46,742 bases of DNA from a virus (Duplodnaviria; Caudoviricetes). The position numbers were made by a program, and so were the translations under genes. The DNA lies in IMG/VR virus record IMGVR_UViG_3300037706_000012, positions 1 to 46,742 of that record; one strand, written 5' to 3'. Within the stretch, counting starts at the first letter, position 1. The number at the start of each line of letters is the position of its first letter. The notes under the pieces were generated by a model. It was not told the DNA's origin. It saw only the letters and a list, made by a program, of their open reading frames with translations, and ran no database searches. This document shows, piece by piece, positions 1 to 46,742 of the stretch.

Positions 1-106
1 CCAGATAAAGGTGACTTTATCTGGGGATTTGTGTTCTCCCCCAAGGTGGGGTAGTGTTCTTCTTGTCGGGCAAGGCGCTCGGCAACAGCCCAAGGAGGGC
101 ACCATG
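1..106 (+). promoter_or_regulatory. Conserved phage promoter cassette A: 10-bp inverted repeat, sigma-A-like promoter, RBS
   Basis: CCAGATAAAG-gtga-CTTTATCTGG (1-24); TTGTGT (29-34)-17 nt-TAGTGT (52-57); AAGGAGG before ATG 104; near-identical copy at 20702-20793. Confidence 0.75.
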
Positions 107-571
107 GCACGCATCAGCACATTCCCCAACGGGTCCACAGGCACTCTCAACGGACGGGGGTTCACCGTGGTTGCCCAGGGCGTAACGACCCTGGTGGAGT
201 GGGACAACGACGACTTGTGCGCCATGCTCCCCGGGACCACCGAGGCAACACTGGTGAGCACGGGGTCAGGCGAGACACCCAGCACGGAGAAGCTGATGTC
301 CGCCATCCGCAAGGTGCGCGATACCGCTCCCACCGTGTGGGAAGTAGCCGCCACGGCCCAGCCCGTGGCCACAGAGGCGGGCATCGGGGCCGAGTGGCGC
401 ACCATGGTGACCGAGCGGACCACGAGCGCAGCGAAAGCGGCGCGGAATGCCGCCATGGAGCGCGGCGCCTACATGCTCGCCGATGCCGCCATCGCGCTGG
501 AGTACCTCACCCACGACGAGAGCAACACCCGCCGCCAGACCGTGGCACGGAACCGCCTCACGGCTCTCTGA
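104..571 (+). CDS. Hypothetical protein
   Basis: ATG 104 follows AAGGAGGGCACC, in frame with ORF 11..571. Confidence 0.75.
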   Translation: MARISTFPNGSTGTLNGRGFTVVAQGVTTLVEWDNDDLCAMLPGTTEATLVSTGSGETPSTEKLMSAIRKVRDTAPTVWEVAATAQPVATEAGIGAEWRTMVTERTTSAAKAARNAAMERGAYMLADAAIALEYLTHDESNTRRQTVARNRLTAL

Positions 572-646
572 CGCACTGTTTCGCCCATGCTGGCCAAGTC
601 CCCATGGGCGGAGCTGTACGGCAGACAACCACCCAAGGAGGGCACC

Positions 647-850
647 ATGACGACTGAGACCCACACCGAGTACACGTACCTGTTCGACGGAGCACCGAGC
701 GCAGGAAGGGTGTTCACGTCGCCCGAAGCCGTGAACCGCTACCTGGCCTCCGCCAAGCTCCTGTACCGGAACGACCCGGAGCACTGTGCCAAGTACGGGC
801 CCGTGGTCAGCCGCCGTGTCACCACCACGACCACGCACTGGGAGGTGTGA
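647..850 (+). CDS. Hypothetical protein
   Basis: Same CCAAGGAGGGCACCATG start context as the gene at 104. Confidence 0.75.
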   Translation: MTTETHTEYTYLFDGAPSAGRVFTSPEAVNRYLASAKLLYRNDPEHCAKYGPVVSRRVTTTTTHWEV

Positions 851-856
851 CCCACC

Positions 857-973
857 ATGGGCATCTTCACAGATGTAGTCATCTTGGCGTCGCTCCTGTT
901 CTCGTCGTACCACATGGTGAGGTGGAACGTGCGCACCATTCGAGACCTGATCAAGGAATGGCGGAGCCCCTGA
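857..973 (+). CDS. Small membrane protein (38 aa)
   Basis: MGIFTDVVILASLLFSSYHMVRWNVRTIRDLIKEWRSP; GGAGG upstream; TGATG coupling to next gene. Confidence 0.6.
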   Translation: MGIFTDVVILASLLFSSYHMVRWNVRTIRDLIKEWRSP

Positions 974-1239
974 TGTTCCGCACCAGCGCCGTGGTCGCAG
1001 CCACCGGGTGTACGTACCGTCAGGTCAACTTCTGGTGCCGCCAGGGGTACGTCCACCCGGACATGCCTGCCTCCGGCCAGGGAACCGACGCGTGGTTCCT
1101 CGGTCTCTCCTACCTACACGCCCGTAGGGTAGCTTGGCTCGTGTTGGCCGGCGTCACGCCCGACTCGGCGGACATACTGGCCCGGGGCATCAACCTGCCT
1201 CTGGGCCCCGGAGAGGAGCTACGCATCGTCAAGAGGTAG
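973..1239 (+). CDS. MerR-like helix-turn-helix DNA-binding protein
   Basis: FRTSAVVAATGCTYRQVNFWCRQGYVHP...ASGQG resembles actinobacterial MerR-type HTH. Confidence 0.7.
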   Translation: MFRTSAVVAATGCTYRQVNFWCRQGYVHPDMPASGQGTDAWFLGLSYLHARRVAWLVLAGVTPDSADILARGINLPLGPGEELRIVKR

Positions 1240-1284
1240 TAGGGTACCCACCACCTGTCCCCAGACATGATTGCAGAGTCAACC

Positions 1285-1983
1285 ATGAGCAAGGCACTAC
1301 TCCTAATCGCAAGCGCGTGTACCGTCGCGCTCGGTCTGGTACTGACGCCAGCCCCCATAGCGCAGGCACACTCGTCGTCCTCGGCCCCCAAGACGTGGGT
1401 CTCCGTCAAGCACCACAACAACCCGACATTCCATCTCAAGACCGGCAAGCCTGGCAGGGTCATCATGAAGGTGAACGGCCGGACCCACGCGGTCCGCCAC
1501 ACAGGCCAGAACCGGTACATGAAGTTCCGAGCGTGGGCGCCGTACGGCAAGGTGACCAATGTGTCGTTCAAGATGGTCGGCCACCACTGGGCCAAGTTCG
1601 GTGCGTGGCGTACGGTGCATGTCGACCGTCGACCCCAGCTCAACCTCACCCAGGAGCAGAAGGTACTGCGCGTGGCCAAGGCGCAGGTCGGCAAGCCATA
1701 CCGCTGGGGGTCCGGCGGACCGAGCTCGTTCGACTGTAGCGGCCTGGTGCAGTACAGCTACCGCGTGGCCACGGGCCGAAACCTGCCGCACCAGTCCACT
1801 GCCATCAAGAACACCGGCAAGCGCATCCCACGGTCACAGGCCAAGCCTGGAGACCTGGTGTGGACGCCCGGCCACATCGCCATCTACGCCGGCGGAGGCC
1901 GAGTCGTAGAAGCCGCCAACCCCCGGTCCGGAGTCACCTACCGGACCATGTGGCAGCACAACCCCGTGTTCCTGCGCATCTAG
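1285..1983 (+). CDS. Secreted NlpC/P60 (C40) peptidoglycan peptidase
   Basis: Signal-peptide-like N-terminus ending AQA; GKPYRWG, FDCSGLV (catalytic Cys), PGDLV, GHIAIYAG; alternative start 1267. Confidence 0.9.
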   Translation: MSKALLLIASACTVALGLVLTPAPIAQAHSSSSAPKTWVSVKHHNNPTFHLKTGKPGRVIMKVNGRTHAVRHTGQNRYMKFRAWAPYGKVTNVSFKMVGHHWAKFGAWRTVHVDRRPQLNLTQEQKVLRVAKAQVGKPYRWGSGGPSSFDCSGLVQYSYRVATGRNLPHQSTAIKNTGKRIPRSQAKPGDLVWTPGHIAIYAGGGRVVEAANPRSGVTYRTMWQHNPVFLRI

Positions 1984-2064
1984 ACAGTACCCACCACCGG
2001 TCACCCGGCCACGGGTAGGCTGGGCCCTGCACAACGCACACCGACACAACGATGAGGAGCCAAC

Positions 2065-2631
2065 ATGGCATCCACCCCCAGCGTCACCAAGGTGGTCACG
2101 GGCAAGGTTCGTCTCAGCTACACGCACGTGTTCGAGCCGTACAGCCAGGACGGAGACGCGGCCGACGCCAAGTACTCCACGGTCCTGCTGGTCCCGAAGT
2201 CGGACAAGGCCACCATCCGCAAGCTGCGCGCCGCTCAGGAGGCCGCACTGGAGGCCGGCAAGACCTCTCGGTTCAACGGGTCGATCCCCAAGTCCTGGCA
2301 GGACACCATCCACGACGGCGACGAGGAGGCCGACCTGGAGCGGAACCCGGAGTACGCCGGCCACCTGTTCCTCAGCGTCAGCAGCAAGACCAAGCCGGGC
2401 GTGGTGGACCAGAACGTGCAGCCCATCCTGGACAGCACCGAGGTCTACAGCGGCTGCTACGCCAGGGTGAGCATCAACGCCTTCGCGTTCAACTACAAGG
2501 GCAAGAAGGGTGTCAGCTTCGGGCTGAACCACCTCCAGAAGATCGCCGACGGCGACTTCCTGGGCGGACGGTCCAAGGCCGAGGACGACTTCGACGCTCT
2601 GGACGACGGGGACGACGACAGCCTGATCTAG
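2065..2631 (+). CDS. DUF2815-family single-stranded DNA-binding protein
   Basis: VRLSYTHVFEP, KYSTVLLVPKSD, EVYSGCYARVSIN, GVSFGLNHLQKIADG; acidic C-terminal tail. Confidence 0.9.
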   Translation: MASTPSVTKVVTGKVRLSYTHVFEPYSQDGDAADAKYSTVLLVPKSDKATIRKLRAAQEAALEAGKTSRFNGSIPKSWQDTIHDGDEEADLERNPEYAGHLFLSVSSKTKPGVVDQNVQPILDSTEVYSGCYARVSINAFAFNYKGKKGVSFGLNHLQKIADGDFLGGRSKAEDDFDALDDGDDDSLI

Positions 2632-2646
2632 TAGGCTTAGTACCCA

Positions 2647-2686
2647 GATGGCCGCTGGTGGGCCGGTTCCCCCACCAGCGGCCATC
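2647..2686 (+). terminator. 16-bp hairpin between SSB and polymerase (terminator or attenuator)
   Basis: GATGGCCGCTGGTGGG / CCCACCAGCGGCCATC perfect inverted repeat; no U tract. Confidence 0.55.
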
Positions 2687-2714
2687 GGCACATTCGGAAA
2701 GGACACCGAACCCC

Positions 2715-4610
2715 GTGACCACAGGTCTGTTCCTCGACTACGAAACTTACTCTTCGGTCGATCTCCGCAAGTACGGCGCGTACCCGTACGTAGAGTCGCC
2801 CGACTTCAAGCCGCTCATGTGCGCCTGGTGGCTGGGCGACGCCGCTGACACGTTCCTGGTGCCACCGGAGGTGCGAGTAGCCGGACAGGAGCAGATCCTG
2901 GACCAGATAGGTGACCTGCTGGACGACCCGCACGTCATCAAGATCGCGCAGAACGCTCAGTTCGAGCGGCTGGTCAGCAGTCTCATCCTGGACTACCCGC
3001 CAGGGGAGTTCATCGACCCGGTGCAGTACCACGACACGGCAGCTCTGGCCGCGCTCAACGGGTACCCCCGCAACCTGGAGAAGTTAGCCCGTGCGCTGGG
3101 TGGCGAGCAGAAGGACACCGCCGGCACCCGCCTCATCAACCTGTTCTGCAAGCCACAGCGGGTGTTCAACTACGAGCGTGCCTACCTCCCTGAAGAGAAG
3201 CCTGAGGACTGGGCGGCGTTCGTGGAGTACTGCCGCCAGGACGTAGTCACCCTGATCGACGTGGACCTGGCCCTCGGTGACTGGCCCACCATCTATGAAC
3301 ACCAGGTTTTCCTGACGGACCAGCGCATCAACGACCGGGGCATCCGCGTGGACACCGACATGGCCAGTGCGGCGGTCACGGCGTTCGAGGAGAACACCGC
3401 GACAGCGCTCGCTGAGATGGAGCGCATCACCCATCTGGACAACCCCAACAGCCGGGACCAGCTACTCGGGTGGTTGCGGGGCCACAGGGATGTGCCCGAC
3501 CTGACGAAGGACACGGTGGAGCAGCTCCTCACCGACCCCGATCTTCCTGCCAAGGTGCGGCGGGTGCTGGAGCTCCGGCAGGAGACGGCCCTGGTCGCGG
3601 CCAAGAAGTACAAGACGGCTTCCGCGTCGGCGACGCACGGCGGACGGCTGCGCGGACAGTTCTTCTACCACGGGGCTCACACGGGTCGCTGGTCCGGCCG
3701 GGGCGTGCAGCTCCACAACCTCACCCGCCACCAGCTCAAGAAGGACGGCGAGTGGGACAGGGTTGGCGAGATGGCTGCCATCCTGGACCTGAAGCTGGGT
3801 AACGGGGCCGACGCCGACACGCTCAAGAGCCTGGTCCGGGCGGTGCTGGTGGGTCCGTTCACGGTGGTGGACTACGCGGCCATCGAAGCTCGTGTGCTGG
3901 CGTGGCTGGCCGACGAGCTGTGGGCCTTGCAGGCGTTCCGTGACGGGCGCGACATCTACGTGGAGACCGCCACCCGCATGTCCACCGGGAAGCAGCAGTT
4001 CACTAGGCGCGACGGCAAGATCGCTGTGCTGGCGCTGGGGTACAACGGGAGCGTCGGGTCGCTCCAGGCCATGGGAGCCCAGGGAACCGATCAGGATCTC
4101 CAGATGATCGTGGACCAGTGGCGCGCCACCAACCAACGCATCGTGAGCATGTGGCAGCAGATGGACCGTGCGTTCCGCCGTGGCGGCCCAGTAGGTGACG
4201 GAGGCCACCTCCGGGTGGACAAGCGCGGTAACGACCGTCATCTGGTGCTGCCCAGTGGTCGGGCGATCGTGTACCACGACGTGCGCATGCGAAAGATCGT
4301 GACCAAGTTCGGTACCGAGAAGGTGGTACCCACGTTCATCGACCCGGTGAAGGGCATCCGGGTACCCACCTACGGCGGCCGGCTCACGGAGAACGTGACA
4401 CAGGCCGTGGCCAGAGACGTCCTTGCTGACGCCCTAGTTCGCCTGGACGCCCGGGGGCTGCGCCCAGTAGGCCACGTGCATGACGAGGCCCTGTGCGAGA
4501 CACGGGACCTGACCGCCGTGACGGCTGCCATGACCACTCAGCCGGACTGGGCCCCGGACCTACCGATCGACGTGGCCGGCTTCGTAACGGAGAGGTACAG
4601 GAAAGACTGA
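2715..4610 (+). CDS. Family A DNA polymerase with 3'-5' exonuclease
   Basis: DYETYS (ExoI), YCRQDV (ExoIII), HTGRWSG, DYAAIEARVL (motif A), RRDGKIAVLALGY (B), VHDE (C); GTG 2715 after AAAGGA. Confidence 0.93.
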   Translation: MTTGLFLDYETYSSVDLRKYGAYPYVESPDFKPLMCAWWLGDAADTFLVPPEVRVAGQEQILDQIGDLLDDPHVIKIAQNAQFERLVSSLILDYPPGEFIDPVQYHDTAALAALNGYPRNLEKLARALGGEQKDTAGTRLINLFCKPQRVFNYERAYLPEEKPEDWAAFVEYCRQDVVTLIDVDLALGDWPTIYEHQVFLTDQRINDRGIRVDTDMASAAVTAFEENTATALAEMERITHLDNPNSRDQLLGWLRGHRDVPDLTKDTVEQLLTDPDLPAKVRRVLELRQETALVAAKKYKTASASATHGGRLRGQFFYHGAHTGRWSGRGVQLHNLTRHQLKKDGEWDRVGEMAAILDLKLGNGADADTLKSLVRAVLVGPFTVVDYAAIEARVLAWLADELWALQAFRDGRDIYVETATRMSTGKQQFTRRDGKIAVLALGYNGSVGSLQAMGAQGTDQDLQMIVDQWRATNQRIVSMWQQMDRAFRRGGPVGDGGHLRVDKRGNDRHLVLPSGRAIVYHDVRMRKIVTKFGTEKVVPTFIDPVKGIRVPTYGGRLTENVTQAVARDVLADALVRLDARGLRPVGHVHDEALCETRDLTAVTAAMTTQPDWAPDLPIDVAGFVTERYRKD

Positions 4611-5479
4611 TGGGCTATAACATGGAGTCGATGTACTTCTCGTTCGTGCGGGAGCGGCATTCCGTCTGGGAGAAGCGCCAAGCCGGCCAGCCTGGTCCGT
4701 GGACCAACGACCCGTGGGTGGCTGCCAAGAAGTTCACGAACGTCTTCCGAATCCTGGACCCGGGCACCCAGTACGCGTTGACGTTGGGCGCGCTGGACGA
4801 GAGGGACATCCTGCTTCGGCTGTTCCTGTACCGCCACACCGGGCGCATTGACGCCTGGGAGTACCTGGACGCCCTGCCCACAGCAGTCAACCTGCCGGAC
4901 GTGCTGGCCCAGTGGCAGGACTACCGGGCACTTGGAGGCAAGATCTTCACGAGCGCCTACGTGGTGGCCCCGGGCCCCGGGACAGACAAGATGGAATCCG
5001 TGATCGACCTCACACGACGCATGTTCACCCCGGGCAGCCCGGACGACATCATACCGGCGTGGCAGCGTGCCGAGTCCCCCAGAGATCGGTTCGCGGCACT
5101 GCACCGGAACCACGGCGTGGGCGACTTCATGTCCATGCAGATCCTGACCGACTGGGGATACCACTTCTCGTCCGGCGACGAGAACGCCTTCGTGGTGGCG
5201 GGGCCAGGATCGCGCAAGGGTGCCGCCGAGCTGGACCGGGGCTCCCCGGAGGACACCATCCGCTGGGCCCGGGACGAGTGGTGGCTCCGGGCGGACTGCC
5301 CCGTGATAGACCTGCCCGACGGGCGCCAGCACCCGCCCAGCCTGATGGACGTGCAGAACACCTTCTGTGAGTTCAGCAAGTACCTGCGATACATCCGCAA
5401 GGGTCCAGTACCCACCAAACCGTACGCGCCGGCGCACCCGGGTCCCCAGCCCAAGCCCCGGCTACCGGCCCACTGGTAG
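4610..5479 (+). CDS. aGPT-Pplase1 / 5-hmdU DNA kinase helical-domain-like protein
   Basis: FVRERHSVWEKRQAGQPGPWTNDP..KFTNVFRILD; GDFMSMQILTDW; VVAGPGSRKG; LMDVQNTFCEFSKY; TGATG coupling to polymerase. Confidence 0.8.
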   Translation: MGYNMESMYFSFVRERHSVWEKRQAGQPGPWTNDPWVAAKKFTNVFRILDPGTQYALTLGALDERDILLRLFLYRHTGRIDAWEYLDALPTAVNLPDVLAQWQDYRALGGKIFTSAYVVAPGPGTDKMESVIDLTRRMFTPGSPDDIIPAWQRAESPRDRFAALHRNHGVGDFMSMQILTDWGYHFSSGDENAFVVAGPGSRKGAAELDRGSPEDTIRWARDEWWLRADCPVIDLPDGRQHPPSLMDVQNTFCEFSKYLRYIRKGPVPTKPYAPAHPGPQPKPRLPAHW

Positions 5480-5493
5480 GACAGATAGTAGTT

Positions 5494-5522
5494 CTGACCC
5501 GACCATCAGCGAGAAGTAGGCT
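5494..5522 (+). promoter_or_regulatory. Putative sigma-A-like promoter for the thymidylate-synthase-like gene
   Basis: CTGACC-17 nt-TAGGCT in the intergenic gap. Confidence 0.4.
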
Positions 5523-5569
5523 GATGGTCGGCACACAGAAAACCGTCAACAACGATAGGAACCGATGTC

Positions 5570-7261
5570 ATGATCCACATCGTACGAGCGGGCGCCACGG
5601 AGGCGCTCCCGGTGATGCTCCAGCACCTCCTCAGGGACGGAGACGAGGTGGGCAGCCGCCAGGGTGAGCGAACCGTCGAGGTTCTATACCCGCGCATCAC
5701 GCTGACCAGGCCGTGGCAGCGCGAGGTTCTGAGCCCCGGGCGCAAGGCCAGCATCACGGCACAGATCGCGGAGACCATGTGGGTCCTGGCCGGGCGGAAC
5801 GACGTGGAGTGGTTGGGCCACTACCTGCCGCGCGCCAAAGAGTTCAGCGATGACGGCCAGACCTGGCGGTCCGGCTACGGGCCGCGTCTCCGTGGGTGGT
5901 CGGCCGCCGACGGGAAAACTCAGATCGACCAGCTCGCCGAAGTGGTCAACCTGCTGCGGGCCGACCACGGAACTCGGCGCGCGGTCATCAACCTGTGGGA
6001 CCCGTCCGTGGACAGCACGCCGGGTAAGGACGTGGCTTGCACCAACTGGCTCCACTTCCTGGGCCGGGACGGATACCTGAACCTGCACGTGGCGACCCGA
6101 TCCAACGACGCCATATGGGGCTGGTCCGGCATCAACGCGTTCCAGTGGAGCGCACTGCTGGAGATCGTGGCCGGCATGACCGGCATGAAGATGGGCAAGA
6201 TCCACTACAGCATCTCGTCCCTGCACATCTACGAGAAGCACTGGAACCGCGCACGTGACATCGTCACGGACTGCAAGGCGCCGTCGTTCTTCGACAAGCT
6301 GGAGGACAGCCCCAGGTTCAGCGTCGAGGGCCGTACGATCGGAGTTCTCGACGGTCTGATCGACGAGTGGTTCCGCATCGAAGCTGGTATCCGTACCGGC
6401 AAGGCCGGCGAGGACTCCATCCGGGCCTTCCCCGAACCGATGATGCGCTCATGGCTGCGGGTCATCGCCTGGTACTGGACACGCCGTGTGAGCAACCTGG
6501 ATCCGCTGGTCGGAACGCGGCTGCACGCGGCAGTGCTGGCCAGCCACGAGTACCAGACCACGCGGTACGGCTCCGTCCGCAAAATCAGCGTGGCCCCAGC
6601 CATCAAGAACGAGTCGGCACCCACGATGGCGGAGCTGGGAGCCGCCGTAGACGTGACAGACCACATCGTGGTGGAGCCCCAGTCCCCTTCGGAGCGGGCC
6701 AAGGCAGTCGCTCGGTTGCAGTCGATAAGTTCCATGGCCACGGAGGCACCCAAGGGCTTCGCCAGCGGGGGCCGGATACAAGACCCCTTCCTCACCTTCG
6801 TCAAGAAGCTGCACGCCGAGAAGCATTCCGTGTACGGCGACTCGTGGAAGAAGCGTGGTGAACTTCTGTCGATCCTGCCCAACATCGCCCGCAAGGTGGA
6901 CCGGCTGGGTGTAGCCGGTGCCGGCGACACGGCGGCAGACACCGTGATCGACCTTCTGGTCTACCTGGTCAAGTACCGTCTGTGGCTCACCGACCGAGGC
7001 GCTCAGGACATGAGCGGCGAACTGTACCGCCCGTTTCGTGAGACGGAGCTGGAAGGTGTTGCCCGTCTGTTCAGTTGGGTCAAGCTCGGCAAGCGACGTT
7101 CGGACCTGTGCGACCTGGACTTCGTCGTGAATCAGTTCGAGACACTGACCTCACTGGCCGAGCGGGACCCGAAGCAGGACCACCTCACCTCCCGAGCCAG
7201 CTTGGTCTCGGAGATGATCCAGCACACCTACCCGCTGGCGGAGGAGCTCTGGCTCAGATAA
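5570..7261 (+). CDS. Thymidylate synthase-like protein (probable dUMP hydroxymethylase) fused to a C-terminal Nmad1/DUF1599-like domain
   Basis: IAETMW, YGPRL, TRRAVINLWDP, DVACT (catalytic Cys), RSNDAIWG...N, SLHIYE; C-terminal KHSVYGDSWKKRG...NIARKVDRL...DTVIDLLVY. Confidence 0.82.
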   Translation: MIHIVRAGATEALPVMLQHLLRDGDEVGSRQGERTVEVLYPRITLTRPWQREVLSPGRKASITAQIAETMWVLAGRNDVEWLGHYLPRAKEFSDDGQTWRSGYGPRLRGWSAADGKTQIDQLAEVVNLLRADHGTRRAVINLWDPSVDSTPGKDVACTNWLHFLGRDGYLNLHVATRSNDAIWGWSGINAFQWSALLEIVAGMTGMKMGKIHYSISSLHIYEKHWNRARDIVTDCKAPSFFDKLEDSPRFSVEGRTIGVLDGLIDEWFRIEAGIRTGKAGEDSIRAFPEPMMRSWLRVIAWYWTRRVSNLDPLVGTRLHAAVLASHEYQTTRYGSVRKISVAPAIKNESAPTMAELGAAVDVTDHIVVEPQSPSERAKAVARLQSISSMATEAPKGFASGGRIQDPFLTFVKKLHAEKHSVYGDSWKKRGELLSILPNIARKVDRLGVAGAGDTAADTVIDLLVYLVKYRLWLTDRGAQDMSGELYRPFRETELEGVARLFSWVKLGKRRSDLCDLDFVVNQFETLTSLAERDPKQDHLTSRASLVSEMIQHTYPLAEELWLR

Positions 7262-7360
7262 CCCAGTTTATCTGGAGACTTGCGACCCCCAGAAGGTAGG
7301 GGTACTGTTCTTCTTGTCTGGTAAGGCGCCAGGCAAACCTCATGGAGAGGAAGTAGCATC
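7255..7360 (+). promoter_or_regulatory. Conserved promoter cassette C
   Basis: CAGATAA-cccagt-TTATCTG; TTGCGA (7280-85)-17 nt-TACTGT (7303-08) followed by TCTTCTTGTC as in copies A and B. Confidence 0.7.
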
Positions 7361-7882
7361 ATGGCTGCACCCACCGACTACGACGACTGCATGAAGTCCG
7401 TCATAACCCGGGGCCACTGTTCCGTTCACGGTGGACGGATGGTCGATCAGCAGGGCACCTGCCAGACTGTGACCGTCCTCGCGGACGTGCGCGCCGAGCG
7501 GGCTCGCCAGTACGCCAGGCACGGCAGCAACAGCACCCTCTCGGACGGCACGGGCCCCGAGGTGCCGTGGATGGGCAACGTGGCGGACTTCTACCAGTCC
7601 AGGCTCGCGGCTGTGCGCCGGTTTCCCGGTGCCGGCGAGATCGAGACCCACCTCCGCAACGACTACGAGGCGCACGAGGCCCGCACGGGCAAGCCCACAT
7701 GGATGCACCTGGTGCGTGAGGAGGTCGCCGAGGTCTTCGCCGAGAACGACCCCCAGCGGCTCCGTGCCGAACTGATCCAGGTCGCAGCCCTGGCGGTGTC
7801 CTGGGTGGAGAAGCTGGACGCCAGACAGACCCCGAGCGGCATCCGTCCGGGCAGCCGCAAGTTCGCAGGGGAGCGTGCGTGA
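7361..7882 (+). CDS. MazG-like (all-alpha NTP pyrophosphatase) protein
   Basis: VRAERARQ..RHG; WMHLVREEVAEV...LRAELIQVAALAVSWVEKLD. Confidence 0.72.
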   Translation: MAAPTDYDDCMKSVITRGHCSVHGGRMVDQQGTCQTVTVLADVRAERARQYARHGSNSTLSDGTGPEVPWMGNVADFYQSRLAAVRRFPGAGEIETHLRNDYEAHEARTGKPTWMHLVREEVAEVFAENDPQRLRAELIQVAALAVSWVEKLDARQTPSGIRPGSRKFAGERA

Positions 7883-8124
7883 TGCGCCTCAGCGACCTGT
7901 CCATCCGAGACGTCGGCAACGAGGTCAGCATCACGTGGCAGGGCGCCACGATCAAGGGCCGCCTCGGAGACTTCCGTGTGGAGACCGAATGGATCCACGC
8001 TCCGGAGTGGGCCGAGAACCCGCACGACATCAAGCCGATTCCCGGGAGACACACTGTGTCGCTGTCCGTCGGCCCGTGGTCTGCCTCGGGACTCCCGGTA
8101 GGCACTCCCGTGGAGGTGTGGTAA
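7882..8124 (+). CDS. Hypothetical protein
   Basis: Overlapping start/stop with both neighbours. Confidence 0.7.
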   Translation: MRLSDLSIRDVGNEVSITWQGATIKGRLGDFRVETEWIHAPEWAENPHDIKPIPGRHTVSLSVGPWSASGLPVGTPVEVW

Positions 8125-8354
8125 TGACCGAGGACTGGGAGCGCAAGGCCCTGGAGGACGCGTCCAAGTACCGGGAGAAGGATCACCTGTGGGGGCCCGC
8201 TGTGTCCTGGGGGCACGTCAGCTACCGGGGCCACAAGCGCCCGGCCGTCTCGGACGGGGTAGACGTCATGTACCTCAGGAAGTCCGGGCAGGGCTACATC
8301 GCCACGGAGCACGTCATGCGGAGCTACCGGCCGCAAGTGGTGGTCCGCCGATGA
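8124..8354 (+). CDS. Hypothetical protein
   Basis: GGAGG RBS, TAATG coupling; MTEDWERKALEDA... Confidence 0.7.
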   Translation: MTEDWERKALEDASKYREKDHLWGPAVSWGHVSYRGHKRPAVSDGVDVMYLRKSGQGYIATEHVMRSYRPQVVVRR

Positions 8355-8608
8355 ACCTCGACCAGCAGATCACCGACGTGATGGTACGTCAGAGCACGCG
8401 GCCAGTCCTCCGGGCCGTCAGGGTCTTCCGCCTGAACGAGCTGGACCAGGTGGTGGCCGACCAGAACATGACCATGCGAGCGGCCCTGCTGTTCGACGTG
8501 GAGATGTGGGAGGAGGTCGCACGCTTCCTGCTGCACACCGACCGCGCCAACGGCGCACGCCGCGCCAGCGCCATTCTGCGGGGGCTCGCCCTCCGCCCGA
8601 CCTTCTAG
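8351..8608 (+). CDS. Hypothetical protein
   Basis: ATGA overlap; MNLDQQITDVMVRQ... Confidence 0.7.
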   Translation: MNLDQQITDVMVRQSTRPVLRAVRVFRLNELDQVVADQNMTMRAALLFDVEMWEEVARFLLHTDRANGARRASAILRGLALRPTF

Positions 8609-8617
8609 GAGAAACAC

Positions 8618-8812
8618 ATGAGCGACACCCAGGAGGCCCTCACCCTCGCCCGGCAGAAGCTGGAAGAAGTGGAAAACGCCTACTACTTCGCCGGCACCGC
8701 GACGCAGCAGGAAGTGGACGACGCCCGGGACGAGTACTTCGACGCCTGGGAAGAGCGTCGGGATGCCGTCCTGGAGAAGAAGGCCAGGAGGCGTCTCCAT
8801 GCAGAGCCGTAA
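8618..8812 (+). CDS. Hypothetical helical protein
   Basis: AGGAG RBS; coiled-coil-like composition. Confidence 0.7.
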   Translation: MSDTQEALTLARQKLEEVENAYYFAGTATQQEVDDARDEYFDAWEERRDAVLEKKARRRLHAEP

Positions 8813-8984
8813 GATCCGTGCGGAGGATGTCCGCGCCGGCATGGTGCTCAGCGTCAGCGGCCAGCGGGCCGTCGTCAGCAAGGTGACCACCAGCAGCGGC
8901 ACCACGTTGATCGAGCTCGTAGGGTCCGCGCCGCTGGTGTTCCACCCGACACGCAAGGTCACCGTGGTCGACGCACCTCGGTGA
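8799..8984 (+). CDS. Hypothetical protein (small beta-rich domain)
   Basis: AGGAGG RBS; MQSRKIRAEDVRAGMVL... Confidence 0.65.
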   Translation: MQSRKIRAEDVRAGMVLSVSGQRAVVSKVTTSSGTTLIELVGSAPLVFHPTRKVTVVDAPR

Positions 8985-9093
8985 AATCCGCCAGTAGACC
9001 TCCGGGTTTACTGGCGGATTTGCGTATTGTGCAGATGTACAGCATACTGAGGGTGCCGGGCAAGAAGCCCGGCGGAACTGAGGAGGGGCCAAG
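8984..9093 (+). promoter_or_regulatory. Promoter cassette D with a 13-bp inverted repeat overlapping the -35 box
   Basis: AAATCCGCCAGTA (8984-96) / TACTGGCGGATTT (9009-21); TTGCGT-17 nt-CATACT; GAGGAGG RBS. Confidence 0.65.
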
Positions 9094-10068
9094 ATGGCAC
9101 ACGAGATCGAGACCCACGGCGGCAAAGCCATGTTCGCCAGCGCCAACGTGCAGGCATGGCACAGGCTGGGCACGGTGCTGGACCACACGATGACCGCCCA
9201 GGAGGCCATGGACGTGGCCTTCCTCGGCGGCTGGAACGTCCGCAAGGAGGCCATCGTCACGGCCAGCGGTCTGGCAGTTCCGGGCCGCGCAGCCACGGTG
9301 CGAACGAACCCGCTCACAGGCCAGGACGAAGTTCTCGGGGACGTGGGGCATAACTACCACATCATCCAAAACGAGCAGCACGCCGAGTTTCTCAACATCC
9401 TGGTGGACGAATCGGGAGCACACTTCGAGACGGTAGGGTACGCCGGCGGCAAGGTCTTCCTGACCATGAAACTCCCAGGTCACATGGCCGTGGGCGGGAA
9501 GGGTGGCGACCAGGTGGACATGTACATCTCGGCGATCAACGGTCACGACGGGGGCACGCCGTTCACGCTGGCGGTCACACCGGTGCGCATGGTGTGCGCC
9601 AACACCATCCGGTTCGGTCTGGCGCAGGCACAGTCCGTGTTCAAGATCCGGCACAGCAGCGGCGCGGAGAAGGCGATCCGCCAGGAGGCTCGTCAGAAGC
9701 TGGACCTCACGTTCAACTACCTGGACACCTTCCAGGAGGAGGCCAACCACCTGGTCGACACCGCCCTGACCCAGGTGCGTTTCGAGGAGATCATCGTCAG
9801 GGAGTTCGGCGCCCCCAAGGATGCCGCCCAGGCGACCCGCACGCGGGCGGACCGCAAGCTGGACGAGATGTCCCGGCTGTTCTCGCAGGCCGACACACAG
9901 GCCAACATCCGCGACACCGCGTGGGCTGGGTTCAACGCTCTGACCGAGTGGTACGACCACCTGTCCCCCGTCCGTGGGGACGACCCGGAGACCAGCCGTG
10001 CGCTGAACGCCGCTCTGTACTCTGACAAGTGGAAGACCAAGGCGTACCGCATCATGGCGGGTGTGTGA
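9094..10068 (+). CDS. DUF932-family phage/plasmid protein
   Basis: AWHRLGTV, LGGWNVRKE, YHIIQNE, NGHDGG, TPVRMVCANT, IRHS, TAWAGFNALTEWYDH. Confidence 0.85.
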   Translation: MAHEIETHGGKAMFASANVQAWHRLGTVLDHTMTAQEAMDVAFLGGWNVRKEAIVTASGLAVPGRAATVRTNPLTGQDEVLGDVGHNYHIIQNEQHAEFLNILVDESGAHFETVGYAGGKVFLTMKLPGHMAVGGKGGDQVDMYISAINGHDGGTPFTLAVTPVRMVCANTIRFGLAQAQSVFKIRHSSGAEKAIRQEARQKLDLTFNYLDTFQEEANHLVDTALTQVRFEEIIVREFGAPKDAAQATRTRADRKLDEMSRLFSQADTQANIRDTAWAGFNALTEWYDHLSPVRGDDPETSRALNAALYSDKWKTKAYRIMAGV

Positions 10069-10223
10069 TGTCCGGTCTCTACGACGGGGTCGGGTGCCGC
10101 AACCCATACTGCACCAAGCGGGAATCGCACCCGCACGGGGACCAGTGCTCTGGGGACTGCTCCACGTGCCACGACCACCCACTCGGCTACGACGATGACC
10201 TGGAAGGTCGAGAAGACTACTGA
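10068..10223 (+). CDS. Small Cys/His-rich protein
   Basis: CRNPYC...HPH..C...CSTCHDH; TGATG coupling. Confidence 0.6.
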   Translation: MSGLYDGVGCRNPYCTKRESHPHGDQCSGDCSTCHDHPLGYDDDLEGREDY

Positions 10224-10228
10224 TGGGG

Positions 10229-10277
10229 CACAGGAAGAGCCCCCCACCAGTTCGACCGGTGGGGGGCTCTTCCTGTG
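10229..10277. terminator. Bidirectional terminator where early and late transcription converge
   Basis: 20-bp perfect stem CACAGGAAGAGCCCCCCACC / GGTGGGGGGCTCTTCCTGTG. Confidence 0.85.
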
Positions 10278-10283
10278 TGTCTG

Positions 10284-10589
10284 CTACTCGTCGTCCAGGA
10301 TGGCCTCGTCGATCACCATACCCGTGGGCATCGGGCTGGCCTCACCAGCCACGCGGATGCCGTCCTCGCGGATGATCTCCACGACCTTGGCGTTGGGCGT
10401 CACCGAGGATCGGGTCCACCAGGCAACCACCAGCGGCAACACCGCGTAGACAGCGACCCATGCCGTGTCGACCTGAGCGGCCACGCCGCTCAGGTCCAGT
10501 CCGACGGTTGCGGCCACGGTCGCTGCCGCTGCCAGGATGGCGCGCAGCAGCGCCGGCTCGAACGCCTTCACTCGTTCCCACCATGTCAT
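10284..10589 (-). CDS. Putative holin (2 TM)
   Basis: EPALLRAILAAAATV...; second TM segment; WTRSSVTPNAKV; directly downstream of endolysin. Confidence 0.75.
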   Translation of the reverse strand: MTWWERVKAFEPALLRAILAAAATVAATVGLDLSGVAAQVDTAWVAVYAVLPLVVAWWTRSSVTPNAKVVEIIREDGIRVAGEASPMPTGMVIDEAILDDE

Positions 10590-10602
10590 GTTCTTGTCTC
10601 CT

Positions 10603-11487
10603 CTACTTCAGTGCCTTGGCACGGATCGCCTTGTACATGCTGTCGGTGTGGCCTCCCCAGACTCCATCGGCAGTGACGCCCATGGCCTTCTGGATCTCCT
10701 TGACGGTCCGGATGTGCGCGGCACGGCTGTCCGGCCCCCAGGAGCCGTCCGGCGCGGCGCCCACAGCCCACTGCGTGTCGTCCACGCCGTAGGGGAACTT
10801 CTCCCCGAACATGGGGCTGGCCAGCCGGACAGAGCTCAGACGCTTCTGGGTGTTGGGGCCCCAGACGCCGTCCTTGACGGCTCCCACAGCGCCTTGCATG
10901 TTCTCCACGCGCTTGACGAGAGCCGCGTTGCCGACCGGCTGGGTATCGACCGGGTAGCTGGGCGCAGCCTTGCCTCGATACTGGTCCCTGGACGGGTAGT
11001 AGGTCAGGTGCCACACCTCGCCGACCTGCCGGCCCTCGTCGTCGTCCCACCCGTACTTGGCTGCGACCTTGAGGAACCGGACGCGGTCAGGGTCGGACCA
11101 GCTCGACCAGATGACGGCCGTGTCGTACCCCGGGTCGCCGGGCGAACGTCGGGTCTTGACGTCGACCGCGATACCACCACCGTGGTTGCTGGTACCCGGC
11201 ACGGCGGCGGCGGCCCCAGTGACTCGACCCCAGGTGCGTCCGTCGCCACCCAGGTAGGTGGGCCAGAAGCGATAGTCGTTGAAAGGGCTGGTCGACCCGG
11301 AGCGGTACCGCTCACGGAACAGGCGCTCCTGCGTCTCGTACGAGCGCCAGGCGCCGGTCAGCAGAACCTTCTTGCCGAACTCCCGCACGGCGCGGTCCCA
11401 GGCGTAGGCCGCATCGCTCCGGAGCACGAACCCCGGGTTCTCCTGGAGCTCGCGCCCCTCACTTCGGTTGATCTGCGGGGTGGTCAT
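10603..11487 (-). CDS. Endolysin: M15-family Zn peptidase with C-terminal peptidoglycan-binding repeats
   Basis: RSYETQERL, AAVPGTSNHGGGIAVD (H-x6-D), EVWHL; repeated DGxWG motifs. Confidence 0.9.
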   Translation of the reverse strand: MTTPQINRSEGRELQENPGFVLRSDAAYAWDRAVREFGKKVLLTGAWRSYETQERLFRERYRSGSTSPFNDYRFWPTYLGGDGRTWGRVTGAAAAVPGTSNHGGGIAVDVKTRRSPGDPGYDTAVIWSSWSDPDRVRFLKVAAKYGWDDDEGRQVGEVWHLTYYPSRDQYRGKAAPSYPVDTQPVGNAALVKRVENMQGAVGAVKDGVWGPNTQKRLSSVRLASPMFGEKFPYGVDDTQWAVGAAPDGSWGPDSRAAHIRTVKEIQKAMGVTADGVWGGHTDSMYKAIRAKALK

Positions 11488-11499
11488 GGTTGGTTCCTC

Positions 11500-11811
11500 T
11501 CAGTCGGTTACAGGGCGCCGAGGCACCGTAAGACCTGCTGCCATCATAGCCGTGAGCAGAACATGTACGTAGAGCCGCTCTCCGTAGAGCGACCGTTCCA
11601 CCAGTTCCAGTTCAGATTCAGCTCTGTCCCGCTCCCGTTCGGCGCGTTCGCGCTCGGTTACCAGGCGCCCCCACAGCTTGTCCTGTGTGGCCTGGCGGAA
11701 TTCCCGGTTGCCTGCCCGGTGGCGTAGTACGGCAGTAAGCACGCTGCCGCCCCCACCGAGTGTGACGATAAGAGCCAGGATTATCTCCGTGACCCCGATT
11801 TCGACCCCCAT
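11500..11811 (-). CDS. Membrane-anchored coiled-coil protein (lysis cassette)
   Basis: N-terminal TM followed by ERERAERERDRAESELE. Confidence 0.7.
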   Translation of the reverse strand: MGVEIGVTEIILALIVTLGGGGSVLTAVLRHRAGNREFRQATQDKLWGRLVTERERAERERDRAESELELVERSLYGERLYVHVLLTAMMAAGLTVPRRPVTD

Positions 11812-11823
11812 GGTTCCCCCGCC

Positions 11824-12216
11824 TCAGGCTTCGAGAGATTCTAGTTGTCTTCGCATACTGATGGCTCGGAGTAGCTGCAACAGCAGCCGGAGCCACTGCC
11901 GTAACACGGCAGCCACCAGAGCGAGCACGGTCCACCAGACGACGTTGGTCGGGTCCACGCCCAGTATCACCAGCACGCTGAGCAAGGCGCCGGCCAGCGG
12001 CCACAGCCCGATCGCCTCTGCCTCCCAGCGACCAGTGACCGACCCCACCATGCAGGGGATGGAGGTCGCCAGGATGACTCCCCCCACGGCAGTGATGTAG
12101 ATGGAGCTGTCCGCCACGATGGCCAGAAGACCCATCGACAGGCAGGCCAGGTACTGGACCGTCAGCACTAGGCGGTCGACCACCTTGGCCCATATCGGGG
12201 CGTCAATGTAGGGCAC
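11824..12216 (-). CDS. Multi-pass membrane protein (lysis cassette)
   Basis: About four hydrophobic segments. Confidence 0.7.
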   Translation of the reverse strand: MPYIDAPIWAKVVDRLVLTVQYLACLSMGLLAIVADSSIYITAVGGVILATSIPCMVGSVTGRWEAEAIGLWPLAGALLSVLVILGVDPTNVVWWTVLALVAAVLRQWLRLLLQLLRAISMRRQLESLEA

Positions 12217-12231
12217 GGTTCCGGGTCCTTT

Positions 12232-15200
12232 CTACCACGCTTGGAAGAACTTGTACGGGTAGTTGAAATTGAATGCGTAGGTGCGCCCGCTTGTCGGTGC
12301 GGCGGCGAGTTGAAGAACACCACTGCTGCCAAATATCTGAGCGCGTATGGCGTCACCCCCGAACTCCCACCCAACGATCCCCCGGATAGTGTTGTCCGGC
12401 CACAGGCTAGCCTGTGGGATAGTGACCACGTTCTGCCCGGCGGTCGCCCCGGCCGTTACACGGCCCTGAATGTACATAATGCCGAAACGCCAGGTGTACC
12501 TGAACTCCTCACCCGAAACGTGAGTCCATCCTGTCGCAAGGGGGGAGAACTGATTCCATTGACTGGCGTTACCTCTCCACGCCCAGTCGTCCTGACCGTC
12601 CCCTCTTACCGCGAAAGGACCCCATCCGCCTTGCCCGTCGCCCTTCACCTGGAAGAGTGGGATGGTGGGGTCCACCGACAGCGTCCGCTGCGACTTCAGC
12701 CGAGCCGGGTTCGCCTCCGGGAAGGTGTTGACGGTAGGTGCGCCTCCGCCGGCGGTCAACGGGAAGAAATCCATGTCGAAGCTGCTGGTCGTGTAGTCCC
12801 CGGACGCCTGGAGCTTCATGTCCGACAGGTCACCGAGCGGAGCGCTCCCGCGCTTGCCCCACAACTGCCAGCCGTTGGGGTCGTCGTCATCGCCGGAGAA
12901 CGACACTTCCTGCATGTCTACCCGTGTGATCGCCCGCTTTGGGCGCTTGGGAGCCGTCAGCACGAGACCCAGATCAGTGGTGTGCGTGCCCCCGGTAGCG
13001 TTGGTGTCCACGAACGCTTGACCAAGGTGGATAGGGTCCAGCGCAGGGTCCGACCAGTTGAGATCACTGTGCCGCCACAGGTACCCGGCGGACGTCACCG
13101 TGTAAAACCTGCCGTCCGCGCCGTCCCAGAATCCTCCCACACGCTGGCCTGGGGTATGCCAGTCATCGGCAGCCGCTGTGCCAACCCCGGAAGAGTTGTG
13201 GACCCTGTAGACACCGCCGTTGATGTGGCCCACGATCCAGCGTGTTGAACCGAAGTCGGCATTGCCCTTGTAGATGAAGCACTTCTCGCCGGATGGTGTG
13301 ACTGATGTGGCCGACGTAACCGACTCAAGTACAGAAATGGGATTGGTGCTGACGTCCACCCGGCGAAACCTGTAGTTGCTGCCTACCTCGTCGCACAGCA
13401 GCACATCGGTTCCGTTCCATCCCAGGACAACGTTACTGGTCTGGACCTCAGCGTATTGCCTGAGAACCCCATTCGTGTGCCGGAAGTACCAGTTACCGTT
13501 GGAGTGCTGCCTACCAAACCACCCGGCGAGCGAGTCAGTGTAGATACCCCCCGTGATGGTGTACCCCGACCAGTCTTCGAACCCGACGTAACTACCGTCC
13601 AGCTCGTACGTCCAGATACGGGTACCCGCCGCCTTGCTCTGGAAGATCAGAACACGCTCCTCGCTGGAACGGAAATCCCGACCGACTCCGATAGCCTCGT
13701 TGCAGTCCAGGGCGAAGTTCCCCAGGGAGCCGTTATGGGTCACGAGAGTCAGGGTGGTGCGCTCCCATACGGGGTAGATGTTGGGTTCGGCGGGGGCGGT
13801 GACCTTTTCCGCCAGGTTGACGACGCTGTCCTGGGCGAACTCGTTCAGGGGGGAATAGAAGGTGGTTCCCTCACGCACGACAAGGCCGTCCGCCTCCACC
13901 TGCCCTCGGAACCTGGCCTTCTCGCCCGGGGCTGTAGGCAGATCAACGCGTATGACCTCGTCCTCGTCGTATAGTCGGATGCCGTCCTGACTGATCTCCA
14001 CCCGCTGGCCGTCCTCAGCAGTAGTGATGGTGGAGCCCAGTAGGATCTCGCCGGCCAGGATCTCGCCCGTCACTGACCCAGCGACAAGCGCGTTGGTGGT
14101 GACGCTGTTGGCTGCCAGGTCCGGGCCCTCTACGGCCTGCACCAGCACCGGGTCCGACACCGCCGACCACGCACTGGCGTTGCCGCTGGTGTCCACCGAA
14201 CGGAGACGGACCTGCACCTCGTCGCCGTAGGTCTGGCCGGTCACCGGCAGCGTGCTCGCCCGGGTGAGGAAGCCGACCACCGTGGTCGGCGTGGCGGAGT
14301 CCTCCATGGCGACCTCGACACGGGCGAAGTCCTCCTCCATGGGCTGGGCGGTGTCGGACAAGCCGTCCCACGTCACACGCACGATGCCCAGCCGGCTGTC
14401 CACCACGGGCAGTGACGGCACGCTGGGCGGCGTCACGTCCCCAGGCACCACTATGTTCTCCGTGGCGGACCAGGCGGACGGCAGGGTGGTGCGGGCCCCC
14501 ACGGCACGTACGCGGACGTCTACGGAGTCGCCAGGGGTCAGGTCGCGCACCTCGGCGGAGATCTCCCCCGTGAAGATGGCCTGCCAGTCGCCGGAGCCGA
14601 TGCGCCACTGCATCTCGTACCCGGCGATGACCATGGGGCCGGCGTCGGTGCCCGTGGTGACCACGTCCCAGTCAGCCGTTACCACGCCCCTGGGGATGGA
14701 CCCGATGAACTCCACAGCGGCCGACAGCCCCAGGTTGGCGGGTACGGACGGGATACGGTCAGCCTCTGGGTCCACTGCGATCGGCGCCGGAGCCCCACCG
14801 GATCCCACCTGACCGGGCAATGCGGCGCCCAGCTTGCGACGCTGGCGGATGTCGGCGTCCAGGAACCGGTCATTGAGGACCAGGTTCCCGCCGAACCCAT
14901 CCTGACCCCAGGTCAGGGTGACCTGCTGCACCCGGACGGCTTCGCCCGGCACGCTGGTCGGGGCAGTGATCCAGGCACCGGGCCAGTAGTCCAGCAACGG
15001 GCGCGGTGCCCCCTCGTGCAGGATCAGCTCCCGGGTGTACTGCTGGCGAACTCGGCTGGTGCGGTCCAGCTCAGCCTGGCCCACAGCCTCGGCGGCGGTC
15101 TGGTCGTCCACCTGACCGATGCTCAGCAGCCGCCGCCACTTTCCCCACGGTGTGGGCGCCGTGGGCTCCTCCACGATCACTGTCCCGCCGGCACTGGCGC

Positions 15201-15918
15201 GTACCGCCACGCCTGAGATCATCTGCTCGATGCTCTCGTCGCTGGGTGCTGCGCCGATCTCGTGCCCCAGTCGTAGCACGATCGACTCGGACAGGTCCGG
15301 GGAGAGGTTGGCGCTGTCCGCCTGGTAGATGTACAGGCCGCGTGCCTGGGTGGCCCAGTCCAGTGCGCCGGCCTCTTGCAGGCCGCGCACGATGGCCAGG
15401 TAGTCCGTGCCGTATTCGAACACCTGGTCCGGCAGCACGGGCCAGACGCCGGGCTCCTCGATCAGAGTGACAGGCGGGCCGCCGTAGCTGTCGCTCTCAC
15501 TGAGAAGCGTGTCCAGCAGACTGTCCGCCGTCTCGCCGGTGAACACCCGTCGGCCGTCCGACGCCACGCCCATCGTCAGAAGAGCCTTGGTCAGCAGCCA
15601 TCCCCAGCTACGGAACGTGACCGAGAACACCTCCATGTCGTCGGCCAGGTCGTCGCCCTGGCCCAGGCGCACCAGACGGCAGCCACGGGGCTCCACCCAG
15701 GTGTCGGTCTGGTCATCCCAGAGCTCCAGGGCGACCTCCAGCCCCTGTTCGTCCATGGACCGCTGGAGGTACTCCCCGCCGGCCGCCAGGCTGGAGTACT
15801 GCACGGTGAGTGCGCCCACGTCTCCGTGGACCACGGAGATATCCCAGCTCAGCGGGTCGGGCAGATAGCCCAGGTGCCCGCTGTTGGGTTCGTATGCGCG
15901 TAGTCGAGCTGCGAACAC
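12232..15918 (-). CDS. Minor tail protein (tail tip / receptor binding) with fibronectin type III-like domains
   Basis: Second gene after tape measure; Fn3-like motifs GYEMQWR...VRVRAVG...SAWS and VDTSGNASAWS; beta-rich C-terminus. Confidence 0.85.
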   Translation of the reverse strand: MFAARLRAYEPNSGHLGYLPDPLSWDISVVHGDVGALTVQYSSLAAGGEYLQRSMDEQGLEVALELWDDQTDTWVEPRGCRLVRLGQGDDLADDMEVFSVTFRSWGWLLTKALLTMGVASDGRRVFTGETADSLLDTLLSESDSYGGPPVTLIEEPGVWPVLPDQVFEYGTDYLAIVRGLQEAGALDWATQARGLYIYQADSANLSPDLSESIVLRLGHEIGAAPSDESIEQMISGVAVRASAGGTVIVEEPTAPTPWGKWRRLLSIGQVDDQTAAEAVGQAELDRTSRVRQQYTRELILHEGAPRPLLDYWPGAWITAPTSVPGEAVRVQQVTLTWGQDGFGGNLVLNDRFLDADIRQRRKLGAALPGQVGSGGAPAPIAVDPEADRIPSVPANLGLSAAVEFIGSIPRGVVTADWDVVTTGTDAGPMVIAGYEMQWRIGSGDWQAIFTGEISAEVRDLTPGDSVDVRVRAVGARTTLPSAWSATENIVVPGDVTPPSVPSLPVVDSRLGIVRVTWDGLSDTAQPMEEDFARVEVAMEDSATPTTVVGFLTRASTLPVTGQTYGDEVQVRLRSVDTSGNASAWSAVSDPVLVQAVEGPDLAANSVTTNALVAGSVTGEILAGEILLGSTITTAEDGQRVEISQDGIRLYDEDEVIRVDLPTAPGEKARFRGQVEADGLVVREGTTFYSPLNEFAQDSVVNLAEKVTAPAEPNIYPVWERTTLTLVTHNGSLGNFALDCNEAIGVGRDFRSSEERVLIFQSKAAGTRIWTYELDGSYVGFEDWSGYTITGGIYTDSLAGWFGRQHSNGNWYFRHTNGVLRQYAEVQTSNVVLGWNGTDVLLCDEVGSNYRFRRVDVSTNPISVLESVTSATSVTPSGEKCFIYKGNADFGSTRWIVGHINGGVYRVHNSSGVGTAAADDWHTPGQRVGGFWDGADGRFYTVTSAGYLWRHSDLNWSDPALDPIHLGQAFVDTNATGGTHTTDLGLVLTAPKRPKRAITRVDMQEVSFSGDDDDPNGWQLWGKRGSAPLGDLSDMKLQASGDYTTSSFDMDFFPLTAGGGAPTVNTFPEANPARLKSQRTLSVDPTIPLFQVKGDGQGGWGPFAVRGDGQDDWAWRGNASQWNQFSPLATGWTHVSGEEFRYTWRFGIMYIQGRVTAGATAGQNVVTIPQASLWPDNTIRGIVGWEFGGDAIRAQIFGSSGVLQLAAAPTSGRTYAFNFNYPYKFFQAW

Positions 15919-15955
15919 TGTCCACCTCCGGTCAGATTATAGAAAAGCGTACCGT

Positions 15956-16789
15956 CTACAGGTAGGCGGGAGCGGCACGCACCGTGAGCGCGGTAGTGGC
16001 GTCGAACCCAACACCGTTCACGGTCAGGTTGGCCGCGCGCACAGCCGGGTCCACGCCGGCCATGCGGGGCCAGATCTGGAGCGGTCCGGCCCCCGGGTAG
16101 CTCAGAGTGGTGGACTCGTTGGTGCCGCCGGAAGTCCAGTCCGTCGCGGTAGACGAAACGCGGGCAGTCAGGCTGGCCGCGTTCAGGAACAGGTACTCCC
16201 CGGCGTCCAGCGTGCCGGTCCAGGAGACGCCGGTTCCGGTCACCTGGTCCAGGACTTCTATCTGGTCCAGTGGGCCGACCAGACGGAGAATCGCGTCCGT
16301 CACTGGAGCCGTGCCGGCCGCCAGGTGCGCCACGGGCACAGTGGCTCCGTTGGTGACCACGGTGGGCGTACTGTCGGCGCTGGCCGCGCGTAGGAACACG
16401 GACGGCACTGTCAGTTGCACGCTGAACCGTGCAGCCGTTCCCGCCCCTGCCAGGTGGTGGTCCGTGGGGGTGACGTTGATCAGGTCAGCAGGGGCGGACG
16501 AGGCCGCGCCGTCCACCGTGCGCCCCAGGACCAGACCGGGCGCACCCAGTAGTCCGACCAGCTCATTGGCGGCAGCCTCCAGACTGGGGGTCTCGCCCCG
16601 GAGCAGCATCTCAAGGATGGCAGTCGCCTCCTCGAACACCGGTGGCCGGCCGTTCGGGAGAGACCCGTGGCGCCCGGGGATCACCAGCGAGCTACGCCGC
16701 GTGACCACAGGAAGCCGCCACATGCTGGCGGACTGCACGCGCCAGCGGCTGGCGTCCACACCGCTGAGAGACCAGGACATCAGGGCCAT
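15956..16789 (-). CDS. Minor tail protein (distal-tail-like)
   Basis: Coupled to tape measure stop; IPGRHGSL motif; size and position. Confidence 0.8.
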   Translation of the reverse strand: MALMSWSLSGVDASRWRVQSASMWRLPVVTRRSSLVIPGRHGSLPNGRPPVFEEATAILEMLLRGETPSLEAAANELVGLLGAPGLVLGRTVDGAASSAPADLINVTPTDHHLAGAGTAARFSVQLTVPSVFLRAASADSTPTVVTNGATVPVAHLAAGTAPVTDAILRLVGPLDQIEVLDQVTGTGVSWTGTLDAGEYLFLNAASLTARVSSTATDWTSGGTNESTTLSYPGAGPLQIWPRMAGVDPAVRAANLTVNGVGFDATTALTVRAAPAYL

Positions 16790-19700
16790 CAGGAGACCTC
16801 CGCCGCGAATTGGAGCTTTTGGTTGGTGCGCTTGGACGCCGGTTCCGCGACCGGGTAGTACACGTTATTGGTCTGGTAGATGGTCTTGCTGTCCCCAGCG
16901 AAGCCGATACCCTGGCTTGCCCCCGTGAAGCTGGCAGACCCTCCGGCCACATAGTTGCCGCTGGCCGTGGCGAGCAGTGCGGCGGAAGCCTTGCCGACTT
17001 GCAGTTCCTGATCCTCCAGGCCCAGCACCAGGCCATCCCCCACGAAGCCCATCAGATTCCGCATCACGGTGGACGGGGACTTGATACCGAGTGCCTTCTT
17101 CAGAGCATCTTCCATGGCCTTGGCGATCTTCAGAATCTGGCCCTCGATGGCGGCTTGCTGACTCTCCAGCCCCGCGACCAGACCGTTGGCAGCCTGCAAC
17201 CCACCCTGGTAGAACCCTTGCGTGACAATCTCTCCGGTGGTGCGAGCCAATCGGTCGAGGTCCGCGTACGCGGTGTTCAGTTGGGTGGTCTCAGACGTAG
17301 ACAGGGACAGCAGTGCATCCGCCGCTGCGATACCGCCCTCCACCCCCATGGCCGCGATCTCCTGGAGGATCACTCCCTTGAAGCCGCGTGCTTGTAGAGC
17401 CTGCATCTTCTGAGAGAAGACACGGGCCCGCTCCGCGTACGCCTGCGCCGCTCCGAGTAGTTGCTGCCCTGTGGCCGGGATCTCGGCACCGGACCAAGGG
17501 TTGGTGCCGCCTTCCACCCCGCCCAGGCTGAAACCACCGACGATAGTTCCGGCGACGTTGCCCTTGATACTGGCCAGTTCGTCGGCCCGGTCTCGGGCGT
17601 CCGCCAGCTTGGCCTCGATCTTCTCGGCCTGGGTGTACAGACGCCTGAGGTTCTTCTCCGCGTTGTTGGCCTGTTTGTCCAGCTTGCGCTGCCCGAACTG
17701 GGAGAGGCTGGGGTCGTCCGCGATGCTGCGGAGCTGGTCCACCGCACTGTACGCGCCGCTCAAACCGGAGGTGACGCTGTCTCGCAGGTTGCCCCGACGA
17801 AGATCCTTGCGCACGTCCTGTTGCACAGCCTGGAGGTCTCTGAGACGCTTCCGCGCGTCTTCGTATGCCTGTTCCGCCTTGGCCAGGTTCTCCTCAGCAC
17901 GATCCACCCAGCGCTCGTTATTACTCCTGCGAGCACGACGCAAGGTGTCCCGAGCGGAGATGACCCGTCGCCGGCCCCGTGTCGCCTGCTGTCGGGCAGT
18001 CCTGACGGCACCTCCGTCAGCAAACGCCAGCATGCCGGACTGCACCGCCTCGCGAAGACGGTATACCGCGTCGTGGCCACCAGCCTTCACCACGTCACTG
18101 GCAGTCCAGACGTGTTCTCCGTTGCTCAAGCGAGCCGTGATGCTGTCGCTGGTGCCTGACCCAGGCCCGCTGACCTGTCCGCCACCGGCGAAGGTGGTGC
18201 CTCCAGATCCCCCACGGCCCTGGGCAACCTGCTGCACGGTGGTGACCGTGATGGTCTTGCCACTGGGCAGGTTCAGTACCTGCCGGCGAACCCTGTCCAG
18301 GGCGCCTTCGGCTTGCCCGGTGTCGGCCGTGATCTTGGTCTCGACGTTCTTGGGGATCAGGCCCAGCTTGTCGGCCAGTTCACGCGCCTTACCGCTAGAC
18401 ACGCCCATAGATTCGGCAGTCTTGATGAACGCCGTACGCGCTTCCGCCATGTGGCCACGGAGCTGCTTCTGACTGGCCCCGTTCTCCTTGGCGGATTCGA
18501 CCACGTCCAGACCAGACCTGGCGATGTTGTCCAGTGCGGTGGCGTTGGCACGGCCCTTCTCAGTGTTGATGTCAAGGGTCTTGCCGTTGTCCTTCAGTGC
18601 TTGGCGAGCCTCGTCGATAGCGGCCTGGAACTCGCGCTGGGCGGACCGGGCGTCCAACGCTGCCCCGGCCGCGTCCAGCATCGCCTTGAACTGGTCTTCT
18701 AGTGCCTGGGTCTGCTCCTCGATGGCACTCGTGGTGTCCTCAGTGGCTGCTCCGAGGGATTCCTCCGCGCCGGCCGCTGCCTCGGCCGGCGGTACCAGCT
18801 CGCCGGTGGCCAGCTTCAGGAGAGTGGTGTCGTCAGTGGCGAGTCCGGCACCCTCCGCGATCTCGTACAGAGCGTCCTTGAACCCGGGCATGGCAGCCAT
18901 CAGGTTCGAGATGGACTCTCCGGATCCGTCTGTCTGGTCGATCAGGGAGTTGAACGCCTCGGCAGCCTTGGGGAGATCGTCGGAGGCTGTCTGCCCCAGT
19001 TGCACGCCCACGTCCGCCAGACGCGTCTCCAGCTCACCGAGCTGGGCCTCATCTTCCTTCCACACGTCCGTCAGGTTGCTGGCCCCGACGTTGACGTCGG
19101 ACATCCACTGGAGGAATCCACCCTGCTGGATAGTCCGGAGCTTGCCGTCCAGGTTGGTGATGTTGCCCAGGTCGGCGAACAGGGCGTCCCCGCTGCCGCT
19201 CTCCACAGTCTCGTCGATGGCCTGCTTCAGCTCTGCGACGCCGATGCTGGCATCTTGCCCGGCTTGACCGATGGCATGCATCACGCCGATCAGCACTGCC
19301 ACGGCTCCCGCTGTGGCTGCCACCCGCTTGAACCCCGAGGACATCTTGTTGGCCGTGGCCTCGCTGATGATGCCGAGCTCCACCATGGCGGTTCGGGTCT
19401 CCAGCGTGGCGATCGCCATCTTACTGAGCCCAGCCAACCCGAGCAGTACCAGCCCGCCACCGCCGACGATCGCCAGGGTGGCCTGCTGCACGGCCGGGGG
19501 CATCTCCCCGAATTGGTTCAGTACCTCGGTCAGGCTGGTCACCAGCGACCGGAGTGGACCGTTGGCGCCCTCACCCATGCCGATGAGCAGCGTCTCCCAG
19601 CTACCACCCAGCGCCTCCAGGTCGCCCTGGAGGTTGTCCAGACGCTTGGCTGCGGCTTCCTGAGCGTAGCCGTTGTCGTCGACAGCCTCCGTCATCTCCC

Positions 19701-20619
19701 GGACGCCGGCGGCACCTTCCTTGTACAGGATGTTTGCCACGCGGAGTGCGTCAGTACCGAAGATCTGGGCGAGTGCCTGATTCCGCTGCTGGTCGGTCAG
19801 GCCGCTCAGACGGTCCTGGAGAACTCCGGCCAGCCCCTCCAGCCCGATGAACTGGCCCTGAGCGTCGTACGCATTGACGCCCAGCTCCTCCATCAGGTCG
19901 GCGGATTCCTTGGACGGGTTCGCCAGGGCGATCAGGCCGGTCTTCAGGGACGTACCGGCGTCGCTGCCGATCAAGGCGTTCTTGGCGAACAGCGACAGGC
20001 CACCCACGGTCTCCTCGATGGAGAGACCGAACTGGTCTGCGATCAGACCGGACTGAGCCAGTGCCTGCCCCAGGTCAGCAGCCGAGCCCTGTGCCTTACC
20101 GCCACCAGCGGCCAGGAGGTCCGCGACGTGGGACGCCTCGGTGCCCTTCAGGTTGAACTGGGTCAACGCGCCGGCCATCAGCTCCGAGGCGTGCGCGACC
20201 TCCAGCCCCTCGCTCGCTGCCAGGTCCAGGGCGCCCGTCAGAGCGCCCCCAAGGATGTCAGTGGTGGCGATACCAGCCTTGCCCAGCTCCATGATGCCGT
20301 CGGCGGCTTCGCTGGCGGAGAACGCCGTGTCTGCACCCGCCTTCAGTGCTGCTGCCCGGAGGAGCTCCATGTTCTCGGCGGACTCGTTGGTCGCGGACGA
20401 CACGCGCGACATCGCGGCGTCGAAGTCCGCGAACCTCTTGACGGCCAGTACCGCGAACCCTGTCAGGCCGGCGCCGAGCAGACCGACCTGGGTGCTCAGT
20501 TGCGAGACGTTCGCCTTGGACTGCTGCGTGACCTGGGTCATGGTCCGGCCGGCGTTGGCCATCCCACGGTTCCACTGGGAGACGTTGGCGATGAGATCGA
20601 CGACCACAGATCGTCTCAT
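16789..20619 (-). CDS. Tape measure protein
   Basis: 1276 aa, Ala-rich helical; FDAAMSRVSS, GSDAGTSLKT, IFGTDALR, LDNLQGDLEALGG, GPGSGTSDSITARLSNGE, LGIKSPS. Confidence 0.95.
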   Translation of the reverse strand: MRRSVVVDLIANVSQWNRGMANAGRTMTQVTQQSKANVSQLSTQVGLLGAGLTGFAVLAVKRFADFDAAMSRVSSATNESAENMELLRAAALKAGADTAFSASEAADGIMELGKAGIATTDILGGALTGALDLAASEGLEVAHASELMAGALTQFNLKGTEASHVADLLAAGGGKAQGSAADLGQALAQSGLIADQFGLSIEETVGGLSLFAKNALIGSDAGTSLKTGLIALANPSKESADLMEELGVNAYDAQGQFIGLEGLAGVLQDRLSGLTDQQRNQALAQIFGTDALRVANILYKEGAAGVREMTEAVDDNGYAQEAAAKRLDNLQGDLEALGGSWETLLIGMGEGANGPLRSLVTSLTEVLNQFGEMPPAVQQATLAIVGGGGLVLLGLAGLSKMAIATLETRTAMVELGIISEATANKMSSGFKRVAATAGAVAVLIGVMHAIGQAGQDASIGVAELKQAIDETVESGSGDALFADLGNITNLDGKLRTIQQGGFLQWMSDVNVGASNLTDVWKEDEAQLGELETRLADVGVQLGQTASDDLPKAAEAFNSLIDQTDGSGESISNLMAAMPGFKDALYEIAEGAGLATDDTTLLKLATGELVPPAEAAAGAEESLGAATEDTTSAIEEQTQALEDQFKAMLDAAGAALDARSAQREFQAAIDEARQALKDNGKTLDINTEKGRANATALDNIARSGLDVVESAKENGASQKQLRGHMAEARTAFIKTAESMGVSSGKARELADKLGLIPKNVETKITADTGQAEGALDRVRRQVLNLPSGKTITVTTVQQVAQGRGGSGGTTFAGGGQVSGPGSGTSDSITARLSNGEHVWTASDVVKAGGHDAVYRLREAVQSGMLAFADGGAVRTARQQATRGRRRVISARDTLRRARRSNNERWVDRAEENLAKAEQAYEDARKRLRDLQAVQQDVRKDLRRGNLRDSVTSGLSGAYSAVDQLRSIADDPSLSQFGQRKLDKQANNAEKNLRRLYTQAEKIEAKLADARDRADELASIKGNVAGTIVGGFSLGGVEGGTNPWSGAEIPATGQQLLGAAQAYAERARVFSQKMQALQARGFKGVILQEIAAMGVEGGIAAADALLSLSTSETTQLNTAYADLDRLARTTGEIVTQGFYQGGLQAANGLVAGLESQQAAIEGQILKIAKAMEDALKKALGIKSPSTVMRNLMGFVGDGLVLGLEDQELQVGKASAALLATASGNYVAGGSASFTGASQGIGFAGDSKTIYQTNNVYYPVAEPASKRTNQKLQFAAEVS

Positions 20620-20701
20620 GGGGGTCTCCTATCAGGTCGCGGGCGCTAACACCAAGGGTACCGTCCTTCTTGAGAGGACTGGTGAGGCAGAGTTCTGGCG
20701 G

Positions 20702-20793
20702 TTTATCTGGGGATTTGTGTTCTGGGCCGGGATGGGGTACTGTTCTTCTTGTCGGGCAGGGCGCTCGGTGACAGCCCAAAGGAGGGCACCATG
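20702..20793 (+). promoter_or_regulatory. Conserved promoter cassette B driving the counter-oriented minigene cassette
   Basis: TTTATCTGGGGATTTGTGTTCT identical to copy A; TTGTGT (20715-20)-17 nt-TACTGT (20738-43); AAGGAGGGCACCATG. Confidence 0.8.
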
Positions 20794-20979
20794 TTCAAGA
20801 CACCGAAGCAGTTGGCCTGGGACCACTACCTGCGCGCCGTCCTCCACGCGCGGTCCATCATGGACCGATCCAGCGCAGCCTACCTACATGCGGTGCAGGT
20901 GAAGGACCAGGCGTACCAGGCGTACCAGGCGTACCAGGCGTACCAGGCGTACCAGGCTGAGAAAAACGAGACTGTCTGA
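20791..20979 (+). CDS. Hypothetical protein with (QAY)5 repeat
   Basis: Strong RBS; in-frame 9-bp tandem repeat. Confidence 0.7.
   Translation: MFKTPKQLAWDHYLRAVLHARSIMDRSSAAYLHAVQVKDQAYQAYQAYQAYQAYQAEKNETV
20906..20957 (+). repeat. 9-bp tandem repeat ACCAGGCGT x5 plus a partial unit
   Basis: Read directly from sequence. Confidence 0.95.
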
Positions 20980-21057
20980 CTGGTCCACTCTGGGGCTACC
21001 GTAGGTAGTGTCAGGGTGTGCAAGGCAGAAGGAACCTACTAGGCCAAGGAGGCCGTC

Positions 21058-21162
21058 GTGCGCAAGACACTGAAGCAGATCTGGGAGACCATCCTCACTC
21101 TCGCCATCGGTACGGCGATCACGTGGGGCATGTGGGTCCTCTGGCCTCCAGTACTCCCGTGA
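21058..21162 (+). CDS. Small membrane protein (34 aa)
   Basis: AAGGAGG RBS, GTG start; MRKTLKQIWETILTLAIGTAITWGMWVLWPPVLP. Confidence 0.65.
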   Translation: MRKTLKQIWETILTLAIGTAITWGMWVLWPPVLP

Positions 21163-21174
21163 CGGGGGCTCGCC

Positions 21175-21285
21175 ATGACCACTCGGGACACGCACAAGTA
21201 CGTCTGGGAGCTGGTGCTGCTGGTCCTAGCTGGTGGCGCGGCTGGGGTCGGGGCGACAGCGATCCTACTGACCCCAGGTATCTGA
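21175..21285 (+). CDS. Small membrane protein (36 aa)
   Basis: MTTRDTHKYVWELVLLVLAGGAAGVGATAILLTPGI; TGATG coupling. Confidence 0.6.
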   Translation: MTTRDTHKYVWELVLLVLAGGAAGVGATAILLTPGI

Positions 21286-21428
21286 TGACCGGGAACTTCG
21301 GCTGGTGCCTGGGCCCCACCTTCCACCACGACAGGTGCCCCAAGACGAGTCCCTCGGGGCTCCGCTGCACCTGCAAGTGCCACCTGACCAAGGAAGAGGT
21401 CGACAAGATGCTGGGGGAGCTGATCTAG
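21285..21428 (+). CDS. Small Cys/His-rich protein (47 aa)
   Basis: FGWCL...HHDRC...CTCKCH; ends GELI. Confidence 0.65.
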   Translation: MTGNFGWCLGPTFHHDRCPKTSPSGLRCTCKCHLTKEEVDKMLGELI

Positions 21429-21590
21429 GTGCCGGGCGTTTACGAAGAGGAGCACTTCGACATCCACCCGCTGGACGATCGTCACTGCACGTGCCTGTGC
21501 ATGAAGTGCTACAGCCGACTGAACACAGCGCTCCCGACGGGCGTCCTGTGTATCTGCGAGGAGTGCCCCTGCGAGGGAACCCACGACTGA
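21429..21590 (+). CDS. Small Cys-rich (metallothionein-like) protein (53 aa)
   Basis: HCTCLCMKC...LCICEECPC; GGAG upstream; ends just before the terminator. Confidence 0.6.
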   Translation: MPGVYEEEHFDIHPLDDRHCTCLCMKCYSRLNTALPTGVLCICEECPCEGTHD

Positions 21591-21597
21591 GAACGAC

Positions 21598-21630
21598 AGA
21601 GGTCCCCACCGATAACCGGTGGGGACCTCT
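21598..21630. terminator. Hairpin terminator between the cassette and the convergent tail chaperone ORF
   Basis: 14-bp perfect stem AGAGGTCCCCACCG / CGGTGGGGACCTCT; related in sequence to the 10229 hairpin. Confidence 0.8.
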
Positions 21631-21636
21631 TCTGCG

Positions 21637-22089
21637 TCATTCTCTGGTGGGCAGGCCGTCCTCAACCTCGTCCAGGGTGGCCTCGCCCCGACGGGTCGGT
21701 GGGAGAGCCTCCGCCGGGCGCTCAGCGTCTTGCACCCGGGTATTCACCACCTGGAGCCGCACGCCAGGCTCCGCGTCCTTCTTGTTCTTGCGGTACTCCT
21801 CCATGGCGGCTACGGCGTAGTCCACCTCGTCGTCCTTGATCTCGTACCAGCCGTCCATCTCCGGGTCGGTGGCCTGTCTCAACGGGATTCCGAACTCGTT
21901 GATGGAGTCCTCGTACAGGCTCAGCCCCTCCGCAAGACCGCGAGACTTGCGGGACCAAGGTGTACCCGGGGGCTTCGTCCCCAGGTATACCTCCGGCTCC
22001 ACGCTCCACGACCGAGCTGTGCGGAGAGCTCGAACTACTCCGGGGCTACGCTCCAGCCCCAGGGCGATGTGGGGCCACGATCGACACAC
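21637..22089 (-). CDS. Tail assembly chaperone, second ORF (gpT-like; start uncertain, probably reached by frameshift)
   Basis: Overlaps the end of the upstream chaperone; ALRTARSWSVEPEVYLG...PWS. Confidence 0.7.
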   Translation of the reverse strand: MCRSWPHIALGLERSPGVVRALRTARSWSVEPEVYLGTKPPGTPWSRKSRGLAEGLSLYEDSINEFGIPLRQATDPEMDGWYEIKDDEVDYAVAAMEEYRKNKKDAEPGVRLQVVNTRVQDAERPAEALPPTRRGEATLDEVEDGLPTRE

Positions 22090-22810
22090 CCTCCACGGAG
22101 AGCTGCTCCATGGCGGTCACCAGATCGCGGATCTGACTGTGGCCTCCCGGGCGCGACTTGACCCGCCGGATGCCGTCCAGGCTGGGGGCCGGCTTCTCGA
22201 CGCCGTTCACCACGACCTTGAGCACCGCCGGCGCGACTCCGTCCGGATTCTCGGTGGACTTGGTCCCCACCAGGCACAGCAGATTCAGCTCGTCGGCGTA
22301 CGCCTGCATCTCCTTGAGCCACGCGTTCAGCTTCTTGACGTGCGCCGTCTTGGCCTGCGGCTTGCTGTTGACCGGCGGCTTCTGCGGCTCCGGCGGGATG
22401 GGACCCAGCTCCGCGCGCAGAGCCGCGACCTCCGGCTCGTCCATCCGGCGGATGTGCCATATCTCCGTGTCCTTGTTCAGGCGCTCCCACAGCTCCTCAG
22501 CCGTGGTGTACGCCTTGTTCAGCTCGCCGTCGATCTCCTTGAGCAGCGGGTTGCTGTCGGCCAGGGACTCCTCGCCCGTGGACGAGGACAGGGCGTCGGC
22601 CACCGACTCCTCGTGCGCCGACTCACGCTTGGCAGGCTTGCCCACCAGCTTGTCGCGCTCGGACTCCAGGCTGCGGATCTTATCCATCACCGGCTGATAC
22701 TCCGAGTACAGTGCCGGGTTCCGGAGGATCTTGACCTGCGCCTGGAGGTACGACACTCCGTCTATCCAGTCCTCGACGGAGACGTCCTCTGATGTGAACT
22801 CCGTGATCAC
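22046..22810 (-). CDS. Tail assembly chaperone (gpG-like)
   Basis: Position after major tail gene; AAGGAG RBS. Confidence 0.75.
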   Translation of the reverse strand: MITEFTSEDVSVEDWIDGVSYLQAQVKILRNPALYSEYQPVMDKIRSLESERDKLVGKPAKRESAHEESVADALSSSTGEESLADSNPLLKEIDGELNKAYTTAEELWERLNKDTEIWHIRRMDEPEVAALRAELGPIPPEPQKPPVNSKPQAKTAHVKKLNAWLKEMQAYADELNLLCLVGTKSTENPDGVAPAVLKVVVNGVEKPAPSLDGIRRVKSRPGGHSQIRDLVTAMEQLSVEGVSIVAPHRPGAGA

Positions 22811-22852
22811 GGTGATGCTCCTTGTCCTGTCACGGGCGTCACGGGGAAAGCA

Positions 22853-22896
22853 ACTGCCGGGCCCGCTGCCCCGTGACAGTCAGCGGGCCCGGCAGT
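22853..22896 (-). terminator. 16-bp hairpin after the major tail gene
   Basis: ACTGCCGGGCCCGCTG / CAGCGGGCCCGGCAGT followed by UGCUUU on the minus strand. Confidence 0.65.
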
Positions 22897-22913
22897 GGTA
22901 CCAGGGTACCCGG

Positions 22914-23423
22914 TCAGACGCCGGCGTCCATGACGCCTGTCAGGATGGCCCGCTGGACGCCCAGTGGCACCACGCGCTTGATGTACCCGGCGCGGTCGGT
23001 CGGCTTCTGGGGGTTGTCGGTGATGACGTAGTAGACCTCGTACTCGTCGTCGGCGGCCCACGCCTGGTCGTACCGGGGGCCCTCACGCTCGACAAGCCAG
23101 AGCTCGGTTCCCTTGGCCTTGAGTGCCTGGTACACCACGTCGTCGGCCACGTCCGAGACGCCGGCCGAGTCCAGGTACCAGAACGGGGTCACGGAGCCCT
23201 CGTAGTTGCTGGCGCCGAACGTGACGGCGTTGCCCTCACTGCACAGCTCCGTGTCGGGCACGGTGTCGCTGGCAGTGGGCGAGAGGCGGTAGTCGGACTT
23301 GAGGATCTTGCAGCTTGCGTCGATCCCGGCCTCGGCCTCCGCCACCGTGACGGCGGACAGATCCTCCGGCTCGGTGGTCAGGATGGCCAGGCGGGTGCGC
23401 GCATCGGCGAGGGTCTTGGGCAT
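22914..23423 (-). CDS. Major tail (tube) protein
   Basis: VTVAEAEAGIDASC, SDTVPDTELCS, LVEREG; position. Confidence 0.85.
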   Translation of the reverse strand: MPKTLADARTRLAILTTEPEDLSAVTVAEAEAGIDASCKILKSDYRLSPTASDTVPDTELCSEGNAVTFGASNYEGSVTPFWYLDSAGVSDVADDVVYQALKAKGTELWLVEREGPRYDQAWAADDEYEVYYVITDNPQKPTDRAGYIKRVVPLGVQRAILTGVMDAGV

Positions 23424-23426
23424 GGG

Positions 23427-23594
23427 TCAGCCCTCCTTCTTGGTGGCGGTGGCCGGCGTGGAAGTCGCCTTCTCGCTGGCCTTCTGGAGCGGGGTCTTCC
23501 GGAACGGCTTGCCCAGCTTGGGGTGGCTGATCCAGTGTTCAGGGATGCGGACCTTCGCGCCCGTATCCGTCCGGTATACCTCGATGAGTGCCAT
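23427..23594 (-). CDS. Small hypothetical virion-operon protein
   Basis: GAAAGGA RBS; MALIEVYRTDTGAKVRIPEHWISHP. Confidence 0.7.
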   Translation of the reverse strand: MALIEVYRTDTGAKVRIPEHWISHPKLGKPFRKTPLQKASEKATSTPATATKKEG

Positions 23595-23623
23595 CGTAGT
23601 ATTCCTTTCGTTGGGTGAGATCT

Positions 23624-24043
23624 TCAGGCCGCTGTCCGGAACTGAAGGGGGGTGAACCACCTGCGTGGATTGACGTCTTCGTCCTCTAGCATAGCTGGAT
23701 CGAAGCCATCATCTCGCAGGCGTTCCGCCTCGGGGCCAGGTTGCCACCGAGACAGACGAGTACGTACCGCCGTGGTAGCTGCCAGGCACCAGTCGGGATC
23801 ACCGGCGGCAGCCGTCACGCGGAGCAGCGAGCGGTACGCCCCGTCCACGTCGCCGCACAGATCCTCCGCGCCGGGGTCGTCGGCACCGGGGCTGCCCCAC
23901 AGCACGGCGTACGGCTTCACACGGCCGTCAGGCAGGGCCGGAGGGTCGTCCGGCACACGACCGCTGTACACAGCGGCCAGGTCGGTAGGGACCAGCCCTT
24001 CCAGGCGCGCCTTGACGGCAGCGTGCATCTGTGCGGGGGTCAC
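23624..24043 (-). CDS. Tail terminator protein
   Basis: VYSGRVP...PYAVLWGSPG; position. Confidence 0.75.
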   Translation of the reverse strand: MTPAQMHAAVKARLEGLVPTDLAAVYSGRVPDDPPALPDGRVKPYAVLWGSPGADDPGAEDLCGDVDGAYRSLLRVTAAAGDPDWCLAATTAVRTRLSRWQPGPEAERLRDDGFDPAMLEDEDVNPRRWFTPLQFRTAA

Positions 24044-24411
24044 GGCAGGCTCCTCTCGGCCAGCTCCGCCAGAGCTTGCTCCAGGCCGGGGAGATTCCGC
24101 TCCGCAGCCGGGAACAGCGCCGGCCGAGGCGCCATCCGGCTGGTGCCCAGCTCCACAAACACACCGTAGCTCGCTGTGGGACCCACCTCGGTGCGGTACC
24201 CGTCCCCCTGTCGGGACACGGGGTCGGTGCTGGCGCTGCTGCGGAGATTGCCGGTGTCCACCGGCACAGCCACCTTGTAGTCCGCCTCAACGTCCAGACC
24301 GGTCTTCAGCAGAGCCTTGGCCACGTCCGGACCCATGCGACCCGCGATGGCGCCCAGGTCCGCAGCGTAGGCGCGTGCAGCTCGGTCGTTGATCTCGATC
24401 TCAGCCATCAC
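24040..24411 (-). CDS. HK97 gp10-like tail completion protein
   Basis: VPVDTGNLRSS, YGVFVELGTSRMAPRPALFPA. Confidence 0.88.
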   Translation of the reverse strand: MMAEIEINDRAARAYAADLGAIAGRMGPDVAKALLKTGLDVEADYKVAVPVDTGNLRSSASTDPVSRQGDGYRTEVGPTASYGVFVELGTSRMAPRPALFPAAERNLPGLEQALAELAERSLP

Positions 24412-24839
24412 GCACCTCCTTGGTTGGACTGGTCGTCCACGCAGGACAGGATCTGTTCGAACGTGTAGCTGCTGTAGCTACTGGTCCGGATAGTCAGTAC
24501 CCTACCGACGAGCTCGGTAGGCGCATTGAGGGAGTTGATGGTGTCTACCCGGATCTGCTTGCCGGCCGGCACACCGCCAGCCTGTCGGGGGAGAACGATG
24601 GTCGCACCGTGCGTCCAGATGTCCTGGTCGGCGGCGTCAGCGTCGTTGCCCTGCGTGGTGGCGTACACCAGGCGCGCCGTGCCCTGGTACCCGTAGATGG
24701 GTTCGCCGTCAGACTGCCAGTCGTCGGGGGTGGTGACGCCCAGGATCACGGAGACCGTAGCCTCCATGGCGTTCTCGGAGACCTGACCGTGGTGCTCCCC
24801 CCAGTTGGCGGGGACGACGCGAGCGCCGGGCAGCGGCAT
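24408..24839 (-). CDS. Head-to-tail stopper-like protein
   Basis: Position after adaptor; YQGTARL, ELVGRVLTI. Confidence 0.7.
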   Translation of the reverse strand: MPLPGARVVPANWGEHHGQVSENAMEATVSVILGVTTPDDWQSDGEPIYGYQGTARLVYATTQGNDADAADQDIWTHGATIVLPRQAGGVPAGKQIRVDTINSLNAPTELVGRVLTIRTSSYSSYTFEQILSCVDDQSNQGGA

Positions 24840-25240
24840 CAGCCTTCCACCGCCTCACGAGAGTAGGCGTCGGGCTTGAACTCAGCCACACCCCAGAACG
24901 AGCCGTCAGAGTCGGCCTCTTCCTTGTCGGCGCGCTTGCGCAAGCTGTCGGCCTGCCGGCGTAGCGCGTCGGCCAGCTTGGCGCCGTCCGTCTGGAGTCC
25001 GTCGCCGGTGCGGATGACCTTACCTACGAGTGCCTCGCTGGTGGCGATGGTGTCGAGCGCGTCCGCCGCCGACAGGAACAGAAGTCCCCGCCGGACGGTG
25101 GACACGGAGTCGGTGGGGCCCAGGCCATAGGTGGCCAGGAACCCGGCAATCATGTCGTCATCGAAGACGAAAGCGGCCTCGTTGACGTCGGAGATGAGGA
25201 GCCGCACCTGGCCGGCGGCTGTGGTGTAGGCGATAACCAT
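24839..25240 (-). CDS. Head-to-tail adaptor
   Basis: GQVRLLISD...FDDDMIAGFL...AADALDTIATSEALVGKVIRT..LQTDGAKLADALR. Confidence 0.8.
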   Translation of the reverse strand: MVIAYTTAAGQVRLLISDVNEAAFVFDDDMIAGFLATYGLGPTDSVSTVRRGLLFLSAADALDTIATSEALVGKVIRTGDGLQTDGAKLADALRRQADSLRKRADKEEADSDGSFWGVAEFKPDAYSREAVEG

Positions 25241-25259
25241 GGGGTACGGCTCCTCTCTG

Positions 25260-25343
25260 TCAGACGTTGTTGGCGATGAAGAGAATCCCGGCGACGATCA
25301 CGACGACTGCCGCGATCGCCACCAAGATGTCGAAGCCCTTCAT
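25260..25343 (-). CDS. 27-aa single-TM protein between capsid and adaptor
   Basis: MKGFDILVAIAAVVVIVAGILFIANNV; GGAGG upstream. Confidence 0.55.
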   Translation of the reverse strand: MKGFDILVAIAAVVVIVAGILFIANNV

Positions 25344-25345
25344 GA

Positions 25346-26398
25346 TCAGGCACCCTCCGCCACGTACACGGCGTCGTTGTACAGCGCCGCGCCACCGGTG
25401 ACGTGGCGGACCCGGTACTGGATGGTGTCGTCGTCGAACGCACCCTCCTCAGGGCTGATGGCGCCACCACCCACACGGTTGCCCGCATCGGCCTTGACCC
25501 GGAGGTCCGGCGTCTCGTACCCGTTCAGGAAGCCCGTCACCAGCGCGCGCTTGCTGGCGCGGCTGGGGTTGGGCAGGAGGAACCACGTGGTGGCCACGTT
25601 GTCGTAGCCGCCGGCCACCACGGGCAGCCACGGGTTGACCACGAGGGTCGGCCGTGCCTGGAGACCGTTGCCAGCCTGGACCCGCTCGACGGAGCCGGAA
25701 GTGGTACGGACCTCCGTGGTGTTCAGGATCTGGAGTGCCGTCATCTCCAACGACGGGGGAACCATGAGAACCGGCTCCGGCATGGCGATCGGTCGGCCGT
25801 CGCTGTCGGTCCGGTTGGAGATGCTGGCCAGGCCAGCCTGAAGGGAAGTCGCGGACAGTGCAGACCCCGCACCGGTCGCCGGCGCAGCAACGCCCGTGAA
25901 GAACGCCGTGCTGAGCGCCGTGCCGGCCGCGTTGAACAGCGGCTTCAGCGCGACGCGCTCCTCCGTCTCCCTGGCAGCAGTCGCCAGGTCGGTCGGGAAG
26001 GTGCGGAAAGCCCCCAGGTCGTCGTTGACGAGCATCTCCCACGTGAGCGGGAAACGCGCGCCGTACTTCTCGACGCTGAAGGACTTCGAGCTCTCGGTCT
26101 TCTTGCGGGCCGGGAACTCGGTGGCTTCCTTCACCTTGTCCAGACCGGCCTTGCCGCCGGTCAGGTCGACCAGGGTACGGGCCCGGAAGTCCGGAACCGT
26201 CACGCGGCTGGAGAACCGGTTCCAGACCGGCGCGATGGCCGCGTACTCCTGCTGGAGCTCGCGACCGTAGGCCGCGTTCAGCAGGATCGGGAAGTCCGAC
26301 GTGGTGAGGGTTTCCTGCACCTCGGCGCGGGCCCGGAGGTCCCCGTCGATGGCACGCTGGAAGAGGCGACGCGCCTCCAGGATCTTCTTGTTGTTCAT
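25346..26398 (-). CDS. Major capsid protein (Mu gpT-like)
   Basis: TTSDFPILL, VPDFR, KYGARFPLTWEMLVNDDLGAF, LMVPPSLE, GFLNGYETP, DTIQYRVRH. Confidence 0.92.
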   Translation of the reverse strand: MNNKKILEARRLFQRAIDGDLRARAEVQETLTTSDFPILLNAAYGRELQQEYAAIAPVWNRFSSRVTVPDFRARTLVDLTGGKAGLDKVKEATEFPARKKTESSKSFSVEKYGARFPLTWEMLVNDDLGAFRTFPTDLATAARETEERVALKPLFNAAGTALSTAFFTGVAAPATGAGSALSATSLQAGLASISNRTDSDGRPIAMPEPVLMVPPSLEMTALQILNTTEVRTTSGSVERVQAGNGLQARPTLVVNPWLPVVAGGYDNVATTWFLLPNPSRASKRALVTGFLNGYETPDLRVKADAGNRVGGGAISPEEGAFDDDTIQYRVRHVTGGAALYNDAVYVAEGA

Positions 26399-26412
26399 GG
26401 CGTGATCTCCTC

Positions 26413-26772
26413 TCAGACCTTGGCCAGGACGACGACGAGCGTGCCCGTGCCACCGGTGGTGGTCTTGGCCTCCAGGGAGTACCCGAGGAGGGTGCCCGTG
26501 GTGTCGGTGCCGTCGATGAGCTGCACGCGGCCGGTGACCGCGCCTCCGCCGGTGGCGTGCCCGTAGATGGGGTCGCCGACGGCGTAGGTGTCGTCGGCAA
26601 CGGTGAACTCGTAGGCACCCTTGCGCCAGACAGCCGCGTTGCCGTCGGCGTCACGGTCGGTCTGGGCGACACCGATCAGGCTGCCAACGACCACCGCCTC
26701 GCCGCTGACAACGCCCGCCACAACGGGCAGAGTGATGTGGTCCGCATCGCGGAAGATCTCGTTCGTGGCCAT
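26413..26772 (-). CDS. DUF2190-family capsid decoration/cement protein
   Basis: VVSGEAVVVGSLIGVAQTD...GAYEF...GDPIY; position before capsid. Confidence 0.8.
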   Translation of the reverse strand: MATNEIFRDADHITLPVVAGVVSGEAVVVGSLIGVAQTDRDADGNAAVWRKGAYEFTVADDTYAVGDPIYGHATGGGAVTGRVQLIDGTDTTGTLLGYSLEAKTTTGGTGTLVVVLAKV

Positions 26773-26776
26773 GGGG

Positions 26777-28021
26777 TCACGCCTCCTTCACGGTGGTCCG
26801 GCCGCTGAGCTTGGCCAGCTCGGCGTCCAGGTCCGACTCGCTGATGTCGTCGCCGGTCTCGGCGGACTGGCCCAGGTTGCGGACCCCGCCGACGCCACTG
26901 GCCTCGGCGATCTCGGCGGCACTCTCCTCGGCGAGGGTGCGCAGCGCATCCTCGTCCACGGTGCCGTCCTCGGTGGTGGGGAACGACTCGGCGAGCCGCT
27001 CGATGGTCTTGGGCGCGGTGACGCCAGCGGTGCTGAACGCCTCCCCGACGATGCGGGCTGCGCTGGCCTTGTTGGCGGTGGCAAGAGCCGTGGTGGCCCG
27101 CTTCTCCGCCTCCTCGGCACGCTGAAGGGCTGCGTCGCGCTCGGTTTCGAGAACGGGCACCCGGCCGGCGTCCGTCTCAAGGGCACGGAGTCGTGCTTCC
27201 TCGATCTGGGGCATGACTGCCTCCTGGGTTGGGGTGGACTGCCCAGCCGGGGCGACCGGGACATATGTGGTGACGATCTTGACCTCTTCGCGCTCGCCCG
27301 TCAGGGCGGAAGGCAGGCCGTCGGCAGTGCTGGTGTAGTTCTGGCGGAACAGGCCCCCACCGGTCTCGCCCTCCAGCTCGAAGTACACCAGGCCGGCGTC
27401 CGGGTCGTAGTCCCGGGTCCAGGCGTAGCGGTCTTCGGTGCGGTAGGTGTCGCGCACGAGCTGATTCAGGCTGTCGCGCACGTCGTTGGACATCGCCTCG
27501 GATGCGAGCGCGGACTCCAGTACGTTCAGCACCTGGCCACCACGACCCGCCTTGGTCACGAAGTCGACGCTGCCGCCTTCCGTCAGGCGAGTGATGATGG
27601 TGCCCTTGCGGCCCTCGGCTTCGCCCTCGGTGACCTCGGCACTGCCACGGATGCTGACCCCGATGTGCGGGGCCATCTCCGCCAGCGGCTTGCGCCAGTG
27701 GCTGAACACCAGTACCTCCGCCTGAAGGCGATTCTGGTCGGGGGACCAGTAGGCGTCCTCGGCGAGCACGGCTGCCAGGCCGTTGAGGTCCCGCTCCGGA
27801 CGATCCTGAGCTTCCTGCGCGCTGGGGTGGTTGACGTACATGTGGGTTCCGGCGGGGAAGATGCGCTCCTTGCCGGCCGCCTCCACCACGTCGTTGGAGT
27901 AGTAGCCGCTGGAGCCCCACCCAGGTGTCATAACCTGAACGAGAAGGCGGCCCTGTTCGCTACCGTCAGCGGGGGTTGCGGCCTCCGCGAAAGTACACGA
28001 TTCGGCGATCTTAGTCGGCAT
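26777..28021 (-). CDS. Capsid maturation protease fused to scaffolding domain
   Basis: TPGWGSSGYYS, MYVNHP, IGVSIRG, SVDFVTKAGRGG; helical C-terminal half. Confidence 0.85.
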   Translation of the reverse strand: MPTKIAESCTFAEAATPADGSEQGRLLVQVMTPGWGSSGYYSNDVVEAAGKERIFPAGTHMYVNHPSAQEAQDRPERDLNGLAAVLAEDAYWSPDQNRLQAEVLVFSHWRKPLAEMAPHIGVSIRGSAEVTEGEAEGRKGTIITRLTEGGSVDFVTKAGRGGQVLNVLESALASEAMSNDVRDSLNQLVRDTYRTEDRYAWTRDYDPDAGLVYFELEGETGGGLFRQNYTSTADGLPSALTGEREEVKIVTTYVPVAPAGQSTPTQEAVMPQIEEARLRALETDAGRVPVLETERDAALQRAEEAEKRATTALATANKASAARIVGEAFSTAGVTAPKTIERLAESFPTTEDGTVDEDALRTLAEESAAEIAEASGVGGVRNLGQSAETGDDISESDLDAELAKLSGRTTVKEA

Positions 28022-28058
28022 CACACGCTCCTCTCAGAGCAAAGGGTACCTGTAAAAC

Positions 28059-29117
28059 TCATCCGGGAAGCTCCTTCAGTGCTGTAGGCGCGTAACTGTC
28101 CCTCCAGTCGGGGGTCTGGCGCCTGGCGGACAGGTCTTCCCACCCGATGTCGCCGACGGACAGTAGTTCGGCCCGTGTCTGCCCCATGACGGCCAGCTTG
28201 TCGGAATCGGGTAGGGAGTCGTACCAGTCGCGAGCGTCAGGGAACGTGTCCGGCGGCTCGGTCACGTTCGTGTACCCCAGATCCTTCCAGGACACGGTGA
28301 CAGGGACGCCGGTGCATCTACCCTGCGGGTGGTCCAGCGGACCAGGCTCGTCCGGGCCGTACTCCGTGCCGTTCTTGGCGAGGCAGCTCGGACAAGTACG
28401 GGCGTCCAGCGTGGCAAGCCATTTCCAGCCCTGAACCGTGTCCGGGTTCGCCACACGGAACTGACGGGCCGCCTCCCGGTGGGCGTCCAGCATCTCCGTG
28501 CGGGCGATGTTCATGGCGCGGGCCAGCCCACCGTTGAAACGGCCCTCCACCCTGGAGAGCATCCGGGCTGCCGCACGGTTCGGGTTGTCCCCCACAGCCA
28601 CGCCCCGGATGAGCTCCTGCTGTATCACGGCGATGGCCTCATCCGTCAGCGGTATGGTCAGGTTGGCTATCCGCTCGGTGGTCCTCAGAGCGATCTGCTG
28701 GATCTGTGCGGGGTCCACGCGCATCAGGTTCACGCCGGCCACGGCTTGCGGGCCGGCCTCCGTGGGCATCTGACTACCGACCATCCGTGCCTCGTAACCC
28801 TGCACGTCGTCCACCAGGGCCCGGACCTGTTGCGTAGCCGTGCGTGTGACCTCGACGCCAAGGTCGTCCATCACCTTGGCTGTCACGGTCAGAGCCTGAG
28901 CAGCCTGTTCCATCCGTGCGATACGCCAATGGCTGATCTGCTCCCCGGCAGCCACCCGACGCTGAATGTCATCGATCACCAGGCGCCACTCCGCCACGAC
29001 GCTGTCCCAGCCCGTGGCCCATGCAGCGGCCAGCACGTCGGTCACGCCGTTCACCCGGACGTCAACCGCACGTCGGCTTGCAGCGGCCAGACGCAAGGTC
29101 TCCGAGTTCGTGGTCAC
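28059..29117 (-). CDS. MuF/SPP1 gp7-like minor head protein
   Basis: RAMNIARTE, WLATLDARTCPSC, HPQGRCT. Confidence 0.88.
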   Translation of the reverse strand: MTTNSETLRLAAASRRAVDVRVNGVTDVLAAAWATGWDSVVAEWRLVIDDIQRRVAAGEQISHWRIARMEQAAQALTVTAKVMDDLGVEVTRTATQQVRALVDDVQGYEARMVGSQMPTEAGPQAVAGVNLMRVDPAQIQQIALRTTERIANLTIPLTDEAIAVIQQELIRGVAVGDNPNRAAARMLSRVEGRFNGGLARAMNIARTEMLDAHREAARQFRVANPDTVQGWKWLATLDARTCPSCLAKNGTEYGPDEPGPLDHPQGRCTGVPVTVSWKDLGYTNVTEPPDTFPDARDWYDSLPDSDKLAVMGQTRAELLSVGDIGWEDLSARRQTPDWRDSYAPTALKELPG

Positions 29118-29380
29118 CTGGTCACCTCCTCGAACACATGCCACACCAGCGGTCCGGCCTGGCCGGTGCCCAGGTAGTCGCCTGCCTCCGGCCCGATAAC
29201 ATGACCGGTCCCGTACACACGTACCTTCCTAGTCGGTGTGACAGGCGCGCCGTGCTCCTCGGTCCAGACGTGAACCATCGTGGGGTCGTCCAGACGACAC
29301 GCCACGTGCAGTACCTTGCCGGCACCTACTCGGTGCCAGGCGTCGTCCACCGGAACCACCCAGCGCAGGACTCTCCTCAT
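29114..29380 (-). CDS. Hypothetical protein
   Basis: VYGTGH...YLGT...LVWHVFE motif; overlaps both neighbours. Confidence 0.7.
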   Translation of the reverse strand: MRRVLRWVVPVDDAWHRVGAGKVLHVACRLDDPTMVHVWTEEHGAPVTPTRKVRVYGTGHVIGPEAGDYLGTGQAGPLVWHVFEEVTR

Positions 29381-30930
29381 CCCAGTGCCTCCTGCTGTGC
29401 AGCAGCCACGCGCTGGTCCAGACTCTGGCCACTGCGGGCAGCGGCCACAGCGGCGTTACCCACGGCAGTGGCCACCGACTCGTATGGGTCCAGCCATTCC
29501 CCGTTCGCGTCCGTGACGGAGGTGAGGATGTCGTCCACGTCGGGCACGTCCAGCGCGTCCAGCAGCAGCTTGATGATGGTCAGCGGGGGCAGCTTGCCCG
29601 TGGCGTCCGCCTCGACGATGGACTTCACCAGAGCCGCCACGTCCTGGTCCTCCAGAGAGGGCCACGTCACCTCCAGCCCCAGCTCGTCTCCGCCGGCCAG
29701 CACGATGATCTCCTGCTTGGACCACGGGTCACGGGTTATGGTGCCTTGCAGCTCTCCGCGCGGTGCCCGGATGGACTGCCGCACAGCGAACTCCGCCAGT
29801 GCCAGAAACGTCTCCGTCCAGACGGCACGACGGCCGTTCATCTCGTTGATGGTCGGGCGGTCCAGCGTCTCGGCCACGGCGCGAGCCCCGGTCTGGCCGG
29901 GGTCGCCGAGCAGCATGGTCACGGGCACGCCCAGTGCGCTGGCCACCATGGAGGCGAGAGGCTTGCCGGACTCGCTGTCCACCGTGGCGCCCGTCTTCGG
30001 GATGGCCTCCATGACGGTCGAGGTGTCCATGACGGCAGTGGAGCCGGCCGGTGCAGTCGCTGTCGCGGCTGCGATCTTCTGACGGAGGGCGTCGGCCTTG
30101 CTCGGGTTCGAGCTGCTGACCTTGAACGCGAACTGGCTCAGCGCCTTGACCAGCTTGGCCCAGTCGCCCAGAAAGTCCCGGTAGAGCCGGGCCCATGGCA
30201 GGGCGGCGTAGGCGTCCCCGATGCCGAACTTCCATCCGTCCAGCGCGTTGACCTTGATCAGGTGCAGCGGGGCATCCCAGTCCACCGCTACGTCGTTGAT
30301 CTGGCGAGGGCGCTGCATCGGCCGGAACGTGAGCGCCGGGTGGTACATACGGCGCTCGTGCGTAACGGTCTGCCCGTCAGCGCTCAGGTCCGTCTCGGTC
30401 CACTCGCGCAGGTAGAACCACGGGTCGTCCTTGTCGTTGGGGTTCGAGATCACGTCCTTGATCTCGCCGAACGCCACCGTGCGGACCTGGACCTTGCCGG
30501 TCAGCGGGCTGCTGAACGCCACGATGGCCAGGTTGCCGTCGGTGCCCAGAGCACGCTCGTTCTCCTCGCATGCCTGGGGGCCGAACACCGACCGTCGGTT
30601 GCCGGCGTCGTCCAGTAGTGCCTGCACCACGGCGTTGACGTCCTCGTCTCGGCTGCGGACCTCGTACCCACCACCGAACACGTACCCCTGCCGGATGCCC
30701 AGCCCCCGCTTGATCAGAGGGTTGGCCACGGCCATCACACGGCACAGCCGGGCAGACTTCTGGAGCCCCTCGCGGCTGAACTCCTGTTCACCCCACTGGT
30801 CCAGCTTGGACCAGCCCTTGTCCTCCAGGGCGAGCTCCAGGTCGACCAGGGCCTCCTGAAGGTGGGAGATGTTGGCCGTGGCGGCTGTGAGGTCCGCGCG
30901 TGCCTCCCGCAGTTCGCTACGGACGCTCAT
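29377..30930 (-). CDS. Portal protein
   Basis: Follows terL; NPLIKRGLGIRQGYVFG, MVASALGVPVTMLLGDPG..GARAVAETLDRP. Confidence 0.88.
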   Translation of the reverse strand: MSVRSELREARADLTAATANISHLQEALVDLELALEDKGWSKLDQWGEQEFSREGLQKSARLCRVMAVANPLIKRGLGIRQGYVFGGGYEVRSRDEDVNAVVQALLDDAGNRRSVFGPQACEENERALGTDGNLAIVAFSSPLTGKVQVRTVAFGEIKDVISNPNDKDDPWFYLREWTETDLSADGQTVTHERRMYHPALTFRPMQRPRQINDVAVDWDAPLHLIKVNALDGWKFGIGDAYAALPWARLYRDFLGDWAKLVKALSQFAFKVSSSNPSKADALRQKIAAATATAPAGSTAVMDTSTVMEAIPKTGATVDSESGKPLASMVASALGVPVTMLLGDPGQTGARAVAETLDRPTINEMNGRRAVWTETFLALAEFAVRQSIRAPRGELQGTITRDPWSKQEIIVLAGGDELGLEVTWPSLEDQDVAALVKSIVEADATGKLPPLTIIKLLLDALDVPDVDDILTSVTDANGEWLDPYESVATAVGNAAVAAARSGQSLDQRVAAAQQEALG

Positions 30931-30958
30931 TGTCTGTCCTCCTGATACGGGGGCATGG

Positions 30959-32563
30959 TCAGTACCCGCCAAGGATAGCGTGCGGGTCGTCTTCGCCTAC
31001 CCAATCGTCCTGGTCACGTATGGCCTGGTCCTGATCCAAGAGAGGGTGCAGCAGCAGCCTGTCGGTAGCCTGGCTCAGAGCGTCCACGGTGTCGTCATGA
31101 GCGCCGGCAGGGAACGCCTCCAGCTCCACCACGAGCTCCTCCACGTTGGGCAGGAGCTCGGCGGTGGGGAGCCAGATATTCCGGGCGTGAGCGAACGGGC
31201 TGACCGCTGCCGCTCGTGCGAACTTGGAACCGACAGGCTCCACTGGGATAACCCCAGAGATCTGCTTCTGCAAGCTGTTGATGATGGCCGGACCGTTGGC
31301 CTTGTCCTCCACCAGCTTGCCCACGGCCTGAGGCCACTTGGCGCTCAGGGCGAGCATGGCCTCGCACGACCGGTTGAAGTTCCACCTGCCGCGCACCATG
31401 TCCAGCAGGTAGGCGTTAGGGCCTTGACGCATCCACACCTGACCCACCACGTAGTCACTGGTCTTGTTGTCCTTGAACGTGAAGTCCCAGCTCTGCACGA
31501 TCTCGTGTTCCCACCCGGGTACGAAACACCGGCCGTCCTCGTTCGTGATGTGCAGCGCGCTGGTGTACCGGGGCCACTCCTCCGGCCACAGGTCCCCGCT
31601 GCCAGGCGTCGGCCTGCCCTGGTACAGGCTGGCCCAGGTGCGCGGGCCGGCTGCCTTCTTGCGCGCCTGCCACTGAGCCGTGGTGCGCTTGCGAGCACTG
31701 TCCATGAACTCGCCAGGCTCACGGCCGAGCGGGTCCTCCTCGCCCTTCTCGGGTCGGTGGTCCGCCTCGGCAGGGATGTTCAGGTACGTCCACCGGTTCG
31801 GGGCCAGGCCGCGCTCGGGGTCGTAGTCCTCGTACCCGTCGTCCTCACCCATGAGACGGCCGGCCAGGTCGTCGTGATGCCATCGCGTCAGGATGATGAC
31901 GGTGGGTGCGCCGGGGGCCAGGCGCGAGACGACCGTGTCCGTCCACCAGTCCCACACGTTCTCACGGTAGGTCTCGCTGTCGGCCTCCTTGCGGTTCTTG
32001 ATCGGGTCGTCGATCACCATCAGGTCCGCCGGCCGTCCGGTCAGGCCGCTGCCCACACCGACGGACAGCACGCCACCCTCGTACCCGGACAGTGTCCAGT
32101 CGCCGACGGCGCCGTTGTCGTCGGCGATGGTGATGCCCAGCTTGTGGTCCTTGATTCGCCGGCGGATGGACCGGCCGTTACGGAGAGCCAGGCTGGACCC
32201 GTAGCTGGCAGCCACCACTCGGCTGTCCGGCCGCTGGGTGAGCCACCACGTGGGGAAGTCGGCCGCCACGCGCACCGACTTCCCCTCCTGCGGAGCCATC
32301 GAGATGATCAGCCGGGCGTCGGGCGTCTTGTATGCCTGCACCAGCGCGCGGTCGATGAGGTCCAGAGCGGTCGTCTGCACGGTGCGAGGGTTGATCTCCT
32401 GTGCCAGAGCTCCGGGCGTATCCCACCGTACGGTCCTCTGCCTGGACACTTGCTCTCCGTAGGACAGCCTCCAGTCAAGCGGAAGCAGGTTACGGGCGTT
32501 GGTAACGGGGTCTGGTAACGCCTTCGCGTCCGCCCACATGTCCGCCCACACGTCGGTCGTCAC
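30959..32563 (-). CDS. terL: Terminase large subunit
   Basis: MAPQEGKS (Walker A), LTGRPADLMVIDDP (Walker B), TRWHHDDL, YQGRP, SWDFTF, EDKANG, HDDTVDA. Confidence 0.95.
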   Translation of the reverse strand: MTTDVWADMWADAKALPDPVTNARNLLPLDWRLSYGEQVSRQRTVRWDTPGALAQEINPRTVQTTALDLIDRALVQAYKTPDARLIISMAPQEGKSVRVAADFPTWWLTQRPDSRVVAASYGSSLALRNGRSIRRRIKDHKLGITIADDNGAVGDWTLSGYEGGVLSVGVGSGLTGRPADLMVIDDPIKNRKEADSETYRENVWDWWTDTVVSRLAPGAPTVIILTRWHHDDLAGRLMGEDDGYEDYDPERGLAPNRWTYLNIPAEADHRPEKGEEDPLGREPGEFMDSARKRTTAQWQARKKAAGPRTWASLYQGRPTPGSGDLWPEEWPRYTSALHITNEDGRCFVPGWEHEIVQSWDFTFKDNKTSDYVVGQVWMRQGPNAYLLDMVRGRWNFNRSCEAMLALSAKWPQAVGKLVEDKANGPAIINSLQKQISGVIPVEPVGSKFARAAAVSPFAHARNIWLPTAELLPNVEELVVELEAFPAGAHDDTVDALSQATDRLLLHPLLDQDQAIRDQDDWVGEDDPHAILGGY

Positions 32564-33258
32564 GCTGGGATTCCCTCAGAGAGCTGGCGGAGAACCTGGG
32601 GCACGCGCTCATCGGCAAGGCGCTGCTGTGCCGGCGTCAGCTCCAGGTCGCGCAGGAGGCCGGCCCATAGGCTGGCCACGCCCGTTACCTGCATCTGTGC
32701 CATGCGCACTGTCACCTCCGCGATGCCCGCCTTGATGGCCGCACTGCTCGCGCGCACCAGATGCTCGCGCTCCCCCTTGTACATCAGGTACCAGATGTGT
32801 ACGCCGGGCCCCTTGACCTCCTGCGTGTCCTGACCTGGGTACTGAGCAGCCTGCACCCACGTCTCCGTCTCGGACTGGGTGCCCCAGATCAGCGGGAAGT
32901 GCTCGTTATCCGGGTCCAGATCCGTCAGGTTGACGATTCGGTGTCGCAGCCACTCCACGTGACCTGCCGTGCGCCGGACCTCCTGCAACAGGGCCTCGGT
33001 GGGGGTCAGACCTTCGATCGGGGCTCCAAGGATCTCCATCACACGCCGCGCCTCCCGCTCCGTCTTGGTCCGTGCCGCCAGTGCCTTCGACCTCGGGGCG
33101 TCTCCGCCGTGCCGGTGGCAGACGTCCAGCCCGTGGACCCGCAGCGAACCGCACGGCGTGCCGTCGCGCTTGTGGGCATTGCAGCTCGGTACGCCTCCGG
33201 CCCGGACATGCGGCCTGCCGCACTTGGCGCACTGCAAAACGGTCTGTGGACTGCTCAT
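32560..33258 (-). CDS. terS: Terminase small subunit
   Basis: Immediately upstream of terL; C..HKRDGTPC...VCHRHGG Zn-binding N-terminus. Confidence 0.75.
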   Translation of the reverse strand: MSSPQTVLQCAKCGRPHVRAGGVPSCNAHKRDGTPCGSLRVHGLDVCHRHGGDAPRSKALAARTKTEREARRVMEILGAPIEGLTPTEALLQEVRRTAGHVEWLRHRIVNLTDLDPDNEHFPLIWGTQSETETWVQAAQYPGQDTQEVKGPGVHIWYLMYKGEREHLVRASSAAIKAGIAEVTVRMAQMQVTGVASLWAGLLRDLELTPAQQRLADERVPQVLRQLSEGIPA

Positions 33259-33332
33259 GTTCCGGTTCCTTTCCCAGCGGGGCACTACGTGCCCAGGATA
33301 CTCGGCCCCCCGAACCGCCAGAACCAAGCCGC

Positions 33333-33809
33333 GTTACCCGTTACCGCCGTGCCTTGGATCTCCGGGTACCCTATCCAGTTTAGAGGATTTGGGCTCCCAC
33401 CTGGGCAAACGTCAGAAGACAACCTCGGGATCAGGGCCCTGATCCCCGTTACCACAGTCTTACGGGCACTGGTAACGCTGTTGGTAACGTAACCGTCTGT
33501 ATCAGTTACGCACGTATATAGGTACGGTGACGGTTGATGTCAGGGGGCCTCTGACTCCCTCAGGGGGTCTCTGATCCTGAAGAGAGGGGTCTCTGATCCA
33601 CTCTCTTGATGTCAGGGGGTCTCTGATACGTATGAACAGACTCCTAAATCCTTATGTCAACTACCTCTTTGAGCCTGTAGTTTCTAATGCGTGCCCTGCG
33701 TTATTACCCACCAGAGATAGCACGTAAGTCCTGCTGGTCCCACGGCCGGGTCAGGCCCGTTACTGCCACCGTGCCCAAACGTAACCATCCCGTGCGCACA
33801 CCGCGTAAC
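33333..33809. repeat. Repeat-rich divergent intergenic region (candidate ori/pac/control region)
   Basis: Ten GTTAC/GTAAC pentamers; 20-bp palindrome 33427-33446; four GGGG(T/C)CTCTGA repeats 33540-33626; locally AT-richer. Confidence 0.75.
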
Positions 33810-33838
33810 CGAGCTCCCGTGAGGTAGGCTGTAGAACT

Positions 33839-34414
33839 ATGAGCAGAGTATTTATCCTCAAGGGTGGTCCACGAGACGGCGACCAGAAGGTCCACACGGC
33901 CAGGGGACCGGTCCCTCGGTACCTGGACAAGACGCTGGCCACCGTGGTCCAGCTATCTCGCCGGCACCAGTCCGGCGCGTACCGCCGTGAGTCCTACGAC
34001 CGGGAGAGCGGCACGGTGGTGTTCCGGTGGTGTACCGGTCGCGCGCTGCTGATAGACCCGGGCCCCCTCAACGCGGTACGGAACCAACGAGCGCTGGACA
34101 TGGCGCTGAAGTTCTCCGGAGGCGACACGGACGCGACCATCACGGTTCACTCCCCCCCGGGGCTGTGGCTGGAGATCGACCGGGAGGTCTCCTGCTACGT
34201 GGCCATCCGTGGAGACTCCTGCGTGCGTGTGCGCGGCGCGGCGCGCGTCAGCGCGTTCGACCGCGCCCAGGTACACGCCTACGGACAGGCAAGGGTGTCG
34301 GCCAACGACAACGCGTACGTTCGTCTGCACGACGACGCCACGGCCCGGAGGCACGACGACGCGCAGGTCAGGACTAAGGGTCGGCACCAGAAGCTTCTCG
34401 ACGAGCTGATCTAG
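33839..34414 (+). CDS. Hypothetical protein with 8-aa beta-helix-like repeats
   Basis: VSAFDRAQ-VHAYGQAR-VSANDNAY-VRLHDDAT; TAGGCT 8 nt upstream of ATG suggests a leaderless transcript. Confidence 0.7.
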   Translation: MSRVFILKGGPRDGDQKVHTARGPVPRYLDKTLATVVQLSRRHQSGAYRRESYDRESGTVVFRWCTGRALLIDPGPLNAVRNQRALDMALKFSGGDTDATITVHSPPGLWLEIDREVSCYVAIRGDSCVRVRGAARVSAFDRAQVHAYGQARVSANDNAYVRLHDDATARRHDDAQVRTKGRHQKLLDELI

Positions 34415-34470
34415 CTATCCATCTCCGTAGTAGAGCCACCTGATACGCCCGGTACGGGTAGGGTGACCCA

Positions 34471-34693
34471 CATGAACCGATCCGCGTACATAGCTCTGGC
34501 ACTGGGCACGCTCGCCGTGTTCATGGCCTGGTACCCGCTGGTCAACCTGGTGGTGCTGGTGCTGGCACCGGCCACCTGGTGGCTGGCCCGCCGGAGCGGG
34601 CCCGGCGTGGCCGCTGAGGCTGCCGAGGTGCTGGCATGGGTGTCGGCGGGTCTGTTCGCAGCAACGAACCTGTTCGCCCTCATCACCTACTGA
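34471..34693 (+). CDS. Small membrane protein (about 3 TM)
   Basis: Hydrophobic segments; alternative GTG start at 34463. Confidence 0.7.
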
Positions 34694-34704
34694 GAGGTAA
34701 TCCC

Positions 34705-35259
34705 GTGACCGAGCACAACGAACACGTGACCAGGCTGCTCGCCGAGATCCCGACCCGAACCCCCGAGCAGTGGGACGCCGCATGGTCCGCCGCACGGTCC
34801 GCCGCACGGTCCGCCGCATGGTCCGCCGCATGGTCCGCCGCACGGTCCGCCGCACGGTCCGCCGCATGGTCCGCCGCATGGTCCGCCGCATGGTCCGCCG
34901 CAGGGGACGCCGCATGGGACGCCGCACGGTCCGCCGCAGGGGACGCCGCCGTAGCTCTTGTCGTTTTCGACCTGGTCGGCACCGGCGACTGGACGGCCGA
35001 GAAGTACGAGACCCTCGTAGCGCCGGCGCGAGCAGCCGGCTTCACCATTCCGACCCCTACTGAGAGAGGTACCCCCGTGACCAACAACGACGAGAAGCTC
35101 TACACACCGGCGGAAGTGGGCAGGCTGTTCCGCGTGGACCCCAAGACCGTGACCCGCTGGGCCACCGCCGGCAAGCTCCACCCCATCCGCACGCTGGGCG
35201 GGCACCGCCGCTACAGGGCCGCCGAGGTCGACGCGCTGCGAGAGGGGCAGGCCCGATGA
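34705..35259 (+). CDS. (W/R/G)(S/D)AA-repeat protein continuous in frame with a C-terminal BldC-like HTH
   Basis: GAGAGG RBS before GTG 34705; no stop until 35259. Confidence 0.65.
   Translation: MTEHNEHVTRLLAEIPTRTPEQWDAAWSAARSAARSAAWSAAWSAARSAARSAAWSAAWSAAWSAAGDAAWDAARSAAGDAAVALVVFDLVGTGDWTAEKYETLVAPARAAGFTIPTPTERGTPVTNNDEKLYTPAEVGRLFRVDPKTVTRWATAGKLHPIRTLGGHRRYRAAEVDALREGQAR
34771..34950 (+). repeat. 12-bp degenerate tandem repeat x15 (WSAA/RSAA/WDAA/GDAA)
   Basis: GCCGCA(T/C)GGTCC-type units read directly. Confidence 0.95.
35077..35259 (+). CDS. bldC: BldC-like MerR/excisionase-type DNA-binding protein (internal start)
   Basis: LYTPAEVGRLFRVDPKTVTRWATAGKLHPIRTLGGHRRYRAAEV closely matches the BldC consensus; own GAGAGG RBS. 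Confidence 0.82.
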   Translation: MTNNDEKLYTPAEVGRLFRVDPKTVTRWATAGKLHPIRTLGGHRRYRAAEVDALREGQAR

Positions 35260-35741
35260 GGACCATCACCATGTCCGTCCCGGACGACCTGACCCCCGAG
35301 CGCGTGCGGCAGCTCGGCGAGATGACTGCCAAGCACGTCGGTCCCCAGGCCGCTGGCTTGCTCGCCAACCTGGCCAACGTCATGGCCACCGAGCCGGGGG
35401 AAGACCCCCACGTCCTGCGCGTGACCGTGGGTTACGTGTGGGGGGAGATCGGTCCCCCCACGCTGTCGGACATCGCGTCCAAAGCGGAGGCGGACGGCCG
35501 GTTCGTTACGGCGGATGTTCTGAGGTCCGTGATCGCCGCGATGGAGGAGCAGCGGCCGGAGCCCATCGAGCCGGGCGTGTACGTAGTCCACTGGGTGAAG
35601 GGACTGGACGCGTTCAAGAAGTACACCCGCTGGACCGGCTCTCAGTGGGTGAACGCCGTGGGGGATCCACAGCCACACGTCCCCACCCAGCGGTCCGCCA
35701 TCAAGGAGCTGGTACGACTGGAGGAGAGCTACGATGACTGA
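35256..35741 (+). CDS. Hypothetical protein (probable paralog of next gene)
   Basis: ATGA overlap; shares ITxxVPDD and GVY...WxG..W motifs with 35734..36051. Confidence 0.7.
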   Translation: MRTITMSVPDDLTPERVRQLGEMTAKHVGPQAAGLLANLANVMATEPGEDPHVLRVTVGYVWGEIGPPTLSDIASKAEADGRFVTADVLRSVIAAMEEQRPEPIEPGVYVVHWVKGLDAFKKYTRWTGSQWVNAVGDPQPHVPTQRSAIKELVRLEESYDD

Positions 35742-36051
35742 GATCACGATCACCGTGCCGGACGACTGGAGGGCCGACCTCCTCAGGGACAACGCGGCCT
35801 CCCTGGTCCCCGCCGGGTACGACATTTCGGCACGGCTGGTCCGCCTGGTGGCCGACGCCCTGGAGGCCCAGGAGCCCCTCAAGCTGGGCGTGTACCTGGC
35901 CCTGCTGCCCGCCAACGGAAGCACGCCGGAGTTCGCCTACTGGGACGGAAACAACTGGTACGACGGCGCGGGCGCCGTGTTCCCCCACTGGTCCAAGACA
36001 CGCGCCGGCTTCAGCGTGCTGGAGTTCATCGGAGAGAAGAAGACCTCATGA
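35734..36051 (+). CDS. Hypothetical protein (probable paralog of previous gene)
   Basis: GGAG RBS; shared motifs as above. Confidence 0.7.
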   Translation: MTEITITVPDDWRADLLRDNAASLVPAGYDISARLVRLVADALEAQEPLKLGVYLALLPANGSTPEFAYWDGNNWYDGAGAVFPHWSKTRAGFSVLEFIGEKKTS

Positions 36052-36821
36052 GCTACGACGACCTGGTCGACCGCATGTACTGCCGCGCGCTGGTGGCAGC
36101 GCTGTTCGTGCTCACGCTCGGCGCACTGGGCGTGATCGGGGCTCCGGAGGCTCAGGCATCCACGGGCTGCGTGTGGACCATGGCTGACGTGGACAACCGT
36201 TCCGCCGGCTCCAAGGAGTGTACTTCTTGGTCCGGCGTCAAGCGCATCGCGGACAACGGGGACTCGTGGTCGGCGTGCGCGTCTACCGGATCTCGTGTGG
36301 TGCTGCGCGGCCCGTGGGCCAACTATTGCGGTACGACTCAGTACGCCTACACCACCACCGAGCCGGCGGTCACCGGAGGGGCCCTGGGCACCAAGTCGCG
36401 GGCCATCGCGGACAGCATGCGTGCCCTGGGCGCCAAGCACGGCGTGACGGTCCAGCTCGCCCGAGTGGACAACCTCGACAGGCTCGGCTGCCCCTCGGGG
36501 GCGAGCTGGTGGCTGGCCAGTACGTACACCGGCTCCGGTGGGTACAGCACGCCGGGAGAGGGTCTCATCCGCGTCGGTGTGACCTCGAACCCGGGCTCTT
36601 GCCTCAAGTACTGGAATCAGGGCTGGAACGCCGTCCGCCACGAGCTGGCCCATGCCCTCATCGAGCGCACGTGCGGCACCACGGCACCGCCCATCATGCA
36701 GGGTCGTGTGGAGCCTGTGACGGGGGCGTACAGCGCCTTGTTCCTGGGCAACACCGACGACACCGAGTCCGGCGCGGACAAGTGGCGTGCTCGCAAGATC
36801 TACGAGGGGCGGTGTTCCTGA
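36048..36821 (+). CDS. Secreted Cys-rich protein with HEXXH zinc-metallopeptidase motif
   Basis: Hydrophobic signal ending AQA; VRHELAHALI; downstream E in GRVEPV. Confidence 0.7.
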   Translation: MSYDDLVDRMYCRALVAALFVLTLGALGVIGAPEAQASTGCVWTMADVDNRSAGSKECTSWSGVKRIADNGDSWSACASTGSRVVLRGPWANYCGTTQYAYTTTEPAVTGGALGTKSRAIADSMRALGAKHGVTVQLARVDNLDRLGCPSGASWWLASTYTGSGGYSTPGEGLIRVGVTSNPGSCLKYWNQGWNAVRHELAHALIERTCGTTAPPIMQGRVEPVTGAYSALFLGNTDDTESGADKWRARKIYEGRCS

Positions 36822-37084
36822 TGGCAAAGGTGTACCCGGACGAGCTGGAAGCTGCCTCCAACGCTGTGTTCCTGGATATGGAAGGGGGCCAGTTGGACTC
36901 CCGAAGGCTGGCCCGCGCGGCTCTCGAAGCTGCCATGCCCCGCGTCGAGCGACGCGTGCTCAGGTTCGCCAGGTACGAGCTGCTGCGCACCAAGATGGGC
37001 GACAACTCGCAGGACGCGTGGACCAGCGGTATGCGCAAGGCAGTCCGCGTGTTGCAGGACCAGATCGACAGGGTGGTCTCCTGA
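36821..37084 (+). CDS. Hypothetical protein
   Basis: TGATG coupling on both sides; LARAALEAAMP. Confidence 0.7.
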   Translation: MAKVYPDELEAASNAVFLDMEGGQLDSRRLARAALEAAMPRVERRVLRFARYELLRTKMGDNSQDAWTSGMRKAVRVLQDQIDRVVS

Positions 37085-37386
37085 TGGTACAAGCACACGA
37101 GCACCGATGGATCCTAGGTGACTGGTGCGAGATCAAGGGCTGTACCGCCACCCGGCGCCGAGACCACCTGGTGGCTGCCGAATACCTGGTCGAGGTGCTC
37201 CGCACGCCGGGCACCGACGTCCGCCTGGTCGACGGCTGGCTCTGCGACGTCAACGTGCCGCTGGTCTCGCTGGACCAGGTGGCCGAGGATCTTAACGAGC
37301 TGGCAGCGTTCGGACGAGTGACCAGCACCACACGGGACGCCGCCACCATCCGACGGGCCATCGAGGTACTGAGGGGGAGGACATGA
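37084..37386 (+). CDS. Hypothetical protein
   Basis: TGATG coupling; HEH...CEIKGC. Confidence 0.65.
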   Translation: MVQAHEHRWILGDWCEIKGCTATRRRDHLVAAEYLVEVLRTPGTDVRLVDGWLCDVNVPLVSLDQVAEDLNELAAFGRVTSTTRDAATIRRAIEVLRGRT

Positions 37387-37736
37387 CCACACAGACCCTA
37401 CGCGAGTCCGCCATCGAGGCGTACCTGGACAAGCGGGTACGCCAGGTCGGCGGGCTCACGTTCAAGATCGCGCCGACCATCAAGGGTCTTCCCGACCGCT
37501 GCGTGCTGGCGCCTCACGGGGGCATCTACCTGGTGGAGCTGAAGACCTCGGCAGGGGTCCTGTCCCCCGCTCAGATCCAGTGGCACCTGCGGGCCCGGGG
37601 CGTCGGCCACGTCATCCATGTTCTGCGGTCCAGGGAACAGGTGGAGTCGTTCGTCCGGTGGATCGTGTGGTCAGCTACGTCGGAAGCCCGCAAGAAGCCG
37701 AAGCCCACCCCTGCGGAAGACGAGGATCTGATCTGA
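37383..37736 (+). CDS. VRR-NUC domain nuclease
   Basis: RESAIE, GLPDRCVL, VELKTSAGVLSPAQ. Confidence 0.9.
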   Translation: MTTQTLRESAIEAYLDKRVRQVGGLTFKIAPTIKGLPDRCVLAPHGGIYLVELKTSAGVLSPAQIQWHLRARGVGHVIHVLRSREQVESFVRWIVWSATSEARKKPKPTPAEDEDLI

Positions 37737-37963
37737 TGAGCGTCATGACCCCACTGCCCAAGACCGCCGGTGAGTTCAACCGGCGCTTCCCTGTCGGCAC
37801 TCCGGTCTACTACTGGCCGGGCGCGACGGACGGCGAATACCACGAGTCCGCGACCCGTACACCCGCATGGGAGATGCCCTCCGGGAGCGCGGTCGTGTCC
37901 ATCGAGGGCTATCCCGGCGGCATCGCACTTACCCACATATCGGTTCGCGAGGTGGACCTGTGA
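37736..37963 (+). CDS. Hypothetical protein
   Basis: FNRRFPVGTPVYYWPG...TRTPAW...AVVSIEG..GGIALTHI; TGATG coupling. Confidence 0.75.
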   Translation: MSVMTPLPKTAGEFNRRFPVGTPVYYWPGATDGEYHESATRTPAWEMPSGSAVVSIEGYPGGIALTHISVREVDL

Positions 37964-38181
37964 GCCGGTTCAGTGGCCCACAGGGCAAGGGCACCATGCG
38001 CCAGTACCGGGAGATCAAGCGTGCCAAAGCCGAGGAGCGTCAGGCCAACGAACGCGCCCGAGAGGCTAACCGGCGCAACTTCCAGTTCCGGGATGACGTG
38101 GACCGCGTGATGCGCAACCTCCAGGTAACCCGGAGCGCGGCCCAGCGCATCGTCCGAGAGACGCAGAGGAGAGAAGCATGA
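37960..38181 (+). CDS. Hypothetical basic protein
   Basis: GTGA overlap; GAGG RBS. Confidence 0.65.
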   Translation: MSRFSGPQGKGTMRQYREIKRAKAEERQANERAREANRRNFQFRDDVDRVMRNLQVTRSAAQRIVRETQRREA

Positions 38182-38405
38182 CCACCCACACCTGCCGCTA
38201 CTGCGGCACCGCAGGCGACCTCCAGGAGTCCACCAGCGCGCCGGGTGTGTATGCCTGCCAGACGTGCGTCAACGTGCCCACCAAGCACTGCCACGGGTGC
38301 GGCAAGCACGTCACTCAGGTGGAGGTGGTCGTGGTCAGGTTCACGGGCCAGAGAGCCGAGCGGTGTACGCACTGCACGCACGCGCAGAAGGTGAATGGTC
38401 TGTGA
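38178..38405 (+). CDS. Zinc-finger-like protein (four CxxC)
   Basis: CRYC, CQTC, CHGC, CTHC. Confidence 0.7.
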   Translation: MTTHTCRYCGTAGDLQESTSAPGVYACQTCVNVPTKHCHGCGKHVTQVEVVVVRFTGQRAERCTHCTHAQKVNGL

Positions 38406-39508
38406 GCGAGTTCTGCCTGGACTACTTCGCCGGTGGTGGAGGTATGTCCACCGCCATGGCCCAGCTCGGACTCTCGCACATCAGCGTGGAGTCCGAGCCG
38501 GTCATGATCCAGACCTTGCGAGCCAACGGTCATCCCACCTGGCACGCCGACGTCACCAGCTCCCGGGTACGAGACCACCCGTGGCCGGCCATCTACCTGT
38601 TCCACGCCAGTCCGCCTTGCCAGTCGTTCAGCGTGTCCGGTAGGGGGGAGGGTCGTGCCCACCTGGACTCCATGGCACAGGCTCTGAGAAAGGTAGCCGA
38701 CGGAGCCTTGCCAGAAGACGCCCTGGCGTCGGTGGCAGACGACGCACTGGACAAGCGAACAGAACTCAGCCTGGAGCCGATGTTGGTTATCCAGCGGCAT
38801 CGGCCCCGCTTCATCACGCTGGAGCAAGTCCCGCCAGTACTACCTCTGTGGGAGGCGTACGCGGAGATCCTGCGCGGCTGGGGCTACAGCGCGTGGACGG
38901 GGATGCTGCACAGCGAGCAGTTCGGCGTCCCGCAGACTCGCAAGCGCGCGGTCCTGATGGCCAGCCGCGAGCGCCAGGTCTCCCCGCCGGCGCCGACGCA
39001 CAGCCGATTCCACAGCCGCTCGCCGGAGAGGCTTGACGACGGCCTTTTGCCGTGGGTCTCGATGGCTCGGGCCCTGGACTGGGGCATGACCGCACGACCG
39101 GCCATGACAGTCACTGGCGGGGGCTCGGCTACTGGTGGTGCCGAGCCTTTCGGGAACGCGGCACGTCAGACCATCCGGCGCGAGGAGGAGGAGGGCCGGT
39201 GGGTGCAGAGGTCAAACTACTCAGCGTCAGGGAAACCCGGGCAGACGGCCGAAGAGCGCGGCCGGACGGAGCGTGAGCTGGGACACCCGAGCGTCGTCAT
39301 TACCAGCAAAGGCTTCCGCTGGAAAGCCAAGAACGACGCCGTGCGCGTCACTGTCGAGGAGGCGGCTACCCTACAGACCTTCCCGGAGGGGTACGAGTTC
39401 TGTGGCAACAAGGGAGAACAGTTCCAGCAGGTGGGCAATGCTTACCCTCCAGTGATGGCACTGGCCATCCTGACAGCACTGACCTGCTCGGCTGCACCAC
39501 AGCGGTAG
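38402..39508 (+). CDS. DNA (cytosine-5)-methyltransferase
   Basis: FAGGGG (I), SPPCQSFS (IV), EQV (VI), PQTRKR (VIII), EAATLQTFP (IX), QQVGNA (X). Confidence 0.92.
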   Translation: MSEFCLDYFAGGGGMSTAMAQLGLSHISVESEPVMIQTLRANGHPTWHADVTSSRVRDHPWPAIYLFHASPPCQSFSVSGRGEGRAHLDSMAQALRKVADGALPEDALASVADDALDKRTELSLEPMLVIQRHRPRFITLEQVPPVLPLWEAYAEILRGWGYSAWTGMLHSEQFGVPQTRKRAVLMASRERQVSPPAPTHSRFHSRSPERLDDGLLPWVSMARALDWGMTARPAMTVTGGGSATGGAEPFGNAARQTIRREEEEGRWVQRSNYSASGKPGQTAEERGRTERELGHPSVVITSKGFRWKAKNDAVRVTVEEAATLQTFPEGYEFCGNKGEQFQQVGNAYPPVMALAILTALTCSAAPQR

Positions 39509-39538
39509 GATTACCCAGCTTGACCTAGCAAAGGAACC

Positions 39539-40900
39539 GTGACCCCCGTGAACCATTCTGCTCCCCCGCTGCACGACTACCAGCGCCTTGGCGTGCGGTA
39601 CCTGCACAACCACGACCGTTGTGCTCTGTTCCTGGACATGGGACTCGGCAAGACGGCCACCGTGCTCACGGCACTGGAGCCGCGCCACCTGCCGGTCCTG
39701 GTGGTGGCCCCCAAGCGGGTAGCTCAGCACGTGTGGCCGGAGGAGGCTCGTCTCTGGCGCCGGGACCTACGTCTGGTACACGCCGTGGGGACGCCGGCTC
39801 AGCGGGCGCGCATCCTCCAGTCGGATGCCGACATCATCGTCATCGGGCGTGACAACCTCCGTGACGCCATCTCGCACGCCAAGCGGTTCAAGACGTTCAT
39901 CATGGACGAGATGTCCAGCTTCAAGAACCGCCAGGCCGCGCGCTGGGCAGCAGCCCACAAGATCGCGCAGAAGGTCCCGCACGTGTGGGGGCTCACCGGT
40001 ACGCCGGCACCCAACGGACTGCTGGACCTGTGGGCCCAGATCCGCCTGCTGGACGGCGGAGAGCGGCTGGGCAAGTACATCACGCACTACCGGGGACGGT
40101 ACTTCGTGGCCGGGCGCCAGCTTTCCAACGGCGTCGTGACCGAATGGAACCTCCGCGACGGAGCGGACGCCAAGATTCACGCCCTGCTGGAGGACATCAC
40201 CCTGGCCATGAAGTCCAACGGACGGGTGGACGTGGCGGAGCCTGTGTTCAACCGCGTGCGGGTGGACCTGCCTCCCAAGGCGCGTACCGAGTACAAGCGC
40301 ATGAAGGACGACCTGGTCAACGACCTCACGCTGATCGGCGGCGAGATCCACACGGCTGCGAACGCGGCGGTCGTGACCAGCAAGCTCTCCCAGATGACGG
40401 CTGGCGCCATCCTGCACGACGACGCCGACCTCCGTGGTGGCACCTACGACGTGGTGCATCACGAGAAGGTACGAGCCGTGCGGGAGATCGTGGACGGTAA
40501 CGCCGGCCAGCCCGTGGTGGTGTTCTACTGGTTCAAGGCTGAGCTGGAGCTGCTGAAGGCGGAGTTTGGCCCGGACCTGCACACGCTGGACGAGGAAGAT
40601 GTGGTCATGGCCTGGAACGCGGGCAAGGTTCCGGTCTTGGCTCTCCACCCGCTCAGCGCCGGCCACGGACTCAACCTCCAGCACGGCGGTCATATCGCGG
40701 TGTGGACCACCTTGCCCATGATGAACCTGGAGGCGTGGCAGCAGGCCAACAAGAGGCTCGCCCGCCAGGGCCAGAAGCATCAGGTGGTGGTCCACGTCCT
40801 GGAGGTGCCACGCACCGTGGATGTGGTGCAGTGGGACCGGCTGGTGCTGAAGAAGTCTGTGCAGGACGCCCTGACCGCTCACCTGGAAAGCCCGATCTGA
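39539..40900 (+). CDS. SNF2-family DNA helicase
   Basis: LHDYQ, DMGLGKT, MDEMS, LTGTPAPNGLLDLWAQ, GHGLNLQHGG, RLARQGQ. Confidence 0.93.
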   Translation: MTPVNHSAPPLHDYQRLGVRYLHNHDRCALFLDMGLGKTATVLTALEPRHLPVLVVAPKRVAQHVWPEEARLWRRDLRLVHAVGTPAQRARILQSDADIIVIGRDNLRDAISHAKRFKTFIMDEMSSFKNRQAARWAAAHKIAQKVPHVWGLTGTPAPNGLLDLWAQIRLLDGGERLGKYITHYRGRYFVAGRQLSNGVVTEWNLRDGADAKIHALLEDITLAMKSNGRVDVAEPVFNRVRVDLPPKARTEYKRMKDDLVNDLTLIGGEIHTAANAAVVTSKLSQMTAGAILHDDADLRGGTYDVVHHEKVRAVREIVDGNAGQPVVVFYWFKAELELLKAEFGPDLHTLDEEDVVMAWNAGKVPVLALHPLSAGHGLNLQHGGHIAVWTTLPMMNLEAWQQANKRLARQGQKHQVVVHVLEVPRTVDVVQWDRLVLKKSVQDALTAHLESPI

Positions 40901-40901
40901 C

Positions 40902-41129
40902 ATGACCAAGAACCGCACGGAGGAGCTAGCCGCTGCTCTTCAGATGTCAGCCCAAACGCCCTGGTGCCGCACCTGCGACCGCCAACACCCGTGGAACATG
41001 CCTGCGAACACGTTCCGTTGTGAGGACTGTGGCTTCGGTGGGTGGGATCCCCTGCTGACGGCCCACCACATCCGGATCTACCCGAGCCACACCGTGTCCA
41101 TCACATTCCACCTGATGCACCCGGCATGA
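40902..41129 (+). CDS. Zn-binding hypothetical protein
   Basis: CRTCDRQH, CEDC...HH...H. Confidence 0.6.
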   Translation: MTKNRTEELAAALQMSAQTPWCRTCDRQHPWNMPANTFRCEDCGFGGWDPLLTAHHIRIYPSHTVSITFHLMHPA

Positions 41130-41440
41130 GCGGCACCAGAGGGACCACCAACGGCAACGCCAGGGGCTCCGTGTACAACCGGCGCCAGCGGCGCGCGTGG
41201 CTGGTGCTGACGTACGCCAGTGACGTCCCTGGGTTCGTGCGCTGCTACCGGTGCGGGTGTCTGCTGTTCAACCCGGACAAGGCCATACCCCGTGAGGTGC
41301 TGGACAGGGCGGGAGCCGTGCGGCTGACTGTCGACCGCATCGTCCCGGGCTGCCAGGGAGGCACGTACCGCCGAGAGAACATCCGGCCGGCGTGCGGCCC
41401 GTGCAACAGCGAGACCGGAGGAGGTGTGAGATCTAGATGA
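41126..41440 (+). CDS. HNH endonuclease-like protein
   Basis: CYRC...TVDRIVPGCQGGTYRRENIRPACGPCN. Confidence 0.82.
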   Translation: MSGTRGTTNGNARGSVYNRRQRRAWLVLTYASDVPGFVRCYRCGCLLFNPDKAIPREVLDRAGAVRLTVDRIVPGCQGGTYRRENIRPACGPCNSETGGGVRSR

Positions 41441-43794
41441 GGTCCAAGTTCAATATCGTTACGGCGCCGCGACGGGACAGCCGTCACTGGAAAAATGGCA
41501 CCATCTCGTGGGACGAGATCCTGGGGTGGATGGTTGCCCCACGTACCAAGAAGGACTCCGGCAGCTATGTGCTCGGTCTGCTGGACAAGACCGAGGCCAA
41601 GCACTCCGGCAACGACAAGCCGTGCATAGGCGTCCACCGGCGCAAGCAGGCCGTGGTCAGCCGGAGCATGCTGGCGCTGGACGTGGACTCCCCCGCTGAC
41701 GACTTCCTCCTCAGCCTGGCCATGCTGGGCGTGCGCCTGGTGTGGCATACCACGCACTCCAGCCGTCCGGACAAGCCCAGGTACCGCGTCCTGATCCCGC
41801 TGGACAGGGACGTGGACCCCGGCGAGTACCAGCTCGCCGTCATGGCCGTCATGGACCGGGTGGGGGAGGAGAGCTTCGACCAGGGGTCCACACAGCCGGA
41901 GCGGTACATGTTCCGCCCGGCCGCCGAACATCCGGATTGGTTCTCGTGGGGAGAGATCCAAGGGCCCGTGGCCGAGGCGGACGGGCTCGTCTCCGCCGCG
42001 CCGGACCTGAGCACGCTGCCCGTGCCGGCGGTGCCCAAGGCGAAGCAGAGCCCCTTCGACATGCCGGGCGTGCTGGGTGCGTTCAATCGCGCCTACACCG
42101 ACCTGGACGACCTGTCCAAGGAGTACGACCTGCCGTACGTGTCTGTCGGCAGCGACCGGTGGGCCCTGGCGGGCACCGACAGCGCGGCGGGCATGGGCGC
42201 TGTGACGGATGGCCTGTGGTTCAGCCACCACGCCAACGACCCCGCCGGCGGACGAGCAGCGACAGCGTTCGATCTGGTGCGGACGCACCGGTACGGGCAC
42301 TTGGACGACGAGGCCAAGCCGGGCACACCCATCAACCGGATGCCCAGCCACCTGGAGATGCTGAAGTGCGCCCAGTCTGACGTCCGTGTGGTAATGGAGG
42401 TGGTGGGGCAAGACTTCGGTCCGGCAGCGAGTCAGGAGCTGGCAGCCAACGATGACGACGACGATCCCCAGCCGGCACCGCCCGTGGACTGGCGGTCCGG
42501 CTTGCAGATCAGCAGCAGTGGTCAGATCCGGGACACCATTGGCAACTGGGACCTCATCTCCCACCACGACTCGGTGCTCCAGTCGCTGCGGTACAACGTG
42601 TTCACGCTGGGCATGGAGTCCGACAGTGACCTGCCGTGGCGTGCGACCGACGTACACGCCGGCGGCCCTCTGTTCTCAGAGAACGACAGGCTGGCGCTGG
42701 CGGACTACATCGAGCGCACATACACCATCAGGCCGATGCGTGGCCGGATCGATAGCCTGGTCGCCGCTCAGGGAGCTGCCCGCCGGCACGACCCGGTGAA
42801 GAGCTACCTGGAGAACCTCCCGGAGTGGGACGGCCGGTCCCGCCTGGAGGAGTGCCTGCCCGGTGTGCGACCCACGGAGTACACACGGCTGGTGGCCCGC
42901 AAGTCCATGGTGGCTGCTGTCGCGCGGGTCATGGACCCCGGCGTCAAGTGGGACCACAGCCTGGTCCTGTACGGCGACGAAGGGCTCGGCAAGTCGTACT
43001 GGATCGACAAGATGGCGCAGGGCTTCACGGCTACTCTCGGAAGGGTAGACCAGAAGGACACGCTGATCGTGATGCACCGGTCGTGGATCGTGGTGGCCGA
43101 CGAGGGCCACTCCATGAAGAAGGCCGACGCCGATCAGCTCAAGGAGTTCCTGACACGCCGGCATGATGTGTTCCGCATGCCGTACGACCGCCAGGCCAAC
43201 GAGTACCCCCGCCGCAACGTGATCTGGTCCACCACCAACGACGAGATCTTCCTGCGCAGACAGCAGGGCAATCGGCGATTCCTGATCGTCCACTGCCAGG
43301 ACAAGGTCGACTTCTCTCTGCTCACGGACGAGTACATCGACCAGGTGTGGGCCGAAGCCGTGGCCGCTTACCGTGGCGGCGAGCTGCTGTTCCTGGAGGG
43401 GGAGCAAGCTGCTCTCGCGGCCAGCGAACGGGAGCGCTTCACGGAGGAGGACCACACGTCGGGCATCGCGCAGGAGTTCCTGGACATGCTGGTCCCCGCC
43501 GACTGGGACGACCTGGGGCCCTATGGACGTCAGGACTGGTACCGCGACCATCAGCAGGGCATGGCGCAAGGCGTCGTGCAGCAGGAGCGCACCTGCGCGC
43601 TACAGATCTGGACGGAAGCCCTGGGCAACGACAAGGGCCGCGCCGGCAAGGCGGACCTACGCCAGATCCACGAGACGTTGAAGGAGCTACCCGGCTGGCG
43701 CAAGCTGCCAGGCCGGCACCGGGTGCCCGGGTACGGCCCACAGCAGACGTACGAGCGGTTCGACTACAAGGCAGAACTGGAGGAGCTGATATGA
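41437..43794 (+). CDS. Primase/helicase (N-terminal primase-polymerase-like domain plus VapE SF3 helicase)
   Basis: LALDVD, HTTHSS..KPRYRVLIPL, SHHANDPA; GDEGLGKS (Walker A), DE, STTND, GNRRF. Confidence 0.9.
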   Translation: MRSKFNIVTAPRRDSRHWKNGTISWDEILGWMVAPRTKKDSGSYVLGLLDKTEAKHSGNDKPCIGVHRRKQAVVSRSMLALDVDSPADDFLLSLAMLGVRLVWHTTHSSRPDKPRYRVLIPLDRDVDPGEYQLAVMAVMDRVGEESFDQGSTQPERYMFRPAAEHPDWFSWGEIQGPVAEADGLVSAAPDLSTLPVPAVPKAKQSPFDMPGVLGAFNRAYTDLDDLSKEYDLPYVSVGSDRWALAGTDSAAGMGAVTDGLWFSHHANDPAGGRAATAFDLVRTHRYGHLDDEAKPGTPINRMPSHLEMLKCAQSDVRVVMEVVGQDFGPAASQELAANDDDDDPQPAPPVDWRSGLQISSSGQIRDTIGNWDLISHHDSVLQSLRYNVFTLGMESDSDLPWRATDVHAGGPLFSENDRLALADYIERTYTIRPMRGRIDSLVAAQGAARRHDPVKSYLENLPEWDGRSRLEECLPGVRPTEYTRLVARKSMVAAVARVMDPGVKWDHSLVLYGDEGLGKSYWIDKMAQGFTATLGRVDQKDTLIVMHRSWIVVADEGHSMKKADADQLKEFLTRRHDVFRMPYDRQANEYPRRNVIWSTTNDEIFLRRQQGNRRFLIVHCQDKVDFSLLTDEYIDQVWAEAVAAYRGGELLFLEGEQAALAASERERFTEEDHTSGIAQEFLDMLVPADWDDLGPYGRQDWYRDHQQGMAQGVVQQERTCALQIWTEALGNDKGRAGKADLRQIHETLKELPGWRKLPGRHRVPGYGPQQTYERFDYKAELEELI

Positions 43795-43934
43795 CCACGA
43801 ACAAATCCATGGACGAACTGGCCAAGCAGGTGTACGGCAACATTCGGCCGAACACGCCGGAGGAGATCGACAAGGTACGCACCCTCACGGCGGACCACAC
43901 CGACATTCAGCGGGCGCTGGGGTTCCTCCCGTGA
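43791..43934 (+). CDS. Small hypothetical protein
   Basis: GGAGGAG RBS; ATGA and GTGA overlaps. Confidence 0.65.
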   Translation: MTTNKSMDELAKQVYGNIRPNTPEEIDKVRTLTADHTDIQRALGFLP

Positions 43935-44326
43935 GCCCGCTGGAGGTGCTGTGGCAGGAGCACTCCCGTGCCGACTGTGCGCGCCGTCAGGTGGGCGCCG
44001 TGGTGCTGTGGGCAGGCCGCGTGGTGGGGCAGGGGCGCAACGCCATGCGGGACGGGGAGTCCTGCACAGGGGGCGACTGCCCCCGTGGCAAGCTGACCTA
44101 CGAGCAGCAGCCGGCGGGCGAGGGGTACTACACCACGGGCCAATGCTGGGCCATCCACGCGGAGGTGGCCGCGCTGCGCCAGGCCGGCGGCAGGGCGCTG
44201 GGTGCAGTGATGATGGTCACCGCCCAGCCGTGCCCAGGCTGCCTGCGCGACATCGAGGAAGCCGGGATCGCCGAGGTGCGCGTGGTGGACTATCCATCTG
44301 CACAGTACGCCACGGTGTACCCGTAG
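43931..44326 (+). CDS. dCMP deaminase
   Basis: C.RRQVGAVV, GRN, IHAEVAAL, VTAQPCPGC, AGI. Confidence 0.9.
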   Translation: MSPLEVLWQEHSRADCARRQVGAVVLWAGRVVGQGRNAMRDGESCTGGDCPRGKLTYEQQPAGEGYYTTGQCWAIHAEVAALRQAGGRALGAVMMVTAQPCPGCLRDIEEAGIAEVRVVDYPSAQYATVYP

Positions 44327-44392
44327 GCAGCGGTACCGTAGTACCGCTGCATCAGGCAATACGTCAACCGACACCACGAGAAAGAGACAACC

Positions 44393-44749
<357 letters not shown>

Positions 44750-44819
44750 GAGCCGCTGGTGGCGGTCGGTGACCTGTGCCCCTACCGCCACCAGCTCACC
44801 CATCTCAAGGAGAGACACC

Positions 44820-45026
44820 GTGGACGACCCCATCATCAGGGAAGCAAAGGCCGACGTGGAGGACACGATCGGCCAGGAGCTCGGCGAGCAAGTGGACGCC
44901 ATCGGTCTGGCGGAAGATATCGTGGAGAACCTGATCAAACAGGGCTTCATCATCGGCCGTCCGTACGGTGACCAGGAGCTGTTCGACGGCGACATCGTCA
45001 TGGTCCGGGTGAAGACTCGTGCCTAG
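44820..45026 (+). CDS. Hypothetical acidic protein
   Basis: AAGGAG RBS, GTG start. Confidence 0.7.
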   Translation: MDDPIIREAKADVEDTIGQELGEQVDAIGLAEDIVENLIKQGFIIGRPYGDQELFDGDIVMVRVKTRA

Positions 45027-46257
45027 TCAGCACGCCACCTTGTCGCCCAGTGCGGCCGAACGCTGGATCTCCTGCCCGGCATCCATCCGGATGGGGGAGA
45101 AGGCGAAGGTACTGCTGGGCGACAAGCATGAGGCATCCTCTCCCTACGCGGAGGAGGGCACCAAGGCTCACGCCCTGGCGGAGATCAGGGCACGGCGGCA
45201 CTTCGGCAAGATCGACGCCGACGAGGAAGCTCGTGAGTACGAGGGGTGGCGGATGGCATCCAAGTTGACGATCGACGAGATCGGCGAGATGGAGGAGCAC
45301 GTCCGGGCGTACATCGAGCTGCTCCAGCAGCGTGTGGACGCCCTGGGCGACTTCGCCATCTTCTTCGAACAGCGGATGCCGTCCGGCGTGGAGCGGTGCT
45401 GGGGCACCAGCGACTCTGTCATCGTCAGCCACGACGTGGTCGAGATCTGGGACTTCAAGTACGGCGCCGGCGTGGCGGTCAGTGCCGTGGGTAACCCACA
45501 GCTCCGCCTGTACGGGCTGGGCGCGCTGGACAAGTTCGGCGACCTGATCGCCACCACTGACCGCATCGTGCTGGGCATCTTCCAACCGCGCGTGTTCTCC
45601 AACGGAGACAACTGGGAGGCCATGTCGGCACAGACGCTCCGTGCCTGGCGTGACGACGTGGCCCGCCCGGCGGGGGAGCTGGCCCTGGGGGACGACGCAC
45701 CGTTCGGCCCCAGCGAGTCGGCCTGCCGCTGGTGCCCTGCCGCCGGCATCTGTACCGAGCGGGCCCGCGTGCTCGCCGGGGAGGACTTCGCTCTGCCGAT
45801 GGAGGACCCGGAGGTACTCACCCCCGATGAGACGGGCGACATCCTGGGCAGGCTCGGCGAGCTACGTGCCTGGGCCGACGCCGTCGAGAAGTCGGCGCTG
45901 GATCGTGCCTACTCCGGCAGTGAGCACATCCCGGGGTACAAGGTGGTCCTGAGCGGGGGCCAGCGCACCATCACTGACCCGGACCAGGCCGTTGACGTGC
46001 TGGCCGGGGAGACCGGCCGCGACCCGGAGGCGTTCACCACCCAGAAGATCAAGCCGCTGGGCGAGCTGGAGAAGATCATCAAGGCTGACCTGCCCAAGGT
46101 ACGCAACGACAAGACCAACCGGCTGCGCTCCCAGACCCTGGAGGACGTTATCCCCAGCTACCTGGGCCGCACGCCCGGCAAGCCGTCCATAGTCCCCGAG
46201 GACGATGGACGGCCGGCCATCAACCCGAATGCGCAAGCCGTGGAGGACTTTTCGTGA
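45019..46257 (+). CDS. DUF2800-family Cas4-like PD-(D/E)XK exonuclease
   Basis: HATLSPSAAERWISCPAS, AEEGTKAH, WGTSD, DFKYGAG, NPQLRLYGLGAL, IFQPR, CRWC.....C. Confidence 0.92.
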   Translation: MPSQHATLSPSAAERWISCPASIRMGEKAKVLLGDKHEASSPYAEEGTKAHALAEIRARRHFGKIDADEEAREYEGWRMASKLTIDEIGEMEEHVRAYIELLQQRVDALGDFAIFFEQRMPSGVERCWGTSDSVIVSHDVVEIWDFKYGAGVAVSAVGNPQLRLYGLGALDKFGDLIATTDRIVLGIFQPRVFSNGDNWEAMSAQTLRAWRDDVARPAGELALGDDAPFGPSESACRWCPAAGICTERARVLAGEDFALPMEDPEVLTPDETGDILGRLGELRAWADAVEKSALDRAYSGSEHIPGYKVVLSGGQRTITDPDQAVDVLAGETGRDPEAFTTQKIKPLGELEKIIKADLPKVRNDKTNRLRSQTLEDVIPSYLGRTPGKPSIVPEDDGRPAINPNAQAVEDFS

Positions 46258-46412
46258 AGCGTCTGCTCTACCGCCTGGGGCTCCGTCCCAGGCACACATC
46301 CATCTGGTACGACTACCGGCTGTCGGTGTTGTACCGGTCCATGGATCACATATCGGCACTGGGCCTACCGCCCGTGCCCAACACCGGACCACGACACTGG
46401 AGTGAAAAATGA
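46254..46412 (+). CDS. Small hypothetical protein (52 aa)
   Basis: GGAGG RBS; GTGA and ATGA overlaps with neighbours. Confidence 0.55.
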   Translation: MKRLLYRLGLRPRHTSIWYDYRLSVLYRSMDHISALGLPPVPNTGPRHWSEK

Positions 46413-46642
46413 AGGTTCAGATCGTCGAGACCATCGAGATCACGGACGAGCAGCGCTTCAAGCTGGGCGCACTGCTGTCCGAGAAGGTGAAGCCCAAGCG
46501 GCAGGCCACACGCGACGAGATCAAGAAGTTTGCGTGGCTGCGCGGGTCCTCCTGGCACGACGCGCTGGAGAGCGAGTGGGACTCCGTGTTCGGCGAAGAG
46601 GAAGAGCCTGTGGAAGAGCTGGACCTCGGGGACCTGATCTGA
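46409..46642 (+). CDS. Hypothetical protein with acidic C-terminus
   Basis: GGAG RBS; ends EELDLGDLI. Confidence 0.75.
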   Translation: MKVQIVETIEITDEQRFKLGALLSEKVKPKRQATRDEIKKFAWLRGSSWHDALESEWDSVFGEEEEPVEELDLGDLI

Positions 46643-46742
46643 TGGCCAGTTACTACGAGCTGAATCAGGAGCTCGCACGCAAGGAGCAGAATCGCCGGCG
46701 CACTGACGACCGGCCGGTCGAGAACGACGAGGACGAGGACTG
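46642..46742 (+). CDS. Hypothetical ORF running to the window edge
   Basis: TGATG coupling; MASYYELNQELARKEQNRRR...; last codon incomplete (TG). Confidence 0.5.
   Translation, partial: MASYYELNQELARKEQNRRRTDDRPVENDEDED

Follow-up and report, generated by a model that had tools for sequence, protein, structure and literature searches.

An acidic, aliphatic-tipped tail motif shared by unrelated proteins of a phage genome with an Enc34-type replication module, and its variants in related phages

Sliding clamps and two proteins of phage T7 provide familiar cases of shared linear motifs. Among the tails concerned, that of T7 gp2.5 has a terminal Phe, and the C-terminus of bacterial SSB (SSB-Ct) ends Pro-Phe. 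Several described systems offer points of comparison for the tails considered here: Firstly, the acidic tails of T7 gp4 and gp2.5 bind basic patches of gp5 (PMC8472574, PMC12593628, PMC12339929). Secondly, the bacterial SSB-Ct hub combines an acidic run with a hydrophobic tip on SSB (PMC10164576). Thirdly, the gp45 motif of T4, LDFL, is carried by gp33 and gp55 (and gp43), and bacterial beta clamps have the motif QL(S/D)LF (PMC9690074). Finally, ORF6 of Enc34, a member of the DUF2815 SSB family, bears an acidic disordered tail (PMC5686142). Among the papers covered, mostly open-access main texts, no description of a tail shared between proteins of phages like the one treated here was found.

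The virus record analysed here, of which the window is the whole 46.7-kb stretch, has a GC content of 66% and is rated complete. Its nearest named relatives are Glutamicibacter phage Montesquieu and Brevibacterium phage LuckyBarnes, and its host is therefore probably an actinobacterium. The plus strand carries an Enc34-type replication module of DUF2815 SSB, family A polymerase, DUF2800 exonuclease, VapE-type primase-helicase, SNF2 helicase and VRR-NUC (Table 1), with the SSB placed in the DUF2815/Enc34 family by a Pfam PF10991 score of 217.6 bits against a cut-off of 26. The 23 minus-strand genes, by comparison with PHROGs, mostly encode virion and lysis functions.

The likeness to T7 lies in a gp2.5-type SSB and a primase-helicase that share an acidic, hydrophobic-tipped tail, with a family A polymerase in the same module. 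The tip here, however, is L[LI] rather than Phe (a terminal Phe occurs in 1 of 119 primase homologues and none of 119 SSBs); up to seven proteins are tagged per genome, internal Gly-capped repeats occur, and carriers are gained and lost. The helicase is VapE-type, unlike gp4, the polymerase has no thioredoxin-binding insertion, and the reader of the tag is a predicted one. By analogy the tag may work as the T7 tails do, yet with its different tip residue, and without a thioredoxin-binding domain in the polymerase, it falls outside that system. The SSB-Ct hub differs in another way: there one tip enters many pockets, whereas here the tip is carried by many proteins, and identity with SSB-Ct was rejected on finding a PF end in 0 of 238 homologues. 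Enc34 has an SSB of the same family, and the accessible part of its description (PMC5686142) treats the SSB tail only, whereas an EV tip was found here on 5 of the 12 Enc34 genes examined.

A short C-terminal motif common to unrelated proteins is likewise a trait of the T4 and beta-clamp systems. The earlier note on this DNA, made from the sequence alone, had invoked the clamp motif of T4 gp43/gp55/gp33 as an analogy, and this falls with the finding of LDF[LF] in 0 of 238 tails. No gp45 match was obtained when 55 proteins were compared with PHROGs and the genome lacks a beta clamp, so that T4 clamp identity was rejected, as was identity with the bacterial motif QL(S/D)LF, Gln near position -5 and terminal Phe being nearly absent from the 238 tails. 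One might still picture the tag as a host beta-clamp motif in degenerate form, by which phage enzymes are loaded on DnaN, given that [DS]-L-hydrophobic resembles the core of QL(S/D)LF, in which variation is tolerated (PMC9690074), that the phage has no clamp of its own and that so wide a range of tagged proteins would suit a tool-belt hub. We consider this improbable: Gln at -6 to -4 is present in just 5 primase tails out of 105 and in none of the 111 SSB tails, a single one of the 238 ends in Phe, and the EV and DLE tags of two Salmonella phages (see below) are not clamp-like. Taken as a whole, the motif is genuine, under selection and spread across the clade, and it departs from the T7-type tail, of which it is a variant, in its changing carriers, its recoding between lineages, its Gly-capped internal form and a protein that displays it multivalently.

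Leu-Ile endings in the window

Six of the 63 called genes (the set that remained once 8 doubtful overlapping ORFs had been dropped) end in Leu-Ile, all on the replication (plus) strand, against an expectation of 0.21; the binomial probability is ~8e-8, or 3e-5 after a 400-fold correction, and six or more gene ends with any one dipeptide arose in 88 of 100,000 simulations. These are the endings that the earlier note had singled out, at 2631 (DDSLI), 21428 (LGELI), 34414 (LDELI), 37736 (DEDLI), 43794 (LEELI) and 46642 (LGDLI), and much of what it said of them holds: well under one such ending is expected by chance, none occurs among the 23 minus-strand genes, the SNF2 helicase ends LESPI, and the Ile of the primase is encoded by ATA within an ATGA overlap at 43794. 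Its description of the tails as acidic must be narrowed by one, as the last ten residues of the 191-aa protein are net neutral. The genes for the 47-aa and 191-aa proteins have just modest coding scores. To the six can be added a seventh site missing from the original list, an internal copy EDLVG at 44570-44584, giving seven tagged proteins in this phage, six at the terminus and one within a linker.

Table 1. Positions in the window of the tagged proteins, their tails and associated replication genes
Feature	Positions	Strand	Family and remarks
T7 gp2.5-type SSB (DUF2815/Enc34 family)	2065..2631	+	Pfam PF10991, phrog_112
Second SSB motif KAEDDF, upstream of the tip	2575..2592	+	resembles exonuclease end
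SSB acidic tail ending DDSLI	tip 2614-2631	+	
Family A DNA polymerase (3'-5' exo + pol)	2715..4610	+	Pfam; untagged; candidate reader (predicted)
47-aa Cys/His protein ending MLGELI	21285..21428	+	in plus-strand cassette within virion module
191-aa repeat protein ending LLDELI	33839..34414	+	phrog_15773, unknown function
VRR-NUC-type endonuclease, Pro/Lys linker ending EDEDLI	37383..37736	+	phrog_93
SNF2 helicase ending HLESPI	39548..40900	+	Pfam PF00176
Primase-helicase (VapE-like) ending ELEELI	41437..43794	+	Pfam PF05272
Internal Gly-capped EDLVG, Pro/Glu linker of 118-aa protein (44393-44749)	44570..44584	+	
Cas4-like exonuclease (DUF2800) ending AVEDFS	45091..46257	+	Pfam PF10926; untagged in this phage
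77-aa protein, ~50-aa conserved head and acidic linker ending DLGDLI	46409..46642	+	no named family

Some neighbouring features are of separate interest. Small plus-strand genes at 20791-21640 form a cassette within the minus-strand virion module. Two of them encode Cys/His mini-proteins, a 9-bp repeat near 20908-20958 gives (YQA)n, and a hairpin lies near 21596-21640. A thymidylate-synthase-like gene, a gene for a 5-hmdU DNA kinase helical domain and a dCMP deaminase gene lie at 4610-7261 and 43931-44326; thymine hypermodification from these genes is likely, and they are so annotated in Montesquieu. A C5 methyltransferase is encoded at 38402-39508.

Conservation in relatives and selection on the protein

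The excess extends to related phages, the comparison that the earlier note had put forward as a check. In 11 related records, retrieved via SSB or primase, which builds these two proteins into the tally, LI ends number 25 among 649 called genes where 2.1 are expected, and LL ends 19 where 5.0 are expected; leaving out the SSB, L[LI] ends still account for 41 of 700 distinct proteins in 12 records. One record (G004) is mis-called, with 34 genes and the wrong strand in the replication region, and its counts are low; it was kept in the counts of LI ends, carriers, internal motifs and codons, and is absent from the strand test. In that test, 43 of 358 genes on the polymerase strand are tagged against 8 of 320 on the other (Fisher p 1.5e-6). 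Distant loci have no such excess, neither overall (9 LI ends among 2359 genes, 12.7 expected) nor in their high-GC genes (1 among 291, 1.1 expected).

Conservation in orthologues is strong for some carriers and absent for another, so that the expectation of tail conservation stands in part. For the SSB, the best 119 of 3675 homologues comprise 73 ending LI, 22 ending LL and 14 ending V[IL], which makes 95 with L[LI] and 109 with [LV][LI], and six more add one Gly. Amongst the best 119 of 270 primase-helicase homologues, 59 end LL and 36 LI (95 in all, 90 with [DE]L[LI]), and 8-23 residues of linker separate the last conserved YGxQ from the end; used as a single query, the primase-helicase found no viral relatives. 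The 77-aa family described below retains the ending in 98 of 113 homologues. For VRR-NUC, in contrast, none of the 14 close homologues and none of 5 further ones has an acidic LI end, and its tag is private to this phage. No relative of the 47-aa or 191-aa protein was present among the loci retrieved, the former had no family match in PHROGs, and no viral relative of the latter was found. The SNF2 helicase ends L/M-x-S-P-[LIM] in 7 of 10 genomes and EGVL, EGIL or EVSL in the other three, a separately conserved end that may or may not belong to the tag set.

Across the 12 records, all 11 SSBs and all 4 members of the 77-aa family carry the tag, as do 7 of 9 primases and 4 of 11 exonucleases. 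Further carriers in relatives, with functions assigned by eye from motifs, are two HTH proteins, a probable adenine methyltransferase and a MazG-like family; the portal of Montesquieu ends ELI, and a probable TerS is also tagged. The polymerase, on the other hand, is tagged in 0 of 67 distinct homologues, nearly all of which end Y-x-K-[DGE] or a close variant. Upstream in the SSB, D174 and F176 of the KAEDDF motif are invariant in 120 SSBs. The motif A-x-[DE]-[DE]-F is common to this part of the SSB tail and to the exonuclease end (46237-46254); it is conserved into Firmicutes phages, and the exonuclease of Jersey has TAEDLE at the same place.

That selection acts on protein rather than DNA, as the earlier note had argued from the rare codon in the primase, is borne out by homologues that keep the tip across varied codons and linker lengths. 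The 52 distinct LI ends use five Leu codons, three Ile codons and all three stops, and in Montesquieu alone the SSB, the primase, one unknown protein and the portal reach LI through four different codon pairs. The competing notion, that CTGATCTRR is a nucleic-acid element (DNA or RNA) marking gene ends or that chance or composition is at work, draws on the use of CTG-AT[CA] by all six copies in the window. The nine matches to CT[GC]AT[CA]TRR there are, however, the six gene ends and three minus-strand sites away from gene ends; CTGATC itself occurs 23 times against 20.7 expected and is not over-represented, contrary to a site enriched beyond gene ends. Relatives, moreover, use CTC, TTG, CTA, CTT, ATT and ATA and swap Ile for Leu, a rise in TAG stops at tagged ends is not significant (p 0.09), and composition is countered by the distant high-GC loci given above. 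An element or chance origin is thereby largely refuted, and we give it next to no credence.

Internal copies, a display protein and recoded tags

The motif is best written as acidic-[DE]-L-[LIV] with either the chain end or Gly after it, and the idea that it is strictly C-terminal has to be given up in view of internal Gly-capped copies in the 118-aa protein and in relatives of the 77-aa protein. Within proteins of the 12 records, 18 copies of [DE][DE]L[LIV]G were counted, whereas 30 shuffles gave 5.3 on average and never more than 11. In an alignment read by eye, EDLVG of the 118-aa protein is present in 10 of 20 rows from the close clade and 0 of 4 distant rows.

The 77-aa protein belongs to a family of 164 representatives, of which the 150 listed were rescored on the N-terminal 52 columns, avoiding selection by the tail, with 113 reaching at least 50 bits. 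These are the 113 of which 98 end L[LI]; 61 of them contain one to three internal copies as well, and one to four copies are displayed overall. From its alignment the family reads as a small conserved head and a length-variable acidic linker on which the tag is repeated. Gly appears to substitute for the chain end, because in 91 of 102 cases an internal [DE]L[LIV] in this family is followed by it. Comparison of the 77-aa and 118-aa families detected no kinship beyond the motif (probability 5%), and a search of the ESM Atlas with the 77-aa protein returned no usable match.

These internal copies bear on whether the tail might be a C-terminal protease degron or a stability signal for early proteins. 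Hydrophobic C-termini do serve as degrons in bacteria, and the tag favours non-virion genes; acidic ends usually stabilise, however, Gly-capped internal repeats argue against a C-terminal degron, and the most constant carrier is the SSB, a protein needed in bulk. We regard such a role as very improbable.

Outside the close clade other tips are shared in the same manner. Chi-like phage BSPM4 has EV ends on 8 of 77 proteins (0.35 expected), the SSB, primase, exonuclease and TerS among them; BcepNazgul has GL ends in 6 of 19 genes; and Jersey has DLE ends in 3 of 36 (exonuclease, primase and one small protein), with DDLE within its SSB tail. DFLx is the SSB end in many Firmicutes-type loci, mostly alongside untagged primases. 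In 92 SSB-primase pairs, 11 of 12 tailed primases match the tip class of their own SSB against a permutation mean of 2.6, a match that rests on few lineages that are not independent. Mismatches occur in Staphylococcus phi2958PVL (SSB DEDFL, primase LEDLI) and in Corynebacterium SamW (SSB DSFLD, primase FDTPF). The SSBs of Envy and Jersey end in an Arg run without an acidic tip. Acidic-x-PF ends were seen in the primases of SamW and of one further locus (L021) and in one SSB (L301); they resemble the bacterial SSB tip, which suggests that these lineages use the pockets of host SSB partners.

BSPM4 and Jersey are both Salmonella phages and yet bear different tags, which argues for a reader encoded by the phage. 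The same observation weighs on the suggestion that, by binding the tag, some other host hub (be it a chaperone or a protein of the nucleoid or membrane) places early phage proteins in the cell. The carriers are functionally mixed and include small proteins of no DNA-related family, as such a hub would allow; codes nevertheless differ inside one host genus and tips follow the phage's own SSB, and we hold a host hub to be unlikely. The lineage tag is also borne by TerS in BSPM4, Enc34 and BcepNazgul, and by a small protein encoded after the major capsid gene in BSPM4 and BcepNazgul; together with the tagged portal of Montesquieu, these make a link between replication and packaging possible.

Candidate readers of the tag

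What the data establish is that the motif exists and is conserved, that different proteins have gained and lost it, and that it has lineage-specific versions. The earlier note had gone further, proposing a common docking peptide that recruits phage proteins to one hub, whether host clamp, phage polymerase or protease adaptor. Of this, the shared and conserved protein-level peptide stands, and a putative docking role is well supported by the anatomy of the tails; the sequence tests for host and T4 clamp motifs came out negative, and a protease fits poorly. A protein-selected short linear motif that likely serves as a docking tag for one phage partner, most likely the family A polymerase, is the reading that we prefer, at about an even chance. 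The polymerase is favoured because the T7 gp4 and gp2.5 tails bind gp5, and because it is the sole core protein that is never tagged. In the mechanism envisaged, the tag would have originated as the tip of the SSB tail, and the primase-helicase, exonuclease, nucleases and accessory proteins would have gained copies borne by flexible linkers. On the partner, a basic patch would bind the acidic run and a small pocket would take up the two aliphatic residues, much as gp5 does with the T7 tails; tagged proteins could then alternate at the fork, with the multi-copy 77-aa protein acting as a bridge or a competitor.

An alignment-based model of the polymerase (pLDDT 94.6; a single-sequence model, at pLDDT 36, was unusable) has a Klenow-type fold, and speaks to the fold only, indicating no pocket. 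The thumb aligns to that of Klentaq without a large insertion, so the thioredoxin-binding insertion, which in T7 bears one of the basic patches, is absent and the tail site cannot be wholly homologous to that of T7. K371, R412, R421, R508 and R627, near-fixed in 14 polymerases of the LI clade and rare in 53 others, are a possible tail-binding surface, as leads only and confounded by ancestry. Co-variation with tip class peaks at similar levels (2-4 of 300 permutations, against 33 of 300 for SNF2) in polymerase, SSB, exonuclease and primase, and these equal signals reflect shared ancestry and single out no one reader. Against the polymerase stand the carriers in relatives (HTH proteins, a probable DNA methyltransferase, portal and probable TerS), which exceed its apparent needs, the unmatched SSB and primase tips of phi2958PVL and SamW, and the unconserved tag of VRR-NUC.

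The same tag could instead be read by another phage protein, chiefly the SSB core, so that carriers plug into SSB-coated ssDNA, or the primase-helicase. The SSB core is the main rival to the polymerase: in crystals the tail of the Enc34 SSB enters a neighbour's groove (PMC5686142), and rapid drift of the tip in each lineage would be explained if one gene encoded both tip and pocket. The last eleven residues, tip included, are however disordered in that crystal (PMC5686142), the groove, formed by the concave sheet to which DNA binding is ascribed, would be occupied on DNA, and the SSBs of Jersey and Envy end in Arg runs. For the primase-helicase there is the T7 gp2.5 tail, which is described as also touching the T7 primase-helicase. 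Readers of this kind seem to us possible but doubtful, more so than the polymerase.

More broadly, and tentatively, phages with a DUF2815-SSB/PolA module may possess private, lineage-coded addressing: one phage reader, a code that is rewritten (LI, EV, GL, DLE, DFLx), clients recruited by the gain of five residues, and dedicated multivalent scaffolds of the 77-aa family that cross-link readers into a replication-packaging compartment. A genome-wide tag recoded by lineage, if true, would mean that small phages organise their proteins by a motif code of their own, and the last residues would offer a means of assigning unknown small genes to the replication machinery. Montesquieu, LuckyBarnes, the Chi-like phages and Enc34 are cultured phages suited to this question. 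As a minor observation on the polymerase family, one homologue of 926 aa (G009:C95:31102-33882) has ~300 extra residues inserted around query position 440, which may be an intein.
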